DNA from: Acidobacteriota bacterium
Lineage (GTDB): Bacteria > Acidobacteriota > UBA6911 > RPQK01 > JAJDTT01
Assembly (NCBI GenBank): GCA_965209055.1
Contig: OZ242374.1
Span: 3,200,001-3,264,000, forward strand
DNA: 64,000 nt
Direction: 5' to 3'
The notes below the pieces were generated by a model that did no database searches, was not told the origin of the DNA, and saw only the letters and a list, made by a program, of their open reading frames with translations. Below, one piece after another: positions 1 through 64,000 of this stretch. The first letter of the stretch is position 1. Every line of letters starts with the position of its first letter. Made by a program: the position numbers and the translations under genes.

Positions 1-174
1 GACAATTCCGGGAAGTATCTCTTCGATGTCGGTCCTGCCCTTGTCGTCGAACAAAACGGCGGCCACCGGGCCATTCAATGCCGCGTCGAGTTCCTCGCCG
101 GACCACATAAGACCAAGTCCGGTGGAGGGTGGATCACCCGCGGAGTAAACGGCTTCTCCCGATGCTACTGTCAC
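1..174 (-). CDS. N-terminal part of a hypothetical protein running off the left edge, directly downstream of the hsdS remnant
   Basis: Minus strand reads VTVASGEAVYSAGDPPSTGLGLMWSGEELDAALNGPVAAVLFDDKG... from a GTG overlapping the TGA of the hsdS fragment. Confidence 0.45.
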   Translation of the reverse strand, partial: MTVASGEAVYSAGDPPSTGLGLMWSGEELDAALNGPVAAVLFDDKGRTDIEEILPGIV

Positions 175-545
175 ACGATGGCCTCCACCAGTCTCTCGGA
201 TTCACGGACGCGGATTTCGCCGGAGATGAGCTTTGGGAGAAGGGCATCGCGGAGGTTGGCGACGCCAACGACGTCCCTCATGTTCGCGGAAAGCCCACCG
301 TACGGCGGGCGGCCAACAGGCTCAAAGACCCGAAGAATCGCTTGCGACGACAACAGCACGGAAATCAATTGAAACGACATCTTGCTGATCTCCGGACATG
401 TCGAGCCGTCGGCAGTGTCTCCAATGTGCCCGATGCGGTGACGACACCAGTTCAATACAAACAGGCTCTGCAAGCGCTTCTCGGTCTCATTGCCATGGAT
501 CCTTGGTCCACGGTGGTCGGCACCTCGGTGAGCGCCAGATGTCCG
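171..545 (-). pseudogene. hsdS: C-terminal remnant of a type I restriction specificity subunit (HsdS)
   Basis: Ends in the HsdS conserved tail LRDALLPKLISGEIRV. A GHLALTEVPTTVDQG segment resembles the TRD motif GY-AI-EVP--NQGF. The N-terminus is missing. Confidence 0.7.
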
Positions 546-859
546 GTTCTAACTAGGAAATTCGTAAGTTGCTGATAAATAAGGAGTAGGAGATATTCTC
601 AAGCCCCGGTGTCGTCATGGTCAGTTGTTACGCAATGGGTGACAAATCAAAGAAAACCAGCGACCCACGCAGAAACGAAGGCTTGAAACATGCGCCGAAA
701 ACAGGAAAATCAGATTCTGCTCCCGAGGTCATGGACGACAACTCCTTGATCTGGAATCCGGTTCTACACGTTCAGTGTGACACAGCCAACTTACCTCAGG
801 GGACTACCGGTTTCTGCCGAGCAGGTCCTGCGGGTGAGGGAAAGAACGTGACTGTTCCC

Positions 860-1016
860 TTCACGCTGGAAGATTTTCCCGAGATCTTCGGGGACGAGAT
901 CGAGCGGACCGTCGTCTGTAAGGGCGGCTCCGATCTGAACTCGCTCTCCGGCAAGGCGGTGCGGATGCGCGTGGTGCTGAAGGACGCCGACCTCTGTTCC
1001 ATCCGGTTCCACAGAC
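860..1016 (+). pseudogene. C-terminal fragment of a glycoside-hydrolase-like protein
   Basis: FTLEDFPEIFGDEIERTVVCKGGSDLNSLSGKAVRMRVVLKDADLCSIRF resembles a common C-terminal domain. It has no start and begins right after a palindrome at about 838-863. Confidence 0.45.
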
Positions 1017-1019
1017 ACG

Positions 1020-1798
1020 ATGACGGTGCCCGGTATGACGAGACACGGTTTCCTCCTGTCGCTCCGGTTGGCCGCCCACTCCTGCGGCAGTCCTTCCGAG
1101 GCCCCGAACGTCGCCTCGGAAGGCGAACCGACGAAGGAGCGGCAGAGCCTCTACTACGACTTCGTCGCCATCCAGTCGCACAGCTACATGGACCAGGGCG
1201 CCAACGGCATCTACCTGTTCAACTTCCGGCACGACCCGCGTAGCGGCTGACCGAGGAGGAGTTCACCGGGGTGCTGAGCGAGTTGGGAGCGCGCGAGACC
1301 ATGGCCGGCAAGGACAGGGTCTACGCCATCAACCCCACGGCGCACAGCGGCGGGCCGTTCTATCACGGCTCCGATCCGGCTCTGCTGCCCATCGTATTGG
1401 ACCGGGTGAAGCAGAAGTTGCGGCTCCATCTGGGACCCGTAGCGGAGGACGAGAAGGCCAGCCTGCGTTTGAGCGTTTACACGGCCAAGGCGGGGAAGGG
1501 AACCATTCTCCGGGCGCGTCTCAACCACACGCTGTTGCCTGAAGTCGAACGGGAACGGGACTGGTTCCACTTTCAGGTTCCGGCGGGTGTGGCGCTCAGC
1601 GGAATGAATGAGGTGGGCCTGATCTCGAACATCCTCGCCGCCGGTCCCTTCGCGGGTCTGATCGGTCCGCCCAACGCGGATCCTGCCGAGTTCCTGAACC
1701 AGGCCTTCGGCCGCGTGAAGAACATCATCCAGCGCGACCAGGATCCGGTCGTGGTCCACCAGATCTTTCTGGAGATCAACTACGCTGACGCGTCCTGA
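1020..1798 (+). pseudogene. Internally deleted and frameshifted secreted protein, possibly DUF187/GH10-like
   Basis: TAT-like start (MTRHGFLL), then SYMDQGANGIYLFNF, a frame change near 1240, and a C-terminal part in ORF 1271-1798. Confidence 0.5.
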
Positions 1799-1912
1799 CG
1801 GGCCTGGACTTCTGGCTCCGGGTCCACGACCGGCGGGCGGGAGCCGCGCAGGTCGAAACGTCAATGCGTTGGAAACAACTGTTTTGGCCGGGGCCGTTGT
1901 GGTTGCCGGTCG

Positions 1913-2257
1913 TTAACGTTCATCAGAATGAAGCATGGGGCGGGCGCCGCGGCGACCTTCGTCCCGGGTTGCGACCGCCGTAGCCGGCTGAATGCCGGCT
2001 ATCAGCCAGTTCCTGTCCCCCGCCAGCTTTCGGAATTCGCACTCGACCTGGATGCCATGCCAGAACTTGTCCGACTGACCGAAGAAAGCGCCAAAACGAA
2101 TCGACATGGGCGGAGTGATCGACCGCCGGCCGTGGACGATCTCGTTAATCGCTCTCGGAGAAACACCGATGGCGCGAGCCATGGCATTCTGTGAAATTCC
2201 CATTGGTTTGAGGCATTCCTCCAGCAAAACCTCTCCGGGAGTGATGGGCTCTTGCAT
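1913..2257 (-). CDS. higA: HigA family antitoxin (HTH)
   Basis: [43 protein letters not shown]...FW..Q signature; downstream of higB. Confidence 0.9.
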
Positions 2258-2288
2258 CCCTATATCCTATAACGTTATAGGGAGTTCT

Positions 2289-2567
2289 TCAATGGTAATC
2301 CATGATTGCCACCTGCTCTGGTCCGGCATCGGTCCACCTGAAAACAATGCGGCACCGCTTGTTTACGCGAATGGAATGAAAACCTGAAAGACGACCCTTG
2401 AGAGCTTCAAGCCGGTTGCCAGGCGGGACAGCAAGGTCCCATAGCTCTCGGGCCTGATTCATCTGGATCAGTTTTCGTAGAGCGACTCGCGAAATAGCCG
2501 CGAACCGTCGATTGGTTTCCCACTCGAAAAGCTCTTTGGTGTCCTCATCCGAGAATGATTGAATCAT
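2289..2567 (-). CDS. higB: HigB/RelE family toxin (plasmid maintenance killer type)
   Basis: MIQSF.DEDT...DLAVPPGNRLEALKG...HSIRVN...RIVFRW...IMDYH. Confidence 0.9.
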   Translation of the reverse strand: MIQSFSDEDTKELFEWETNRRFAAISRVALRKLIQMNQARELWDLAVPPGNRLEALKGRLSGFHSIRVNKRCRIVFRWTDAGPEQVAIMDYH

Positions 2568-2648
2568 GGAATCCGTGTAGGCCACAGACATTCCTGCCTG
2601 TGCAGGTAGGCGATGACCCCCTTCCTGTCCACGGCAGGGCGCATGGCT

Positions 2649-2885
2649 TTACAACTCGGGTAGTTGCCTGGAGCCGGCTCTCCTAGCTTCGTAGATCATC
2701 AGCGTGACCTGCTCCGGGTCAGGCAATTCAACCCAACCGGTCGTTGACTCACAGAGTCCCACGACAGCGCCGTCCTGCGATACGATGTTCTCGATAACCA
2801 CGGCGACTTCCTTACCTTTTTCAACGTTGAACCTTTCCTGAGGAACGAACCCAACCTTCGTAAACATGATCCATTTGGTTCTCAT
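2649..2885 (-). CDS. Orphan, diverged AF2212/DUF104-like antitoxin
   Basis: Same length as, and alignable with, the antitoxin at 37739-37975 (FVPQE..EGKEV...DPEQ...IYEAR.AGSRQ.PEL); no cognate vapC adjacent. Confidence 0.6.
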   Translation of the reverse strand: MRTKWIMFTKVGFVPQERFNVEKGKEVAVVIENIVSQDGAVVGLCESTTGWVELPDPEQVTLMIYEARRAGSRQLPEL

Positions 2886-2971
2886 TGCAATCAGTCCATT
2901 CTCTTGCGCCTTGCGCCTTAGCAATGTGGGGAGGCCGCGCGGAGACCAAGAAAGGGACAGCGTACTTCTCC

Positions 2972-3125
2972 GCGCGTGTCAACCACACCGTCACACCCTG
3001 CTGCCCCAAGCCAATCGGCACCGGGATTGGTTCCACTTCCAGGTTCCCGTCGGTGTGGCGCACTGCGGAATGAACGACGTGGGCCTGATCTCGAATGTTC
3101 CCGCCGTCAGTCCCTTTCCGGGATG
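2972..3125 (+). repeat. Degenerate copy of about 1514-1660
   Basis: gcgcgtgtcaaccacac...gattggttccacttccaggttccc...gtgggcctgatctcgaa matches the 1271-1798 ORF region; preceded by a palindrome at 2950-2971. Confidence 0.85.
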
Positions 3126-3336
3126 CAGTGACTGAAAATACGGTGGTCGATATCAGCTACTGTCTGGAAGAATTGACGTGTTGGTGCCAGTTGCGTATAA
3201 AATTGGATTGTCCTGGCTGACGGACATTATCAATGTGACAAATACATGCAACGTTTGCGTCCGAATCTGGTCTGGAGACCAGTGCCTGATCGGTGCACCC
3301 GGAGTGCCGTCCCCTTGAATTAGATATGGTGGAAAA

Positions 3337-5052
3337 ATGGAATACAGCCCAATTCGAGTTAGCGACATCATTCGACAGATTAACCGGGAACTCTACCTAC
3401 CAGCCATCCAGCGGGAGTTCGTATGGGACAAGAGCCGAGTCGAGCGTCTGTTCGATTCAATTATGGCCGACTTTCCCATAGGGTCATTCCTTTACTGGCG
3501 GCTTGAGCAAAAGAATAAGGACCAGTGGCCGATCTACGAATTCATTCGAGATTTTGACAAAGAGCATCCGCATAATCCAGGTGCGAACATGAATGGAATT
3601 ACGAAGGACATTACCCTCGTACTGGATGGCCAGCAGCGGATCACCTCGCTCTATATCGGACTGCGGGGCACCTACAGGTATTTCTACTATCGTTGGCGAA
3701 AGACTAAACTATACCTAAACCTGCTCAAACCGCCGGTTTCTAACGAAGAAAATCCTGAAGAGTTGATCTACGCCTTTTCTTTTCGAGAAAGCGATGAGCC
3801 AGACTCAAATACCTCACAGATCTGGTATCCGGTCGGCCGGATCTTGGACTTTGATGACGCCGAGGATGCGAAGTCGGATCCGGTCATAGAGAGGCAATTA
3901 GCCACGTTGTCAAGAGATCAACGGAAGAATGCCAACAAGATGATTGGGCGCTTACACAGTCGCATCCATACAGCGTTGGTAGGCAACTACTTCAAGGAGA
4001 GGTCTCAGAACTACGACAAGGTTTTGCAGGTGTTCGTGCGGGCAAATTCAGCTGGACAACCTCTTGCATACTCTGATCTCTTGCTTGCTACTGCTACTGC
4101 AAAGTGGGAAAGACTGGATGCGCGCAGCGAAATCCATGATTTCACTGACTCTCTAAACAGAATAGGCAACGGGTATCGTTTTGGTAAGGACTTCGTGCTG
4201 AAGGCGTGCCTTTACCTCAGTGAAGACTTACCGATCCAATACAAAGTCAAGAACTTCACAAAGAAAAACCTACGCATCATCGAAGGAAATTGGGCCCAAA
4301 TTAAGGAGTATCTTTCGGCGACCGTGCGTCTCGTATCCCGGTTCGGTTTTAGATCCCATAATATAGTGGCTCCATTGGCATTGCTTCCGATTGCCTTCTA
4401 CCTCATGAATCGTGGTAACTCATCTTTTGATACCTCCTCAAATGCTGAGGACGCGGACATCCAAATTGCCATTCGTAAGTGGTTCACGTTCTCGACCCTC
4501 AAGAACGCCTTTGGCGGCTCGTCTGACACGACATTGACAAGATTGCGGGAGGTTTTACGTATCTGCGGACGAACGAATCCATTCCCCGTAGATGAGCTGT
4601 ACAAATCACTCGGAATCCAGCCAGTTCTGAGTGATGAAGAAATTGAGCACATCCTAGGTCCCCGGTATAGATACCAAGGGCGTTATACGAATCTCGTCCT
4701 TTCTCTGCTCTACCCTGATCGAGACTGGAAGGATGCTGTTTTCCACGAGGACCATATCTTCCCTAAGTCCAAGTTTCAGGTTAGAGCATTAAAGAAGCGG
4801 AAGTACGGCGAGGCGAAGGTGCGTACGTACATGAGGAAACACAATACTCTACCTAACCTTCAATTACTCACTGATTCGGAAAACTTGGCGAAGAATGCCA
4901 CCCCCTTTGAGAAATGGATTCAGACACGAGACGTTAATTTTCGTAAACGCCACCTGATTCCCGATCTCAATGGCGTTTATTCATTCGATGCTTTCGATGA
5001 TTTTTGGAAGGCACGTGCGGCGTTGATAACGAGGGCTCTAAAGAAAATTTGA
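3337..5052 (+). CDS. GmrSD-like type IV (modification-dependent) restriction protein, DUF262 plus C-terminal HNH-like domain
   Basis: LPAIQREFVW, LDGQQR and FVRANS.G.PL (DUF262); FHEDHIFP...NLQLL (DUF1524-like). Confidence 0.88.
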   Translation: MEYSPIRVSDIIRQINRELYLPAIQREFVWDKSRVERLFDSIMADFPIGSFLYWRLEQKNKDQWPIYEFIRDFDKEHPHNPGANMNGITKDITLVLDGQQRITSLYIGLRGTYRYFYYRWRKTKLYLNLLKPPVSNEENPEELIYAFSFRESDEPDSNTSQIWYPVGRILDFDDAEDAKSDPVIERQLATLSRDQRKNANKMIGRLHSRIHTALVGNYFKERSQNYDKVLQVFVRANSAGQPLAYSDLLLATATAKWERLDARSEIHDFTDSLNRIGNGYRFGKDFVLKACLYLSEDLPIQYKVKNFTKKNLRIIEGNWAQIKEYLSATVRLVSRFGFRSHNIVAPLALLPIAFYLMNRGNSSFDTSSNAEDADIQIAIRKWFTFSTLKNAFGGSSDTTLTRLREVLRICGRTNPFPVDELYKSLGIQPVLSDEEIEHILGPRYRYQGRYTNLVLSLLYPDRDWKDAVFHEDHIFPKSKFQVRALKKRKYGEAKVRTYMRKHNTLPNLQLLTDSENLAKNATPFEKWIQTRDVNFRKRHLIPDLNGVYSFDAFDDFWKARAALITRALKKI

Positions 5053-5104
5053 ACACGCTGTTGCATAAAAACTCTTGCCAGGGAGTTTTCTCCTGGAGAT
5101 CTTT

Positions 5105-5492
5105 TCCGGAGGAGGCGTCAGGCACCTTCTCTCCCCGCCATCCAGTCGCACAGCTACGTGGACCGGGGGGAAGGTGGAGTCGTACATGAGCCTCATCTAC
5201 GACATCAAGACTGGTGGACGCAGGAGAGGGAACAGTAACCTTCTCTCGCAACCAGAGGATGGGAGCCGCGCGGATCAAAGCCTCAATGAGTTGGGGACTA
5301 TTCTTGTAGCAGCGACGCTTTGTGGCTGCCCGTCGTTACCGTTGACCAGAATGCGTCACGGGTCGATCGCCGCGGAGGCCTTCATCCCAAGTTGCGACCG
5401 CCGTCGCCGGTTGAATGGCGCTGATCAGTCGTTTCCTGTCCCCGTTAGCTTGCGGAAGTCGGATTGGGAGAAGTGGACAGTCACTTTCTCTG
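5105..5492. repeat. Mosaic of degenerate copies (about 1166-1200 and 1838-2035) separated by three palindromes
   Basis: 5136 cgccatccagtcgcacagctac equals 1166 onward; 5261-5458 parallels the higA 3' end and adjacent intergenic DNA; palindromes at about 5108-5133, 5223-5248 and 5467-5490. Confidence 0.8.
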
Positions 5493-5545
5493 CGATGTGT
5501 CGCCAATAGCAGGTCGCCGCTAGTTTCTAGTAGGATAGATACGAC

Positions 5546-6361
5546 ATGACTGGCAGATCGAAAATCGAATGGACTGACATGACGTGGAACCCCGTGCGGG
5601 GATGCACAAAGATAAGTCCTGGTTGTAAGCACTGTTACGCTGAGAGGTTTGCTGAACGTTTTCGCGGCGTTCTTGGTCACCCGTACGAGCAGGGCTTTGA
5701 TCTCAAGCTGATACCCGAGAAACTCCTTGAACCCCTCAAGTGGACTTCTCCGAGAACGGTATTTGTGAATTCTATGAGCGACCTCTTTCAGGATGGTGTA
5801 TCTGATGAATACATCGAATCAGTTATTAGTGTTATGAAACTGGCAAACTGGCATATCTACCAGGTTCTAACAAAGAGGTCAGTACGGATGCGTGACTTCT
5901 TAAACGGCCCGAGATTTGATCGGACGGGAGCAGATCATATCTGGTGGGGAGTCAGTGTTGAAGATCGAGAGTATGGAATGCCTCGCATTGAACATCTCCA
6001 GGCTATAGATGCCCGAATCCGGTTCCTTTCGATCGAACCGCTTCTGATGGATGTCGGACGACTGGATCTGGATGGCATAGGATGGGTCATTGTTGGAGGT
6101 GAGAGTGGTCCTGGTGCCCGCCGCATGAGCAGGAAATGGGTCGAATCAATTAGGCATCAATGTGAGGATGCTGATGTTCCCTTCTTTTTCAAGCAGTGGG
6201 GTGGATTTCAGAAGTCCAAGAAGGGACGTTACCTTAACGGCCGGACTTACGACGAACTGCCAGCTAGGATTATCTCTCCGATTCCTGACCGGGCCGAACG
6301 CGGGAGACTCCTTAAAATATGGAGTGCAAAGCTTTTCGATTGGCAGAAAGAGCCCACTTAA
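5546..6361 (+). CDS. DUF5131 / phage Gp37Gp68 family protein (three-Cys motif)
   Basis: IEWTDMTWNPVRGCTKISPGCKHCYA, FVNSMSDLF, LTKR, SIEPLL, WVIVGGESG, FFFKQWG. Confidence 0.93.
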   Translation: MTGRSKIEWTDMTWNPVRGCTKISPGCKHCYAERFAERFRGVLGHPYEQGFDLKLIPEKLLEPLKWTSPRTVFVNSMSDLFQDGVSDEYIESVISVMKLANWHIYQVLTKRSVRMRDFLNGPRFDRTGADHIWWGVSVEDREYGMPRIEHLQAIDARIRFLSIEPLLMDVGRLDLDGIGWVIVGGESGPGARRMSRKWVESIRHQCEDADVPFFFKQWGGFQKSKKGRYLNGRTYDELPARIISPIPDRAERGRLLKIWSAKLFDWQKEPT

Positions 6362-6394
6362 CGAACCTGTGGTGGTTGGAGATAATGGAAGACT

Positions 6395-7285
6395 GTGGGA
6401 ACCGATGAAAATTATACTCGACGTCTTTTCGGCCGACCGTCCGACTGGAAGGGGGAGCAGCCTAAGGAGCGGCTTGTCCGACGTCCAAAGTATCCCCTCT
6501 GGACGGAAAGTAAGGCGAAACTGATCGAACACTATCTACATTACTTTGTTTTCATTACAAAGCACGGAACCTACATCGACGGCTTTGCTGGCCCTCAGAA
6601 GAAGGAGTCACCATCTATGTGGGCAGCAAAATGCGTGTTAGAAAGTAGGCCTCGTTGGTTGCGCCATTTTCACCTCTTCGAAATCGATCCCACCGGTTAC
6701 GAAGCCCTCCTTGATCTAAAGGACAGTCAGCCCGGAAGGGACATACTTCGACGGGAACCCAAAAGGGACGTAAGAATTTATTTGGGCGACTTCAACGACC
6801 GCATCGCCGAAATCCTTGATCCCGTCCGAATTTCTCCGAAAGAAGCGGTATTCTGTCTGTTGGATCAACGGACCTTCGAATGTCGCTGGTCGACGGTGGC
6901 GTTAATTGCAAACTACAAATCTTCCGGATACAAGATCGAACTTTTCTATTTCCTGCCCAATTCCTGGCTAAACAGAGCGATATCCAATCTAAACGAACCC
7001 GATTCGGTGTTGTTGGAATGGTGGGGGCGAAAGGATTGGAAAAAACAGATTTTGAGGAAAAAGGACCTACGCCGTTCTGAGGCGTTCGTAGATCGTTTCA
7101 AATGTGAACTCGGTTACAAATCAGCCAAGGCCTGGCCAATTTATGAACGACACGGCGAGGGCCGAGTGATGTATTACATGATTCACGCGACAGACCATCC
7201 CGAAGCTCCTAATCTTATGAGCAGGGCCTATCACAAAGCAGTGACCCCGATCAGGTCCGCTGACCAGAAACACTTGTTCCAATAA
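6395..7285 (+). CDS. tcmP: Three-Cys-motif partner protein TcmP (methyltransferase-like fold)
   Basis: WTESKAKLIEHY, YIDGFAGP, Y.GDFN, FCLLDQ and YYMIHAT.HP motifs; directly after DUF5131. Confidence 0.8.
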   Translation: MGTDENYTRRLFGRPSDWKGEQPKERLVRRPKYPLWTESKAKLIEHYLHYFVFITKHGTYIDGFAGPQKKESPSMWAAKCVLESRPRWLRHFHLFEIDPTGYEALLDLKDSQPGRDILRREPKRDVRIYLGDFNDRIAEILDPVRISPKEAVFCLLDQRTFECRWSTVALIANYKSSGYKIELFYFLPNSWLNRAISNLNEPDSVLLEWWGRKDWKKQILRKKDLRRSEAFVDRFKCELGYKSAKAWPIYERHGEGRVMYYMIHATDHPEAPNLMSRAYHKAVTPIRSADQKHLFQ

Positions 7286-7635
7286 TCAACGTAGTGCAAC
7301 CTTGTTGGCGGAATTACGAAAACTAGTATTGCACTCTGTCTAAATGCTCCTTGCAAGGCTCTCTCGCCTTATCTAAATTAAGCTCCCGGCAACCAACGTG
7401 AATCCGTGGAAATGTCCGAACGTGGGATAGCCCTGAGATCACTTTGACTTGGTATCGAGCCACGCGTACATTGGGGTGTGTTACGCTCCCCGGCGGCATT
7501 ACTGCCGGGCTTTATGACCCCAAGGAGTCGGAATCGGCCCCCGTTTTTTATGCAGGGGTCCGGAAACCCCTTTACCCTGCTCGACATGACGGGAACTATT
7601 GTCTAATTTATGTATGGGTGGTGAATAATCTGGGG

Positions 7636-8364
7636 TCATGGCTTTTTGAACTCGACTGATCTTTCGTGCAATAAGCGTTTATATCCGTTCAAATCTGTCT
7701 TTGCTTCACATCCAAAGCAGTAACAAGCTGCGATACTTGCCATGAGAAAGAATACAAGAACGGAAAGAATCCCAATGGATCGAAGAAGGAAACAGTGAAA
7801 GTTCAGTAGCATGAGCAATTGCACAAGAGACCAGAAACAAAAGAAAATCCATATGAAAATGGTATAGAGACTAATAATCAGATTGATCTTGGACACGGAA
7901 TAAGGTGCTGGACCAAGCCAACGTTTTTCCTCATCTAGATTCTTCCTTGTAGAGTACAAACGGTAGAATTTCTCCTTTAGACACTTCTCCAGTCTATCTA
8001 CCTGTGCTTCCCAATTCTCTTGCCAGAACTTGCTGCCCTTGTTGACAAAGTACCAACCTAGTGAAAATACGAAACCCAAGTTCGCGACAATGAAAGCCAG
8101 GGTCTGTCTACTTGGCTTATGTAAACCATTCGCCGATTGGATTGCAAAATAGGCCACAAATGCTGCTGCAATGAGTGTCCAGAAATAGGTGGTCCGCTTC
8201 CAGTAAAGCTCGATCTCGAACTTCCTGATCTCGTGGGCTCGGTCCAAAAGCTCCTTGGTTCTGAGTTGATTTGATCTAGTCTTCCTTACGAGATCACGAA
8301 TCTCACACAGCAAGGATGCAATACTTCCTAATCGCTTAGACGTTTGACGTTCCCAAGAGTTCAT
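7636..8364 (-). CDS. RipA-like oligomeric membrane protein, candidate anti-phage effector
   Basis: IRKFEIELYWKRTTYFW, GSKFWQENWE and PYSVSKIN motifs, with about 4 hydrophobic segments. Confidence 0.7.
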   Translation of the reverse strand: MNSWERQTSKRLGSIASLLCEIRDLVRKTRSNQLRTKELLDRAHEIRKFEIELYWKRTTYFWTLIAAAFVAYFAIQSANGLHKPSRQTLAFIVANLGFVFSLGWYFVNKGSKFWQENWEAQVDRLEKCLKEKFYRLYSTRKNLDEEKRWLGPAPYSVSKINLIISLYTIFIWIFFCFWSLVQLLMLLNFHCFLLRSIGILSVLVFFLMASIAACYCFGCEAKTDLNGYKRLLHERSVEFKKP

Positions 8365-8381
8365 TGTTTCCTCCTTACACT

Positions 8382-9332
8382 CTAGTCTGTTGGTGAAATC
8401 TGGAGCAGAGTAAGGAAGTCGTCTCCGTGATCCGCAATCACAGCGTGTGTCTTCCTTCCTCTTTGCACGACCCTGGTAGGAAGACCAAAAAGGTCCTCTT
8501 TTATTGCCTCATCAACCTTGCTTCTATCATCGATTTGGGCAGAACCTACATAACTCTTTCCAAAACTGGCAAGTTTCCAACCATACCACTTGCGAAGATG
8601 AAAACAATTACGAGCCTGAAAAATATCTGAATCACGGTAGAATGAGACATCTCCGGTTTTTGGAAGCACGACAATGACATTATTCATCTGAACGAGCCAC
8701 AACTGAGGTTGCTCAACGTGCATATAGACTCCAGACTCCAAATTCCAATTATCAGAGGGGTTGCCAATGCACTTTGTGATAATCCGCTTCGACGGGTTCA
8801 TGATCTGCCTTCTAATGATACGTCCTACCGCTCCCTCAGCATATCTGTACCCTTGTTCTCCCAGCAGTGAAAACAGACACAGGTAGGCGGACTTCAACCA
8901 ACTTACAATCGCAAAATGCTTGTTGGGAAATCTGATCGTCGCCTTAAAGTCGCTGCCTCCCAGTTCGCTCAAAAGATCTGAGGCGGTCAAAGAACCTCTC
9001 AAGGGAGGAGCGTTAATCGTGAAAGTCCCATCCGCTTCACTCTGCAGTGTTCCTGTATGTTTCCACCCTTTGATCTCTACAGTGACTGTAGGAGGTTTGC
9101 ACAGCAAACCGGCAGCCTGATCGATCCTCGCTCCGGCATCTTGGTTACAAGCCGCGCAAGTAAGGCACCTGCCTCGACTCTCAGAGCCCAAGGCCTTCGG
9201 TGGGACGTGCTCAAGAGTGACTATCTTCCCTTTCTCAACACTTTCTCTCGTAAAGTCAGAAAGGCAGATGGGGCATCTGTTGTTTCCGCGTTCAAACAGT
9301 GTTATTCGAAGTTCTCTTATCGATCCGCGCAT
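8382..9332 (-). CDS. HNH endonuclease domain protein
   Basis: N-terminal CPIC...TLEHVPPKALG...CLTCAACN zinc-binding HNH pattern. Confidence 0.75.
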   Translation of the reverse strand: MRGSIRELRITLFERGNNRCPICLSDFTRESVEKGKIVTLEHVPPKALGSESRGRCLTCAACNQDAGARIDQAAGLLCKPPTVTVEIKGWKHTGTLQSEADGTFTINAPPLRGSLTASDLLSELGGSDFKATIRFPNKHFAIVSWLKSAYLCLFSLLGEQGYRYAEGAVGRIIRRQIMNPSKRIITKCIGNPSDNWNLESGVYMHVEQPQLWLVQMNNVIVVLPKTGDVSFYRDSDIFQARNCFHLRKWYGWKLASFGKSYVGSAQIDDRSKVDEAIKEDLFGLPTRVVQRGRKTHAVIADHGDDFLTLLQISPTD

Positions 9333-9364
9333 CGTATTGATCCGTTCTGTTTTTCTGAGTACCC

Positions 9365-10090
9365 TATCAGGTCGTGGAAATAGTCCTGATTTCTCCGGCT
9401 ATTGTTTTTTCCGCAAGCTGACATGGAGAATGGTTTATTGATGGGTCCGCGAAGCCCCAAACAGCGAATCGGGCCTGATCGGCGCCCAGAAGCGCTCCCA
9501 GAGCCGATTCCAGCCGAGCCGGCGGCCCATTCTCGCCCCAGGAAGCGAAAAAAGACACGCTAGGACGCGGCCCTGTAGACTCCGGGGCGTCCCGATCCCC
9601 GTCAGACGGCGCATCAGCAGTCCCAGGTTGAAACCCCACACGTGGATCAGCAATCGCTTCCGGACATTGGCGTGGCCCCGGACGAAGATGCGGCGCAACC
9701 CGCCCGTCCTGAACTGATGCGAGAACGGCCGTTCTACCAACTCGCTCCGCCGCCGCTGCAACCGTCGTCCCCGGCGGCCTCGAATCCATCTCCGATTCGC
9801 GTACACTGGCCCGTGGTACTCCCGGTTCTTCCCCTTCCAGTTGCGCCGGTTCCGATCCGTTTCCGACAGGTACCCCCGCAATCCCAGTTCCTTCAACTCC
9901 AGCACCGTCTCGTTGCTATGGTATCCCTTGTCCGTCACCACTTCCCGGACCTGTGCTCCTGACCCGACCGCCTCCACCTTCGCTTGAGCCATCTGCAAGG
10001 TTCCGGCCATGTCTGGGGGTCCTCCAACTCGTCCGGCACCGTCACCGCCACTGCGTCTACGCTCCATACCTCCAGATTCATCATCGTCCT
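9365..10090 (-). mobile_element. IS1182-like transposase remnant (3' part)
   Basis: VVTDKGYHS...RRRSELVERPFSH...GGLRRIFVRGHANVRKRLLIH..GFNLG; frameshifted upstream and missing the 5' half. Confidence 0.7.
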
Positions 10091-10422
10091 CGTGCCTCCG
10101 CCTGTGTGAATCGTCTCTCCGTATGTGGGACAGGTCGCAGCCGCAACGATGCGTCTTCCATTCGTCGTCAATAACCTCCGACGTTTGTTGCTAGCCCTCA
10201 TGTGCTCAAGGGTCAGGTACTCTTTCCGGATTGCGATATCAAGAATGTGGGGAACAGGAGTTTCCCACCCGACACGGCGGAATCTCCGCAAGCGGTTGGA
10301 AACACTAGAGTCAGGAGATTCGATACGTGGATGCGGTCCGAATGTCCACGCCTGGGAGAAACTGGAGTTGACCCGCTTTCGTGGACACATCCAAAGTAAG
10401 GAAGTGAAAGGAGGAGTCCACG

Positions 10423-10737
10423 ATGGCAAGAAAGCAGCGGCGGTACCCGCCGGAGTTCCGCCAGGAGATCGTGGCGCTGGTGCGCTCGGGGCGATCGCCC
10501 GAGGCGCTGGCGCGGGAGTTCGAGCCCTCGGCGTCGGCGATCCGCAAGTGGGTCAAGCAGGCCGATCTGGACGAGGGGCACCGTAACGACGGGTTGACGA
10601 CGTTCGAGCGCCAGGAGTTGCGCCAGGCGCGGCGCGAGATCAAGCGGCTGCGGATGGAGCGGGACATCTTAAAAAAAGCCGCGGCTTGGTTCGCCCGGGA
10701 GAGCGACTCGATCCCCGAAAAGGATTCAAATTCGTGA
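10423..10737 (+). CDS. IS3 transposase OrfA
   Basis: RYPPEFRQEIVALVRSGRS..LAREF...ERDILKKAAAWFA; A7G run at 10671-10678 is a candidate -1 frameshift site. Confidence 0.92.
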   Translation: MARKQRRYPPEFRQEIVALVRSGRSPEALAREFEPSASAIRKWVKQADLDEGHRNDGLTTFERQELRQARREIKRLRMERDILKKAAAWFARESDSIPEKDSNS

Positions 10738-11603
10738 AGGCGTACCGAGCCCGGTTTCCGATCCGGGTGATGTGCCGCGTTCTGGGTCTCTCCCCCAGCG
10801 GGTACTACGCTTGGCTGAAGCGGCCCCCTTCGAAGCGGGCTCGCCGGGACCAGACGCTTCGGGAAACGATCGTGTGGATCTGGAACCAGAACCGGAGAGT
10901 GTACGGTCGGCCTCGTCTGCATGCCGAGCTGAGAGCTCGAGGGGAACGGACGAGCCCGAAGCGCGTAGGTCGATTGATGAAGGAAGCCGGGATCCAGGGG
11001 GCGAGCCGGAGGCGCCGCAAGGCCGGGCTCACCCGGAGGGACCGGAAGGCGCGCCCGGCACCGGACCTGGTGAACCGGAACTTCGCGGTTGAGGGACCGG
11101 ATCAACTCTGGGTCGCGGACCTCACCTATGTCCGCACAAAGGCGGGCTGGTTGTACGTGGCCGTGGTTCTGGACGCTTGGAGCCGCCGGATCGTGGGGTG
11201 GGCAATGGCGACCCATCTGCGATCCGAACTGGTGGAGAAGGCGCTCGCCATGGCGGTGATCCAGCGCCAGCCCAAGCAGGTGATCCACCACTCGGACCAG
11301 GGAACGCAGTACACCTCGGCTGCCTTCGGCAAACGATGCCGGGAGGCGGGAGTGCGGCCGTCGATGGGCTCCGTCGGGGACGCCTACGACAACGCGATGT
11401 GCGAGAGCTTCTTCGCGACGCTGGAGTGCGAGTTGCTGGATCGTCACCGGTTCCGGAACCCGAGCGAGGCAAGGCGGGCCGTGTTCGACTTTATTGAGGG
11501 ATTCTACAACCGGCGGCGCCGGCACTCGGCGCTGGGCTACGAGTCACCGGTCCACTACGAGCAGCAGGCGGCGGCGGACCAACGCCGTCTTCGAGCTGCC
11601 TGA
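10686..11603 (+). CDS. IS3 transposase OrfB (DDE/integrase core), in the -1 frame relative to OrfA
   Basis: WVADLTY, HHSDQGTQY, DNAMCESFF, YN.RRRHSALGY.SP. Confidence 0.93.
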   Translation: MVRPGERLDPRKGFKFVKAYRARFPIRVMCRVLGLSPSGYYAWLKRPPSKRARRDQTLRETIVWIWNQNRRVYGRPRLHAELRARGERTSPKRVGRLMKEAGIQGASRRRRKAGLTRRDRKARPAPDLVNRNFAVEGPDQLWVADLTYVRTKAGWLYVAVVLDAWSRRIVGWAMATHLRSELVEKALAMAVIQRQPKQVIHHSDQGTQYTSAAFGKRCREAGVRPSMGSVGDAYDNAMCESFFATLECELLDRHRFRNPSEARRAVFDFIEGFYNRRRRHSALGYESPVHYEQQAAADQRRLRAA

Positions 11604-12005
11604 GAACGACGCCGGCACGGCCACCGTCGCACCCAGCGTCGCGCGCGACACGATTGAAGGGGGCAGGGGGGCGCTGCCCCCCTGAGACCCCCGGATGCAA
11701 AGAGACATAAAAAACTCTTAAATCCCTGGGAAGAGAGACCGAGGCCCCCTCGTTAAGCGGTATCCCATTGTGGAAAATCAGAGATTTCCCACAACGTGAG
11801 CCCTTTTGCTGACCCGTCCATAGGTCGCCCCTCACACGAAAGAAAGAGCGCTCTGTCCGTTGTCAATGGCCAAAACCCTGACATCCTCGATGGCCATTGA
11901 CCGTCGTCGGGGGGAAGTCTTGCTCCCCACCGACAGAAGGAGTATTAAACCTAAGGACAACGTAGACCGCACCAATAAACCGTCCACGAAAACGGGACAC
12001 CCTCA

Positions 12006-12899
12006 AAACGGCACACGCGGCTCGGCAGCCGGATCGCCGAGGTCCACAACGGCAGCTCGCTCTTCACCGGAAACGCCGGCCAGGGTGAGAGCAACATCCG
12101 TCGCTGGATCATCGAGAACGACTGGTTGGAGGCGATCGTCGCCCTGCCTCTCAACATGTTCTACAACACCGGCATCGCCACCTTTGTCTGGGTGCTCACG
12201 AACCGGAAACCGGATCACCGGAAAGGCAAGGTTCAGTTGATCGACGCGACGAAGAGATACCAGCCATTGCGGAAGAATCTGGGGAAGAAGAACTGCGAGC
12301 TCGGGGAGAGGGACATTGCCTGGATCTGCGAGACGTTCCTCGAGTTCAAGGAGAACGAGCGGAGCAAAATCTTCGACAATGCCGCCTTCGGCTACTGGAA
12401 AGTGACAGTGGAAAGGCCGCTGCGAATCGAAGGTATTGACACCAACCGTTCGTACAAGGCTGCGGAGATTCGGAAACTGAAAGCAAGCGGCGATCGCAGC
12501 GAAATGGCACCGCCCGTCATCAAAAAGATCCAAAAGCGGGGCACAAAGGCCGACCCGCTACACGGTCTATTCGCTACCCCCGTCAACGGGAAATCTGCCG
12601 TAGTGGAGTACGAACCGGACACCGATCTGCGCGACGACGAGCAGATCCCGTTGCTGGAGGAGGGAGGTATTGACGGGTTTATGAGTCGTGAGGTCCTCCC
12701 GTATAACGCAGATGCGTGGTATCAGCCGAAGAAAGTGAAGATCGGCTACGAGATCAGTTTCAATCGCTACTTCTACAAGCCGGAGCCGATGCGGTCCCTG
12801 GGAGAGATTCGGGCCGATATTCTAAGGTTGGAGAAAGAGACTGAAGGATGGCTGGCGCAGATACTGGGTGCCAGCGAACAACCGGAGTCGAGATCATGA
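12006..12899 (+). pseudogene. hsdM: 5'-truncated type I RM methyltransferase (HsdM C-terminal part)
   Basis: Reads RLGSRIAEVHNGSSLFTGNAGQGESNIRRWIIENDWLEAIVALPLNMFYNTGIAT...KIGYEISFNRYFY from the IS3 edge; no NPPY or SAM-binding region upstream. Confidence 0.85.
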
Positions 12900-13108
12900 C
12901 CGAGATCATCTTTGAAGTCACCGAGGACGAGGTGGATGGCGGGTATTCGGCCAGCGCATTGGGCTACGGCATACACAGCCAGGGCGACTCGCTCGAAGAA
13001 GTCCGCCGCAACGTCAAGGAATCAGTGGACTGCTACTTCGACGACACCATGCCGAGACCGAAGCTGATTCGCCTTCACTTCGTGCGAGACGAGTTCCTCG
13101 TGGCATAA
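12896..13108 (+). CDS. HicB-like antitoxin
   Basis: EIIFEVTEDEVDGGYSASALG..I.SQGDSLEEVR.NVKE.V.C.F pattern; followed by a hicA-like gene. Confidence 0.75.
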   Translation: MTEIIFEVTEDEVDGGYSASALGYGIHSQGDSLEEVRRNVKESVDCYFDDTMPRPKLIRLHFVRDEFLVA

Positions 13109-13348
13109 AATTGCCCCGCAATGTGAGCGGAGCAAAACTCCAGGCAGCGCTTCGGCGTCTGGGATACGAAAGAGTGCGCCAGCGAGGCTCGAACTTGCGC
13201 ATAACGACGCAAGTCAACGGTGAATACCATGAAGTGATCCCCCTGCACAATCCGATCAAGGTGAGAACAATGTCGAGCATTCTAAAGAGCCATAGCCCGG
13301 CATTACGAAATGAGCGTCGAGGAGCTTTTGTATGAACTCGACTTGTGA
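13105..13348 (+). pseudogene. hicA: Inactivated HicA toxin
   Basis: Expected overlapping ATG reads ATA (gcATAaaattgccc); catalytic GSH reads GSN; +1 frameshift near 13290 before IARHYEMSVEELLYELDL*. Confidence 0.72.
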
Positions 13349-14789
13349 AGCCGAGACCCGATCGTCGCGCCAACTCGCGCCGTATCCGGTCTACAAGGAT
13401 TCTGGTGAGGAGTGGTTGGGAAGCGTGCCGGAGCATTGGGAGATTCTGCCCAACCGTGCGGTCTATGAAGAGGTGATAGAGCGGGATCATCCAGAGGAAA
13501 TGATGCTCTCCGTTACGATCAAGAGGGGGGTGATCCAACAACGGACTCTACTTGCAGACGGTAATAAGAAGGACAGTTCGAATCTGGACAAGTCTACCTA
13601 CAAGTTCGTCCGACCCGGTGACCTTGTGTACAACAAGATGCGAGCTTGGCAAGGCGCAATCGGGGTATCGTCTCACCAAGGCATCGTAAGTCCAGCGTAT
13701 ATAGTCGAGTGTCCACGCGATGACATTCACTCTGGATATATTCACTATTTACTCCGAACCCCTTCGTTCGCGGCAGAGGCCGAGCGGTGGTCTTATGGGA
13801 TAACTTCTGACATGTGGAGCCTGCGCCCGGAGCACTTCAAGATGATATATGGGTGCGTTCCTCCCGTAGACGAGCAAGCCGCCATCGTCCGCTTTCTCGA
13901 CCATGTCGATCGGCCCATCCGGCGCTATATCCGTGCCAAGGAGAGGCTGATCGAGCTTCTGGAGGAGCAGAAGCAGGCCATCATTCACCGGGCCGTGACG
14001 GGCCAAATCGATGTCCGAACGGGCCAGCGCTACCCAGCCTACAAGGACTCCAGCGTGGAGAGGCTGGGGAAGGTTCCAGCGCATTGGGATATACAACGGC
14101 TGTGCCAATGCGCGTCGATTGTTGGTGGAATGACGCCTAGCATGGAGAACCAAGCATACTGGAATGGTTCAATACCTTGGGTAACACCCAAGGACATGAA
14201 GCTGAATGCCGTTGGCAGTTCCGCTATCAAGGTGACGCTGGATGCTCTGAAGGAGACTTCTCTGCGTCTCATCAATACAGGGGCGGTGTTGATCGTCGTC
14301 CGGGGCATGATCTTGGCTAGGACCGTTCCCATCGCTTGGACCTCATGTCCAGTGACAGTTAATCAAGACATGAAGGCGTTGCGACCATTTTCAGGAATCA
14401 ATGCAAAATATCTGGCGCGCGCTTTGGCTTCAGCACAAGATAGTCTATTGTCTTTCGTAGATGTAGCTGGTCACGGCACTCGCCGTCTTCCCACGGACCG
14501 CTGGCGCGCGCTCCCCTTGGCCATTCCGGCGACCGATGAACAAGTGGCAATTGTGTCCTACTTGGATCGTATTGGCGCCAAGTGTGAGATTTGGAAGAAC
14601 TCAACCAAGCGCGAAATTGAACTCCTTCGCGAATACCGCATCCGCCTGATTTCCGATGTCGTCACCGGCAAGCTGGATGTGCGAGACGCGGCGGTAGCAA
14701 TGCCGGACGATTTCGGCGCGCCGACAAACCCGACGGAGGCGATAGAGATCGAAAAAGTTACTGAGAGGCGGGCGGAGATGGCTCTATGA
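13332..14789 (+). CDS. hsdS: Type I restriction-modification specificity subunit HsdS
   Basis: Two repeats (PYP.YKDSG.EWLG.VP.HW; PP.DEQ.AIV.FLD) and the tail EYR.RLISDVVTGKLDV. Confidence 0.92.
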   Translation: MNSTCEAETRSSRQLAPYPVYKDSGEEWLGSVPEHWEILPNRAVYEEVIERDHPEEMMLSVTIKRGVIQQRTLLADGNKKDSSNLDKSTYKFVRPGDLVYNKMRAWQGAIGVSSHQGIVSPAYIVECPRDDIHSGYIHYLLRTPSFAAEAERWSYGITSDMWSLRPEHFKMIYGCVPPVDEQAAIVRFLDHVDRPIRRYIRAKERLIELLEEQKQAIIHRAVTGQIDVRTGQRYPAYKDSSVERLGKVPAHWDIQRLCQCASIVGGMTPSMENQAYWNGSIPWVTPKDMKLNAVGSSAIKVTLDALKETSLRLINTGAVLIVVRGMILARTVPIAWTSCPVTVNQDMKALRPFSGINAKYLARALASAQDSLLSFVDVAGHGTRRLPTDRWRALPLAIPATDEQVAIVSYLDRIGAKCEIWKNSTKREIELLREYRIRLISDVVTGKLDVRDAAVAMPDDFGAPTNPTEAIEIEKVTERRAEMAL

Positions 14790-15045
14790 CCCGATGGAAG
14801 ACCTGTGTTCTGCCGTCGAACGCGACCGGGAGCAGGTCAGCACTGCGTGGGTGTTTTGTGGGACTCGAGCGCCCGTTTCCGCGCTGTTCGAAATCCTCAG
14901 GGACGGCGCCACAATTGAACGGTTTCTGGAGTGGTTCCCGGGCGTTGAACGCGACCAGGATGAAAGTATTCTGGACCAAGAGAACGAGGGCTTGAAGGAC
15001 ACCGGCGACTCATTGACAAAATTCGGGCAACGCGCGGCTACTTGA
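14786..15045 (+). pseudogene. DUF433 family antitoxin-like gene, probably frameshifted near its start
   Basis: SAVERD..VS.AWVF.GTR.PVSALFE.L.DGATI..FLEWFPGV; the coupled ATG at 14786 is 2 nt out of frame. Confidence 0.65.
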
Positions 15046-15156
15046 TCAGATGGCACCAAGCAAGCGCTGCTCGATTCGTCAAGGTTCAATGAGACTATTA
15101 TATTCAACTAGTCGCAAAGATCCAGTTTACTTGACGGGTACTTGACAGGATGCCTG

Positions 15157-18100
15157 ATGGGGACTGATACTACCGAACGCGGCCTTGAACGCCTGATCTG
15201 TAGGGCTCTGACCGGCGATCCCTGCGACCCTCCTGCCGATTGCACGATCGGTGAACCGCCCGCCGGCTACGGTGGCGTCGGCTGGTCTTGCGGCAACCAT
15301 CGCGACTATAACCGTGAGTACTGCGTCGACTTGGTCCAACTCCGCGCCTTCCTGAACACCACCCAACCCGAAACCGCCTCGGCCCTGCGACTGACCGAAG
15401 ACGGCCCCGCACGCCGCAGGTTCCTTGCCCGGTTGCAGGGCGAGATCTCCAAACGCGGCACCATCGACGTCCTCCGAAACGGCATCCGGCACGGTCCCCA
15501 CGAACTCGACCTGTTCTACGGAACTCCCTCGCCCGAGAACGATCAGGCCAAGCAGCGCTTCCGGCAGAATCGCTTCACCGTCACCCGTCAGCTCCGCTAC
15601 AGCCGCCACGGCACCCAGCAAGCACTCGACCTCGGACTCTTCATCAACGGCCTGCCCGTCTTCACCTTCGAACTCAAGAACCGCCTCACCAAGCAGACGG
15701 TGAGCGACGCCATGGAGCAGTACCGGAAGGACCGCAACCCGCGCGAGAAGCTCTTCGAATTCGGCCGTTGCGTGGCTCATTTCGCGGTGGACGAGAACGA
15801 GGTCCATTTCTGCACCCATCTCAAGGGAAAGGCCTCCTGGTTCCTGCCCTTCAACCGGGGTTGGAACGACGGTGCGGGCAACCCGCCCAACCCCAACGGC
15901 CTGCGGTCGGACTACCTGTGGCGCCGGGTGCTGACCCGCCGGAGCCTGACCAACATCCTTGAAAACTACGCTCAGGTCGTGGAATCGAAGGACGCCAGGA
16001 CGGGGAGGAAGCGGCGGGTCCAGATCTGGCCGCGCTACCACCAGATCGACGCGGTGCGCGAGCTCCTGGCCGACGCGGGAGCCCGCGGGGCGGGGAAGCG
16101 TTACCTGGTCCAGCACTCGGCGGGCAGCGGCAAGAGCTTTTCGATCGCTTGGCTGGCCCACCAACTGATCCGGCTGGAAAAGGACGATGCTCCGGTCTTC
16201 GACTCCATCATCGTCGTCACCGACCGCCGCATCCTCGACCGGCAGATCCGGGACACGATCAGGAAATACGCCCAGGTGCGCTCGACGGTGGGGCACGCCG
16301 AGCGTTCCGGCGACCTGCGGCGGTTCATCGAGTCCGGCAAGAAGATCATCATCTCGACGATCCAGAAGTTCCCCTTCATTCTCGATGAGATCGGCAACGA
16401 ACATCGCGGGAGCCGCTTTGCCATCATCATCGACGAGGCCCACTCCAGCCAGGGCGGCCGCACCGCCGCAGCAATGACCAGGGCGCTGGGCAAGGCGGGA
16501 GAAGCCGGGGACGAGGAGACCTACGAGGATCGGATCAACCGCGAGATGGAATCGCGCAAGATCCTCCCCAACGCCAGCTACTTCGCCTTCACCGCCACGC
16601 CCAAGAACAAGACGCTGGAGATCTTCGGCGACGCGGACCCGCAGAGCGACGGTACGGTTCGGCATCACGCCTTTCACACCTACAGCATGAAGCAGGCGAT
16701 CCAGGAGGGTTTCATCCTGGACGTGCTGCGCCACTACACGCCGGTCAAGAGCTACTACAAGCTCGCCAAGACGGTGGAGGACGATCCCGAGTTCGACGTC
16801 AAGAAGGCCCGCAGGAAGCTGCGGCGCTACGTCGAGAGTCACGGCCACGCGATCCGCCTCAAGTCGGAGATCATGGTGGACCACTTCCACACCCAGGTCC
16901 TGTCCCAGGGCAAGATCGGCGGCAGAGCCCGGGCGATGGTCGTCACCAACGGGATCGAACGGGCGATCCAGTACTTCCATGCCATCCGCGACTACCTGAA
17001 GGAACGAAAGAGCCGCTACCGGGCCATCGTGGCCTTCTCGGGGGAGCATGAGTACGGCGGGGCGAAGCTGAGCGAGCCCAAGCTGAACGGCTTTCCGTCG
17101 AACAAGATTGCCGAGAGGTTCCAGGAGGACCCGTACCGCTATCTGGTCTGCGCGGACAAGTTCCAGACCGGCTACGACGAACCTCTGCTGCACACGATGT
17201 ACGTGGACAAGACGCTCTCCGGCATCAAGGCGGTCCAGACCCTCTCCCGGCTCAACCGGGCGCACCCCAAGAAGCACGATGTGTTCGTGCTGGATTTCCT
17301 GAACGAGTCGGACACCATCCGCGACGCCTTCGCCGACTACTATCGAGGGACGATCCTGTCCGAAGAAACCGATCCCAACAAGCTGCACGACCTCCAGGCC
17401 GACCTGGACGGCGCCCAGGTCTATTCATCCGAGCAGGTCAAGGACTTCGTGTCGCGCTACCTGGCCGGCGAGGACCGCGAGAAGCTCGATCCCATCCTGG
17501 AGGCTTGCGTGGAGCTGTACCTGCAGGACCTGGACGAAGACGGGCAGGTTCAGTTCAAGCGCCAGGCCAAGGGATTCCTGAGAACCTACGCCTTCCTCTC
17601 TTCGATCCTGCCGTACAACAACGCCAGGTGGGAAGATCGCTCGATCTTCCTGAACTTCCTGGTCTCGAAGTTACCGTCCCCGCGTGAGGAGGATATGTCC
17701 AAGGGCATCCTCGACGCCATCGACATGGACAGCTACCGGGTCGAGAAGAACGCGATGCAGAAGATCCTGCTGCCGGATGAGGACGCCGAGATCGGCCCCA
17801 GTTCGGACTCCGGTTTCGGCGGCCGCGCCGAGCCCGAGCTGGACCTCCTGTCCAACATCATCAAGGTTTTCAACGATCTCTTCGGCAACATTCCCTGGGA
17901 GGACGGAGACCGGGTGCTCCAACTCATCACGGAAACGATTCCGTCGCGAGTCGCGCGGGACACCGCTTTCAGAAACGCTCAGAAGAACTCGGACCGGGAG
18001 AACGCCCGTATCGAGCACGACAAGGCTCTCCAACGAGTCATGATGGCGGTGATGAAGGACGACACCCAACTGTTCGGGAAGTTCATGGACGATCCGGATT

Positions 18101-18189
18101 TCAAGCTGTGGATGAGCAATCTGTCGTTCCGGATGACGTACAAGCCGACGGGACCGCCGCAAACCCAGATTGTTCAGGGAACAAGTTGA
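15157..18189 (+). CDS. hsdR: Type I restriction endonuclease subunit HsdR
   Basis: DLGLFINGLP...ELKN nuclease motif; QHSAGSGKS Walker A; DEAH; FTATPK; KFQTGYDEP; QTLSRLNR. Confidence 0.95.
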   Translation: MGTDTTERGLERLICRALTGDPCDPPADCTIGEPPAGYGGVGWSCGNHRDYNREYCVDLVQLRAFLNTTQPETASALRLTEDGPARRRFLARLQGEISKRGTIDVLRNGIRHGPHELDLFYGTPSPENDQAKQRFRQNRFTVTRQLRYSRHGTQQALDLGLFINGLPVFTFELKNRLTKQTVSDAMEQYRKDRNPREKLFEFGRCVAHFAVDENEVHFCTHLKGKASWFLPFNRGWNDGAGNPPNPNGLRSDYLWRRVLTRRSLTNILENYAQVVESKDARTGRKRRVQIWPRYHQIDAVRELLADAGARGAGKRYLVQHSAGSGKSFSIAWLAHQLIRLEKDDAPVFDSIIVVTDRRILDRQIRDTIRKYAQVRSTVGHAERSGDLRRFIESGKKIIISTIQKFPFILDEIGNEHRGSRFAIIIDEAHSSQGGRTAAAMTRALGKAGEAGDEETYEDRINREMESRKILPNASYFAFTATPKNKTLEIFGDADPQSDGTVRHHAFHTYSMKQAIQEGFILDVLRHYTPVKSYYKLAKTVEDDPEFDVKKARRKLRRYVESHGHAIRLKSEIMVDHFHTQVLSQGKIGGRARAMVVTNGIERAIQYFHAIRDYLKERKSRYRAIVAFSGEHEYGGAKLSEPKLNGFPSNKIAERFQEDPYRYLVCADKFQTGYDEPLLHTMYVDKTLSGIKAVQTLSRLNRAHPKKHDVFVLDFLNESDTIRDAFADYYRGTILSEETDPNKLHDLQADLDGAQVYSSEQVKDFVSRYLAGEDREKLDPILEACVELYLQDLDEDGQVQFKRQAKGFLRTYAFLSSILPYNNARWEDRSIFLNFLVSKLPSPREEDMSKGILDAIDMDSYRVEKNAMQKILLPDEDAEIGPSSDSGFGGRAEPELDLLSNIIKVFNDLFGNIPWEDGDRVLQLITETIPSRVARDTAFRNAQKNSDRENARIEHDKALQRVMMAVMKDDTQLFGKFMDDPDFKLWMSNLSFRMTYKPTGPPQTQIVQGTS

Positions 18190-18293
18190 CAAGGGCTTCC
18201 AGCCCGGCGTTTTCGTGCCGTCGCATCCCCGTGATTTGCTCGGCTCCCTCCTGCACAACCATGGGGTGCCGCTCTGCAATTGACGCCATTCGC

Positions 18294-18539
18294 TCAGTTG
18301 GACACGCGCCGCAAGACCAGGGCGTCAACCAACTTCGCGTCGTCAGGCGCCCTTCTGATCAGGCCATCGGGGTCCCCGTGCGCTCCCTCCCAGGGATGCT
18401 TGCCGGTGTTCAGGCTTATCTTCACGACACGGAGTTGCCCCGGCGACAGGTCGTCGTAGCCTTCTTCATAGCCGTTCACGACCACGCGCAGGTCCGGCGG
18501 GTAGGTCTGCAGCAATTTCATTAGTTCCTGTGCGGTCAC
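18294..18539 (-). CDS. Small hypothetical protein (phage-like MT.QEL..LL..YPPD..V pattern)
   Basis: 81-aa ORF downstream of the DUF2442/DUF4160 pair. Confidence 0.6.
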   Translation of the reverse strand: MTAQELMKLLQTYPPDLRVVVNGYEEGYDDLSPGQLRVVKISLNTGKHPWEGAHGDPDGLIRRAPDDAKLVDALVLRRVSN

Positions 18540-18587
18540 GACAACTTCCCCATTTGGGATCGCTCAATCGCAGCATTCGGCGGCCCG

Positions 18588-18848
18588 TCACTGCAAGGGT
18601 TCGATCCTGCCGGGCGACTCCATGCGCTTCACTCGCCCCCACGCCTCCCGAAGTTCGTCATGATGCATCGAGGCCCATTCCATAACCAAGCGCCTGGCTC
18701 GAACGGGAAGGCTTCCGCTGACCACAGCCATACCGTCAATCGCAATTAGAGCTTCATTCTCGTTGTACTCTGCATGGAAATGCGGCGGCGCATGGTCCAT
18801 GAAGTACATGCGTATCACTATGCCGTAGAACCGGCAAATCTCAGGCAT
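18588..18848 (-). CDS. DUF4160 domain protein (HicA-like toxin)
   Basis: MPEICRFYGIVIRMYFMDHAPPHFHAEY...EWA..H.DEL...W...IEPL. Confidence 0.88.
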   Translation of the reverse strand: MPEICRFYGIVIRMYFMDHAPPHFHAEYNENEALIAIDGMAVVSGSLPVRARRLVMEWASMHHDELREAWGRVKRMESPGRIEPLQ

Positions 18849-19125
18849 CCCGTGCTGCGACCTCAACATCAAGGGGTATCTGCTCGAATGTCTTGCCGGT
18901 CAACTGCATGTAGAGCGCGTCGGGGCAGAGCTCGATGTCGGCGTCCCAGGCAATCGCTCTGTGCGGTGCAACCCGCACTCGCTGGAATCGGCCAGGCTCA
19001 TCCCACGCGGCGAAGACGCCACGTCCCGCCAGATGCGACAGATCGATTTCTCCGCATGAACCATCGGAATATCTGAGCCAAATCCGGTATCCCTCTCGGG
19101 CCTCAACTTCAATTGGTCGAATCAT
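18841..19125 (-). CDS. DUF2442 domain protein (antitoxin-like)
   Basis: V....GY.IWL.YSDG..GEIDL...G.GVF...F..V....AI.W...ELCPDALY. Confidence 0.85.
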   Translation of the reverse strand: MIRPIEVEAREGYRIWLRYSDGSCGEIDLSHLAGRGVFAAWDEPGRFQRVRVAPHRAIAWDADIELCPDALYMQLTGKTFEQIPLDVEVAARDA

Positions 19126-19729
19126 CGTTCTCCCTCGGATTCACTCCCGAACCCCAGCAGTGTCGGGTTCTCTTGGATGGCCACGTCAAGCCTGTGGGCC
19201 TTGGCCTGTTGCTTCCGCCATTGGTTTGTCTGCCTGTCATCCTGCTTGCTGTCTTTATTCTCCCTTCGCCCGAGACGATTTCCCCGAACCGGGCCACAGC
19301 AAAAATACGACATGCGGTGCGCCGGTGCACACCTCGTTGGGATAGGTTGCAATCTTACCGAGATTGTCGGCCCGCACTTGTCCGATTGGCGCGAGAGCCG
19401 GTAGGGGGATTCCGATTGGACAGGAAGACGTCAGGGGCGCGTTGTTGATGGTCGTTCCGACGGAGTTCCGTCACCGGCAGTTCCGACTCGGCGATGAGGC
19501 GGGGCAAGCGAGTTCGGTTCGGCAAGTCCGACCCCGCTGACACATGGAGGTGATAATCTCCCTCTCCGGAACGGTCGGGAATAGGGGAGGCAACAGGATC
19601 GGCGGGCCGTAGACGATCGAGGCTGATCCTGCTCCTGGTTTCGCCTCTCAGAGGGACGCCGGTCCTTCGTCCACTCCGGTGATTCGGTTTCCGGACAGGG
19701 CCCGCCAAGTGATTTCTTGAGATCGGACA

Positions 19730-20587
19730 GTGTCTCGCGCCGCGCAGTTCTGCATTCATGATCCCGTGAAGTTCAGATACCGGGGTGTCTGGATCAGCGG
19801 GCACATCGCCCGCAAGACTCCTCGGAGAGCCGACATCGTGGGAGCTGACGGCGGAGAGTACCGAGTGCCATGGGACCTCCTCGCTCGAAACGAAGCCCAA
19901 AGTCGAAAGCGGGTGACTCTGAGGCGAGACCAGATCAAAGCCCAATTCCGCCCGGAGGACGAGGTCTTGGTCCCGCACGGCCGGGGCAGTATCGAGGGCA
20001 CCGTTGCGCGTCTCGGGCCCAAGCGCGCCCTGGTCGCCACCGAGCACGGAAGCTACTACGTTCCGTATGACCTGCTGACTCGAGCCGGACCGAATCCCGA
20101 TCGCGGCGATGCCCGGCGATTGGCCGAAGTTGCGGCGGAGGCCGAGCGGCTGATGAGCCGGCACGGACTCACGGGATGGAGCTTTCAGTTCGATGATGCC
20201 TCCAAGCAGGCGGGAGTCTGCGTTTTCGGCCTCAAGGTCATCGGACTCTCCCGCCTCTATTGCCTTCACGCAACCGACCGGCAAGTCAGGAACACGATTC
20301 TCCACGAGATCGCTCACGCCCTGGTCGGCCCGAAGCACAATCATGATGCCGCCTGGAAGGCAATCGCGCGTTCCATCGGATGCACCGGCGACCGTTGCCA
20401 CAAAGTGGAATTTGCCCCGCCTCGCTATATCGCGCGGTGCATCACCTGCGGCTGGGCCATCAAACGAAACGTCAGGAAACGGGGAGCGATCTGCAAGGCT
20501 TGCAGGACCCCCGTGAGCTACGTCACATACACGAAGAAGCGGTGGGAACTGGCAACAAATGCTACTGACGAGCGGACGGAGGCGTGA
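19730..20587 (+). CDS. SprT-like zinc metalloprotease with two N-terminal SH3-like modules and a C-terminal zinc ribbon
   Basis: ILHEIAHAL....HD..WK..A..IG; CITC...CKAC; duplicated YRVPWDLL / YYVPYDLL. Confidence 0.82.
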   Translation: MSRAAQFCIHDPVKFRYRGVWISGHIARKTPRRADIVGADGGEYRVPWDLLARNEAQSRKRVTLRRDQIKAQFRPEDEVLVPHGRGSIEGTVARLGPKRALVATEHGSYYVPYDLLTRAGPNPDRGDARRLAEVAAEAERLMSRHGLTGWSFQFDDASKQAGVCVFGLKVIGLSRLYCLHATDRQVRNTILHEIAHALVGPKHNHDAAWKAIARSIGCTGDRCHKVEFAPPRYIARCITCGWAIKRNVRKRGAICKACRTPVSYVTYTKKRWELATNATDERTEA

Positions 20588-20734
20588 TTTCGGTGATCAG
20601 TTTTTTTATGAGAAGCACCAGGAATCGAAAGGTTTGTGGCACCTTCAACAGAGATATGAGAAAAGGTGCTGTCTCCGACGGGGCAAGGTTGGTAGCGCAC
20701 GCGACCTTCAGATGAACCTGGACCCGAAGTTGAT

Positions 20735-21982
20735 ATGAGGGGTATCGGTTCTATGGAGCGGCGTGGTTTTCTCAAACAGTCTCTCTCAGCCGTTGCCTTG
20801 GGTGCGGCTGCCGGATGCACCCAGGGAGAACACTCAACCGGATCTACCGGACCCGCAAACCCCGCCCATCTCCACCGGGACGCTATCGTCATCGACACCT
20901 ACGGAAAGCTGTACCTGGAAGACTTCCAAAAGGGCCAGGTCGACGCCATCGTCCACGGCATCGGCGTCGAAGAAATCTTCCGGAGCGATGCCCGGGAAGG
21001 AATCATCGATCCTCCCGAGGTCGGCAAGAACATCTGCGACAACCTGTTTGGAGGACCCGAAGTGGTCAAGCGGGTCCTGCAGCGCGTCGACGAGATCCTG
21101 CAGCAGAGCGTTCGGCAGCACCCGGACGCCGTCGAGCTGGCCCTCCGTTCCTCCGACGTGAAGCGAATCGCCGGAGCCGGCAAGATCGCGGTGATCCCCA
21201 TGCTCAATGCGGGCTGGATCGACAACGATCTGGCCGTCCTGAGGATGTATCACCGCATGGGGATCCGGGTCTTCGCGCTGACCCACATCGCCGCTTTCGA
21301 CTGGGTCGACTCCAGCGGGGAACTGAACCCGAAGCCCGGGTTGAACGAATTCGGCCGGGAGGTGGTTCGCGAGTGCAACCGGATCGGGATGCTGGTGGAT
21401 GTCTCCCATGCGTCGGACCAGGCGTTCTGGGACACGGTCCACACCAGCTCCAGACCCATCATCGCCACCCATTCCGGTTGCCGGGCCCTGTGCTACGTGC
21501 AGCGCAACCTGACGGACGAGATGCTGCGGGCCCTGGCCGAGAACGGGGGTGTCGTGAGCATCTTCACCGTGCCCTCCTACCTGGACACCAAGGCCCTGAA
21601 CGACATGATGGCAAGCCGGTTCCTCCCCGACTACACGGACCGGGATCTTCGCCTCGCGCGGCAGTTCTCCGATCCCTGGGAGATTGCCGCCGCCATGAGG
21701 AACACGCTGGATTCGCATTCCTACACCGAGGAAATCGACCTGCCTCCCATCGACGTTTTCCTGGACCACATCGACCATGCCGTCCAAGTGGCCGGAATCG
21801 ACCATGTGGCGGTCTCCTCGGACAACGAGCCGGTCGAGGGCCTGGAAGACCGGTCCCAGTGGCCGAACCTGACCCGGGGTCTGGTGAAGCGGGGATACGG
21901 CGACCGGGACATCCGAAAGATCCTGGGGGAGAACTTCCTCCGGGTCTGGGACCAGGCGGCCGGGACCCCGGATGTGAGTTAG
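20735..21982 (+). CDS. Membrane dipeptidase (peptidase M19) with TAT/lipoprotein signal
   Basis: RRGFLK..AAAGC; GL.EFGREVVRECNRIGMLVDVSH; IATHS; DHIDH; KILGENFLRV. Confidence 0.9.
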   Translation: MRGIGSMERRGFLKQSLSAVALGAAAGCTQGEHSTGSTGPANPAHLHRDAIVIDTYGKLYLEDFQKGQVDAIVHGIGVEEIFRSDAREGIIDPPEVGKNICDNLFGGPEVVKRVLQRVDEILQQSVRQHPDAVELALRSSDVKRIAGAGKIAVIPMLNAGWIDNDLAVLRMYHRMGIRVFALTHIAAFDWVDSSGELNPKPGLNEFGREVVRECNRIGMLVDVSHASDQAFWDTVHTSSRPIIATHSGCRALCYVQRNLTDEMLRALAENGGVVSIFTVPSYLDTKALNDMMASRFLPDYTDRDLRLARQFSDPWEIAAAMRNTLDSHSYTEEIDLPPIDVFLDHIDHAVQVAGIDHVAVSSDNEPVEGLEDRSQWPNLTRGLVKRGYGDRDIRKILGENFLRVWDQAAGTPDVS

Positions 21983-22032
21983 ATCCGGCGCCGTCTCGTC
22001 ATCCATTTCAAAATCATCTACGGAGGAAACCG

Positions 22033-22626
22033 ATGGTGGAACTGAACTCGACTTGGAAGAGGAATTTCGACGTCTACGACAGGATCAGGCGGCTGGGAAT
22101 CGATCTGGGGAAGAAGGAAGACTCACTTCCGCCTCCGGGCGCGCAGAACCTAGCCCAGGCCACCTTCACCCCCTCGGGTCTGATCTTCCTTTCCGGCACC
22201 ACCGCCGGCATGGGAGCGGTCACCGACGACGATGCGGAGATCGAGAAGGGGGCTGCGGCAGCTCGCGAGGCGGGTATCGCGCACATCCGCGTTCTGCACT
22301 GGGGACTCCATCCGCTGGGGACGCTGAACGACGTCTGGTACTGCGTCAAAGGTCTCGGCATGGTCAACTCGGCCGGCGGCGGGGTCCTGACCCTCTCGCA
22401 CCTGGTCGTCAACGGTTACTCCAAAGTCTTTCATGATGTCTTCGGCGGACCGCTCTCGCAGTTTGCGGAAGACGGCAAGGATCAATCGCTTTCGGGCTGG
22501 CACGCGCGCAGTGCCGTCGGGGGTTTCGATCTGCCCGCAGGAGTCCGGGCCGAGCCCGAGATGATCGTCCAGATCGATCCCGAGCTTGCTTTGAGAATTA
22601 TCCGGGAGAAAGGCCCTCACGCGTAG
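22033..22626 (+). CDS. RidA/YjgF-like family protein (copy 1)
   Basis: LIFLSG, VKGLGMVNS...VVNGYSKVFHDVFG...HARSAVG..LP.G...E.EMIV; GGAGG RBS. Confidence 0.8.
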   Translation: MVELNSTWKRNFDVYDRIRRLGIDLGKKEDSLPPPGAQNLAQATFTPSGLIFLSGTTAGMGAVTDDDAEIEKGAAAAREAGIAHIRVLHWGLHPLGTLNDVWYCVKGLGMVNSAGGGVLTLSHLVVNGYSKVFHDVFGGPLSQFAEDGKDQSLSGWHARSAVGGFDLPAGVRAEPEMIVQIDPELALRIIREKGPHA

Positions 22627-22701
22627 GATCGGGAAAGGGACAGTCTACTTCTCCCTGAGGAGTCGTTTAACAACCTGTTGGTTTCCTCAGATCGTTCTCC
22701 A

Positions 22702-22739
22702 AGAGAAAGTAGGGCCGAGGAGAGAAAGTGGGGCCGAGG
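22702..22739 (+). repeat. 19-bp tandem direct repeat (2 copies)
   Basis: agagaaagtagggccgagg / agagaaagtggggccgagg. Confidence 0.7.
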
Positions 22740-22849
22740 ACAACTCACGGAAGTCCATCGTCCCTTCTTGTAGGGCTTCACCTTTGTACTACATCGATAA
22801 TTGTTCCGACTGGCGCATATCGTCTCCTACCGTAGTGTGGTCTAGCGGC

Positions 22850-23300
22850 TAACGAGATCCTTGTACCGGAGCCGCTGTCTGATGGCGCGGTAGGCGACCA
22901 GCGACATCTGAGCCAGCGTTCCGAGTTCCCGCATGTTGTGGCGTCCGGCGGACTCTCCGATTTAGCGGTGAAGATGCTGCACGGAGAGTTTGTGGAAGGT
23001 GCCCATGTGCGCCCATTCCAGTATGGACCAAAACGATTCAACGCCGTAAGTGTGCACCGAGCCCCTGACGCACTTCATGTGAGAATGCTTGACCGTCTCG
23101 TGGTTGGCCAGGGAGGCGTAGGGACTGGCGTCGTCCGTGTAAACCTGAGCGGCTGGCTCGATGCGGCCATGGACGAAACCCTGGAATGCCTTGGCCGTCG
23201 TGTTCGGCGCGACTTCGACGGAGACTCCGTTGGTCCTCCGGCCCTTCACACCGGCCACCACCGTCAAGGGTGATCACACCGACGCCGAACCGGCCCACCA
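22850..23300 (-). mobile_element. IS1595-family transposase remnant
   Basis: VYTDD..PY...HETVKHS....VRG.VHT.GVESFWS....GTFHKLS.QHLHR with an internal stop, then RLRYKDLV. Confidence 0.8.
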
Positions 23301-23501
23301 TGTGTCGTCCGTGTAGGTCGTGAAGATTCAGCTCTATTCTGATACGCTTTCTGTTCATAAGGCCGTGCGCTTTCTGTTTTGTGAGGTGCTGATGGTACGT
23401 CCGGAAATCTAGAGTCCACGGCTTTAATAAGTGTATCTGATGAGAAGTCCGAATCAACATAGCTAGCCGGTGAACTACTTCGAGTCGGAGTGTGAGAAAT
23501 A

Positions 23502-24086
23502 ATGGGCCATTCGAACGTAAGTTGTATTGAGACAAATAAGAACTCCTCTTATTGGGCGAGGAAGCAGTTGAAACACACTGAGTTGCGGGATGCAATTCTT
23601 TCGTCCGATATTTTGCTTCTTCCGTACGAAGGATTCCGAGACTATCAAGGATTGGTTTTTCCGGTCAATACCGAAGAGCTGTTTGCTCAACTCAAGGAAA
23701 CTCTTCCTGACAATATACGAATCGATGTGGCAGTGAGCGATGATGATTATGTAGAATTGTCACTCCGTTCGGATCTTCTGCATATAGCTGATATCTTAGT
23801 GGAATACGTCTTGGCCCCGATCCTCGTAGCTTTCCTCGCAGACTACATCAAAAATCGGCTCCGTCGGCGTTATGACCAAACTAATGTAAAGACATCTTTC
23901 TTTATTGAAGACGTCGGCAAGACAACACGCAAAACCGTTCGGGTATCGTACGAAGGACCTGCAACCGAATTCGAGAAGACAATGAGAGGGTTTATTAGCG
24001 GAATGTCGTCGAAGGTTGATTTGGATACGTCCACTAACGAGGATGATGAACCAATGTCTCACAATCCTGGCAGTGAAGGGCCATGA
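23502..24086 (+). CDS. Hypothetical protein with one central hydrophobic helix
   Basis: 194-aa low-GC ORF containing ILVEYVLAPILVAFLADYI; ATGA overlap with the next gene. Confidence 0.75.
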   Translation: MGHSNVSCIETNKNSSYWARKQLKHTELRDAILSSDILLLPYEGFRDYQGLVFPVNTEELFAQLKETLPDNIRIDVAVSDDDYVELSLRSDLLHIADILVEYVLAPILVAFLADYIKNRLRRRYDQTNVKTSFFIEDVGKTTRKTVRVSYEGPATEFEKTMRGFISGMSSKVDLDTSTNEDDEPMSHNPGSEGP

Positions 24087-24931
24087 GAATCGACGATGTC
24101 AGAGAGTTTTTGCAAGGCGTCGCAAATCGGACGGAAGATCCATCGTCCGATATTGCATCGATTCTAGCTCAGCACAAAAGCTCCATGGTGTCGAAAGGTG
24201 ATGACGCTGGAGCGAAGTTGATATGGCGTCTAGAGCAAGCATTGCGAGCACAGAATCTGTACATAGGCGCGTATGCTGCAATGAAAAAAAGACGCTTCTA
24301 TCGTGCGTGGTGCGAACTGGAGAAGGCGGAGATTGCAGTCGATAGTCTTGAACCTCACGAAGTAGACTATTGGAGTGACTTTAGACTTGACTTTATTCAG
24401 GAGTACATTGAGAAGTGGCAAAAACTTTTTCCATACAAGTATTTTTTTAGCCCCGAATTTTTGATGCTCGAAAAGACCTGCTCCGTTTGTCGAGCCAAAG
24501 TATCATTTAGATATCCGTGCGGACATCGGGTAGGAGAGATTTACCGAGGCGAGATGTGTTATCGAATAGTGACGGAGATAAAACCTCTTGGTGCAGCGAT
24601 TGTCAAGAATCCTGCGCAGAAATATTCTGTACTTTTCCTATCCGATACCGAATCAGGAGAAAAAAGAGATCAATACAATTACGGACTAGTCGAGTATGCG
24701 GTACGGGCAGTTCGGAAGCCCTTTGACAAATGGAACGCCACTTGGACTCAAAGGCTGCAGCCGCACGAGCGATTTCGTCACATCGGTCGCAATGATCCCT
24801 GCCCGTGCGGCTCCAACTACAAATATAAGAAGTGCTGTTTGGTGGAAAAAGGCGTGTTACGGCCACACCTACAGTTCTCATTCGAAAAGGCGCCTCCTGC
24901 TGACGTCCCTACTACGTTATACGTTCGTTGA
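24083..24931 (+). CDS. SEC-C motif protein with an internal CxxC..C.H..G..Y.G..C zinc module
   Basis: GRNDPCPCGS..KYKKCC; CSVC...CGHRVGEIYRGEMC...IVKNPA. Confidence 0.8.
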   Translation: MRIDDVREFLQGVANRTEDPSSDIASILAQHKSSMVSKGDDAGAKLIWRLEQALRAQNLYIGAYAAMKKRRFYRAWCELEKAEIAVDSLEPHEVDYWSDFRLDFIQEYIEKWQKLFPYKYFFSPEFLMLEKTCSVCRAKVSFRYPCGHRVGEIYRGEMCYRIVTEIKPLGAAIVKNPAQKYSVLFLSDTESGEKRDQYNYGLVEYAVRAVRKPFDKWNATWTQRLQPHERFRHIGRNDPCPCGSNYKYKKCCLVEKGVLRPHLQFSFEKAPPADVPTTLYVR

Positions 24932-25307
24932 CCAGTAATCTCGTATTGTGTAGCGCGTGATGGGAAACGGTTGTAACCTAGCGTCTGCGAGATCCAGGCC
25001 GTAGCTGTCGCTCCAATTTGTAGCGTTCGAAGCCGTTCACGCAGGCCGAGCCGACCGAGAAATCGAGACTCTACGTCCCCTGTTTTTTCTATTGGGACCA
25101 TTTGGGTCAGTTGCAAGATACTGATGCATTCTTGATGGTCTGCTCCCAGTACGTTACGTGCTGTCGGATTCACTGGCTCGTACTTCTCAATTTCAGTGTC
25201 AGACTTGACCCGAAGGGAACAATTTGTTCGACACTGATATGGGAAGCATTTGCGCCCGGCACATCGTCACGGATGCGGGAGAGAAGGTGACTGTTCCCTT
25301 CTGGGCG

Positions 25308-25745
25308 TGTTTGAAGGCCCGGACGTGGTCAGGCGGGTCCTGCAGCGCGTCGACGAGATACTCCAGCAAAGCGTGCGGCAGCTCGCGAGGCGGGTATCGC
25401 ACACATCCGCGTTCTGCACTGGGGACTCCATCCGCTGGGGACGCTGAACGACGTCTGGTACTGCGTCAAAGGTCTCGGCATGGTCAACTCGGCCGGCGGC
25501 GGGGTCCTGACCCTCTCGCACTTGGTGGTAAACCGATACTCCAAGGTCTTTCATGATGTCTTCGGCGGACCGCTCTCTCATTTTGCGGACGATGGCAGGG
25601 ATCAATCTCTTTCGGGTTGGTACGCACGCAGCTCCGTTGGGGGGGCGACCTGCCCGCGGGAGTCCGGGCCGAGCCCGAGATGATCGTCCAGATCGAACCC
25701 GAGCTTGCCGTGAGAATCATCCGGGAGAATGGCCCTCAAGCGTAG
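25308..25745 (+). pseudogene. Decayed copy 2 of the dipeptidase-ridA block with a ~1.1-kb internal deletion
   Basis: 25308-25380 matches about 21045-21118 and joins via microhomology cggcagc to a match of about 22257-22626; frameshift near 25645. Confidence 0.9.
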
Positions 25746-25815
25746 CGTTTGACAGAATGGTGACGGGGATGGGACTGAAAACCAGTCAACTCCCCCCATT
25801 GAGAGATACAACCGA

Positions 25816-27147
25816 ATGCATGACGAAACCCGTGACAACCAACTCATCAAGGTGGCATTGCCCGCCACAGTGCCGTCCCAATCTGCACCCTCACTCGACC
25901 TCATTACAGATGCGCTGGGGGTGCCTCGCGACATCTTAGCGAGTGACGAGGAAATCCAAGAAGCGTGGCGGGGGCTGCCCAGACGTTTAAACCAGATCCC
26001 AGCTGAACGCAGGTCGGAGTCGCTTGCTCGCATGTGTGTTGCCGTGGCCAGCGGACTCTTTGACGCTGCCATTAACTATGTGTGGAACGCTTCAATAACG
26101 GAATTGCGCAACAAGGTTCGACATTTCGGTGTTCACATTGTTCCTGAGATCACCCGCAAGCCCTTTGAGGAAAAGAACCTAGAAGATCTTAAGGATGCCG
26201 AACTCCTTAACCTTTGTTTGAGTCTGAATCTCATTACAGAAGATGGTTATTTCTTTCTTGAGCAGTGCCGGCAAGTCCGGAATAATTTCTCGACGGCTCA
26301 CCCACCGATGGGATCGTTAGACGACGCGGAGTTTCTGCGTTTCGTCAACCTGTGTGCCAAGTACGCTCTATCTTCAACTCAGAATCCTCGTGGAGTCCAC
26401 TCTCAAGAGTTCATCACCGCACTCAAGGGCCGCAAGTTTAGTATTGAGCAGCTCAACGAATGGATTTCGCGCTTAACATCCACCCATTCTGCTCAATTCC
26501 AGCTACTTATCGGAATGCTCCATGGAATGTACTGCGACCCGGCTTCTTCGGAAGAACATCGAATTAACGCTCTGAGTATCTGCCAGCACTTTGCTGAGGA
26601 GCTGACACCTGGGATCAAATCAGATCTCATTAATAGGCATTCTGAATATGTCGCCCAAGGGAAGACTAAGCGCCAAACAGCTTCCCAAGAGTTCTTTAAC
26701 AAACTGAGCCTTCTTTCCCTACTATCGGAAAACGAGCGCCACACCTTAATCTCAAACGCTTGCCGTAAACTTCGTTCCATCCACCAAGGTTGGGATAACT
26801 TTTATAACGAACCTCCATTCGCGGAGAGACTTTTGGAGCTATCCACACAAGTGATCGTTCCAGTCACTGCCCAAGAGGAGTTCATCCACGTCCTTGCCGT
26901 TTGTGGTACTGGGAATCAGTATGGCGTTTCAAATCGAGCGCTGCCTTGCTATCAAAAAATGGTCAGCGGCTTGTCTCCCTTGCAGGTGGCAATATTGCTC
27001 GAAGCTCCAGAAAGGGATCCTCTTCTCGTATTCTATCTTAAGTGGAGGCAGTGTCAGCGTCGGTTTTCCGATCTTCTAAGTCATGTTGATAGAACATCCG
27101 TTCCAGCCAAATCTAAACGGATGTACAAGAAGTGGATGAAATACTAA
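25816..27147 (+). CDS. Hypothetical 443-aa protein with a HEPN-like R-x6-H motif
   Basis: GLFDAAINYVWN...CRQVRNNFSTAHP; low GC; appears mostly helical. Confidence 0.75.
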   Translation: MHDETRDNQLIKVALPATVPSQSAPSLDLITDALGVPRDILASDEEIQEAWRGLPRRLNQIPAERRSESLARMCVAVASGLFDAAINYVWNASITELRNKVRHFGVHIVPEITRKPFEEKNLEDLKDAELLNLCLSLNLITEDGYFFLEQCRQVRNNFSTAHPPMGSLDDAEFLRFVNLCAKYALSSTQNPRGVHSQEFITALKGRKFSIEQLNEWISRLTSTHSAQFQLLIGMLHGMYCDPASSEEHRINALSICQHFAEELTPGIKSDLINRHSEYVAQGKTKRQTASQEFFNKLSLLSLLSENERHTLISNACRKLRSIHQGWDNFYNEPPFAERLLELSTQVIVPVTAQEEFIHVLAVCGTGNQYGVSNRALPCYQKMVSGLSPLQVAILLEAPERDPLLVFYLKWRQCQRRFSDLLSHVDRTSVPAKSKRMYKKWMKY

Positions 27148-27354
27148 AATTGGATTCTTTTTTATATCGAATTAGATCGACATGGGCAGAATGGCTGTTG
27201 GACTCGAAAGGTCAGCTACGGCGAATGCAATACCAGCGACCGCAATCTCGAGTTGGCCAAGGAGACAGCATCCAAGAAATCGCAGCCGGCGAGAAAGGGA
27301 TATTTGCCGTCTCGTTCATGGCAGAGTTTCGACGGAAGAAAAAGGAGAGCCTGC

Positions 27355-27807
27355 ATGAGGCATGACGAGGCTAGGAATTACCTGGACCGGGCAACGGCTA
27401 GAGTGGAAGCCGAGGATCGGCATCTCTTGGAGGTCAACGTCAGCGAGAGGTGTATCGCGGCACGGCTCGCGATGTACCTGCGGGAGTACTTTTGGGACTT
27501 CGATGTGGATGTTGAATACAATCGGGATGCCTATACAGTGAAGCGGCTGCATGATGTGATACGCGACTGTCCTCGTAACCGCAATGGCGGCCACCCCGTT
27601 CTACCTGATGTAATCGTACATAAACGCGATTTGCGGGACTTGAATTTGCTGGTGATCGAGATGAAGAAAGACTCGGGTACAAGAGGCCTGGATTGCGACC
27701 GTCAGCGCATCAAGGCATTTCGGGAAGAGCTTGGCTATAGGTTCGGGGCCCTGGTGGTTTGCAAGACGGGTGAGGAGTACGCAATATCTGTTGAGTGGTA
27801 CGGGTGA
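27355..27807 (+). CDS. PD-(D/E)xK nuclease-like protein
   Basis: SERCIAARLA.YL...VDVEYNR...PDVIVHKR...NLLVIEMKK. Confidence 0.72.
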   Translation: MRHDEARNYLDRATARVEAEDRHLLEVNVSERCIAARLAMYLREYFWDFDVDVEYNRDAYTVKRLHDVIRDCPRNRNGGHPVLPDVIVHKRDLRDLNLLVIEMKKDSGTRGLDCDRQRIKAFREELGYRFGALVVCKTGEEYAISVEWYG

Positions 27808-28067
27808 AGTCCAGTGATACGGTCGATTCGCCCATCAACACTGCCGATGGCTTCGGGAATCCCCCCAACTTTAGCCAGCGGCAACTAAGTTGTCTGCGGG
27901 AATAACCGCACACGGCTCGCGCGGAGTACGTGACTTTCATCTTCTCCATTTTCGCGAGAGGCAAACGCGAAATTCATTTGGAACAGGACGGTCTCGGGGG
28001 ACTGGCAGCTTGTCACGGAAGCGGTAGCAGAGAAGGTGACTGTCCCCTTCTCCGCGATCTGCCCGCG

Positions 28068-28345
28068 CGCTGGATTCGCATTCCTACACCGAGGAAATCG
28101 ACCTGCCTCCCATCGACGTTTTCCTGGACCACATCGACCATGCCGTCCAGGTGGCCGGAATCGACCACGTGGCGGTCTCCTCGGACAACGAGCCCGTCGA
28201 GGGCCTGGAAGACCGATCCCAGTGGCCGAACCTGACCCGGGGTCTGGTGAAGCGGGGATACGGCGACCGGGACATCCGAAAGATCCTGGGGGTGAACTTC
28301 CTCCGGGTCTGGGACCAGGCGGCCGGGACCCCGGATGTGAGTTAG
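28068..28345 (+). pseudogene. Duplicated 3' end of the dipeptidase gene (start of copy 3)
   Basis: Near-identical to 21705-21982; begins just after the palindrome at 28030-28053. Confidence 0.92.
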
Positions 28346-29535
28346 GGAAGGTCTGATTAAGTCCTCATATGGGGCGAAACAGACCTTGTATCCCTCCCTT
28401 TTTCGGATCCAGACGCTCTAACCTGGGATTTGCAACCCTGAATTGGTCTTGACCAAGCGATTGCGAGACGGTTTCCCCAGCCTCAAACACAGCCGTGCCG
28501 CATTCCGATCAGGCGGTCACACCGGAGCGCTCGGCGATCATCAGATTGGCGAATCCCACCAGCAGATAGATCCGTTGGGTGTTTTTCGCCAGCCCGCGGT
28601 AGCGCACCTTGGCGTAGCCGAAATGCCGTTTCAGGTACCCGAACACATGTTCTGCCTTCGCCCGTACCGATGCCTTACGCCGCTCGGCCAACGCCGCCTC
28701 ACTCTCCGGCGACAGCTGCCAACGCTTCCCGGGCTTCATCATCACCTGCCAATCCACCGGCCGATCTCGATTCTCCGACCGCTTCTGCACTCCCTGGTAT
28801 CCGGAATCCCCCCAAACTTGCGACTCCGAGCCGTGCAGCAATTCGGAGGCCCGCGTCACGTCATGCTCGTTGGCCGGAGCCGTCACCACCGTGTGCGCCA
28901 CCCCCGTCTGGGCGTCCACCCCCAGGTGGGCCTTCATTCCGAAATACCACTGTTTTCCCTTTTTCGTCTGGTGCATCTCCGGATCCCGCGCCCGATCCTT
29001 GTTTTTCGTCGAGGAAGGCGCCGCCAGGATACTCGCGTCCACGATCGTCCCCCGGCTCAGCCGCAGGCCTTGACGCTGCAGGTGAGAACCGATCTCCTCG
29101 AACAGCGCCTCCCCCAGACCATGCTCCTCCAGCCGATGACGGAACTTCAGAATCGTCGTCTCGTCCGGCAGCGGCCCTGTGAGCTTCAGACCCACGAACC
29201 GCCGCACCGACTCCACCTCGTAAAGCAGATCCTCCATCCCCGGATCGCTCAGGTTGTAAAACAACTGCACGCAGTGGATCCGCAGCATCGCCGAGAGCGG
29301 GTAGGGACGCCGGCCCCGTCCCGCTTTCGGGTAAAACGGCTCAATCCGGGCTTCCAACTGCTCCCACGGAATCAACCCGTCCATGCGGACCAGAAACTTC
29401 TCCCGACGGGTCACCCGCTTCTTGGCGTCGTATTCCAGATCTGCGAACGTCCGTTGCGACATCGTCTTTCCCCCCACGCAGTGATGATGAAGGGATTATC
29501 GTGCAGAACGCTGACTCGACTTAATCAGACCTTCC
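28346..29535 (-). mobile_element. Complete IS5-family (IS5 group) element, 1190 bp, target duplication TTAG
   Basis: Perfect TIR GGAAGGTCTGATTAAGTC / GACTTAATCAGACCTTCC; TTAG on both sides; the empty site is visible in copy 1 at 21979-21982. Confidence 0.96.
28509..29462 (-). CDS. IS5 transposase
   Basis: MSQRTFADLEY..KKR.TRREKFL; TIVDASI; RDPEMHQTKKG.QWYFGMKAH; GDSGY; RAK.EH.F...K..FGY.KVRYRGLAKN. Confidence 0.95.
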   Translation of the reverse strand: MSQRTFADLEYDAKKRVTRREKFLVRMDGLIPWEQLEARIEPFYPKAGRGRRPYPLSAMLRIHCVQLFYNLSDPGMEDLLYEVESVRRFVGLKLTGPLPDETTILKFRHRLEEHGLGEALFEEIGSHLQRQGLRLSRGTIVDASILAAPSSTKNKDRARDPEMHQTKKGKQWYFGMKAHLGVDAQTGVAHTVVTAPANEHDVTRASELLHGSESQVWGDSGYQGVQKRSENRDRPVDWQVMMKPGKRWQLSPESEAALAERRKASVRAKAEHVFGYLKRHFGYAKVRYRGLAKNTQRIYLLVGFANLMIAERSGVTA

Positions 29536-29590
29536 TTAGATCCGGCGCCGTCTCGTCATCCATTTCAAAAATCATCTACGGAGGAAACCG

Positions 29591-30184
29591 ATGGTGGAAC
29601 TGAATTCGACTTGGAAGAGGAATTTCGACGTCTACGACAGGATCAGGCGGCTGGGAATCGATCTGGGGAAGAAGGAAGACTCACTTCCGCCTCCGGGCGC
29701 GCAGAACCTAGCCCAGGCCACCTTCACCCCCTCGGGTCTGATCTTCCTTTCCGGCACCACTGCCGGCATGGGGGCGGTCACCGACGACGATGCGGAGATC
29801 GAGAAGGGGGCCGCGGCGGCTCGCGAGGCGGGTATCGCGCACATCCGCGTTCTGCACTGGGGACTCCATCCTCAGGGGTCGCTGAACGATGTCTGGTACT
29901 GCGTCAAAGGCCTCGGCATGGTCAACTCGGCCGGCGGCGGGGTCCTGACCCTCTCGCACCTGGTCGTCAACGGATATTCGAAAGTCTTTCATGACGTCTT
30001 CGGCGGACCGCTGTCGCAGTTTGCGGAAGACGGCAAGGATCAGTCGCTTTCGGGCTGGCATGCACGCAGTGCCGTCGGTGGGTTCGATCTGCCCGCGGGA
30101 GTCCGGGCCGAACCCGAGATGATCGTCCAGATCGACCCCGAGCTTGCTTTGAGAATCATCCGGGAGAAAGGCCCTCATGCGTAG
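29591..30184 (+). CDS. RidA/YjgF-like family protein (copy 3, intact)
   Basis: Protein differs from 22033-22626 only at HPLGTL versus HPQGSL; many synonymous changes. Confidence 0.85.
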   Translation: MVELNSTWKRNFDVYDRIRRLGIDLGKKEDSLPPPGAQNLAQATFTPSGLIFLSGTTAGMGAVTDDDAEIEKGAAAAREAGIAHIRVLHWGLHPQGSLNDVWYCVKGLGMVNSAGGGVLTLSHLVVNGYSKVFHDVFGGPLSQFAEDGKDQSLSGWHARSAVGGFDLPAGVRAEPEMIVQIDPELALRIIREKGPHA

Positions 30185-30333
30185 GACCGGGAACGGTAGG
30201 AGGGGGGACATTCCTGTCCCCCTCTTCGCTTTTGCAATCACAGCGCCCAGTTGATCTGGAGGTCGGAAAAGGATCGGGATAGGGACAGTCCGCTTTTCCC
30301 GAGGTTAGGCTCTCCTGACTCTCGCGGAATCCC

Positions 30334-31212
30334 TCATTCGCCTGCGACTTCGATCAGCAAGCGGCAGTGATCGCTCGCACCCCACTCTTCGACGGAGTTC
30401 ATGGCGCGAACCTTGACGCTCTTGTGGAAGCCGCGTGAGGCGAACGCATAGTCGAGCTGAAGCTGGGCAGTCTCGGGGGACCGGCGGACCGTGTGGTAGG
30501 TAGGCACGTTCCGAGTATCGGGCGGCAAGCCCGGGGGTGTGGGGTGCGCCTGCCGTCCCCCAGGATATTTGGGTCCTATGAACTCCAAACCGAGTGCGTC
30601 CATTCTGTGAAATACGCTGCCGTCGCGCGACCTAGGCGCTGACGGAACGTCGTCGGTTCCCTCGTAGACCATATTGAGGTCGCCCGCCGCCAGTATTCGA
30701 TGTGTGCTTGGATCGAAGTTGCCTATGAATGCCGAAATGTCGGAGATAATGCGGTGGGCTGAAACGTCGGCATTGCCTACCTTCCACTTACTCTTCGTAG
30801 ACGGGTGCGGCCTTATCCATCGCGCATACATGGACACGGCGATGAATGCCGGGGCATCCTTTGGGATCACCCTGGCCGCGGCAATTGTGCCGATACCGCT
30901 GACGGCGACCTCGTCCTCCTTCGTTTCGCTGATCGGGCTAACCTGCTTGAACCATTCGACTTGGACCCGGTCGGAGAGTTTCACGACCATCGGGAAGCGG
31001 TCGTATAGTTTCTTGAATCGACCCTCAAACCAACGCGAATTCCATACGTGTGGGTCCCAATGTTCCGCGCTACCGGTCTGGACCCTGTCAGCAACGCCGT
31101 TTGGTATTTTTCCGGCTTCTTGGAGTAACGCGACGTCGGCATCCATTTCCACGAGTTGATTCCATGGTTTGCGCCGCTTATTGATGTTCCAACACACTAT
31201 TTTGGTTGCCAT
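30334..31212 (-). CDS. Endonuclease/exonuclease/phosphatase (EEP) family protein
   Basis: IVCWNI, DVALLQE, AGDLN, QLDYAF, SDHC. Confidence 0.85.
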   Translation of the reverse strand: MATKIVCWNINKRRKPWNQLVEMDADVALLQEAGKIPNGVADRVQTGSAEHWDPHVWNSRWFEGRFKKLYDRFPMVVKLSDRVQVEWFKQVSPISETKEDEVAVSGIGTIAAARVIPKDAPAFIAVSMYARWIRPHPSTKSKWKVGNADVSAHRIISDISAFIGNFDPSTHRILAAGDLNMVYEGTDDVPSAPRSRDGSVFHRMDALGLEFIGPKYPGGRQAHPTPPGLPPDTRNVPTYHTVRRSPETAQLQLDYAFASRGFHKSVKVRAMNSVEEWGASDHCRLLIEVAGE

Positions 31213-31473
31213 TTCTACCTCTGAAGTCGTATTCGCAAGTGTTGTAGCAAGGTCATTTTGAACACTGTCTCTGACTCAGGCGCTGTTCGCTTCCCCAGCC
31301 GGAAGCCTATTTCATACTCGTCTCGTGCCCTCAGGAGTTGGCGGGATTGTGCCATTGGAAGGAGGAGGTTCTTTGGGTAAGCCCTAATTCTGAGATAAGC
31401 ATGGGAGCGGCATGGAAAGCGGGACACTCGTGTGCCCCCTCTTCATCGCCGATCCGGAATCGGGGGTTAACAA

Positions 31474-32836
31474 CCCATAAGCGCTAACTTGTTTAATGGT
31501 CCATAAAATATCTGCAGACTTGACTGAACCTTTTTCGGGGAGGTTCTGCCAAGGACGCCGAGATTTCGTGCCATTCGTCGACCATGCGGGTCAGGGAATA
31601 CGCCGGCTCAATGGCTCGCGTGACCTGGTTCAAAGCGAATTTGAACTCACGCCACGGGCTGCGAGTCCGGTCGGATCGCGACATCGTATCCCCAGGGGGA
31701 AATGGTTCGCGCATGGCGGAGCACCTTTTCGACCAGGAGCGCCACCAACAGCTTGCCGTACAACCAAGCCTGGGCACTTGCCTCATCGTGCTTCGGGAGG
31801 TGGCCGAGTTGGGCCAGGGACTTGAAGCGCTTGAAGACCAGCTCAACTTGCCAGCGCAGGCGGTACCACTCCAGCACCTCGGCGGCTGGGAACTCCTCGG
31901 CTGGGTAGGTGGTGAAAACGATGACGTAGCGCGCGAACCGCAGAGTTTCCGGCTGCACCCGTTTGCCCTTGCGCCGAGCCGTCCGGCGGATCTTTCGATG
32001 CGCGACTTCAATGGCCTCGTCGGTCTTGCGCACCGCGCAGATGCGGCCCACTACGGGGGGGCCGGCCCGAGCGACGGTGCGGACCCTCCAACTGCCGACC
32101 GGCCCCGGTCGGAGTAGCGTTTCCACCGATGTGAGCAGGTCGAACCTCCGGCCAGCCTCGGTTTCCAGCAACAGCGATCGGGTGTTCACGCGCACCGTCA
32201 CGTACCCTCCGCCTGCCGCGACGTGCTGAATCCCGATCGCCGTCGAGTAACCGCGGTCGCCCAGCACGTAATCGCCCGGCCGAATCGGGAAATGGGTGAA
32301 CGACTCGCCGGTGCCGCGCCCCTTGGTCGCGGTTAGCTTGAAGAAATCGCAGCCGAGCGACGGGAGGTTCACACTGTAGTGAAGGCGCCACAGCGACCCG
32401 GTCCGTCCCGGCTCGTGCACCGTCGTCCCATCGAACGCCCGCACTTGCAAGCCGCCACTGTTCGAAACCACGAGACCATGCTCCCGGAACAGTTCCACGC
32501 ACAGCGCGTAGAGCCAGTCGCGGGATTTCCTCAGCCGCTTGAGCAGCGCCACGTCGGATAAATCGGCCAAGTTCGCTTGCCGAGCCCGCACGACGGTTTC
32601 GCGCAAGGAATGCCCGCAGCCGAGATGGATCAGCAGGGTCCGCAACAGGTTTTCCGGTGACTTGTCCTTGCGCAGGCCCTTCAAGGCCCCGGTCGAAGCC
32701 GCCAACTCCCGCCAATTGTCGGGGAAAAACGACATCAGCAAGTCCCAGTCCTCATTCGCAGCCGCCTTGACTACCGTTCTGCTCATGCCCACACTATACA
32801 AGATAGCGGTTAGGCAAACAAGTTAGCGCTTATGGG
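31474..32836 (-). mobile_element. Complete IS4-family element inserted into a REP palindrome
   Basis: TIR CCCATAAGCGCTAACTTGTTT / AAACAAGTTAGCGCTTATGGG; duplicated TTAACAA core (7-11 bp depending on boundary choice). Confidence 0.9.
31647..32801 (-). CDS. IS4 family transposase
   Basis: DGTT, GDRGY, YRLRWQVELVFKRFKS (Y-R-E-K signature). Confidence 0.92.
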   Translation of the reverse strand: MYSVGMSRTVVKAAANEDWDLLMSFFPDNWRELAASTGALKGLRKDKSPENLLRTLLIHLGCGHSLRETVVRARQANLADLSDVALLKRLRKSRDWLYALCVELFREHGLVVSNSGGLQVRAFDGTTVHEPGRTGSLWRLHYSVNLPSLGCDFFKLTATKGRGTGESFTHFPIRPGDYVLGDRGYSTAIGIQHVAAGGGYVTVRVNTRSLLLETEAGRRFDLLTSVETLLRPGPVGSWRVRTVARAGPPVVGRICAVRKTDEAIEVAHRKIRRTARRKGKRVQPETLRFARYVIVFTTYPAEEFPAAEVLEWYRLRWQVELVFKRFKSLAQLGHLPKHDEASAQAWLYGKLLVALLVEKVLRHARTISPWGYDVAIRPDSQPVA

Positions 32837-33081
32837 TTAACAACCCCCGCTCCAATGCCTCCCACTTTCTGCCAGGATCATGCGGGCCTTAGGCCGGTGG
32901 TGGCCTCTGGGGTCACCGGTATTCCTTGAAATCATCTTCCCGAAATCGTCTTGAAAACTTCGCATACCGTTCCGGGCTGGAGCTCCAACGAGCCGAATCT
33001 GTTCGAACCCCACTCGAATTCACGTTCGTTCGCAGACGAAAACCACCGAATGCCCCGCAGAAAATGTGTTATCAAGAGCCC

Positions 33082-35412
33082 ATGGTCTACGGAATATCAT
33101 TCCTGGTCCTGCTCTTTTTCACGGCGCCCGCCGGCGTTGCCGCCGCGGAGACCACCGGAACCTTGACGGGAACCGTCGTCGATGAGACCGGGGGAGTCCT
33201 TCCCGGTGTCGTCGTCAATCTTCGGGCCGACGGCGCCGAGTTCTCCGCCGTCACCGACGACATGGGGACGTGGAGCATCGACGGAGTCCCCGCGGGACCG
33301 GCTACCCTGACTTTCCGGCTGATCAATTTCGCCGGCGCCCGCCGCGAGTTGACCGTGGCCCCGAGCGAGGTCTTGACGGTGGATGTCGTCCTGGTGCTCT
33401 CATTGACCGCGGACGTCGTGGTCACCGCCGAGCGCACCTTCCGCAACATCGCCGACCTGCCGCAACCGGCGGAGAACCTGGTCGGGATCGCCTCCGCCGC
33501 CAGCGTCGGCGCCATCACCGCGGCCCAGCTCCAGGCGAGGCCCATCTTGCGTCCGGGCGAAGTGCTGGAGACGGTTCCGGGTCTGATCATCAGTCAGCAC
33601 AGCGGGGAGGGAAAGGCCAACCAGTACTACCTGCGCGGTTTCAACCTCGATCACGGAACGGATTTCGCGACCACCGTCGCCGGAGTGCCCTTGAACATGC
33701 CGTCCGGCGCCCACGCATCCGGCTACTCGGACTCCAACATGATCATTCCCGAACTGGTGAGCGGCATCCAGTTCAGGAAGGGACCGTACTTCGCGGAAGA
33801 CGGTGACTTTTCCGCCGCCGGCTCGGCCAACGTCAGCTACATGAACCTGCTGGAGCAGCCGCTGGCCAGTATCAGCACCGGCGGCCAAGGCTGGAACCGC
33901 ATCTTTAGCGCCGTGTCGCCTCACCTGGGCGACGGCAACCTGCTCGTCGGGGTCGAAGTGGGCAGGAACGACGGTCCCTGGGTCGAGCCCGACAACCTGC
34001 GCAAGGTGAACGGCATCCTGCGCTACAGTCGGGGAGACGCGCGAAACGGGTTCTCCATCACCGGCCTGACCTATTCGGCGAATTGGAACGCAACGGACCA
34101 GGTGCCGGCCCGGGCCATCGAATCCGGCCGGATCGACCGGTTCGAAGGGATCGATACCACCGGTGGCGGCCGGACCTACCGGCATGGCGTTGTCGCCGAC
34201 AGCCTTCGCTCGAACGGAGACACCTCCACCCGAATCACCGCCTTCGGCATGCGCTACGGACTGAACCTGCTCCAGAACTTCACCTATTTCCTGGCCGATC
34301 CCGTCGACGGGGATCAGTTCGAGCAGGTGGACCGCCGCACCTCCATCGGCGTCAAACTCACCCAGCGGCGCCTGCGGCAGTTCCTTGGACGGCCCGTCGA
34401 GTGGATGGTCGGCACCCAGTCGCGCCACGACGACGCCGGCGTCATCGGCCTGTACGACACGGTTCGGCAGCGCCGCACCAGCACAGTGCGTGAGGATGCG
34501 TTGCGGCAGACGTCGCTGGGCGTGTTCGGCAAGGGTGTGCTCGATTGGACTTCGTTCTTCCGGACCTCGATCGGGCTTCGCGCAGACGCCTATCGGTTCG
34601 CCGTCGACGCCGGCAATCCGTTGAACGGCGGCGCCGGCGTGGATTCCATTGTCAGCCCCAAACTGACGGCGGTCCTGGGGCCGTGGCAGCAGACCGAGTT
34701 CTACGTCAACTGGGGAGAGGGATTCCACAGCAACGACGTGCGTGTCGCGACGATCAGAGTCGACCCGCGCACCGGGGAACCAGCCGACAGGTTCCCTCCG
34801 CTGGTCAAGGCCCGCGGCGGCGAAATCGGTGTGCGGACGGTGAGGCTGCACGGGCTGCATTCGACGGTGGCGCTCTGGCATCTGGACTTCGATTCCGAGC
34901 TGGTCTTTCTGGGCGATGCGGGGGTGACGGCGCCCAGCCGCCCAAGTCGCCGCTACGGCATCGAGTGGTCGAACTATATTCGGTTCACACCCTGGATGAC
35001 GGCCGACGCCGATCTCGCGTTCACCGCCGCGCGGTTCTCGGACGCCGACCCCGCCGGGCTGCGGATTCCGGGTTCGCTCAACCGCGTTTTCTCCGGCGCC
35101 GTCACGTTCGAGCCGGTGAAGCGCTTGTTCGGGAGCGTTCGCGTGCGCCATTTCGGACCGCGGCCATTGCTTGAGGACAACTCCGTGCGGTCCGATTCGA
35201 CGACCCTGTGGAACGGCCAGTTCGGCATCCGCTTCAACCGGCGCGTCACCGTCTCGTTTGAGGTGTTCAATCTCCTGAACTCCCGCGTGTCGGACATCGA
35301 CTACTTCTATACGTCGCGCCTCCCGGGAGAACCGTTTGAAGGGGTGGACGATGTGCACACCCATCCCACCATCCCGCGAACCGCACGCGTCGCCCTGCAA
35401 ATGAGGTTTTAG
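33082..35412 (+). CDS. TonB-dependent receptor with N-terminal carboxypeptidase-regulatory-like domain (resembles metal-uptake TBDTs)
   Basis: GTLTGTVVD.TG.VLPGV; QHSGEGKANQYYLRGFNLDHGTDF; C-terminal F. Confidence 0.9.
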   Translation: MVYGISFLVLLFFTAPAGVAAAETTGTLTGTVVDETGGVLPGVVVNLRADGAEFSAVTDDMGTWSIDGVPAGPATLTFRLINFAGARRELTVAPSEVLTVDVVLVLSLTADVVVTAERTFRNIADLPQPAENLVGIASAASVGAITAAQLQARPILRPGEVLETVPGLIISQHSGEGKANQYYLRGFNLDHGTDFATTVAGVPLNMPSGAHASGYSDSNMIIPELVSGIQFRKGPYFAEDGDFSAAGSANVSYMNLLEQPLASISTGGQGWNRIFSAVSPHLGDGNLLVGVEVGRNDGPWVEPDNLRKVNGILRYSRGDARNGFSITGLTYSANWNATDQVPARAIESGRIDRFEGIDTTGGGRTYRHGVVADSLRSNGDTSTRITAFGMRYGLNLLQNFTYFLADPVDGDQFEQVDRRTSIGVKLTQRRLRQFLGRPVEWMVGTQSRHDDAGVIGLYDTVRQRRTSTVREDALRQTSLGVFGKGVLDWTSFFRTSIGLRADAYRFAVDAGNPLNGGAGVDSIVSPKLTAVLGPWQQTEFYVNWGEGFHSNDVRVATIRVDPRTGEPADRFPPLVKARGGEIGVRTVRLHGLHSTVALWHLDFDSELVFLGDAGVTAPSRPSRRYGIEWSNYIRFTPWMTADADLAFTAARFSDADPAGLRIPGSLNRVFSGAVTFEPVKRLFGSVRVRHFGPRPLLEDNSVRSDSTTLWNGQFGIRFNRRVTVSFEVFNLLNSRVSDIDYFYTSRLPGEPFEGVDDVHTHPTIPRTARVALQMRF

Positions 35413-35642
35413 GCTGAGCCGGTGGCGCCGCCGGATTTTCACGGAATCAAGGAATCCATTCCCAGTGGTAGAGAAGGGAATTATCCTTCTCCGCGAGTGT
35501 GTCGATTTGGTCTACCTGGACTCTTCTGTTTGGCTCGAACCAGGTTCACAGCGTTCCCTTCATGACTGGTACTTATACGGGGAATCTTCTTGCACACCGT
35601 TGTCTCTTTGGTAATACGCTCGACTATGCCTAGAGGAGAAGA

Positions 35643-35999
35643 GTGATGTCAGATCCCAAGGAGTTTCGATTCGGAGGCTTCCTTATTTCGCTGCTGGCCT
35701 TCTTGGTTACGGTCGGCATCGCAATCTACGGGTTAGTCAAGGCTTTCAACGCCTTTTGCAAGTGGAACAAGCAGGATCGAATCCCGGAGAAATACAAAAA
35801 CTCTCAATCGGCACTCAAAGGAGACGATTTCTCAAATCCGTCCAAGCGGTTGACGGGGGGGCGTTGCGGCGCCACAGGCTTGTGGAGATCGAGTTGTCAG
35901 CACCGGGAGCAAAAGCTCATCCGCTCAGGAGAAACGTTTCCACTGTGTTGGCATTGCCGTCGGGGCGTGTATTGGAAATTGATTCGACCGGGCAAGTAG
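35643..35999 (+). CDS. Small membrane-anchored protein with C-terminal zinc-ribbon-like (YjzC-like) motif
   Basis: N-terminal TM segment; G..C..TG.W...C....I..GETFP.C..C....WKL. Confidence 0.6.
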   Translation: MMSDPKEFRFGGFLISLLAFLVTVGIAIYGLVKAFNAFCKWNKQDRIPEKYKNSQSALKGDDFSNPSKRLTGGRCGATGLWRSSCQHREQKLIRSGETFPLCWHCRRGVYWKLIRPGK

Positions 36000-36226
36000 G
36001 GAACCTCGATTGCCCACGTATACGGAGAGTGAGATCGGTAGAGAAGGTGACAGCCCTTTCGCCGCGTGCGCTCATTAAAGTCTGGACCATCTGACTTCGA
36101 TGGTGAAGAATCATCCCGAATGTGGATGAGAAGGTCCTGCAATTGGCGGCATCGACCTCCATATTCCAAAGCGTCTGGGTTAATCTTCTTGCCCAGGATC
36201 CCTCGTTCAACATCTGGAGGCGTTTG

Positions 36227-37201
36227 ATGAACCGACTCGCCGTGCTGTCTTTATTCGCTGTGTCAACGGTCGTCGCCAGCGACCATCAACTGAAACCGGT
36301 CCGGATTGCCGTCCCGGTCGACGGGCACATTCACCCGGCGGCCTGCGTCACCCACTCGGGGACGATCGTCGTGACGTACGGGCGGGTGAATCACGTGGAC
36401 CTGCGCATCACTCGATCCTCGGACGGAGGAAGGACTTGGTCCGAACCGGTTCCGTTCGTCCATACCGTCGACAAGACCTATTACCCGGGCTCGCTGACGA
36501 CACTGAGCGACGGCCGCCTGGTGCATTGCTGGAACCGCTGGGATACGCCGGTCACTCAGAAGGAGCCACGGTCCGTCCTGTACTCGCTGTCAAGTGACGA
36601 AGGAGTCTCGTGGAGCGACCCGCAGCCGTTTCCGCGTGATCCCGAAGTCAGATCCGTCACGCGGCACCCCGTGACCGAACTGGAGTCAGGACAGTGGCTC
36701 GTTTCGTTGATCGACCGGACGTTCGTGTTTGATCCGGCCACTTCCAAGGCGACACCGTTCGGCGACGGCCGGGATCATGGGATGATCCCGATCGTGCAGA
36801 CACCTCAAGGCACGTTCGTCAGCGGCGCCGGCCTCCGATCGACGGACCACGGCACGACGTGGACAACCATCGAAGGCTTTCCGGACATCAGCACGCAGGG
36901 CTGGCGGCACGAAATGGTCGTTCTGAAAAACGGCTGGCTGCTGGCCTCGGAGATTCTCGGGCCGGGCTTTGGCGGGGAGCGCATCCGCTACCGCATCTCG
37001 TACGACGACGGGCAGACCTGGGATGGAGTATTCGAGTACTACAATCCTGGCCGCGCCATCAACGGCCGGGCCTGTCCCCGAACGGTGCAGCTCGACGACA
37101 AGACGATCGGCGTGGTCTTCTACGATATCGACAAGGATCAGGAGGGAGGACCGGGCGTGTTCTTCCTGCGAATCCCGATCGCGAAGCTGGCCGCCCGGTA
37201 G
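36227..37201 (+). CDS. Secreted sialidase-like (BNR/Asp-box) protein
   Basis: Asp-boxes SSDGGRTW, SSDEGVSW, STDHGTTW, SYDDGQTW; signal peptide. Confidence 0.85.
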   Translation: MNRLAVLSLFAVSTVVASDHQLKPVRIAVPVDGHIHPAACVTHSGTIVVTYGRVNHVDLRITRSSDGGRTWSEPVPFVHTVDKTYYPGSLTTLSDGRLVHCWNRWDTPVTQKEPRSVLYSLSSDEGVSWSDPQPFPRDPEVRSVTRHPVTELESGQWLVSLIDRTFVFDPATSKATPFGDGRDHGMIPIVQTPQGTFVSGAGLRSTDHGTTWTTIEGFPDISTQGWRHEMVVLKNGWLLASEILGPGFGGERIRYRISYDDGQTWDGVFEYYNPGRAINGRACPRTVQLDDKTIGVVFYDIDKDQEGGPGVFFLRIPIAKLAAR

Positions 37202-37341
37202 GAGGGGGGACAGTCTTGTCCCCCTCTTCACTGGCGAGATAGGGAGAGACTACCTCTCTTCGTCTCGACTGTCCCTGCCGAGGGCCCATTCGCAGGTCTG
37301 ATCGTTGACTCGAGACTAGGTTTTCAATCTGGACATCCACT

Positions 37342-37734
37342 TCACACCGAGATGATGAGTAGACCATCCAATCGCTCAAAATGCCGACGATTGTTGGTGA
37401 GTAGCGTGAGCCCGTAATTTATGGCGGTGGCACCTATCATTAGATCGAAGTCGCTGATAAGGGTTCCCGTCGCCCTCAAACGACTCCGTTCCCTGGCGAA
37501 TGTGCGGCAAATATCTTCATCCAATGGCACGACATGAATCCGGTCAAGTACGTGCCACAGAGCTATTTCGGTTGCTTCCGGATCGTAGGAGCCGAATACG
37601 CCCTCGTTCAGTTCGGCGAGTGAGATAATGCTCAATCCGAGGCCGGCTGGTTCAAATTCCTGGAGACGGCTGATTACCTGAGCGCGGCCGTGCAGATGGT
37701 CGATGACCCAATCCGTGTCCACCAAATATCGCAC
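37342..37734 (-). CDS. vapC: VapC PIN-domain toxin
   Basis: YLVDTD, SLAEL..G, DLMIGATA...LTLLTNNRRHF. Confidence 0.9.
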   Translation of the reverse strand: MRYLVDTDWVIDHLHGRAQVISRLQEFEPAGLGLSIISLAELNEGVFGSYDPEATEIALWHVLDRIHVVPLDEDICRTFARERSRLRATGTLISDFDLMIGATAINYGLTLLTNNRRHFERLDGLLIISV

Positions 37735-37738
37735 GGAA

Positions 37739-37975
37739 TTACAATTCCGGCTTTTGCCTGGAACCGGCAATCCGAGCTTCGTAGATCTTCCGCTTGAGCT
37801 GTTCCGGATCGTGCATTCCGATCCATCCGCCAGCCGAAGCGCCGAGCGAATTGATGGCGCTACCCGGGGATATGATCTCCCCTATGGACACGACTACTTC
37901 CTTGCCTTCTTCGAGGTCAAGGCTCTCTTGCGGAACGAACACACCCTTTGAATACTTCGCTTTGATCTTTCTCAT
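37739..37975 (-). CDS. AF2212/DUF104-like antitoxin
   Basis: IKAKYSKGVFVP.E.LDLEEG.EV.V; directly upstream of vapC. Confidence 0.85.
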   Translation of the reverse strand: MRKIKAKYSKGVFVPQESLDLEEGKEVVVSIGEIISPGSAINSLGASAGGWIGMHDPEQLKRKIYEARIAGSRQKPEL

Positions 37976-38190
37976 TGTTACCGGTCTTTTCCATAAGTCC
38001 TTGATTTGAGACGTCTTAGCAATCTCGGAGTCGGGGACTCTGAATCCACCGTCTGCCAAGACGATACCAGAACGCCGCCAGACACGCCGAATTCCGGGGA
38101 GCGGATGCCGACCCGGCACCTTCTTCGCACCAGTGGGAAAAGGCAACAGTCACCTTCTCCGCCATTGCCGATTGCGAATTCCCGCACGGG

Positions 38191-39636
38191 TCAAGGTGGC
38201 GTGGCCGGATACACGAGTTCGCCGGCCTTGTAGACGGCGGCCAATAAGCGGGTGTTGCGGATGTCCGACAGTGGATCCGCCGTGAGCACGACCAGGTCGG
38301 CCAGCTTCCCGGCTTCGACGGTTCCGAGCTGATCCTCCAGACTCAGGCCCTCGGCGCCGTTTCGGGTCGCCATGACGATCACGTCGGTCTCGTCGATGCC
38401 CGCCTGGACCAGGAGCTCCAGTTCCCGATGCAGACTCACGCCCGGCGTTATCCAGGGCATTCCCACGTCGGTCCCTACAGTCAGCCTCACTCCCCCCTCG
38501 TGAAACATCCGCACGATCTGGAGTGCGACGGGGAATACGTCCTTGCCGGACGTGAAGGCCCGAAGGATTCCCATGGGGTTGGTGAAGACGAACGGGTTGC
38601 GATGCCGCCAGTCCGGACCCCATAGCGCCACGACCGAGGGCGGAGCCCGCTGAGGCTCGAGTCTCTCCAGAACCTTCGGATCGTCACCGAAACAGAGGCT
38701 CTCCATCACGACCAGGGTGGGGTCGACCGTCACGTCGTTGTCAACCAGGGCGGCGATCAGGGAGTTCATCAGCTCGCCGTCCAGCTCCACCAATTCAAGC
38801 CAACGGGCGTAGTATTCGGGGTAGGGCAGTGCCCTCAGTTGGGCCCGGTGCCTTTCGGGGACCAGCTCCCACGTCGGCCCTTCTCCGCCGCTGTGGACCA
38901 GGGAGTCGATTCCCAGCCGCGCCGCCTGGGTCCAGCTCGTTGCCCGGATGTGGCCGGCGACCTTCAGACCGAGCGCGTGAGCCTCCTCGATGGCGGCGGC
39001 CATCAGCTCCGGGGTCACGTCCCAGTACAACTTGACCATGTCGGCGCCCGCCGCAGCCTGTTGCCGAACCACGTCCCGCATCTCGTCCGGTGTCGCCACG
39101 GGCACCGTCCAGTCGAATCGGCTCGGAGACCCGTCGATGAAGGCGGCGCCGGTAATCATCCGCGGCCCGCGAACCCGCCCGGCCGCGATCTGGTCCCGGA
39201 GCTCGACGCCTGCGCTTTGCGCGGCGCCGGGGCTGCGTATCGTGGTCACTCCGAAATCGAGCAACGCCTCCACGGTCTCGATCCGAGCCTTGGGGTGAAC
39301 ATGGACATGCATATCGATGAATCCTGGAACCACATAGTGGCCCGAAACGTCTCGTCGCCGTGCCGAGTTGGAGAAACGGAAATCACCCGCGTTGCCGACC
39401 CTGAGGATTCGGTCGCCGGCCACCACGATGACGCTGTCCTCGCGCGGTTCGGAACCGGTGCCGTCAATCAGAGTGGCGCCCTCGAGAACAAGAAGCCCCT
39501 CGTCCACAAGCGCCTCAGCCGGTTCACCGCACGCAGCACCAGCCAGGACAAGTGCGAGGGCGATTGGAATAAGTGGACTGCTCAGCGATCCGGCTGCTGC
39601 TGACATCGACGGCCTACCGTGGCGGCATTGGATCAC
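38191..39636 (-). CDS. Amidohydrolase family lipoprotein
   Basis: VVPGFIDMHVH, GTD.G, GTVEAGKLADLVVL; lipobox AGAAC. Confidence 0.9.
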   Translation of the reverse strand: MIQCRHGRPSMSAAAGSLSSPLIPIALALVLAGAACGEPAEALVDEGLLVLEGATLIDGTGSEPREDSVIVVAGDRILRVGNAGDFRFSNSARRRDVSGHYVVPGFIDMHVHVHPKARIETVEALLDFGVTTIRSPGAAQSAGVELRDQIAAGRVRGPRMITGAAFIDGSPSRFDWTVPVATPDEMRDVVRQQAAAGADMVKLYWDVTPELMAAAIEEAHALGLKVAGHIRATSWTQAARLGIDSLVHSGGEGPTWELVPERHRAQLRALPYPEYYARWLELVELDGELMNSLIAALVDNDVTVDPTLVVMESLCFGDDPKVLERLEPQRAPPSVVALWGPDWRHRNPFVFTNPMGILRAFTSGKDVFPVALQIVRMFHEGGVRLTVGTDVGMPWITPGVSLHRELELLVQAGIDETDVIVMATRNGAEGLSLEDQLGTVEAGKLADLVVLTADPLSDIRNTRLLAAVYKAGELVYPATPP

Positions 39637-39789
39637 ATTTTTTCCAAGATGGCCGGCGTACTTCCGTTAGGGGGGAACATCCCCTCTTCACTTGAGCCTC
39701 GCGGAGAAAGGGGTAGTCCAATTCTCCCGGCCAGACAAGGATCTTGACTCCGGGATACTCATCAATGGTAACATATAAGAATCCATATA

Positions 39790-39820
39790 GTGATGATAGA
39801 GATCAGGGAGTCCCCGGTCT
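39790..39820 (+). pseudogene. N-terminal stub of a RelE/HigB-like toxin
   Basis: MIEIRE start typical of toxins paired with the downstream antitoxin; the rest is absent. Confidence 0.35.
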
Positions 39821-39882
39821 CCGAGGGGTCGTATTCAAAGTCGCTACCTCCTTGGTTCGTAACGACGGGAGACGTGAAAACC

Positions 39883-40200
39883 ATGCCATTGACACGAGAC
39901 TTCAAGGAAACGATTCAGGCGCGCATCAAAAGCGATCCGGTGTTCGGCGAAGAACTGCTCAAGGAAGGGATTGAGTGCTTCCTTTCGGGTGACGTGGATA
40001 CCGGGAAGGCGGTGCTACGCGATTACATCAACGCCACGATCGGCTTTCAGGCGCTTGGCGGATTGACTGAGAAATCTCCCAAGAGCCTGATGCGGATGTT
40101 CGGTCCCAAAGGCAACCCCCAAGCCCGAAACCTTTTCCGAATCATCGGTTTCCTCCAGAAACAGGAGGGGTTGCGCCTGAAGGTGGACGTGATTCGCTAG
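39883..40200 (+). CDS. HTH DNA-binding antitoxin-like protein (orphan)
   Basis: MPLTRDFKETIQAR...GKAVLRDYINATIGF..L.......KSLMRM.GP.GNP.ARNLF. Confidence 0.8.
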   Translation: MPLTRDFKETIQARIKSDPVFGEELLKEGIECFLSGDVDTGKAVLRDYINATIGFQALGGLTEKSPKSLMRMFGPKGNPQARNLFRIIGFLQKQEGLRLKVDVIR

Positions 40201-40249
40201 CCGGGCCGGGAAAGGGACGGTCCACTTCTCCCGTACCCGTGACGTCAGG

Positions 40250-40580
40250 CTACCTCTTGTCGGTCAGCCGGCCGGCCAGATATTTGTGGATAACACTCGA
40301 AAGCAGCGTCTGATAGGGGATCCCTTCCTCCCTGGCCCGCGAGTGAGCGAGCTAGAAGTCACGCTCCGTCATCCGCAGATTCACTCGCTTGGTCTTGTTG
40401 AACGTATCGCGAGCCGCCTGGCGGGCCACCTCAACCTCGCGTTCGGCGCCAGGAGCGGAGCGCAAGTCACCCCGCTCGAATCGGTCGAGAATGTCGCGCT
40501 CTTCGACGCTCAAATTGTCGCTCACCATGGCTGCCTCCTTCGGTAAGCCCTCGTCGCCTTTCGGCTGGGAATACTCCTCT
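40250..40580 (-). pseudogene. Decayed BrnT/BrnA-like TA pair: antitoxin 40250-40528 with internal TAG, toxin reduced to a C-terminal stub
   Basis: KTKRVNLRMTERDF*LAHSRAREEGIPYQTLLSSVIHKY with TAG at 40352-40354; upstream stub FLERSIPSRKATRAY. Confidence 0.75.
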
Positions 40581-40731
40581 CCAGAAAACGAGCGCCGTCA
40601 GCCCGCGTCACAAAATACAATAGGAGGGCGGACATTCCTGTCCCCCTCTTCACTTGTATACTCGACCGCACAGTTGAGCCGGGCGCCAACTTCGGCGCCC
40701 GCCGCACCGTCACGCAACCGAGGGGAAATCC

Positions 40732-41730
40732 ATGCTCAAATTCGGATTGTTCGGAGCCGGCAGGATCGGCCGCATGCGTGCAAGAATCCTCGCGGCAAAC
40801 CACCGTGTGGAACTGGCGGGGATCTACGATGTCGATGCTGACGCCGTCGCCTCCGCCGCAACCGAGACCAGATCCGTTTCTGTCGACTCCGTCGACGCCC
40901 TGCTCGGAGACCCGACCCTCGACGCCGTTTGCATCTCCTCCTCCACCAGCACCCACTGCGACCTGATCGAAGGCGCCGCGCGGACCGGCAAGGCGGTGTT
41001 CTGCGAAAAACCGATCCACCTGGAAATGGAGCGGGCCGACGCCTGCGGGGCGGTTCTGGCCGAGACCGGCGTACCTTTTCAGATCGGTTTCAACCGGCGC
41101 TTCGACCCCAACCACGGTGAGGTGCAACGGGCTGCCCGCAATGGCGAGATCGGCCGTCTGGAGCAGGCCGTCATCAGCAGCCGGGATCCATACCCGCCGC
41201 CCCTGCGTTTTCTTCGGGGTTCCGGGGGAATATTCCGGGACATGATGGTCCACGACTTCGACATGGCCCGCTTCCTGTTCAATGAGGAGCCCGTGGAGGT
41301 CACGGCCATGGGCAGCGTGCTCTTCGATACGCGTTGCGAGGAATTCGGCGACGCGGACAGCGCCATGGTCGTGCTGCGGATGGCCTCGGGCGCTCTCTGC
41401 CACGTCAACTGTTCGCGCCACTGCTCGTTTGGCTACGACCAGCGGATCGAGCTGTTTGGAGAAGGTGGCATGCTGGTCTCCGCCAATCCGGCCCGGACCA
41501 GCATCGAACGCTACACGGAAAGTGGGACCTCCGCCCGCGACCGGCTGCACCCCTTCTTCATCGAGCGGTACGAAGAAGCGTTCACGCGGGAGATCGACGC
41601 CTTCGTGGATGCCGTGGAACAAGGCGTCAAGCCGTCACCCGGCTTCGATGACGGGAGGCGCGCCCTGCGAGTTGCCGACGCGGCGGAAGAATCAGCCAGG
41701 AGCGGCCGGACCGTCCGGGTGGGCGACTGA
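40732..41730 (+). CDS. iolG: Inositol 2-dehydrogenase (Gfo/Idh/MocA family)
   Basis: GAGRIG, FCEKP, IGFNRRFDP, SGGIFRDMMVHDFD, GYDQRIE, FFIERY. Confidence 0.85.
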   Translation: MLKFGLFGAGRIGRMRARILAANHRVELAGIYDVDADAVASAATETRSVSVDSVDALLGDPTLDAVCISSSTSTHCDLIEGAARTGKAVFCEKPIHLEMERADACGAVLAETGVPFQIGFNRRFDPNHGEVQRAARNGEIGRLEQAVISSRDPYPPPLRFLRGSGGIFRDMMVHDFDMARFLFNEEPVEVTAMGSVLFDTRCEEFGDADSAMVVLRMASGALCHVNCSRHCSFGYDQRIELFGEGGMLVSANPARTSIERYTESGTSARDRLHPFFIERYEEAFTREIDAFVDAVEQGVKPSPGFDDGRRALRVADAAEESARSGRTVRVGD

Positions 41731-41755
41731 GCCCGCGTCCGGGTGTTTCCAACTG

Positions 41756-41941
41756 TCAGCAGGCCTTGAACAACAAGACAACCAGACCACCGACAACGAG
41801 CCCGACGAGAGTGACCAGGAGTTTGAGTACCTCGATGGCAACGAGCCCAAGAACCGCGCCCACGGTGACATTCGTAACGAGTCGAGTGTCGAGTTGGGAC
41901 GTAAACCAAGTCCAGATTCGCTTGATTTTCCTTTTCTTCAT
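41756..41941 (-). CDS. Small hydrophobic hypothetical protein
   Basis: 61-aa ORF with two hydrophobic stretches, downstream of the cytochrome operon. Confidence 0.4.
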   Translation of the reverse strand: MKKRKIKRIWTWFTSQLDTRLVTNVTVGAVLGLVAIEVLKLLVTLVGLVVGGLVVLLFKAC

Positions 41942-41953
41942 TTCTTGGCGGCG

Positions 41954-42166
41954 TCACTCCTTCCGTGTCGCGACGGACCAGAGGTAGAGAACCATCCCCG
42001 TTCCGACCAGTCCCGCTCCCAACGTCAGGAACAGGAACAGGGAAACCGGATGGTTCCAGAACAGCGTGCCCAACTCCACCGCAATCCCGGCCGCGATCAG
42101 CAATCCGGCAAGTTGCAGGCGGCCCGCGAATCCCGTCCGAAAACCCAGCGACCGAATCCAGCTCAC
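41954..42166 (-). CDS. Small 2-TM membrane protein of the cytochrome operon
   Basis: GTGA overlap with the upstream gene; two TM segments. Confidence 0.65.
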   Translation of the reverse strand: MSWIRSLGFRTGFAGRLQLAGLLIAAGIAVELGTLFWNHPVSLFLFLTLGAGLVGTGMVLYLWSVATRKE

Positions 42167-42780
42167 GGCTTCGCCTCCGGGTCCCAACGCCCGAACCGGT
42201 CCAGCTTCGTGACCTCGTGAATCAGGTTGTGGCACATGAGGCACGACTTGGTCCCGGAGATCAGATCGGATCGAAATCGCAGGTGTGCCGGGAATTCCTC
42301 GAAGGACCTGGCTCCTTGGTGGCATTCCAGGCAGGCCCGGTTCTCATACGGCTCGTAGAGCTTCACCGGGTCGGACCACGAGCCCAAGACGCTGTGCCAG
42401 ACATGTCTCACGCCGCGGATCTTGTCGTCCACGTCTCCGAACATGGTGTAGCTCGTGTGGCAGGTGTAGCAGGCCTTGTCGGCGGGGATGAGCTTGTTCT
42501 GGAAGTGAGCGGCGGGAAGGAACCGGGGATGGTCGATGAGCAGGCTCTCCCCGTAGGGCTCGATAGCGTGGCAGGAGAGGCAGAAGTCGGTCGTCTTGGC
42601 CTGCTCGTAGTGCCGGTCGGCGCCGCCCAGGATCAGGAGCCCCGGCATTGCGAAGAGGGCGACGAACGCGAGTATCCTGCCCCCGACGGCGTCGGTCCAT
42701 TCGGGCCGGCGGGCGAATGCCGCGATCAAGGCGATGGTTGCGAGTCCCGACAGGCTCAGGAGGATGACGTCGCCAGTCAC
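42163..42780 (-). CDS. NapC/NirT-like membrane-anchored tetraheme cytochrome c
   Basis: CLSCH, CYTCH, CLECH, CLMCH; N-terminal TMs; T..FC motif. Confidence 0.85.
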   Translation of the reverse strand: MTGDVILLSLSGLATIALIAAFARRPEWTDAVGGRILAFVALFAMPGLLILGGADRHYEQAKTTDFCLSCHAIEPYGESLLIDHPRFLPAAHFQNKLIPADKACYTCHTSYTMFGDVDDKIRGVRHVWHSVLGSWSDPVKLYEPYENRACLECHQGARSFEEFPAHLRFRSDLISGTKSCLMCHNLIHEVTKLDRFGRWDPEAKP

Positions 42781-44129
42781 TCGATTGGGGTCCTCACGGT
42801 CGGATGATGTTTGCCGCGCAGCTCCTGCGCCAACGTCCTGATCTCGGTCAGATCCTGCAGCATCTCGCTCCACCCGTACCAGAGCGCGTAATCCGGATTG
42901 TTATGAAACGTTCCCTGAAACGCGCGCATCCGGTGTTCCAGGTGCATCTTGAAGAGGCGCTGCTCGATGGTCGAGGGGGCGTCGTGGAAAGCCAGCAGGT
43001 CGGGGAAGTCGTAGGCATAGTGGTCCGGCTTGCTCAGGATGCCGTCACGGTAGAGGGAGGCGATGATGCGGATCGCCTCCGCCAGCAGCCGGTCGGTCTC
43101 ACGAATCATCTCATCGCCCTTCTCCAGTTCCGCTCGCACCAGATTCGACGAGTGGCATTGCTCGCAGATCTGGATCATCCGGTCGCGCTCTTTCTGCCAG
43201 TCCTCCTGGGTCAGCCGGGCGACGTCGGCCTGCTTCACCACCTCCAGCCGGGGAGTCGGGTTGCCCTGCGGGTCCAGGACGCCGAGGGCCTGGAGGATGG
43301 TGGCGCGATCGGCCGCCCACTCCGGGTCCTCCGGCATGGGGAGGCGCACGGCCAGGAATCCCCACGCCGTCCTCACCCCATGATCCCCCTTGGGCATGTG
43401 GCACGTCTGGCAGGTGGGGGCCGACGCCTGTTCCGGCAGGGTTCCGGTCTGCTTGAGCATGTGCCGGACGCCGTGTTTGGACGAGGAGTACATCTCCCAC
43501 TGAGGATGGTCGATTCCCATGTGGCAGGTCCGGCAGGCCTGGGGTTCCCGGGCCTCCTTGACCGAAAAGAGGTGCCGCGTGTGGCAGGTGTCACACGACG
43601 CCAGTCCGAACATAACGCCGTCCGCCTTCAGTTGCCGGATCTCTTCCTCGCTCTTGAGCCCGACGCGATGGCAGCCGCCGCAGCCCTTCATCCCTTCGGT
43701 CAGGGCCATGGGGAGCCAATGCGTCGTGGGCATGGCGTTCATGCTGGCCCAGGCCAGGGCGTGCTTGCCCCCTTGGAACTGCTCCGTCTGAATCGGATGG
43801 CAGGTGGCGCAGACATCGGGAGTCGCCGTCTTCACCAGCGCCACGTCCTCCGCCGTCCGATGTTCCTCGCCATGGCAGAGGGAACAGTCCACCCCCGCGG
43901 GGTTGTGACGGCTCAACTCCCAGTCCGTGACGATGCCGGGAGTCACCTCGCGGTGGCACTCGACGCAGTCCGAGGAGGCCTGTTTCACGTCGCGGTCGCC
44001 GCATGAAACCAGGCCCAGAACGGCCAAAGGCAGGAAAAAGAAGGCGCGGCGCAGTCCACCGGTCCCGGTCCGGTCGCGGAGCAACGGCCGTTGGGAGTCG
44101 AACAGCTCTCGAACGCAGAGTCCTGACAC
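42777..44129 (-). CDS. Octaheme cytochrome c lipoprotein, HAO-like family
   Basis: Eight CxxCH motifs; CDTCHTRHLFS..EAR.PQACRTCHMG.DHPQWE.Y..SKHG; lipobox LVSC. Confidence 0.85.
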   Translation of the reverse strand: MSGLCVRELFDSQRPLLRDRTGTGGLRRAFFFLPLAVLGLVSCGDRDVKQASSDCVECHREVTPGIVTDWELSRHNPAGVDCSLCHGEEHRTAEDVALVKTATPDVCATCHPIQTEQFQGGKHALAWASMNAMPTTHWLPMALTEGMKGCGGCHRVGLKSEEEIRQLKADGVMFGLASCDTCHTRHLFSVKEAREPQACRTCHMGIDHPQWEMYSSSKHGVRHMLKQTGTLPEQASAPTCQTCHMPKGDHGVRTAWGFLAVRLPMPEDPEWAADRATILQALGVLDPQGNPTPRLEVVKQADVARLTQEDWQKERDRMIQICEQCHSSNLVRAELEKGDEMIRETDRLLAEAIRIIASLYRDGILSKPDHYAYDFPDLLAFHDAPSTIEQRLFKMHLEHRMRAFQGTFHNNPDYALWYGWSEMLQDLTEIRTLAQELRGKHHPTVRTPIE

Positions 44130-44254
44130 TCGATTCCCTTCAGTAGGGATTATCCCTCATTTCTCTCTTTCGGGTCGCCCCGCCAAGAATTCTCCTCCTA
44201 TTGAGCCGGCTCCGCCCACGTGGTAAATGACTCGGTCATACCAAGGAGGTTCGG

Positions 44255-44524
44255 ATGACCGTGAAAAAGACCGTCAGCTTTACGGATCGCCACCATCGGT
44301 ACCTGTCGGAGAAGGTGGACCAGGGCATGTTTGCCACTCGGAATGCAGTGGCGGCGGCGGCCATCGAACAGATGATGCAGGAAGAGGCCGAGCGAAACGT
44401 GGCAATTTCGGCTTCGGCCGAAGAAATCCGCATGCGTATGCGGACGCCAGTTTCCGAGTATGTGGACCAGGATCACGTTTTCTCAGCCGCTCGCACTCCG
44501 ATTGGGATTGACCCGAAGACGTGA
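44255..44524 (+). CDS. ParD-like ribbon-helix-helix antitoxin (orphan)
   Basis: VSFTD....YL..KV..G.FA....V; GGAGG RBS; no toxin gene follows. Confidence 0.65.
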   Translation: MTVKKTVSFTDRHHRYLSEKVDQGMFATRNAVAAAAIEQMMQEEAERNVAISASAEEIRMRMRTPVSEYVDQDHVFSAARTPIGIDPKT

Positions 44525-44560
44525 CTGTCCCCTTCCGAACAGGTGCTGTCCTTCCCCCGG

Positions 44561-47260
44561 CTACCGGAAAGCGTAGCGGATGCGGATGCCGATCCGCCGC
44601 GGCGAGAGCACGTTGGCGAAGTAGCGCCGCGACCGGAAGCCCGCTCCGGTCATGCCGATATGTCCGGGTGTCTGGCGCACACCGGTGACGGCGTATTCGT
44701 CCAGCAGGTTGTTGGCATAGAACTCCAGCGTCCAGTCGTTCTTCGCAATCGACACCGACAGGTTGTGGAGATCGTAGGACGGCAGAGCCTCGCCGCCGGC
44801 GCGCAAACCGATGCGCGTGAGCACGTCCCCGGTATACGTGTAGCCGTACAGCAGCTCGACCACGCTGCTGCCCAACAGCCAGTTATAGGAAGCCAGCAGG
44901 CTGCCCTGGTGGCGCGGCGCGCCCGACAGGCGGTCTCCCTTGAACGCGTCGGCGCCCCCTTCCAGCAGGCCGGGCGAGTCCTTGCTTAGCTCCGCGTGCG
45001 CATATGACCACGACCCGCGGAGGCGGAACGCCGTCGCCGGGCTGGCGGCCGCCGTGAGTTCGACGCCGCGGCTCACTGCGCCGCCGCCGTTCAGCGTGAT
45101 CGGCTGCGCGCTGAAGGGTGTCAAACCCGCTACTTGAATATCCTTCCAGTCGACGTGGAACAGCGTGCCGCCGGCCGTAAACCGGCCGTCGCGGCCCGAG
45201 TGGCGCAGGCCCACTTCGTAGTTGGTGGTCGTGTCCGGCCGGATCAGCGCCTGATTCTCGTAGATGCAACCGGACTGCGGTGGATCGTTCCCGGGATCCG
45301 CGTCGGTGAGCAGGGTGATCTCCTCGTCGGTGCAGATCCGGAAATTGTTGCCGCCGCCGATGCGGTATCCCTCGGAGCGGGTGAAGTAGGCGTTTGTCTC
45401 GTCGTCGAACCGGTAACTGATGCTGCCCTTCACCAATGTGCCGCGGTCGTGGGAATCAAAGGCGGTGAGCGGAGAGTTGTACATGGGCGTGTAGGGGAAC
45501 TCGGTCGCGTTGCTGGTGTCGATGCCGTATCCGAACCAGCGGCCGCCGGCGGTCACACGCCAGCGGTCGCCCAGGTCGCGCGAGATCTCACCGAACAGCG
45601 CCCGCTCCTCCACCGCGCTGGTTCCGAAGTCGTAGTACTCGACCGGATCGGACACGGGGCTGCCCCCCAGGACAGGCGTGACTCCGGAGAATTCCGTCAG
45701 GCCGGGAGCGAATTCGAAGCTGGTGGCGTCGAGGTCGTAGTTGTTGAAGAAGACGCCGCCGACCCAGCGCCAAGGGCCTTCTCCGGTGGAGACCACGCGA
45801 GTCTCCCAATTGAAACGATCCTCGCGGGAATCCTCGCGGGTGTAGGCGGAAAAAGAGCGAAACTGCGCCGTCAGGTCGGTGGCCGAGACGCTGGGATCGA
45901 TGGCCTGCGCCCGCGTTAGCGCCGGAAAATCGCCTGGCAGGAGCCCGACGATGCCGAACGCCTGGATCAACAGGTCGGTCTGGTCGCGCTGACCCTGCTG
46001 GGAGTAACGGGAATAGCCAATGGCGGTGGTCAACTCCACCGGGCCCGGCACCCAGCTCAGCTCCAGGCTCCCCAACCGGTTCTTACGGTCGTTCGGCTCC
46101 AGGTAGCGGTGCGCCGCGGTGTAGCGGCCGGTGTCGAACGACCGGGCGTGGTTGATCTGCCGCGCGCCGGCGTGCTGATCCTGCAGGTGATAGGCGAACA
46201 ACGCCGACAGTTCCGGAGTGATCTCCCAGAGCAGCGAGAGTCGCGCCGAGTAGGTTTCCTCGGTGTTGGCGTCGGGCGCGCTCCGCAGGTTGGCCGCCAC
46301 CGCGGCGGGGTCGGTCAGGTCCGGCTCGGGTTCGGAGACGCCGGGCGTGCGCAGCAGGTAGTCGTAGTCGATGAATCCGGGGTCGGCGTAGCGGTCGACG
46401 GAGCCGCGCAGCGCCAGCTTCCGGGTCACCAGCGGCAGGTTGAAGGTGAAGCCGGCATCCGAGCCGGGTGAGCCGCTGTGCGCCAGCGCGAACCCGTCGC
46501 CGCGCAGCTCTAAACTGCGCCGCTCGGTGTCGGGGCGGCGCGGCAGGTAGCGCACCGCGCCTGCCAGCGTACCGGCGCCGTACAAGGTCCCCTGCGGCCC
46601 CAGCAGCACCTCCACCCGCTCGATGTCGTGCAGCCGAAGGTCGACCGCCAGGGGGATGTCGCCGAGGTAGGTCGCGACGCCGTTGTTGTAGTTGTTGCCG
46701 GCCTGCTCGGAGCCGTTCAGAGCGTCCGTGTGCAGGCCGCGCGCGATGACGACGTTGCTGCCGCGCGCGCCCTGGTCGACCACGGTCAGGCCGGGCATCC
46801 AGCGTGACAGCTCCGTCAGGTTGCCGATTCGCTGCCGCTCGATGTCCGCGCCGGTCGCCACCGAGATGCTCATCGGCACCTCCCGCAGCGGCTCCTCCAT
46901 GCGGGTCGCCGTTACCACCAGCGCGTCGTCGAAGGCGGCGAGCCGCAGCGTGATGACCGGCAGCTCCACCGGTTCGGATCGGACGGCAACGCCGTCCATC
47001 GACTCGGCGTCGAATCCGGGCAGGGAGACGGTGACCGTGTAGGTTCCGGGATGGAGGCCCGTGAACACGAAGCGGCCGGTGTCGTCCGTCTGCGCCTCGC
47101 GGCGACCATCCGGGCCGCCCGTCAGCGTGACGCCCGCCCCGCGAAGCACTCCGCCGGTCGCATCGGCGACCACCCCCGCGATCTGTCCGGACTGCGCGGC
47201 AGCCGGCGCCGCCGCCGCGGCCATCGAAAACAATAGCCCAACGGCCGCCAGCCACTTCAC
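44561..47260 (-). CDS. TonB-dependent receptor
   Basis: Signal peptide, GQIAGVVAD.TG, VVTATR.E..L..VP.SI, IERVEVL.GPQGTLYG; the real start is the GTG overlapping the symporter stop. Confidence 0.9.
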   Translation of the reverse strand: MKWLAAVGLLFSMAAAAAPAAAQSGQIAGVVADATGGVLRGAGVTLTGGPDGRREAQTDDTGRFVFTGLHPGTYTVTVSLPGFDAESMDGVAVRSEPVELPVITLRLAAFDDALVVTATRMEEPLREVPMSISVATGADIERQRIGNLTELSRWMPGLTVVDQGARGSNVVIARGLHTDALNGSEQAGNNYNNGVATYLGDIPLAVDLRLHDIERVEVLLGPQGTLYGAGTLAGAVRYLPRRPDTERRSLELRGDGFALAHSGSPGSDAGFTFNLPLVTRKLALRGSVDRYADPGFIDYDYLLRTPGVSEPEPDLTDPAAVAANLRSAPDANTEETYSARLSLLWEITPELSALFAYHLQDQHAGARQINHARSFDTGRYTAAHRYLEPNDRKNRLGSLELSWVPGPVELTTAIGYSRYSQQGQRDQTDLLIQAFGIVGLLPGDFPALTRAQAIDPSVSATDLTAQFRSFSAYTREDSREDRFNWETRVVSTGEGPWRWVGGVFFNNYDLDATSFEFAPGLTEFSGVTPVLGGSPVSDPVEYYDFGTSAVEERALFGEISRDLGDRWRVTAGGRWFGYGIDTSNATEFPYTPMYNSPLTAFDSHDRGTLVKGSISYRFDDETNAYFTRSEGYRIGGGNNFRICTDEEITLLTDADPGNDPPQSGCIYENQALIRPDTTTNYEVGLRHSGRDGRFTAGGTLFHVDWKDIQVAGLTPFSAQPITLNGGGAVSRGVELTAAASPATAFRLRGSWSYAHAELSKDSPGLLEGGADAFKGDRLSGAPRHQGSLLASYNWLLGSSVVELLYGYTYTGDVLTRIGLRAGGEALPSYDLHNLSVSIAKNDWTLEFYANNLLDEYAVTGVRQTPGHIGMTGAGFRSRRYFANVLSPRRIGIRIRYAFR

Positions 47261-48756
47261 CACACCGAGGCCCTCCCGGACCGGCCCCCCTTCCTCCGGC
47301 TGGCGGCATAGCCCACCACCAGCACCAGGATATGTCCGATCATCCCGATGGTCATGGGCATCCAGGGAAAGTTGTAGGCGCCCAGATCCAGCAACGGGCT
47401 CTGGCTGTTGGGCATCTCCACCCGGGTCAGGGCGGCCCAGAGAGTGAACAGCACGCAGGCGGCGAGACCGGTGTAGGCTCCCTTGGCCGTGGCCTTGGGG
47501 AAGAGCCATCCCAGGGCGAAGAGCCCCAGTTTTCCCCCCGACACGACCAGCGCCAGGCCGAGCGAGTATTTCACCAGCGACTCGATGCCGATCCACTGCT
47601 GCGCCAGGAAAATGGACATCAGCCCGCCGGCCACCACCCCGGCCCGGCCCACCATGAGCTGGCGCCGCTGAGGCGCCCCGGGTCGCACCCGCCGATAGAA
47701 GTTCTGCAGCACCACCGCCGCGATGCTGTTGAGATCCGAGTCCATGCTGGACATGGCCGCCGCCAGCAGTCCCGCCAGGAGCAGTCCCAGCAGCCCCGGC
47801 GGCAGCTCGGTCATGATGAAGTGGGGAATGATGTTGTCCTTGACCTCTGCGACCTGCGGGGGAAGCGCCGACGGGTCGGCCTGGTAGAAGGCCCAGAGCA
47901 AGCCTCCCAGGAACATGAACAGGAGCCAGATGGGGATGCAGGAGAGGATGCCCAACTGTGCGCTGCGGCGGGCCTCCCGGTCGCTTCGGGCCAGCAGGTA
48001 TCTCTGCACCATGTTCTGGTCGGTCCCGAAGGCCTGAAGGAAGTGGAAGACCCCTCCCACGAACAGGAGCCAGAAGTTGTCCTCGATCAGGCTGGGCTCC
48101 CAGTTGCCCAGGCTGAACTTGCCCCCTTCCCAGGCGGTGGTGACGATCTCGCCGGCGTCCCCCCGCCCCAGAATCAGGGCGCAGCAGAGCAGGCCTCCCC
48201 CTACCAGCAGGATCCCCTGCAGGAAATCGGTCCAGACTACGCCCTGAATGCCGCCCGCCAGGGTGTAGGCCACGGTCAGCAGGCCCACCACCAGGATCAC
48301 CCACCACACGTCCCACCCGGTGACGAAGGCCAGGGCCAGTCCCAGGAAGTAGACGGTCAGGCTCATGTCCAGGACCCGGCTCAGGATGAAGGAGACGGAG
48401 GCATAAGCCTGGGCCGGATACCCGAAACGGGTTCCCAGGTACTCGTAGGGGCTCATTCGAAGCGTGCGGCGGTAGAAGACCACGAACCGCCCCAGGGTCA
48501 GAAGCACCACCAGCGGCAGGCCCAGGTGATAGGCGAAGGGCCACATGTCGCTGAAAAAGACGTTCCCGGGATGGCCCACGAAGGTGGCGCTGCTCACCAC
48601 CGTCCCCATGAGGGAGAACCCCACCACCCAGCCGGGCAGGTTGCGTCCGGCCAGGAAGTAGTCCTCCGCCGATTTCTGGCGCCGGGAGAAGTGGAAGGCC
48701 AGGCCGCCGATAAACGCCAGGTAGACGACCAGGACCGTGACGTCGAGTGGGCTCAT
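47257..48756 (-). CDS. Sodium:solute symporter
   Basis: EDYFLAGR.LPGW, GGIQGVVWTD, DQNMVQRYL, AAAMSS.DS.LNS. Confidence 0.92.
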   Translation of the reverse strand: MSPLDVTVLVVYLAFIGGLAFHFSRRQKSAEDYFLAGRNLPGWVVGFSLMGTVVSSATFVGHPGNVFFSDMWPFAYHLGLPLVVLLTLGRFVVFYRRTLRMSPYEYLGTRFGYPAQAYASVSFILSRVLDMSLTVYFLGLALAFVTGWDVWWVILVVGLLTVAYTLAGGIQGVVWTDFLQGILLVGGGLLCCALILGRGDAGEIVTTAWEGGKFSLGNWEPSLIEDNFWLLFVGGVFHFLQAFGTDQNMVQRYLLARSDREARRSAQLGILSCIPIWLLFMFLGGLLWAFYQADPSALPPQVAEVKDNIIPHFIMTELPPGLLGLLLAGLLAAAMSSMDSDLNSIAAVVLQNFYRRVRPGAPQRRQLMVGRAGVVAGGLMSIFLAQQWIGIESLVKYSLGLALVVSGGKLGLFALGWLFPKATAKGAYTGLAACVLFTLWAALTRVEMPNSQSPLLDLGAYNFPWMPMTIGMIGHILVLVVGYAASRRKGGRSGRASVW

Positions 48757-48842
48757 TCGGAACCGACGGAATCGGTAATCTGCACTGCCATTGCTCTTGC
48801 TGCGCCGTAGGCGTCAGCGGCGACAACGATAACACGACCGTC

Positions 48843-49405
48843 AGGAGCGGCGGTTTCCTAACCGCCGAACTCCGGTGTAGCAAAGTGGCGACGGAAGAAC
48901 GGGCGATTAGAAATCGCCCTTCCTGGAGCGGCGGTTTCCTAACCGCCGAACTCCGGTGTGACAACTTGGCGACGAAGACTGGGCGATTGGAAATCGCCCT
49001 TCCTGGAGCGGCGGTTTCCTAACCGCCGAACTCCGGTGTGACAACCTGGCGACGAAGACTGGGCGATTGGAAATCGCCCTTCCTGGAGCGGCGGTTTCCC
49101 AACCGCCGAACTCCGGTGTGACAACCTGGCGACGAAGACCGGGCGATTAGAAATCGCCCTTCCTGGAGCGGCGGTTTCCCAACCGCCGAACTCCGGTGTG
49201 ACAACCTGGCGACGAAGACCGGGCGATTGGAAATCGCCCTTCCTGGAGCGGCGGTTTCCTAACCGCCGAACACCGGTGTAGCAAAGTGGCGACGAAGACC
49301 GGGCGATTGGAAATCGCCCTTCCTGGGGCGGCGGTTTCCTAACCGCCGAACTCCGGTGTGGCAACTTGGCGACGAAGACCGGGCGATTGGAGATCGCCCC
49401 TCCTG
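48843..49405. repeat. BIME-like tandem array: 7 units of about 80 bp, each with two inverted REP-type hairpins
   Basis: Units start at 48844, 48925, 49005, 49085, 49165, 49245 and 49325; hairpins GGCGGTTTCCTAACCGCC and GGGCGATTGGAAATCGCCC. Confidence 0.92.
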
Positions 49406-50272
49406 TCAGGCGCTCCGTGAAACCAGCGTGACCTCGGTGACCTCCGGCGGACAATTCAGGCGCAATGGGGCTGTCACCCCGATCCCCACGTTGGTGTAGA
49501 GCCATCCCTGGCCGACCCGGTAGAGGCCCTGGTCGTACTTTCGCCCGTACGGTGGCAGGAAGGGGGAGCCGATGAAGGGGAAACGGACCTGGCCGCCGTG
49601 GCTGTGGCCCGAAAGCTGGAGCAGGACCCGGCCGTCGGCCAGGAAGTCGTCGGCGAAGTCCGGTTCGTGCATCAGGAGCAGGGTCGGGTCCTCGCCGTTG
49701 CGGTTCGCCAGCGCCTTCTCAAAGTCGTGGCGCCGGACCCAGCCGTCGTCCACGCCGGCCAGGTAGAGCGGTTGCCGGCCGACCGGCAGGGTCAACCCTT
49801 CGTTAATAAGCATGTGAATGCCGGAGCGGGTCAGTGCGTCGATCACCGCATCCGCGTTCTTCCAGTGGTCGTGGTTGCCCAGCACGGCGAAGACCCCGTA
49901 CTTGGCGTCCAGACGGCCCAGCGCCGGCGCCAGCTCGTAGATGGATTCGGCGGTGGAGAGGACATAGTCTCCGCCCAGCAGGGCCAGGTCGGGCCGGCAC
50001 TCGTTGGCCATCTCCACGGCGGCGTCGATGAGTTCGATCTGCGTGTGGGGGAAGAGATGGAAGTCGCTGAGCAGGACGATCCGCAGGCCGTCCAATGAAC
50101 CGGGCAGGCTTGGGAGAGGCACCTGGACCCGCTCCAGACGGAGCCGTTTGACCTCGAGTCTCGTCGCGTAGAGCCAGGTCCCGCTCAACCCGACGTAACC
50201 GGCCCCCAAGCCGATTCCCAGGGTCTTCAGTACTTTTCTGCGAGTGATCTTCATGGATTGAGGATCAATCAT
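49406..50272 (-). CDS. Metallophosphoesterase (YkuE/YaeI-like) with TAT-like N-terminus
   Basis: SDFH, GGDY, GNHD, HEPD, SGHSHGGQ. Confidence 0.9.
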   Translation of the reverse strand: MIDPQSMKITRRKVLKTLGIGLGAGYVGLSGTWLYATRLEVKRLRLERVQVPLPSLPGSLDGLRIVLLSDFHLFPHTQIELIDAAVEMANECRPDLALLGGDYVLSTAESIYELAPALGRLDAKYGVFAVLGNHDHWKNADAVIDALTRSGIHMLINEGLTLPVGRQPLYLAGVDDGWVRRHDFEKALANRNGEDPTLLLMHEPDFADDFLADGRVLLQLSGHSHGGQVRFPFIGSPFLPPYGRKYDQGLYRVGQGWLYTNVGIGVTAPLRLNCPPEVTEVTLVSRSA

Positions 50273-50282
50273 AGCACCCGTC

Positions 50283-50362
50283 CGGAGCGGCGACTTTCCT
50301 GTCGCCGATTCCTCAATCGAAGAAAGAGGAAGCATAATGGGCGGCAGGAAAGTCGCCCCTCC
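50283..50362. repeat. Inverted REP doublet
   Basis: ggagcggcgactttcctgtcgcc ... ggcggcaggaaagtcgcccctcc. Confidence 0.75.
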
Positions 50363-50470
50363 GACCCTTGCCAACAGGTTGGCGCCCGCGTAACCTCTGC
50401 CCCGAGTCGAGGCGGTCCAGCCTCGGCCGGTTTCCACGACGAGGAGAGTCCGATTCATCCGCTACTGACC

Positions 50471-52258
50471 ATGACCACGACCCCGGTGCGCGTCGACCGC
50501 TACGACGGGCTGCAGACCGTCGACTACGTGGTGGTCGCGGTCTACTTCGCGTGCGTGCTGCTGCTGGGCTACTACTTCAGCAAGCGGCAGAAATCGGCCG
50601 ACGAGTACTTCCTGGCCGGGCGCAAGATGCCCTGGTTCGTGGTGGGGCTCAGCATGTACGCCTCGCTGCTCTCCACCATCGCCTATCTCTCCGAACCGGG
50701 CGAGTTCATCAAGAACGGGATCGGGGTCTGGGGCCGGCAGATGCACGTTCCCTTCAGCGTGGCGGTGGCGGTCCTGATTCTCGTCCCCTTCTTCATGCGC
50801 AAAAGGCTGACCAGCGCCTACGAGTACCTGGAGGAGCAATACGGTCTCGGCGCTCGGCTGTTCGGCTCGACGCTTTTCCTCTGCATCCGCCTCTCCATGA
50901 TGGGGATGATCGTCTACACCGCCGCCATCGCCATGTCCAAGATGGCCGACCTGCCCTTCACCTGGGTGGTGCTGGGGGTCGGCGTCATCGCCGTCGTCTA
51001 CACGGTGCTGGGCGGCATGCGGGCCGTCATGTGGACCGACCTGGTGCAGTTCATCATCCTCTTCGGCGGCCTCCTCTTCACCATCGGCTACATCTTCGTC
51101 GACACCGGGACCGGCCCCGTCACCTGGCTCCAGGACATCCTGGCGGCGGACCATGAGCCGCAGCCCTTCTTCCGGCTCGACCCCTACGTCCGGGTCAGCG
51201 TGCTGGGGATGGCCATCTACGCCTTCGTCTGGTGGGTCTCCACCTGCGGATCGGACCAGCTCATGGTGCAGCGTTACCTGGCCACGGGATCGCTCCGCGC
51301 CGCCCGCCGTTCCATCCTGGCCAACCAGGCCGCCGACGTGAGCGTGGGCATCCTCCTGGGACTGGGCGGAATCGCCCTCTACTCCTACTACAAGGCCCAG
51401 CTTCCGGGGACGCCCGACGAGGTTTTTCCCCACTTCATCGCCCACACCCTGCCGCGGGGCCTGGCCGGCCTGGTGGTGGCCGCCCTCTTCTCCACCGCAA
51501 TGGCCGCGCTGGATTCCAGCATGCACGGAGTCGCCACCGTCCTGACCGTCGACTTCGTGGGACGCTTCCGAAAAGATCCGCTCTCGCAGAAGTCCCAGCT
51601 CCGCCTGGCCCGGTTCTTCACCCTGGGAGCCGGCATCTACGCCGTCCTCTTCTGCCTCTTCCTGAACACCATCCCCGAGGGCTCCCGGGGCAACATCTTC
51701 GATCTCACGACCCGGATCATCGCCTACGTCATCGGGACCCTGGGAGGCATGTTCGTCGCCGCCTTCCTGAAATTCCGCGCCAGCGCCGCCGCCATGGTGC
51801 TGGCGGCCTTCCTGGGTCTGGGGACCGGGTTCTACCTGTCCCTGGGACACTGGTTCCAGGACCACCCCGACGTCTTCCTCTACGTCCTGGAGGAGGGAGA
51901 GGAACCGACCCGGTGGGAGCCGATGCCCGGTACGCCCAACACCATCGGCTCCAGTCCCGGCGACAACCGCTTCGTCCTGACCGGAGAAGGAGTGGCTCCC
52001 CGGCATGCCGGGGTGGAGCGGACGCCTGAGGGCTGGTCGATTCGGGCTCTGGCCGAGGATGCGGAGATCCGGGTCAACGAAAGTTCCGGGTCGCCTGCCC
52101 TGATCGCCCCCGACGACGTGGTGACCCTGGGGTCGCGCCGGCTGCTGGTCCGGCTGAAGGCCGTTTCCTGGATGTGGCCGCTGCCGGTCTCCTTCTTCGT
52201 CACGTTGCTGGCGACTCTGATTCTGGGATGGCTCTCCGTGTTCAAACGGAGGAGCTGA
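50471..52258 (+). CDS. Sodium:solute symporter with an FHA-like domain before the last TM helix
   Basis: DEYFLAGRKMPW, GGMRAVMWTD, DQLMVQRYL; insert TIGSS...VAPRHA....W.I......I.VN......I..DD.VTLG. Confidence 0.88.
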   Translation: MTTTPVRVDRYDGLQTVDYVVVAVYFACVLLLGYYFSKRQKSADEYFLAGRKMPWFVVGLSMYASLLSTIAYLSEPGEFIKNGIGVWGRQMHVPFSVAVAVLILVPFFMRKRLTSAYEYLEEQYGLGARLFGSTLFLCIRLSMMGMIVYTAAIAMSKMADLPFTWVVLGVGVIAVVYTVLGGMRAVMWTDLVQFIILFGGLLFTIGYIFVDTGTGPVTWLQDILAADHEPQPFFRLDPYVRVSVLGMAIYAFVWWVSTCGSDQLMVQRYLATGSLRAARRSILANQAADVSVGILLGLGGIALYSYYKAQLPGTPDEVFPHFIAHTLPRGLAGLVVAALFSTAMAALDSSMHGVATVLTVDFVGRFRKDPLSQKSQLRLARFFTLGAGIYAVLFCLFLNTIPEGSRGNIFDLTTRIIAYVIGTLGGMFVAAFLKFRASAAAMVLAAFLGLGTGFYLSLGHWFQDHPDVFLYVLEEGEEPTRWEPMPGTPNTIGSSPGDNRFVLTGEGVAPRHAGVERTPEGWSIRALAEDAEIRVNESSGSPALIAPDDVVTLGSRRLLVRLKAVSWMWPLPVSFFVTLLATLILGWLSVFKRRS

Positions 52259-52285
52259 ACTGGTATTTTCCTAATAGAGGAGAGT

Positions 52286-53113
52286 ATGGACGCCCCGATC
52301 GAGCCGACCACCAGCGACGGATTGAAGAAACGTCCCCGGCGCCTGAAGCGGAAAGTCTACGAAGCGGAGCTCCGGCGGCTGCAGGCGGAGCTGACCAAGC
52401 TCCAGGACTGGGTGGCCCGGGAAGGGCTCAAGGTCGTGGTCCTGTTCGAGGGCAGGGACGCGGCCGGCAAGGGGGGCGTCATCAAGCGGATCATCCAGAC
52501 GCTGAATCCGCGTCAGGTCCGCGTGGCCGCCCTGGCCAAGCCCACCGAGCGCGAGCGGACCCAGTGGTATTTCCAGCGCTACGTGGCGCATCTCCCGGCC
52601 GCCGGCGAGATCGTTCTCTTCGACCGGAGCTGGTACAACCGGGCCGGCGTCGAGCGGGTCATGGGGTTCTGCACCGACGAGGAATACTGGGAATTCCTCT
52701 ACTCCTGCCCCCAGTTCGAGCGGATGCTGCTCCGGTCGCACCTCCACCTCATCAAGTACTGGTTCTCGGTGAGCGACGACGAGCAGGAACGCCGTTTCCA
52801 GGCCCGGATCCGCGATCCGCGCAAGCGCTGGAAACTGAGTCCCATGGATCTGGAGTCGCGGCTGCGGTGGGTGGAGTACTCCAAGGCCAAGGACGCCATG
52901 TTCGACAAGACGGACGTCCCCGACGCACCCTGGTACGTGGTCAACGCCGACGACAAGCGCCGGGCCCGCCTCAACTGCATCACCCACCTGCTGAGCCGGT
53001 TCGACTACAACCAGAAAGATCCGCCCGAGCTGGAGCTCCCGCCCCGGCAGGAGGACGGTGGTTACGTACGGCCCCCCATGGGGATCCAGCGGTTCGTTCC
53101 GGAAGTCTACTGA
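52286..53113 (+). CDS. ppk2: Polyphosphate kinase 2
   Basis: FEGRDAAGKGG, WYFQRY, FDRSWYNRAGVERVMGF, WKLSPMD. Confidence 0.95.
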   Translation: MDAPIEPTTSDGLKKRPRRLKRKVYEAELRRLQAELTKLQDWVAREGLKVVVLFEGRDAAGKGGVIKRIIQTLNPRQVRVAALAKPTERERTQWYFQRYVAHLPAAGEIVLFDRSWYNRAGVERVMGFCTDEEYWEFLYSCPQFERMLLRSHLHLIKYWFSVSDDEQERRFQARIRDPRKRWKLSPMDLESRLRWVEYSKAKDAMFDKTDVPDAPWYVVNADDKRRARLNCITHLLSRFDYNQKDPPELELPPRQEDGGYVRPPMGIQRFVPEVY

Positions 53114-53163
53114 AACCTCCGCCACCGGCGGGCGGAACTCACATCGTGGCCAACCGAACACCA

Positions 53164-54033
53164 ATGCAGTTTCCCAGAGGCAACTTCTTTCCCATCGAAG
53201 TCACGGAGACCGAGAAGGACTACGAAGTAAAGATCGCGCCCGGCGAGAAGGAGCGGGCCAAGAAGATCCCGGGCCGCCGCTGGGACCCGAAAAGGACCCG
53301 TTGGGTGTATCCGAAAACGATGGCGTGTTATCGCGCTTTGAAGAAAGAATTTGGACGCGACGCCGCGATTTTCGAGCTCGGAGAACCCACCTCGAAAAGG
53401 CTCCCTCCTCCGGTGCCCGCCGAGGCGAAACCCGGCGAAGCAACGGTGCGGAAACGTTTGGATAACCTCGACGAAGGGGTGAAGACGCTTCTGAGCATTG
53501 TGGACAGCGTCGAGAAGTCGGCTCGGAAAACGCAAAGTCTGGTCGAGGGGGCTTTCGAGACCTCTGAGTCACGAAGCGACGGTGAAATCGATCTCACCGA
53601 GCGAACGATTCTCCGGGACCTGGAAAAGATGCTCAAGGAATTGGCGTTTCAGGTGTCGGGAGATCCCTCCTTCAAGGTCTGGATGAGGGATATGGAACCC
53701 ATCATGTATCCCCGGGAGTTTGTCGAAAGCACTCATGAGGAAATCCGAAGGAACATCAGCCAGATGCTGGGAGCGGAAGGCCGGGCCAGGTCCAGTTTTC
53801 CGGAATACGTCTCCCGGCTACAGGCGGAAGGCCTGCTGCCCATGGGTTCGGTTCCGAAGGCGTCCTACGTGCTTCGCTCAATGAACGACCACAGAAACCG
53901 TATTGCGCACGCCCGCCGCGTTGAGATGTCAGACGCGGAACGCCTCACGCGCTCCATCATCTACCTTTTCAATCTGGCCCTCGTCTGGAATTACGTCGCC
54001 TCCGAGCAATTGGACGAGAGTGACATGGGCTGA
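53164..54033 (+). CDS. Hypothetical protein: N-terminal HARP/DUF5710-like module, coiled coil, C-terminal HEPN-like motif
   Basis: EKERAKKIPGRRWDPKRTRW; RNRIAH. Confidence 0.65.
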   Translation: MQFPRGNFFPIEVTETEKDYEVKIAPGEKERAKKIPGRRWDPKRTRWVYPKTMACYRALKKEFGRDAAIFELGEPTSKRLPPPVPAEAKPGEATVRKRLDNLDEGVKTLLSIVDSVEKSARKTQSLVEGAFETSESRSDGEIDLTERTILRDLEKMLKELAFQVSGDPSFKVWMRDMEPIMYPREFVESTHEEIRRNISQMLGAEGRARSSFPEYVSRLQAEGLLPMGSVPKASYVLRSMNDHRNRIAHARRVEMSDAERLTRSIIYLFNLALVWNYVASEQLDESDMG

Positions 54034-54042
54034 GCGATCCGC

Positions 54043-55905
54043 TTAATCCGGCAAAGCATAAGCCACCAACCCGTCGGACGTGACGTTGCTGAAGACGTTG
54101 CCACCGCCCGCGGCGATCACCACGTACTGCTTAGCCGTCTTCTCCCCCCAGAAGGTCATGGGCGTGGCGTGGGCATTGGCCTCCAGCAGGTCGACCCAGA
54201 GCTCCTCTCCGGATGCCGAGTCGAACGCCCGGAACCTGCTGTCGTTGGTGCCCCCGACGAAGACCAATCCTCCTGCGGTGACGATGGATCCGCCCAAGTT
54301 CGGGGTTCCGGTCTTGGGGACGCCCTTCTCCTCCAGCTGGTCAACGACGCCGAGGACACTCTTCCACACGATCTCGCCACTGTTCAGATCCACGGCGTTG
54401 AGCGTTCCCCAGGGAGGCTCCTGGCAGGGCCACTTGTTGTCCTGCCAGAACCGGCGGCCCGCGCCGCGGGCGTTCCCCAGCTCGGTGACGTTCACGTAGA
54501 GAAACCCGGTCGTGGGATCGAACGAGGCTCCGGACCAGTTGGCCCCGCCCAGGGAACCCGGCAGCATGAGGGTCGGCCCCTCCTGCCGCGGCGTGTAGAT
54601 GCCCTCGTAGTGGAGCGAGTCGAAGAGCTCCCGGCAGAATTCGTAGGACTCGGGCGTGACCCGGCTCACGTCGTCCCGGGTCAGGTTGTGCCGTACCAGC
54701 GGAGGCGGCTTGACGGTGAAGGGCTGGGTGGGCCAGTTGTATCCGCCCCCGGTCTGGGGCACGGGACGCTCCTCCACCGGGAGCACCGGCTCGCCGGTCT
54801 CCCGGTGCAACACGAAGACCATGCCCATCTTGGTGGGCTGAGCCACCGCCGGGACCTCGCGGCCGTCCTGTTCCAGGGTCACCAGCACCGGCTGGGCCGG
54901 AAGGTCATAGTCCCAGGTGTCGTGGCGGACCGCCTGGAAATACCAGACCAGCTTTCCGGTGAGGGCGTCCAGCACCACCAGGGAGTTTCCATACAGATTC
55001 TGGCCGTCGCGATCGGGGCCCAGGGGAGAGGCCGTAGGGACGAACACCCAGCCCCGCTCCGTGTCCACGCTGATGATGGACCAGGCGTTGGCGCCGGAAC
55101 GATCCTTCCAGGAGTCACCCTCCCAGGTCTCGTTCCCCGGTTCTCCCGGCCGGGGAACGGTGTGGAACTCCCAGACCAGGTCGCCCGTGAGCACGTCCCA
55201 GGCCCGGACCTTCCCGCTGGGACCCTTGCTCTCCTGGCCGGAACTGAGCCGGGACCCTGTGACCACCACGTTCTGGTAGACGGCCACCGGGGAGGTGACC
55301 GTGTAGATGCTCTTGGGCCAGCGCGTGGTCATGCCCCCGTCCAGGTCCACCCACCCGTCCTCGCCGAAATCGGGGATCAGCCGGCCCGTGTCGGCATCCA
55401 GCGCGAACAGCCGGGCGTCTCCCGTCCCCATGAGGATCCGCCGTTGGAGTTCTCCATCGACGGTCCCCTCCCAGTATGAGACCCCCCGGTGTTGGAGGTA
55501 GAAGCGGTTGTCGCCGCTGCCTTCCTGCGGATCGAACTCCCAGAGTTCCCGGCCCGTCTCCGCCTCCAGGGCGATGACCCGGTTGGATGGCGTGGACAGG
55601 TAGAGCACTCCGTCCACCACCAGAGGCGTGGTCTCCCACGGAGCCTGCATCCGGTCGGGGATGGTCCGGTGCGGGCGCTTGACCTCTCCCATGCGGTAGA
55701 TCCAGGCCACCTCCAGTTCCTGGACGTTGGTCCGGTTGATCTGGGCCAGGGCGGAGTACCTCGTCCCGCCAGGGTCCTTGCCGTGGTAACGCCAGTCGTT
55801 GTCGTCGGAAGGGTCGGGCGCCGGGACGCAGTTTGCGGCCAGCAGGAGACCCAGTAGCAGGAGGAGACGGTCTCGCGACCATGTGCCGGTCTTCATGGGG
55901 ACCAT
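54043..55905 (-). CDS. PQQ-dependent dehydrogenase (quinoprotein glucose dehydrogenase-like), lipoprotein
   Basis: W.YHGKD.GG.RYS.L.QIN..NV..L, HDTWDYDLPAQP, PPWGTL.A.DL, QYVVIAAGGG. Confidence 0.9.
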   Translation of the reverse strand: MVPMKTGTWSRDRLLLLLGLLLAANCVPAPDPSDDNDWRYHGKDPGGTRYSALAQINRTNVQELEVAWIYRMGEVKRPHRTIPDRMQAPWETTPLVVDGVLYLSTPSNRVIALEAETGRELWEFDPQEGSGDNRFYLQHRGVSYWEGTVDGELQRRILMGTGDARLFALDADTGRLIPDFGEDGWVDLDGGMTTRWPKSIYTVTSPVAVYQNVVVTGSRLSSGQESKGPSGKVRAWDVLTGDLVWEFHTVPRPGEPGNETWEGDSWKDRSGANAWSIISVDTERGWVFVPTASPLGPDRDGQNLYGNSLVVLDALTGKLVWYFQAVRHDTWDYDLPAQPVLVTLEQDGREVPAVAQPTKMGMVFVLHRETGEPVLPVEERPVPQTGGGYNWPTQPFTVKPPPLVRHNLTRDDVSRVTPESYEFCRELFDSLHYEGIYTPRQEGPTLMLPGSLGGANWSGASFDPTTGFLYVNVTELGNARGAGRRFWQDNKWPCQEPPWGTLNAVDLNSGEIVWKSVLGVVDQLEEKGVPKTGTPNLGGSIVTAGGLVFVGGTNDSRFRAFDSASGEELWVDLLEANAHATPMTFWGEKTAKQYVVIAAGGGNVFSNVTSDGLVAYALPD

Positions 55906-56101
55906 ATGATGCCACTCGGCGGCGGTGTTGTCAGCGAGTCTGCCTCCCTGTCGAATATCACTGGGACAATCCGGCGGTCGATGGAGAAGAGATTGCCGGC
56001 TCGCCCAAGATCGGTTACACCGAGAGCTTCCGCCTGCCGGGCAAGGATCGGATCGTCATCGTCGGCTCCGGAATCTACGCTACGGACAGATAGTTCCCAT
56101 T

Positions 56102-56164
56102 GGAGGGGGGGGACTGTTAGTCCCGCCGTGCTCCGCGGACGCGGGGGTTAACAACCCCCGCTCC
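56102..56164. repeat. REP doublet including an uninterrupted GGGGGTTAACAACCCCCGCTCC
   Basis: Same hairpin that is split by IS4 at 31462-32843. Confidence 0.75.
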
Positions 56165-56703
56165 TACTGCCGGACGTGGCAGACTTCGCAGCCGTTGGAG
56201 GCCTTTTGCTCCGCGTGACATTCCATGCAGAACTCCATGGACGTGGGCTTTTCCTGAACCAACACGTCCCGTGTGGCGACGGGGCCGTGACAGGCTGCGC
56301 ATTCGATCTTGGCGTCCACGGCGTGCAGCGCGTGTGAAAACCAGACGTAGTCGGGCACCCGGTAGATCCGCACCCAGGGGATCGTCTCCCCCGCTTTCGC
56401 GGCCTTGGCCAGCTTGAGGATGTCCGGGCTGTCGCTCTTGACGGCGGTGTGGCAGACCATGCACTTGGACTCGGCCGGCAGCCCGGCCGCAAACCCCGGT
56501 TCCTCGATTGCGTGGCAGAAGGAGCACCGCATCCCGGCGGCCGCATGGATCTTGTGACTGAAGGGGATGGGCTGAGGCTCCGGCGCCTTGTCGTCGGAGC
56601 GGGCCGCCCCGGACAGAACGCCCAGGACTGCAACCAGGGCCGCAATTCCCAGGCTTCGGCCCCGGGAATCCGGCTCAAGCCAGCGCAAAGGCCACGAATT
56701 CAT
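56164..56703 (-). CDS. Pentaheme cytochrome c (c3/c7-like)
   Basis: QPIPFSHKIH; CSFCH, CMVCH, CAACH, CMECH, CEVCH; W.RIYRVPDYVWFSH. Confidence 0.85.
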   Translation of the reverse strand: MNSWPLRWLEPDSRGRSLGIAALVAVLGVLSGAARSDDKAPEPQPIPFSHKIHAAAGMRCSFCHAIEEPGFAAGLPAESKCMVCHTAVKSDSPDILKLAKAAKAGETIPWVRIYRVPDYVWFSHALHAVDAKIECAACHGPVATRDVLVQEKPTSMEFCMECHAEQKASNGCEVCHVRQ

Positions 56704-58558
56704 CGCCTGAATTGGAAGCGGCCTGGCCGCCTCCGGCGGCAATGACCACATATTGCCGGCCCTCCGTCTCGTAGGTGGACGGTGTGGCGAAGCCGCCGGC
56801 GTTCAACGGGCGCTCCCAGAGCACCCGTCCGTTGCTGGAATCGTAGGCGCGGAACTTTTTGTCGAAAGATCCACCCACGAAGATCAGGCCTCCCGCAGTG
56901 GCGATGGTCCCGCCGTGCATGGGGCTCCCGGTCCCGGTGATTCCGCGGGCCTTCAGCTCCGGAATCTCTCCCGCCACCACCCGCCAAGCGAAGTCCCCCG
57001 AGTCCAGGTCGATGGCCGTCAGGTAGCCCCATGGGGGCTTGATGGCCGGGAATTTCTCCGGGTCCTGTAAAAGGGCGCGTTCCGGAAGGGCGTAGTCGAA
57101 GGGCTGGTCCTCCCGAGCAGGGGCCAGCGTGATGCGGTTGGTCCATTCGCTGGTATTCACGAAGAGCCGGTTGGCCGCCGGGTCGTGGCTGCATCCGCCC
57201 CACAGGGCCCCGCCCCGGAAACCGGGATGGATGATGGTCCCCTCCAGGCTCGGCGGAGTGTACAGATCGCCGACGCGGGATCGGTCGTAGATCTCCTTGA
57301 CGAAGGCGTGGGCTTCCTGAGAGATGTCGGTAATCTGGTCCGGCATGAACCCCTGCCGGCACAGGGGAGGGGGCTTCACGGGGAAGGGCTGGGTCGGCCA
57401 CAGCTCCTCGCCCGGAACGTCCGAGGCGGGCATGGGCCGTTCCTCCACGGGAAAGACCGGTTTCCCCGTCTCCCGATCGAAAAAGAAGATCATCCCCATC
57501 TTGGTGGGTTGGACCACCGCCTCGAAGGTCCGCCCGCCGTGGGTCATGTCGATGAGGGCCGGCTGGCACGGAAGATCGTAGTCCCAGACGTCGTGGTGGA
57601 CGGTCTGGAAGTGCCATTTCCGCTCGCCGGTGGAGGCATCGAGGGCCAGGACGCAGTTGCCGAAGAGGTTGGCCCCCTTGCGGTTGCCGCCGTAGAAGTC
57701 GAAGGCGGGCGAGCCGATGGAGGCGAAGACCCAGCCCCGCGCCGGGTCCAGGCTCATGCCGCCCCAGTTGTTGGTCCCGCCCGTGGTCTTCCACGAGTCT
57801 CCTTCCCAGGTGTCGTTTCCGAACTGGCCCGGACGGGGGGTGGTGTGGAAGATCCAGCGCCGCTTCCCGGTGGCGGCGTCGTAGCCCCGGATGTGGCCCG
57901 GCGCCTCCGGATAGGGTCCCTCCGCGCCGCCGCCTCCCGCGACGATCAGGTCCTGGTACGCCACCACCGGACTGGTCAGGTTGAAGGAGAGTCCGGTCAT
58001 GTCGTGGTCGAAGTCTTCCTTCAGGTCGATGACTCCGCCCTGGCCGAATCCGGGCGTCAGCTTCCCGGTTCCGGCGTCGATGGAATAGAGCATGTCCCGG
58101 ACCGGCATGAAGATACGGCGGTCGTCGGCACGCTCCGGGTTTTGCCAGTAGGTGACTCCCCGGTTGACCCCCGGGGACCCCCGCAGCGGCTTTCCGCCGT
58201 GGGGATCGAAACTCCAGAGTTTCCGGCCCGTGGCCGCATCCAGCGCGTGCACCTGGAGCGTGGCCGTGGAGATGTACATGCGGCCGTCCACTACGATGGG
58301 CGTGCACTCGATGGTGGTGGCCGGACGCTGCATGGCGTCCCCGGTCCGGTAGGTCCAGGCCACCTTCAACTCGGAGACGTTGGCCCGGTTGATCTGGTCC
58401 AGGGGGGAGTAGCGGCCGGCGCCCGCGTCTCCGCCGTAGTGCTGCCACTCCCGGGCGGCGGGGTCCGCGCGGTTTCCGGCCGGGGCGCAGGCGCTCCACG
58501 CGGCAGCCAGAGCCGAACTCGTTTTCAGAAAGTGACGGCGGTCGATAGGGCCCTTCAT
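56675..58558 (-). CDS. PQQ-dependent dehydrogenase with TAT signal
   Basis: RRHFLK; RYSPLDQIN; HHDVWDYDLP; KPPWG; GRQYVVIAAGGG. Confidence 0.9.
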   Translation of the reverse strand: MKGPIDRRHFLKTSSALAAAWSACAPAGNRADPAAREWQHYGGDAGAGRYSPLDQINRANVSELKVAWTYRTGDAMQRPATTIECTPIVVDGRMYISTATLQVHALDAATGRKLWSFDPHGGKPLRGSPGVNRGVTYWQNPERADDRRIFMPVRDMLYSIDAGTGKLTPGFGQGGVIDLKEDFDHDMTGLSFNLTSPVVAYQDLIVAGGGGAEGPYPEAPGHIRGYDAATGKRRWIFHTTPRPGQFGNDTWEGDSWKTTGGTNNWGGMSLDPARGWVFASIGSPAFDFYGGNRKGANLFGNCVLALDASTGERKWHFQTVHHDVWDYDLPCQPALIDMTHGGRTFEAVVQPTKMGMIFFFDRETGKPVFPVEERPMPASDVPGEELWPTQPFPVKPPPLCRQGFMPDQITDISQEAHAFVKEIYDRSRVGDLYTPPSLEGTIIHPGFRGGALWGGCSHDPAANRLFVNTSEWTNRITLAPAREDQPFDYALPERALLQDPEKFPAIKPPWGYLTAIDLDSGDFAWRVVAGEIPELKARGITGTGSPMHGGTIATAGGLIFVGGSFDKKFRAYDSSNGRVLWERPLNAGGFATPSTYETEGRQYVVIAAGGGQAASNSGDEFVAFALA

Positions 58559-58572
58559 GCCGGACGAGCGGG

Positions 58573-58971
58573 TCACTTGGCGAAGGTTCGAATGAGGTTC
58601 ACCAGTTGCCACCGCTCCTCGTCGGAGAGCTTCTTCTCGTAGCCGGGCATGGGGTCCTTGCCGTTGGTGATCTTCCAGTAAAGTCCCCCGTCGGTGACCT
58701 TGGCCATGGCTTCGGCATCGATGAACGAAGGGGGTTTTTCCTTGAGCATGCCCGCCACCGGGCCATCCGCGCCGCCGGTCTCGCCGTGGCAGAACTTGCA
58801 GTTCTCGTCGTACTGGGTCCTGGCCGTGGCCATGGCTTCGTCGGTGGCCGCGTGGGGGTTCTTCATCTTCTTGGCCTCTTCGGGCGCCTCCCAATGTTGG
58901 GCGCCGGCGGCCAGCAAGAGCAGGCAACTGCCCATCAGGCTCAAGACGAGTCGAAACGTAAATCTTCGCAT
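58573..58971 (-). CDS. Monoheme cytochrome c
   Basis: Signal peptide; CKFCHG.TG..DG; TDG.LYWKIT.G..PMP. Confidence 0.88.
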   Translation of the reverse strand: MRRFTFRLVLSLMGSCLLLLAAGAQHWEAPEEAKKMKNPHAATDEAMATARTQYDENCKFCHGETGGADGPVAGMLKEKPPSFIDAEAMAKVTDGGLYWKITNGKDPMPGYEKKLSDEERWQLVNLIRTFAK

Positions 58972-59090
58972 GGATGCTTTTCTCCGTAACTTTTCGGAAC
59001 GTACCGTGGCCAGCGTGATCCCTGTTTTGCCGGCCACGAGATTGTAACACTAAGGGTCTGCGCCGGGCCCCCTGTCGATGGCCGGTGCGG

Positions 59091-60971
59091 CTATTCCGGC
59101 ACGGTCAGGACCAGCGCCGACGCCCGGCCGGGGGAATGATAAACGGTGTTCACGGCCGTTTTCATGTGAGTGTGGCGGCCCAGGAACTCTCCCGTGTTGG
59201 GGTTGACGTCATAGAAGGGAAAGTTGCTGCTGGAGATGTCCAGACGGACCCGGTGCCCCTTGTGGAACCGGTTGGCCGTGTCCCAGAGGTCGACTTCCAC
59301 CCGGTAGACGGTGCCCGGCTCCATGAGTTCCTCCCGTTCCCGGGATTTGCGGAATCGCATCCTGAGGATGCCGTCCTCCAGGTTCATGGCGTACCCCTCC
59401 GGGTAGTCGCGAGAGGGCGGATAGACGTCCATGAGCTTGGCGGTGAAGTCGGTGTCCTTGGCCGTGGAGGAGACCCAGAGCTCCACCCGCATGGGACCGG
59501 CGATCTCCAGGTCCTCTTCCAGGGGCGGCGTCTGAAAGGAGAGCACGTCGGAACGGGAAGAGAGGGGCAGCAGGTCGGTGGCCGGGAAGTCCCCCTCCAG
59601 CGGGACCTGGTTGTGGGCGCCGCGGCGCACCAGGCGCTTGCCCGAGTCGATGTTACCGCCGATGGTGGGCACGGGGTTCCTGGGGTCGTATTCGAAGCCG
59701 CTCCGGCCCGTTTCTCGAGGCGGCTCGCGGCGGAGGCTGCCGTCGACGTGCAGGTACAGGCGCAGTTGCCGGGATTCCGCGGGGGGCCAGGTCTCGGAAG
59801 TCTTCCAGGCGCCGCCGCTCTGGAGCCTTCCTTTTTCGTTTCGCTTCGCCGTTTCGGCGCCCATGACGAAGTATCGGACGCGGGGCTTCTTGTCCAGGCC
59901 CAGGTCCTTTCCCTTGAGAAACTGGTCGAACCACCTCAACGCCTTCTTCCGGAGCGTCATCTTCGCCTCCGGGCCGAAGTCCACGTCCCCGGCATAGGTC
60001 TGCTGCGTGGAGTGGGTCCAGGGCCCCACCAGGAGCCGGACGTAGCCCTGCCGTCCGGTCACGCCCTGGAAGTTCTTCACGGTCCCGCGCTTGAAGATGT
60101 CGTACCAGCCGCCGATGTAGAAGATGGGGATGTCCGGGTACTGGGAATAACGCTCCTCGAAGTTGTAGCCGTTCTGCTTCCAGTAGTCGTCGTAGGTGGG
60201 ATGCGCTCGCCAGTCGGCGTACCACTTGGCGTAGGAGGGGGTCCAGGACAACGGGGAGGTGGACTTGAGGGGCGCCGCCATGAGCCAGCTTCGCAATTGC
60301 TCGTTGGCCCGGGTCATGGCCTCCAGCGTGGGCGTGTCTTCTTCCTGGTCCGGATCGGCGGGTTTGGTCTCCTTGCCCGTCTGAGCCAGGCGAAACCCGT
60401 AGACCATGTTGTGCAGCAGGGCGAAGGCCCCGCCGCGGCCCGCTCCGTCCTCGATGTAGTTGGAGGTGCCCACGTAGGCGAACATGGTCCTCAGATGGGG
60501 CGGCCTCAGGGCCGCCAGGGCGTTCTGGCAGGCGGCCGAATAGGATCCGCCGTAGGTCCCCACGTTGCCGTTGGACCAGGGTTGGGAGGCGATCCACTCC
60601 ACGGCGTCGTACCCGTCCTCCCCCTCGTTGACGTAGATGTAAAATTCCCCCTCCGAGTCGTGCCGGCCCCGCGTGTCCTGGATCGCCGCCGCGTAGCCGT
60701 GGGTGGTGAAGAACTCGGCGGTCGCGGCCGACCTGTGCTTCCCGTAGGGGTGCCGGACGAGGATGACGGGGAAGGGACCGGGAGGGGTGGTCTCGCCGTT
60801 GGGCAGGTAGACGTCGGTGGCCAGTCGGACGCCGTCGCGCATCGGCACCATGACGTTCTTCCAGATCCGGACCTGGATCGGGCCCTTGGGGGATTCGGCG
60901 TAGGAGAGGGGAGCCAATCCCAAGACTACGGCAGCCGAAGCGATCAACACACAGATTCTTCGAGGGGGCAT
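59091..60971 (-). CDS. CocE/NonD family hydrolase
   Basis: VPMRDGVRLATDVY, QDTRGR, GGSY, GGWYD, GPWTH, DISSSNFP. Confidence 0.92.
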   Translation of the reverse strand: MPPRRICVLIASAAVVLGLAPLSYAESPKGPIQVRIWKNVMVPMRDGVRLATDVYLPNGETTPPGPFPVILVRHPYGKHRSAATAEFFTTHGYAAAIQDTRGRHDSEGEFYIYVNEGEDGYDAVEWIASQPWSNGNVGTYGGSYSAACQNALAALRPPHLRTMFAYVGTSNYIEDGAGRGGAFALLHNMVYGFRLAQTGKETKPADPDQEEDTPTLEAMTRANEQLRSWLMAAPLKSTSPLSWTPSYAKWYADWRAHPTYDDYWKQNGYNFEERYSQYPDIPIFYIGGWYDIFKRGTVKNFQGVTGRQGYVRLLVGPWTHSTQQTYAGDVDFGPEAKMTLRKKALRWFDQFLKGKDLGLDKKPRVRYFVMGAETAKRNEKGRLQSGGAWKTSETWPPAESRQLRLYLHVDGSLRREPPRETGRSGFEYDPRNPVPTIGGNIDSGKRLVRRGAHNQVPLEGDFPATDLLPLSSRSDVLSFQTPPLEEDLEIAGPMRVELWVSSTAKDTDFTAKLMDVYPPSRDYPEGYAMNLEDGILRMRFRKSREREELMEPGTVYRVEVDLWDTANRFHKGHRVRLDISSSNFPFYDVNPNTGEFLGRHTHMKTAVNTVYHSPGRASALVLTVPE

Positions 60972-61190
60972 GGCAAATCCTCCAGTCGGTAATCCACAGC
61001 CAATCTACAGGAACCTCACAGGCTATCCACACCCGTCACGGACTCCGTGAATGCCGCGAGCCAGTTTAGTCCCGGCCGCCGGCATCTTCCACACGGTTCC
61101 GCCGCAGATCCGCCACGAGCCGTTTTGACCGGCCATGGCCTCCGTTCTATATTGTGAGCCCACTTGAAATTCCTGTAGGGAGCAAAACGA

Positions 61191-62234
61191 ATGACGAATC
61201 AATCGCATCGGGCAGTGATCATGGGTCTGGGCTACATCGGCGGCGCGGACCAGGTTTCGGGAGACGCCTTGGGACAGTTGGTGGTGGATCTGGACGGCAC
61301 CCACATCGACGCCCTGGCCAACCATCCCCGCGTCGACGTGGTGGCCGGGAGCAGCCGCGACCTGGGCCGGCGGCAGCGGTTCACCGAACGGACCGGGATC
61401 GGGACCTACGCCGACTGGCGGGAGATGCTGGAGCAGGAAAAGCCCGACATCGTAGGTGTGGCGACCTATACCCCGGTCCACAAGGAGATGACGGTGGCCT
61501 GCGCCCGCCAGGGTGTGCGGGCCATCCTTTGCGAGAAACCGATTGCCAACACCGCGGCCGACGGGCACGACATGGTGGACGCCTGCGAGGCAGCCGGGTC
61601 ATTGCTGGCCATCAACCACAACCGCCGGTACAACCCCAATTACCGGAGGCTGAGGGACCACATCGCCGCCGGGGGTCTGGGCAAGCTGACCTCGGTGACG
61701 GCCCAGTGGAGCAGCGGACGCCTGGGCAACGTGGGGACACATGTCTTCGACGCCATCCGATGCGTCACCGGCCGCCGGGTGGAAGCGGTCTCGGGGACCC
61801 TGGATCTGGCCGGCAAGCCCGACTGCCGGGGACCCGCGTTTCAGGACCCGGGAGGCTGGGGAGTGATGCGGTTGGAAGGGGGACTCATGACCACGGTGGA
61901 CGCCGCCGACTACGCCTGCGTCCCCATGGTGATCGGCTTCAACGGCACCGAGGGACGGGCCACCACCGGAGGCGAGGAGGTGCGGATCGAGTACTGGGAC
62001 GGCCGGAGCGAGGAGTGGCCCAGTCCCCGGGCTCAGGCCACCTCCATGGACGTGGCGGTCGTCGAGATCGTGGACTGGTTGGAGGGGACGGCGCCGTTTC
62101 CCTATCCGGCCGTGGAGGCCGTCGAGACCCTGGAAGCCATCGCCGGGTTCCACCTCTCCCACGCCCGCTCCGGAGCCTGGGTGGAACTGCCGCTCAAGGG
62201 CGAGGACCGGAATCACGTCGTGAATAGCGGGTAG
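61191..62234 (+). CDS. Gfo/Idh/MocA family oxidoreductase
   Basis: GLGYIG, CEKP, NHNRRY, GTH.FD. Confidence 0.88.
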   Translation: MTNQSHRAVIMGLGYIGGADQVSGDALGQLVVDLDGTHIDALANHPRVDVVAGSSRDLGRRQRFTERTGIGTYADWREMLEQEKPDIVGVATYTPVHKEMTVACARQGVRAILCEKPIANTAADGHDMVDACEAAGSLLAINHNRRYNPNYRRLRDHIAAGGLGKLTSVTAQWSSGRLGNVGTHVFDAIRCVTGRRVEAVSGTLDLAGKPDCRGPAFQDPGGWGVMRLEGGLMTTVDAADYACVPMVIGFNGTEGRATTGGEEVRIEYWDGRSEEWPSPRAQATSMDVAVVEIVDWLEGTAPFPYPAVEAVETLEAIAGFHLSHARSGAWVELPLKGEDRNHVVNSG

Positions 62235-62242
62235 GAGGCGAT

Positions 62243-62420
62243 TGGAGGGGCGACTTTCCTGTCGCCCATTCTTCCATGTTGCCTTGTGACTCCGCAGGCG
62301 GAAAGTGTAGAGGGGGACTCCGTCCCCCTCCCCCCCTTCTTGGCGACAGGAAAGTCGCCGGTCCCATCGGCGGTAAGAAAACCGCCGCTCCACCGGCGAC
62401 AGGAAAGTCGCTCCCGGCTC
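62243..62420. repeat. REP cluster between convergent genes
   Basis: ggcgactttcctgtcgcc, ggcgacaggaaagtcgc(c) twice, ggcggtaagaaaaccgccgctcc. Confidence 0.75.
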
Positions 62421-62427
62421 CCGGCTC

Positions 62428-63759
62428 CTATTCGGCCTGGGCCCGGGCGATGGCCCGGCCGGTGGCTTCGATGAGGCCGTCGATGTCCTCATCGGTCATG
62501 GGCAGAGAGAGGCAGCACATGCCCAGCGTGTGACCCAGGAAGTAGCCCTCTTCCAGCAGGGCCAGGAAGGTGGGAGAGACCAGCGAGCCGTCGACGGTCG
62601 TCATGTCCCGGTAGTTTCGCAATTCGCGATCGCTGAAGTAGATGCTGAAGACGGACCCGGTGTTGACGCACTGGGCGACGATCCCCTTCCGGGCGAACAT
62701 CTCGTTGAGGCCGGAGGTGAGCCGGTCCCCCAGCCGGTTCAGGTGGTCGCACGCCTGGGGCGTCAGTTCCCGGAGCATGGCCAGGCCGGCCGCCATGGCC
62801 AGGGGATGGGCGCTGAAGGTCCCGCTCTGGGAGAAGCCCGACGGCGGCTTGCTGTTGTCCAGGAGATCCATCATGTCGGCCCGGCCTCCGAACGCACCCA
62901 CGGGAAAGCCGCCGCCCACGATCTTTCCGAAGCAGGTCAGGTCCGGGTCGATGCCGTAAACCGCCTGCAGTCCCCCTGGTGACGAGCGGAAGGCGACGAT
63001 CTCGTCGAAGATGAGCAGGACGCCGTTCTCCCGGGTGATTCGCCGGACCGCCCGGGCGAACTCGGGCCGGGTGTGCAGGATTCCGCACCTGGGATCGAAG
63101 ATCACGCAGGCCAGATCGTCCCGATTCTCCACGATGAGCCGTTCCGCCGCTTCCTCGTCGTTGTAGGGCAGGATCAGGACTTCGTCAGCCACGCTGGGGG
63201 AACTGCCGCCCGCTCCGGGGACCGAGTGGGGCGCATGGGCCGGGCCCGCCTTGTCGAGAGGCGGCGCCACGCTGACTTCCACCAGATCGTGACTGCCGTG
63301 ATAGCCCCCTTCCAACTTGGCGATCTTGGTCTTCCCGGAAAATCCGCGAGCCAGCCGGATCGCGTGCAGCGTGGCTTCGGTTCCCGAGTTGACGAAGCGG
63401 ATCCGGTCCACGGAGTCGACCCGGCGGCACATCTCCTCGGCGATCTCGGCTTCCGGCCCCATGGGAGCGCCCACGGCCAGGCCTCTGGACATCTGGGTCC
63501 GGACGGCCTCCATCACCCGCGGGTGGTTGTGACCCAGCACCTGTGCCGTGTGGTGATTGGCGCAGTCCAGGTACTTGTTCCCGTCCACGTCCCAGAGATG
63601 GCAGCCTTCTCCCCGATCCATGGACAGGGGATAGGGACGGTAGTAGTAAGCCCCTTTGGCCGGACCCGCCGTGAACGAGGTTCCCGCCTCGTACATCTCC
63701 CGCGACCGGGTTGTCCGGGCACGAAAACTCTCCGCAATCGAGGCAACGCTCTGAGTCAT
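62428..63759 (-). CDS. Class III aminotransferase (glutamate-1-semialdehyde aminomutase-like)
   Basis: WDVDGNKYLD, NSGTEA, GGYHG, LIFDEI, FGKIVGGGFPVGAFGG, SGTF. Confidence 0.9.
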   Translation of the reverse strand: MTQSVASIAESFRARTTRSREMYEAGTSFTAGPAKGAYYYRPYPLSMDRGEGCHLWDVDGNKYLDCANHHTAQVLGHNHPRVMEAVRTQMSRGLAVGAPMGPEAEIAEEMCRRVDSVDRIRFVNSGTEATLHAIRLARGFSGKTKIAKLEGGYHGSHDLVEVSVAPPLDKAGPAHAPHSVPGAGGSSPSVADEVLILPYNDEEAAERLIVENRDDLACVIFDPRCGILHTRPEFARAVRRITRENGVLLIFDEIVAFRSSPGGLQAVYGIDPDLTCFGKIVGGGFPVGAFGGRADMMDLLDNSKPPSGFSQSGTFSAHPLAMAAGLAMLRELTPQACDHLNRLGDRLTSGLNEMFARKGIVAQCVNTGSVFSIYFSDRELRNYRDMTTVDGSLVSPTFLALLEEGYFLGHTLGMCCLSLPMTDEDIDGLIEATGRAIARAQAE

Positions 63760-63852
63760 GAATCTCTCCTCACCCAATTTTTCAAAAAATCCGGAATCAC
63801 AAATCCGCGAAAGGATAACCCGGTCCCAAGGGAGATGTCGAACGCAGCGGCG

Positions 63853-64000
63853 TCAGTCTCTTCCCGAGTCCCGGCAGCCCTTCTCTTCGTCCACGTACCG
63901 GAGCATCCAGAGGCCGGCGGCGAAAAAGAGGAGCATGGTCGACATGCCCACCCTCTGGGAGTTGAACTGGCTGGTCAACACGCCCACCAGCAGGGGGCCC
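63853..64000 (-). CDS. C-terminal end of an MFS transporter (truncated by the window edge)
   Basis: GPLLVGVLTSQFNSQRVGMSTMLLFFAAGLWMLRYVDEEKG. Confidence 0.6.
   Translation of the reverse strand, partial: GPLLVGVLTSQFNSQRVGMSTMLLFFAAGLWMLRYVDEEKGCRDSGRD

Follow-up and report, generated by a model that had tools for sequence, protein, structure and literature searches.

A REP-like palindrome related to repeats around Y1/HUH genes is concentrated in plasticity zones of an Acidobacteriota genome

The window analyzed here, a stretch of 64,000 nucleotides of an Acidobacteriota genome, contains copies of a palindrome of 25 bases. This palindrome is a real, REP-like repeat family, and it is concentrated in strain-variable plasticity zones that are rich in toxin-antitoxin (TA) and defence genes. 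It is probably a dispersed REP-like family of Y1 HUH enzymes of the RAYT/TIRYT type, which accumulates passively in plasticity zones without a cargo-capture step. Gene capture by the motif, as proposed in an initial annotation of the window, was not supported.

Results

The 25-mer given in the initial annotation matched the window three times with at most three mismatches, compared with no match in 100 shuffles. A model, R1, was trained on 32 copies exclusively from the genome outside the window, and the window was scanned with the filters off. R1 recovered nine of the 15 listed sites with E<0.05 (28028, 5466, 44513, 25278, 840, 30278, 40206, 38136, and 22630), four further sites were marginal (2947, 5227, 5117, and 36041), and two, 35471 and 39703, were absent from the window scan up to E≤10. 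This verified that the palindrome exists as a repeat. No site with E<1 was found past 44.6 kb, and therefore the described near-absence of the motif from 45–64 kb holds. An alignment of 39 copies yielded the consensus GAGAAGGGGACAGTCACnTTCTCT, the conserved portion of which is the head, AAGGGGACAGTC. With at most one mismatch 139 heads were present genome-wide, compared with 16 for the reversed pattern, and 103 of the 139 are non-coding, though only 12.7% of the genome is non-coding. In the R1 scan the orientation was mixed inside the window, and relative to genes it differed from cluster to cluster. In some clusters every copy is on one strand.

The window encodes no candidate enzyme, as had been stated, and a Y1 gene flanked by the motif was indeed found at six loci, all of them outside the window. 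The six paralogues encode a Y1/HUH protein of 311 amino acids with 72–82% amino-acid identity. The protein matched Pfam Y1_Tnp (37.6 bits, cut-off 23) and positions 3–145 of the 146 positions of the NCBIfam model REP_Tyr_transpos (E 4e-14), while the family stays below the equivalog cut-off of the latter (52.7 versus 80 bits). H63-x-H65 and Y162 were invariant across 65 homologues. A sequence search of the PDB yielded no match. A Foldseek search with an AlphaFold model (pLDDT 88.9) ranked 4er8_A first (E 1.1e-6, TMt 0.75), a structure of the E. coli REP-associated transposase bound to a REP hairpin; the next matches were the IS200, IS608, and ISDra2 transposases.

Upstream of all six paralogues one to four heads were found within about 110–350 bp on the strand of the gene, and downstream of four of them one to three inverted heads were found at 240–370 bp. 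One paralogue has two more heads about 870–930 bp upstream. The same arrangement was present around Y1 genes in other genera and families. The exact 12-mer head occurred 22–104 times in each of eight out of eight genomes of the same genus and 57 times in G023, the enzyme of which is 76% identical, compared with 0–1 occurrences in six sister-genus genomes (enzymes 45–57% identical) and 0–2 for the controls. The flanks of the six paralogues carry variants of the …GTCTGTTTTTCC type and none of the window's subtype (…GTCACCTTCTC); a paralogue adjoining a copy close to this subtype was seen only in G004. The head matches the paralogue-flanking repeats, and it is presumably the recognition site of the Y1/HUH enzymes. 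The six loci support the view that the palindrome is REP-like and tied to a RAYT-type enzyme.

The motif is neither evenly spread nor devoid of enrichment in accessory DNA. The dispersion index was 2.33 (random maximum 1.46), and 12 of 13 motif loci in a syntenic stretch of 185 kb were located in or at DNA not aligning with the sister genome, G001 (expected 36.7%). Reciprocally, eight of nine copies of G001 lie inside G001-specific DNA. Other motif clusters hold genes for OLD/TOPRIM, GmrSD-SLFN, SIR2-HerA, an Eco57I-type methylase, PIN/VapB, ParE, MazEF, and HicB. In Pseudomonas, classical REPs are described as avoiding recently acquired regions (PMC3390384), and therefore the observed concentration needs more than an "ordinary REP". 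Travel with cargo would account for the strain-specific location in both genomes no less well than passive accumulation does.

Six edges of truncated genes or duplicates had been reported near the motif, and all six were reproduced by self-BLAST (860, 2966, 5131, 5242/5261, 25308, and 28068), 0–15 bp from a motif copy. The copy at 840..862 (minus strand, 12.5 bits, E 0.0079) adjoins the gene fragment 860-1198, which is 85% identical to genome positions 3191232-3191570, and the homology starts at 860, right at the head. This junction lies inside a block shared with G001 at 95% identity, and it is therefore older than the split of both genomes. The degenerate and marginal copy at 2947..2971 (plus strand, 6.9 bits, E 0.52) lies beside the fragment 2966-3122, which has 77% identity to window positions 1506-1656. 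Between a GmrSD and a DUF5131 gene a plus-strand array at 5108..5493 contains three copies (5117, E 2.0; 5227, E 0.64; 5466-5493, 19.7 bits, E 3.5e-5), separated by an 81-bp fragment (5131-5211, 95% identity to genome 3191532-3191612) and a higA-like fragment of about 200 bp (5242-5461, 76% identity to 3195401-3195620 and to window 1839-2039). The partner copies of the 2966 and 5242 edges bear a motif-like stretch, and thus the motif is part of the duplicated unit there.

The edges at 25308 and 28068 belong to truncated copies of the core gene X (20815..22626, plus strand, 603 amino acids), which matched no Pfam family and is 88–94% identical to its counterparts in same-genus genomes. Its 3′ part recurs twice downstream. 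The copy at 22630..22655 (plus strand, 10.2 bits, E 0.045) begins 4 nt past the stop codon of X and forms the left border of a strain-specific block of 10.2 kb; the homology to G001 stops at 22638. Cargo block 1 (22656..25277), which has a low GC content (0.49–0.55), contains three ORFs, including one for a SEC-C motif protein, and is missing from G001. It is followed by an inverted copy at 25278..25303 (minus strand, 17.4 bits, E 1.9e-4), 6 nt from the truncated X′ (25308-25745), the pieces of which are 88% (25308-25382) and 92% (25374-25745) identical to 21045-21119 and 22254-22626, respectively. The best copy of the window, at 28028..28053 (minus strand, 27.2 bits, E 1.2e-7), is located 15 nt from the truncated X″ (28068-28345 plus 29536-30196). 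The first piece of X″ is 98% identical to 21705-21982, and X″ is interrupted by an IS element at 28343-29539 that has at least 20 copies in the genome. Where the X″ homology stops, a copy of a second palindrome family with a GTAG-tagged hairpin, pal2, is present (30199..30225, plus strand; other copies in the window at 37201-37227 and 40623-40649). The motif copy at 30278..30298 (plus strand, 12.1 bits, E 0.011) lies at the end of a G001-shared block, which stops at 30300.

Further sites were compared with G001. At 35471..36147 a strain-specific insert of 660 bp with an ORF at 35643-35999 is located between two decayed copies (35471-35492, R1 E>10; 36041-36063, E 2–2.7), whereas the corresponding site of G001 consists of 21 bp with a single intact motif (L014:2092-2116, 22.8 bits). 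The site at 35471 is the decayed counterpart of this intact motif. A PIN/AF2212-like TA module identified with Pfam (37228..38179, minus strand) lies between pal2 and the motif copy at 38136-38160 (10.6 bits, E 0.034); at this site G001 has 85 bp and no TA module. The listed site at 39703..39728 (plus strand) is present solely in the seed alignment. The copy at 40206..40233 (minus strand, 11.6 bits, E 0.016) lies within a block conserved in G001 (39863-40614). The copy at 44513..44535 (minus strand, 18.9 bits, E 6.4e-5) is located between convergent genes, and in G001 a ParE-like insert of 497 bp interrupts its core, with divergence after GTGA. G001 also has a TA insert of 1.44 kb, which adjoins a resident palindrome and has a motif near one end. 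Based on Pfam and synteny with G001, the claim that the motif marks borders between host genes and cargo was correct for the indels at 22638, 30300, 35486-36147, 37227-38180, 40614, and 44524, but it failed for three large replaced blocks (1585-12006, 12868-15163, and 18494-19517).

These arrangements could be read as active cassette shuffling: TIRYT enzymes would cleave at the head and ligate it to other DNA, and segments bracketed or ended by the motif (TA, defence, gene fragments) would thereby be excised, inserted, or copied, much as in integrons or one-ended rolling-circle elements. The inverted bracket around cargo block 1, which has the layout found at the enzyme genes, the starts of both truncated X copies close to the motif, the single intact motif in the empty site of 35486-36147, the broken core in G001, and the motif copies in strain-specific DNA of both genomes are in favor of it, as are three G001 indels (35486-36147, 37227-38180, and the 1.44-kb TA insert) with a motif near one end and a resident palindrome adjoining. 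However, the junctions had no constant offset (0–21 nt from the motif core), genome-wide the duplicate edges had no polarity (10 head-side versus 11 tail-side), and the orientation was mixed. Nor do these results support the integron-like insertion with copying of flanks that the initial annotation had envisaged. Furthermore, edges of low-copy duplicates within 30 bp were found at 13 of 97 motif loci, 14 of 106 pal2 loci, and 10 of 286 random non-coding positions, and a similar enrichment (16 of 151) was found for rep3, the genome's classical REP family, which is paired with the L001 RAYT. The core GGGGACA is common to pal2 and the motif, and pal2 may therefore fail as an independent control. 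Cargo blocks 1 and 2 (22656-28027) had no counterpart among 40 relatives except one small gene family, and the recurring TA module, a copy of which with about 78% identity is present at another intergenic site of G001 next to pal2, shares the coding region only, neither motif nor flanks. Several large replaced blocks had no motif at their borders. A search of the reads for empty sites had been proposed, and a contig joint 22630|32834 was found in four of four sequencing runs. It represents a form that lacks 22631-32833 and is joined on the left precisely at the edge of the motif, which would favor shuffling; however, minor contigs with SNPs at similar depth were present nearby, and the simplest reading of the joint is that the site is empty in a second, related strain. 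Altogether, cassette shuffling is unlikely.

Somewhat less probable still is that the palindromes are target sites, into or beside which IS elements, integrative islands, and TA modules insert by preference. Some IS families of enterobacteria insert into REPs, three IS families are present in the same stretch, insertions directly adjoin pal2 or motif copies, and the G001 insert splits a motif core. In contrast, none of the window's three IS elements (ends at 10360/12009, 28343/29539, and 31461/32853) adjoins a motif copy, and no recombinase or transposase was found with Pfam beside the inserted TA modules of the window. An expression signal, i.e., a bidirectional terminator, an mRNA-stabilizing hairpin, or an operator at which a dimeric protein regulates horizontally acquired genes, would fit the extragenic palindromes often found just past stop codons (22630, 35471, 40206) and the pairing of 74.6% of the arm positions (42–59% in slid controls), but it is highly improbable, because the arms did not covary (74.6% versus 74.4% shuffled, 217/500), a terminator scan of 20600-40500 called none of nine motif sites and, as the only repeat, pal2 at 30199..30225, the consensus has no T-run, the orientation relative to genes varies, and the tandem and inverted arrays around Y1 genes across families are unlike an operator or terminator.

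Discussion

Of the known systems, TIRYT/TIRtron has been described as having GGGGWSAS inverted repeats and as including a sharply delimited group from Acidobacteria (Di Nocera et al., 2013, PMC3733652). It has been equated with TnpA(REP) subclass 2.1 in the description by Quentin et al. (2018, PMC6006769), and also with RAYT Group 1 (Bertels et al., 2017, PMC5581495). As in TIRYT, the Y1/HUH protein found here is long and its C-terminal extension is conserved, the gene lies between GGGG[AT][CG]A[CG] inverted repeats (GGGGACAG here), and the head AAGGGGACAGTC fits the published signature; judged by the published descriptions, the family may belong to subclass 2.1. Some TIR families are likewise described as moderately abundant, as singles, dimers, or clusters (PMC3733652). 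In contrast to TIRYT, 3–12 diverged paralogues are present per genome across the genus, the flanking repeats are arranged in tandem, a palindromic derivative of 25 bp occurs at about 95 loci almost only in plasticity zones, and in the C-terminal half no HTH or DnaA_C-like domain was found with Pfam at E≤0.01.

The classical REP/REPIN-RAYT systems (E. coli TnpA(REP), PDB 4er8; Pseudomonas REPINs) have the same HUH plus tyrosine catalytic core, and they gave the best structural match. In both cases the gene lies between inverted copies of a genome-dispersed extragenic palindrome, and the sister genome has one of the paralogues at a syntenic position, as vertical inheritance predicts for a RAYT. 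However, a GTAG head is missing from the window's subtype, the copies of which are, in a reading by eye, mostly single and not doublets of fixed spacing, the Y1 gene is multi-copy, and the repeats favor variable DNA of lower GC content, while Pseudomonas REPs are reported to mark the stable core and to leave "REP deserts" at islands (PMC3390384). A classical pair, the L001 RAYT and rep3, is separately present in this genome.

With IS200/IS605 and its transposase-less derivatives the family has in common the Y1 HUH fold and, presumably, subterminal palindromes as recognition sites. Cargo between IS200/IS605 ends is in principle movable in trans. In contrast to these elements, a single motif in inverted arrays forms the flanks here in place of distinct left and right ends, the gene copies are not near-identical, and the neighbouring ORF lists contain no tnpB beside the Y1 genes. 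Integron cassette arrays also have short imperfect palindromes that border small, often TA-encoding, strain-variable segments, and the one-stranded motif clusters are a further likeness. However, the site of 25 bp does not have attC architecture, the orientation in the window is mixed, and the motif is associated with an HUH endonuclease and not with a tyrosine recombinase like IntI.

For the passively accumulating REP-like family the following course can be proposed. The enzymes would bind to the head, where they would cleave and religate DNA, and this would seed short non-autonomous copies, which would last where insertions are tolerated. Near-identical palindromes of 25–30 bp could then be preferred points of breakage, slippage, recombination, or insertion. 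The motif copies are often found where insertions, deletions, or truncated duplicates begin or end, and in this way they may reach such borders without any dedicated cargo-capture step. Taken together, the enzymes belong to a known class, and the motif family is unusual in that it inhabits plasticity zones.

Results

A dispersed palindrome family

The window comprises bases 3200001-3264000 of one 6.08-Mb contig with a GC content of 62.8%, and the initial annotation had listed 15 sites of a palindrome of about 25 bp in it. Homologues of proteins from the window carry the label Acidobacteriota in their sources. With up to three mismatches, the 25-mer described there matched three times in the window and never in 100 shuffles. 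Alignment of the listed sites revealed a palindrome that is nearly perfect and has the A of GAC-A-GTC at its centre, and the consensus of the copies was GAGAAGGGGACAGTCACnTTCTCT. Circularity was avoided by building a sequence-only model from 32 copies elsewhere in the genome and scanning the window with it, with filters off. This independent model recovered nine of the 15 sites at E<0.05 (28028, 5466, 44513, 25278, 840, 30278, 40206, 38136 and 22630), while four were marginal (2947, 5227, 5117 and 36041), and the sites at 35471 and 39703 had no match at E<=10. No match with E<1 was found past 44.6 kb, which verified the reported near-absence of the palindrome from 45-64 kb.

The invariant part of the motif is the head AAGGGGACAGTC, and the right arm varies by subtype (…GTCACCTTCTC in the window, …GTCTGTTTTTCC and …GTCCCGTTCTC elsewhere in the genome), so that the family is wider than had been seen at first. 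The genome contains 139 heads with at most one mismatch, compared with 16 matches of the reversed pattern; 50 shuffled patterns gave a mean of 35.5, and one shuffle reached 141. Non-coding DNA harboured 103 of the 139 heads and made up 12.7% of the genome, according to codon-score gene calls, which are crude, notably in low-GC islands. They were used in place of longest-ORF calling, which called too many genes (90.5% coding) and put the majority of copies inside them. The head family is an over-represented, extragenic repeat, like that of a REPtron.

In 39 copies 74.6% of the arm cells were paired, compared with 42-59% when the partner was slid. Shuffling gave 74.4%, with 217 of 500 shuffles as high, and the covariation score was 0.166 versus 0.162 in shuffles; the pairing is thus at the level of shuffles, and covariation of the arms is absent in these copies. 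Compensatory arm changes, a first impression by eye, were not borne out by the shuffle test. That the motif is palindromic reflects its consensus and gives no sign of a selected hairpin. An intrinsic terminator was rejected as well, since a scan for GC-rich hairpins with a T-run gave no terminator-like call at any of the nine motif sites in 20600-40500; the total number of calls in this region was 12 versus 17.7 expected by shuffling.

Y1/HUH transposases flanked by the motif

A Pfam search of the genome revealed two Y1_Tnp genes, at the loci L002 and L001. The L002 product has 311 aa and is represented by six paralogues with 72-82% identity. It matched Pfam PF01797 (Y1_Tnp) with 37.6 bits (cut-off 23) and NCBIfam NF047646 (REP-associated tyrosine transposase) with 52.7 bits over 143 of 146 model positions, a score below the equivalog cut-off of 80 bits. 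H63-x-H65 and Y162 were invariant in 65 homologues. The top Foldseek match of the predicted structure (pLDDT 88.9) was 4er8_A (E 1.1e-6, TMt 0.75), a structure of the REP-associated transposase of E. coli with a REP hairpin; the next matches were the TnpA proteins of IS200, IS608 and ISDra2. An earlier structure from an 11-sequence alignment had a pLDDT of 49 and was unusable, and PDB sequence searches with the single protein or a profile gave no match. As judged from the model, the enzyme has the IS200-like Y1 fold together with the HUH motif and the putative catalytic tyrosine. The C-terminal half, where published TIRYTs have an HTH or DnaA_C-like domain, is conserved over 130 residues and had no Pfam domain at E<=0.01. 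The tyrosine motif is Y-V-E-L-N-A, and that published for TIRYTs is Y---NP. A large protein collection contained 671 relatives at E<=1e-10, nearly all of 307-315 aa, and some of them carry the JGI label 'REP element-mobilizing transposase RayT'.

The second gene, at L001 (genome 1141470-1144703), encodes a classical RAYT of 252 aa (NF047646 77.4 bits, just below the cut-off) and is flanked by an unrelated, GGAAACCGCCGCTCC-like repeat, rep3 (4 matches versus 0.25 expected). About 151 rep3 loci were found, with copies for example near window positions 48855, 49176 and 62381. Therefore, the genome harbours two Y1/repeat systems, L001 with rep3 and L002 with the head.

A search for a Y1 gene flanked by the same motif had been suggested by the initial annotation, and this arrangement was present at the six paralogue loci. 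All six had one to four tandem heads on the strand of the gene within about 110-350 bp upstream (one had two additional heads about 870-930 bp upstream), and four of the six had one to three inverted heads 240-370 bp downstream. The enzyme gene is bracketed by inverted repeat copies, as in a REPtron, and all flanking copies read GGGGACAG or GGGACAG. Flanking heads were likewise found beside the gene in further genera and families, with strands read by hand; their cores differ slightly at a protein identity of only about 56%.

The 311-aa family was found in 28 of 41 genomes searched (the present genome counted), including all eight of the same genus, with 3-12 matches each. The exact 12-mer head had 22-104 copies in each of these eight genomes, 0-1 in six sister-genus genomes and at most 11 elsewhere, and controls gave 0-2; G023, with a 76% identical enzyme, contained it 57 times. 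The subtype of the window is confined to the genus, with 14-76 copies in 8/8 genomes (reversed control 0) and none in the 6/6 sister-genus genomes. One unpublished genome, G016, is counted in these tallies, and no statement rests on it. One paralogue lies within a block collinear with the sister genome G001, so that this copy, at least, has remained stable since the divergence of the two genomes; in this synteny the system in part resembles a classical REPtron.

Several further arrangements of the repeat were observed. Outside the window, GGGGACAGTC cores form tandem arrays with a period of about 25-50 bp, with 18 exact cores at genome 1751934-1752488 and five at genome 1733436-1733589, both about 10 kb from one Y1 paralogue, and far larger arrays are present in G023. 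In the relative G002 (C1:228001-240000, at about 4900-8150 of this locus), at least seven copies lie on one strand with a spacing of about 480-700 bp; the series includes an exact 697-bp tandem duplication, and the ORFs called there matched no Pfam family. Another relative, G029, has 11 exact heads, mostly as REPIN-like inverted pairs 50-75 bp apart, and the 311-aa protein had no match at E<=1e-10 in it despite these heads. Genome-wide 12-mer counts also revealed a CRISPR-array-like repeat of about 32-37 nt (58 times) and an all-G 12-mer counted 1197 times, indicating long G runs somewhere in the assembly.

Clustering in variable DNA

The heads were clumped, with a dispersion index of 2.33 in 50-kb bins (500 random placements gave at most 1.46), and the median GC of their flanks was 0.619 versus 0.631. 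Clusters were found at 3.18-3.28 Mb (window and flanks), 1.26, 2.0-2.07, 2.77-2.80, 3.72-3.75 and 4.74 Mb. Beyond the window, Pfam matches in the clusters included OLD-type AAA/TOPRIM, GmrSD-SLFN, SIR2-HerA, Eco57I-type methylase, ResIII helicase, PIN/VapB, ParE, MazEF, HicB and DUF3800, with ordinary genes intermixed. The orthologous region of the relative G004 is motif-rich and contains mostly ordinary accessory genes. Because of this region and the mixed content of the clusters, 'plasticity zone' is a better name for them than 'defence island'. Head orientation had no significant replichore bias (32/27 vs 13/21, p = 0.20), with origin and terminus inferred from skew and uncertain.

Other repeats and mobile elements are also present in the window. 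A second palindrome, pal2 (30199-30225, 37201-37227 and 40623-40649; about 51-106 copies genome-wide), consists of a hairpin with a GTAG tag, GGGGGGACA-NTCN-TGTCCCCC, and of TCTTC after it. The family is more evenly spread (dispersion 1.49), has the GGGGACA core in common with the motif, and lies at three indel borders in the window. Three IS families and an IS fragment occupy 28343-29539, 10360-12009, 31461-32853 and 9364-10051; one family has at least 20 copies in the genome, one has 4-5 and one has 3. One IS splits a copy of gene X (20815-22626), and a different IS is located a short distance upstream of a type I restriction N6-methylase fragment (12126-12899). A TonB-receptor ORF of 1467 aa has tandem repeats at its 5' end (48843-49404), with a unit of about 80 bp and hundreds of matches scattered over the genome.

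Around the window, collinearity with G001 extends over a 185-kb stretch with an identity of about 90%, and 36.7% of this stretch is non-aligned. Of its 13 head loci, 12 lay in non-aligned DNA or within 40 bp of it, compared with 4/7 for pal2 and 6/8 for rep3; a hand tally with looser annotation placed 16 of 18 copies in variable DNA. In G001, eight of nine copies (E<0.02) were in G001-specific DNA, and the ninth marks the empty site of an insertion present in the genome under study. Two decayed motif copies bracket a 660-bp insert (35486-36147), and at this site G001 has a single intact copy. The PIN/AF2212 module (37228-38179) has pal2 on one side and a motif copy on the other, and a 78%-identical module in G001 occupies a different intergenic site, beside pal2. 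A ParE-like insert of 497 bp in G001 interrupts the 44.5-kb copy within its core, after GTGA. In G001, pal2, a motif copy and the TonB receptor gene come almost directly after gene X, while about 10 kb intervene here. At the borders of the large replaced blocks 1585-12006, 12868-15163 and 18494-19517 no motif was detectable.

Fragment edges

The initial annotation had described the motif beside the edges of six truncated or duplicated pieces, and self-BLAST bore out all six. The breaks at 860, 25308 and 28068 were 0, 6 and 15 nt from the palindrome, and those at 2966, 5131 and 5242 were inside the 3' arm of the motif. At 2966 and 5242 the partner copy also has a motif-like stretch, indicating that there the motif was duplicated along with its neighbour. 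The junction at 860 is common to G001 and is therefore old. Two 5'-truncated copies of gene X have the motif in front, X' (88-92% identical, with an internal deletion) and X'' (96-98% identical, split by an IS). X'' was 96.4% identical to gene X of G001 over 278 bp, and gene X of G001 was 93.7% identical overall to the full-length gene X here. These sequence comparisons hint that the extra copies may have come with foreign DNA of a related strain and not by local duplication.

The association was then analyzed genome-wide with edges of low-copy duplicates (HSP >=150 bp, <=30 bp from the locus). Such edges were found near 13 of 97 head loci versus 10 of 286 random non-coding positions (odds ratio 4.3, p = 0.001), and also near 16 of 151 rep3 and 14 of 106 pal2 loci. 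The edge association is real but not specific to the head family. Of the two controls, rep3 belongs to the second, classical RAYT system, and pal2 is perhaps dependent, because it has the GGGGACA core in common with the motif. An analysis with all HSPs >=70 bp was uninformative, as random positions reached 15-20% owing to abundant short repeats. The head-side abutment of truncated pieces suggested by the window was not borne out genome-wide, where the homologous segment lay on the head side in 10 cases and on the tail side in 11; this polarity test left out three window loci near multi-copy IS elements.

Motif joints in reads

Four sequencing runs of one sample contained about 90% of sampled words from 21.5-30.4 kb; the read evidence consists of assembled contigs from this sample, which includes a second related strain. 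All four runs contained a contig joint of 22630 to 32834 that skips 10,203 bases, with depths of 16.1, 3, 7.9 and 7.7 versus about 70, 16, 24 and 22 for the main path, and its left side is the exact outer edge of the motif at 22631. Nearby minor contigs had several substitutions per 100 bases and a similar relative depth. In the comparison of the four runs with 20500-40400, minor contigs with clustered substitutions were observed at about 1/4-1/3 depth. The substitutions indicated that a second related strain is present, and most simply the joint is the empty site of that strain. It marks where the block begins and, with a second strain in the sample, is no evidence of excision. One run also had a joint of 40400 to 30197, which lies at the end of the compared stretch and was set aside.

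Discussion

The flanking inverted repeats fit GGGG[AT][CG]A[CG], the signature given by Di Nocera et al. (2013, PMC3733652) and Quentin et al. (2018, PMC6006769). In the former, tyrosine transposases with terminal inverted repeats and no GTAG REPs are named TIRYTs or TIRtrons, their repeats share GGGGWSAS, a sharply defined group stems from Acidobacteria, and TIR families are dispersed and moderately abundant in some species. GGGGACAG fits the published TIRtron motif, and therefore this kind of system is already known. According to Quentin et al. (2018, PMC6006769), most TIRYTs belong to subclass 2.1, long proteins with a C-terminal extension and no REP-like sequences found beside the gene. 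Bertels et al. (2017, PMC5581495) describe the flanking 16-mers of Group 1 RAYTs as only weakly repeated. In contrast to the single-copy gene of a classical REPtron, six paralogues are present here and 3-12 in same-genus genomes, and, unlike a classical REPIN, the window subtype has a consensus without GTAG. Among the literature matches listed, no paper joined repetitive extragenic palindromes with defence islands.

The simplest account of all results is probably a passive one, of a known kind. In this view the palindrome is REP-like and would derive from the terminal repeats of a family of TIRYT-type Y1 transposases, which presumably do the seeding. Its copies would survive in the variable parts of the genome and would there coincide with breakpoints, like the other dispersed palindromes of this genome.

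Alternatively, the TIRYT enzymes could actively shuffle cassettes at the motif. Such an activity seems unlikely, because the junction offsets are variable, the edges are without polarity, the motif orientation is mixed, the classical REP rep3 shows the same behaviour, and no cargo recurs along with its motif. It would fit the almost exclusive location of motif copies in strain-specific DNA of two genomes, and the inserts that repeatedly have a motif copy at one end and an adjoining resident palindrome. Neither this placement nor the one-ended copies would be an obvious outcome of passive accumulation. In its strongest form, which we regard as rather improbable, the multi-copy TIRYT enzymes of the genus would join DNA at the GGGGACAGTC head and excise, duplicate and re-insert toxin-antitoxin and defence cassettes and pieces of neighbouring genes, which would make them a counterpart of the integron based on an HUH endonuclease and a builder of defence islands. 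An integron itself differs from what was found, since the motif is a 25-bp near-perfect palindrome without attC architecture, its strands are mixed in the window, and a Pfam search of the window found no integrase.

If true, the HUH counterpart would explain the repeats in strain-specific DNA, the one-ended copies on inserts and the empty site with exactly one copy. In the usual description, REP/RAYT systems are inherited vertically and reside in the stable core genome, and islands appear as REP deserts. The present case is the opposite of this picture, as TIRYT-type repeats mark the variable toxin-antitoxin and defence zones of a whole genus. Should the enzymes be the cause of the variability, this would be a new route of defence-island assembly; otherwise, the repeats remain useful in practice for marking the plasticity zones of these genomes. 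The repeats also offer a tractable system in which to study the role of TIRYT enzymes.
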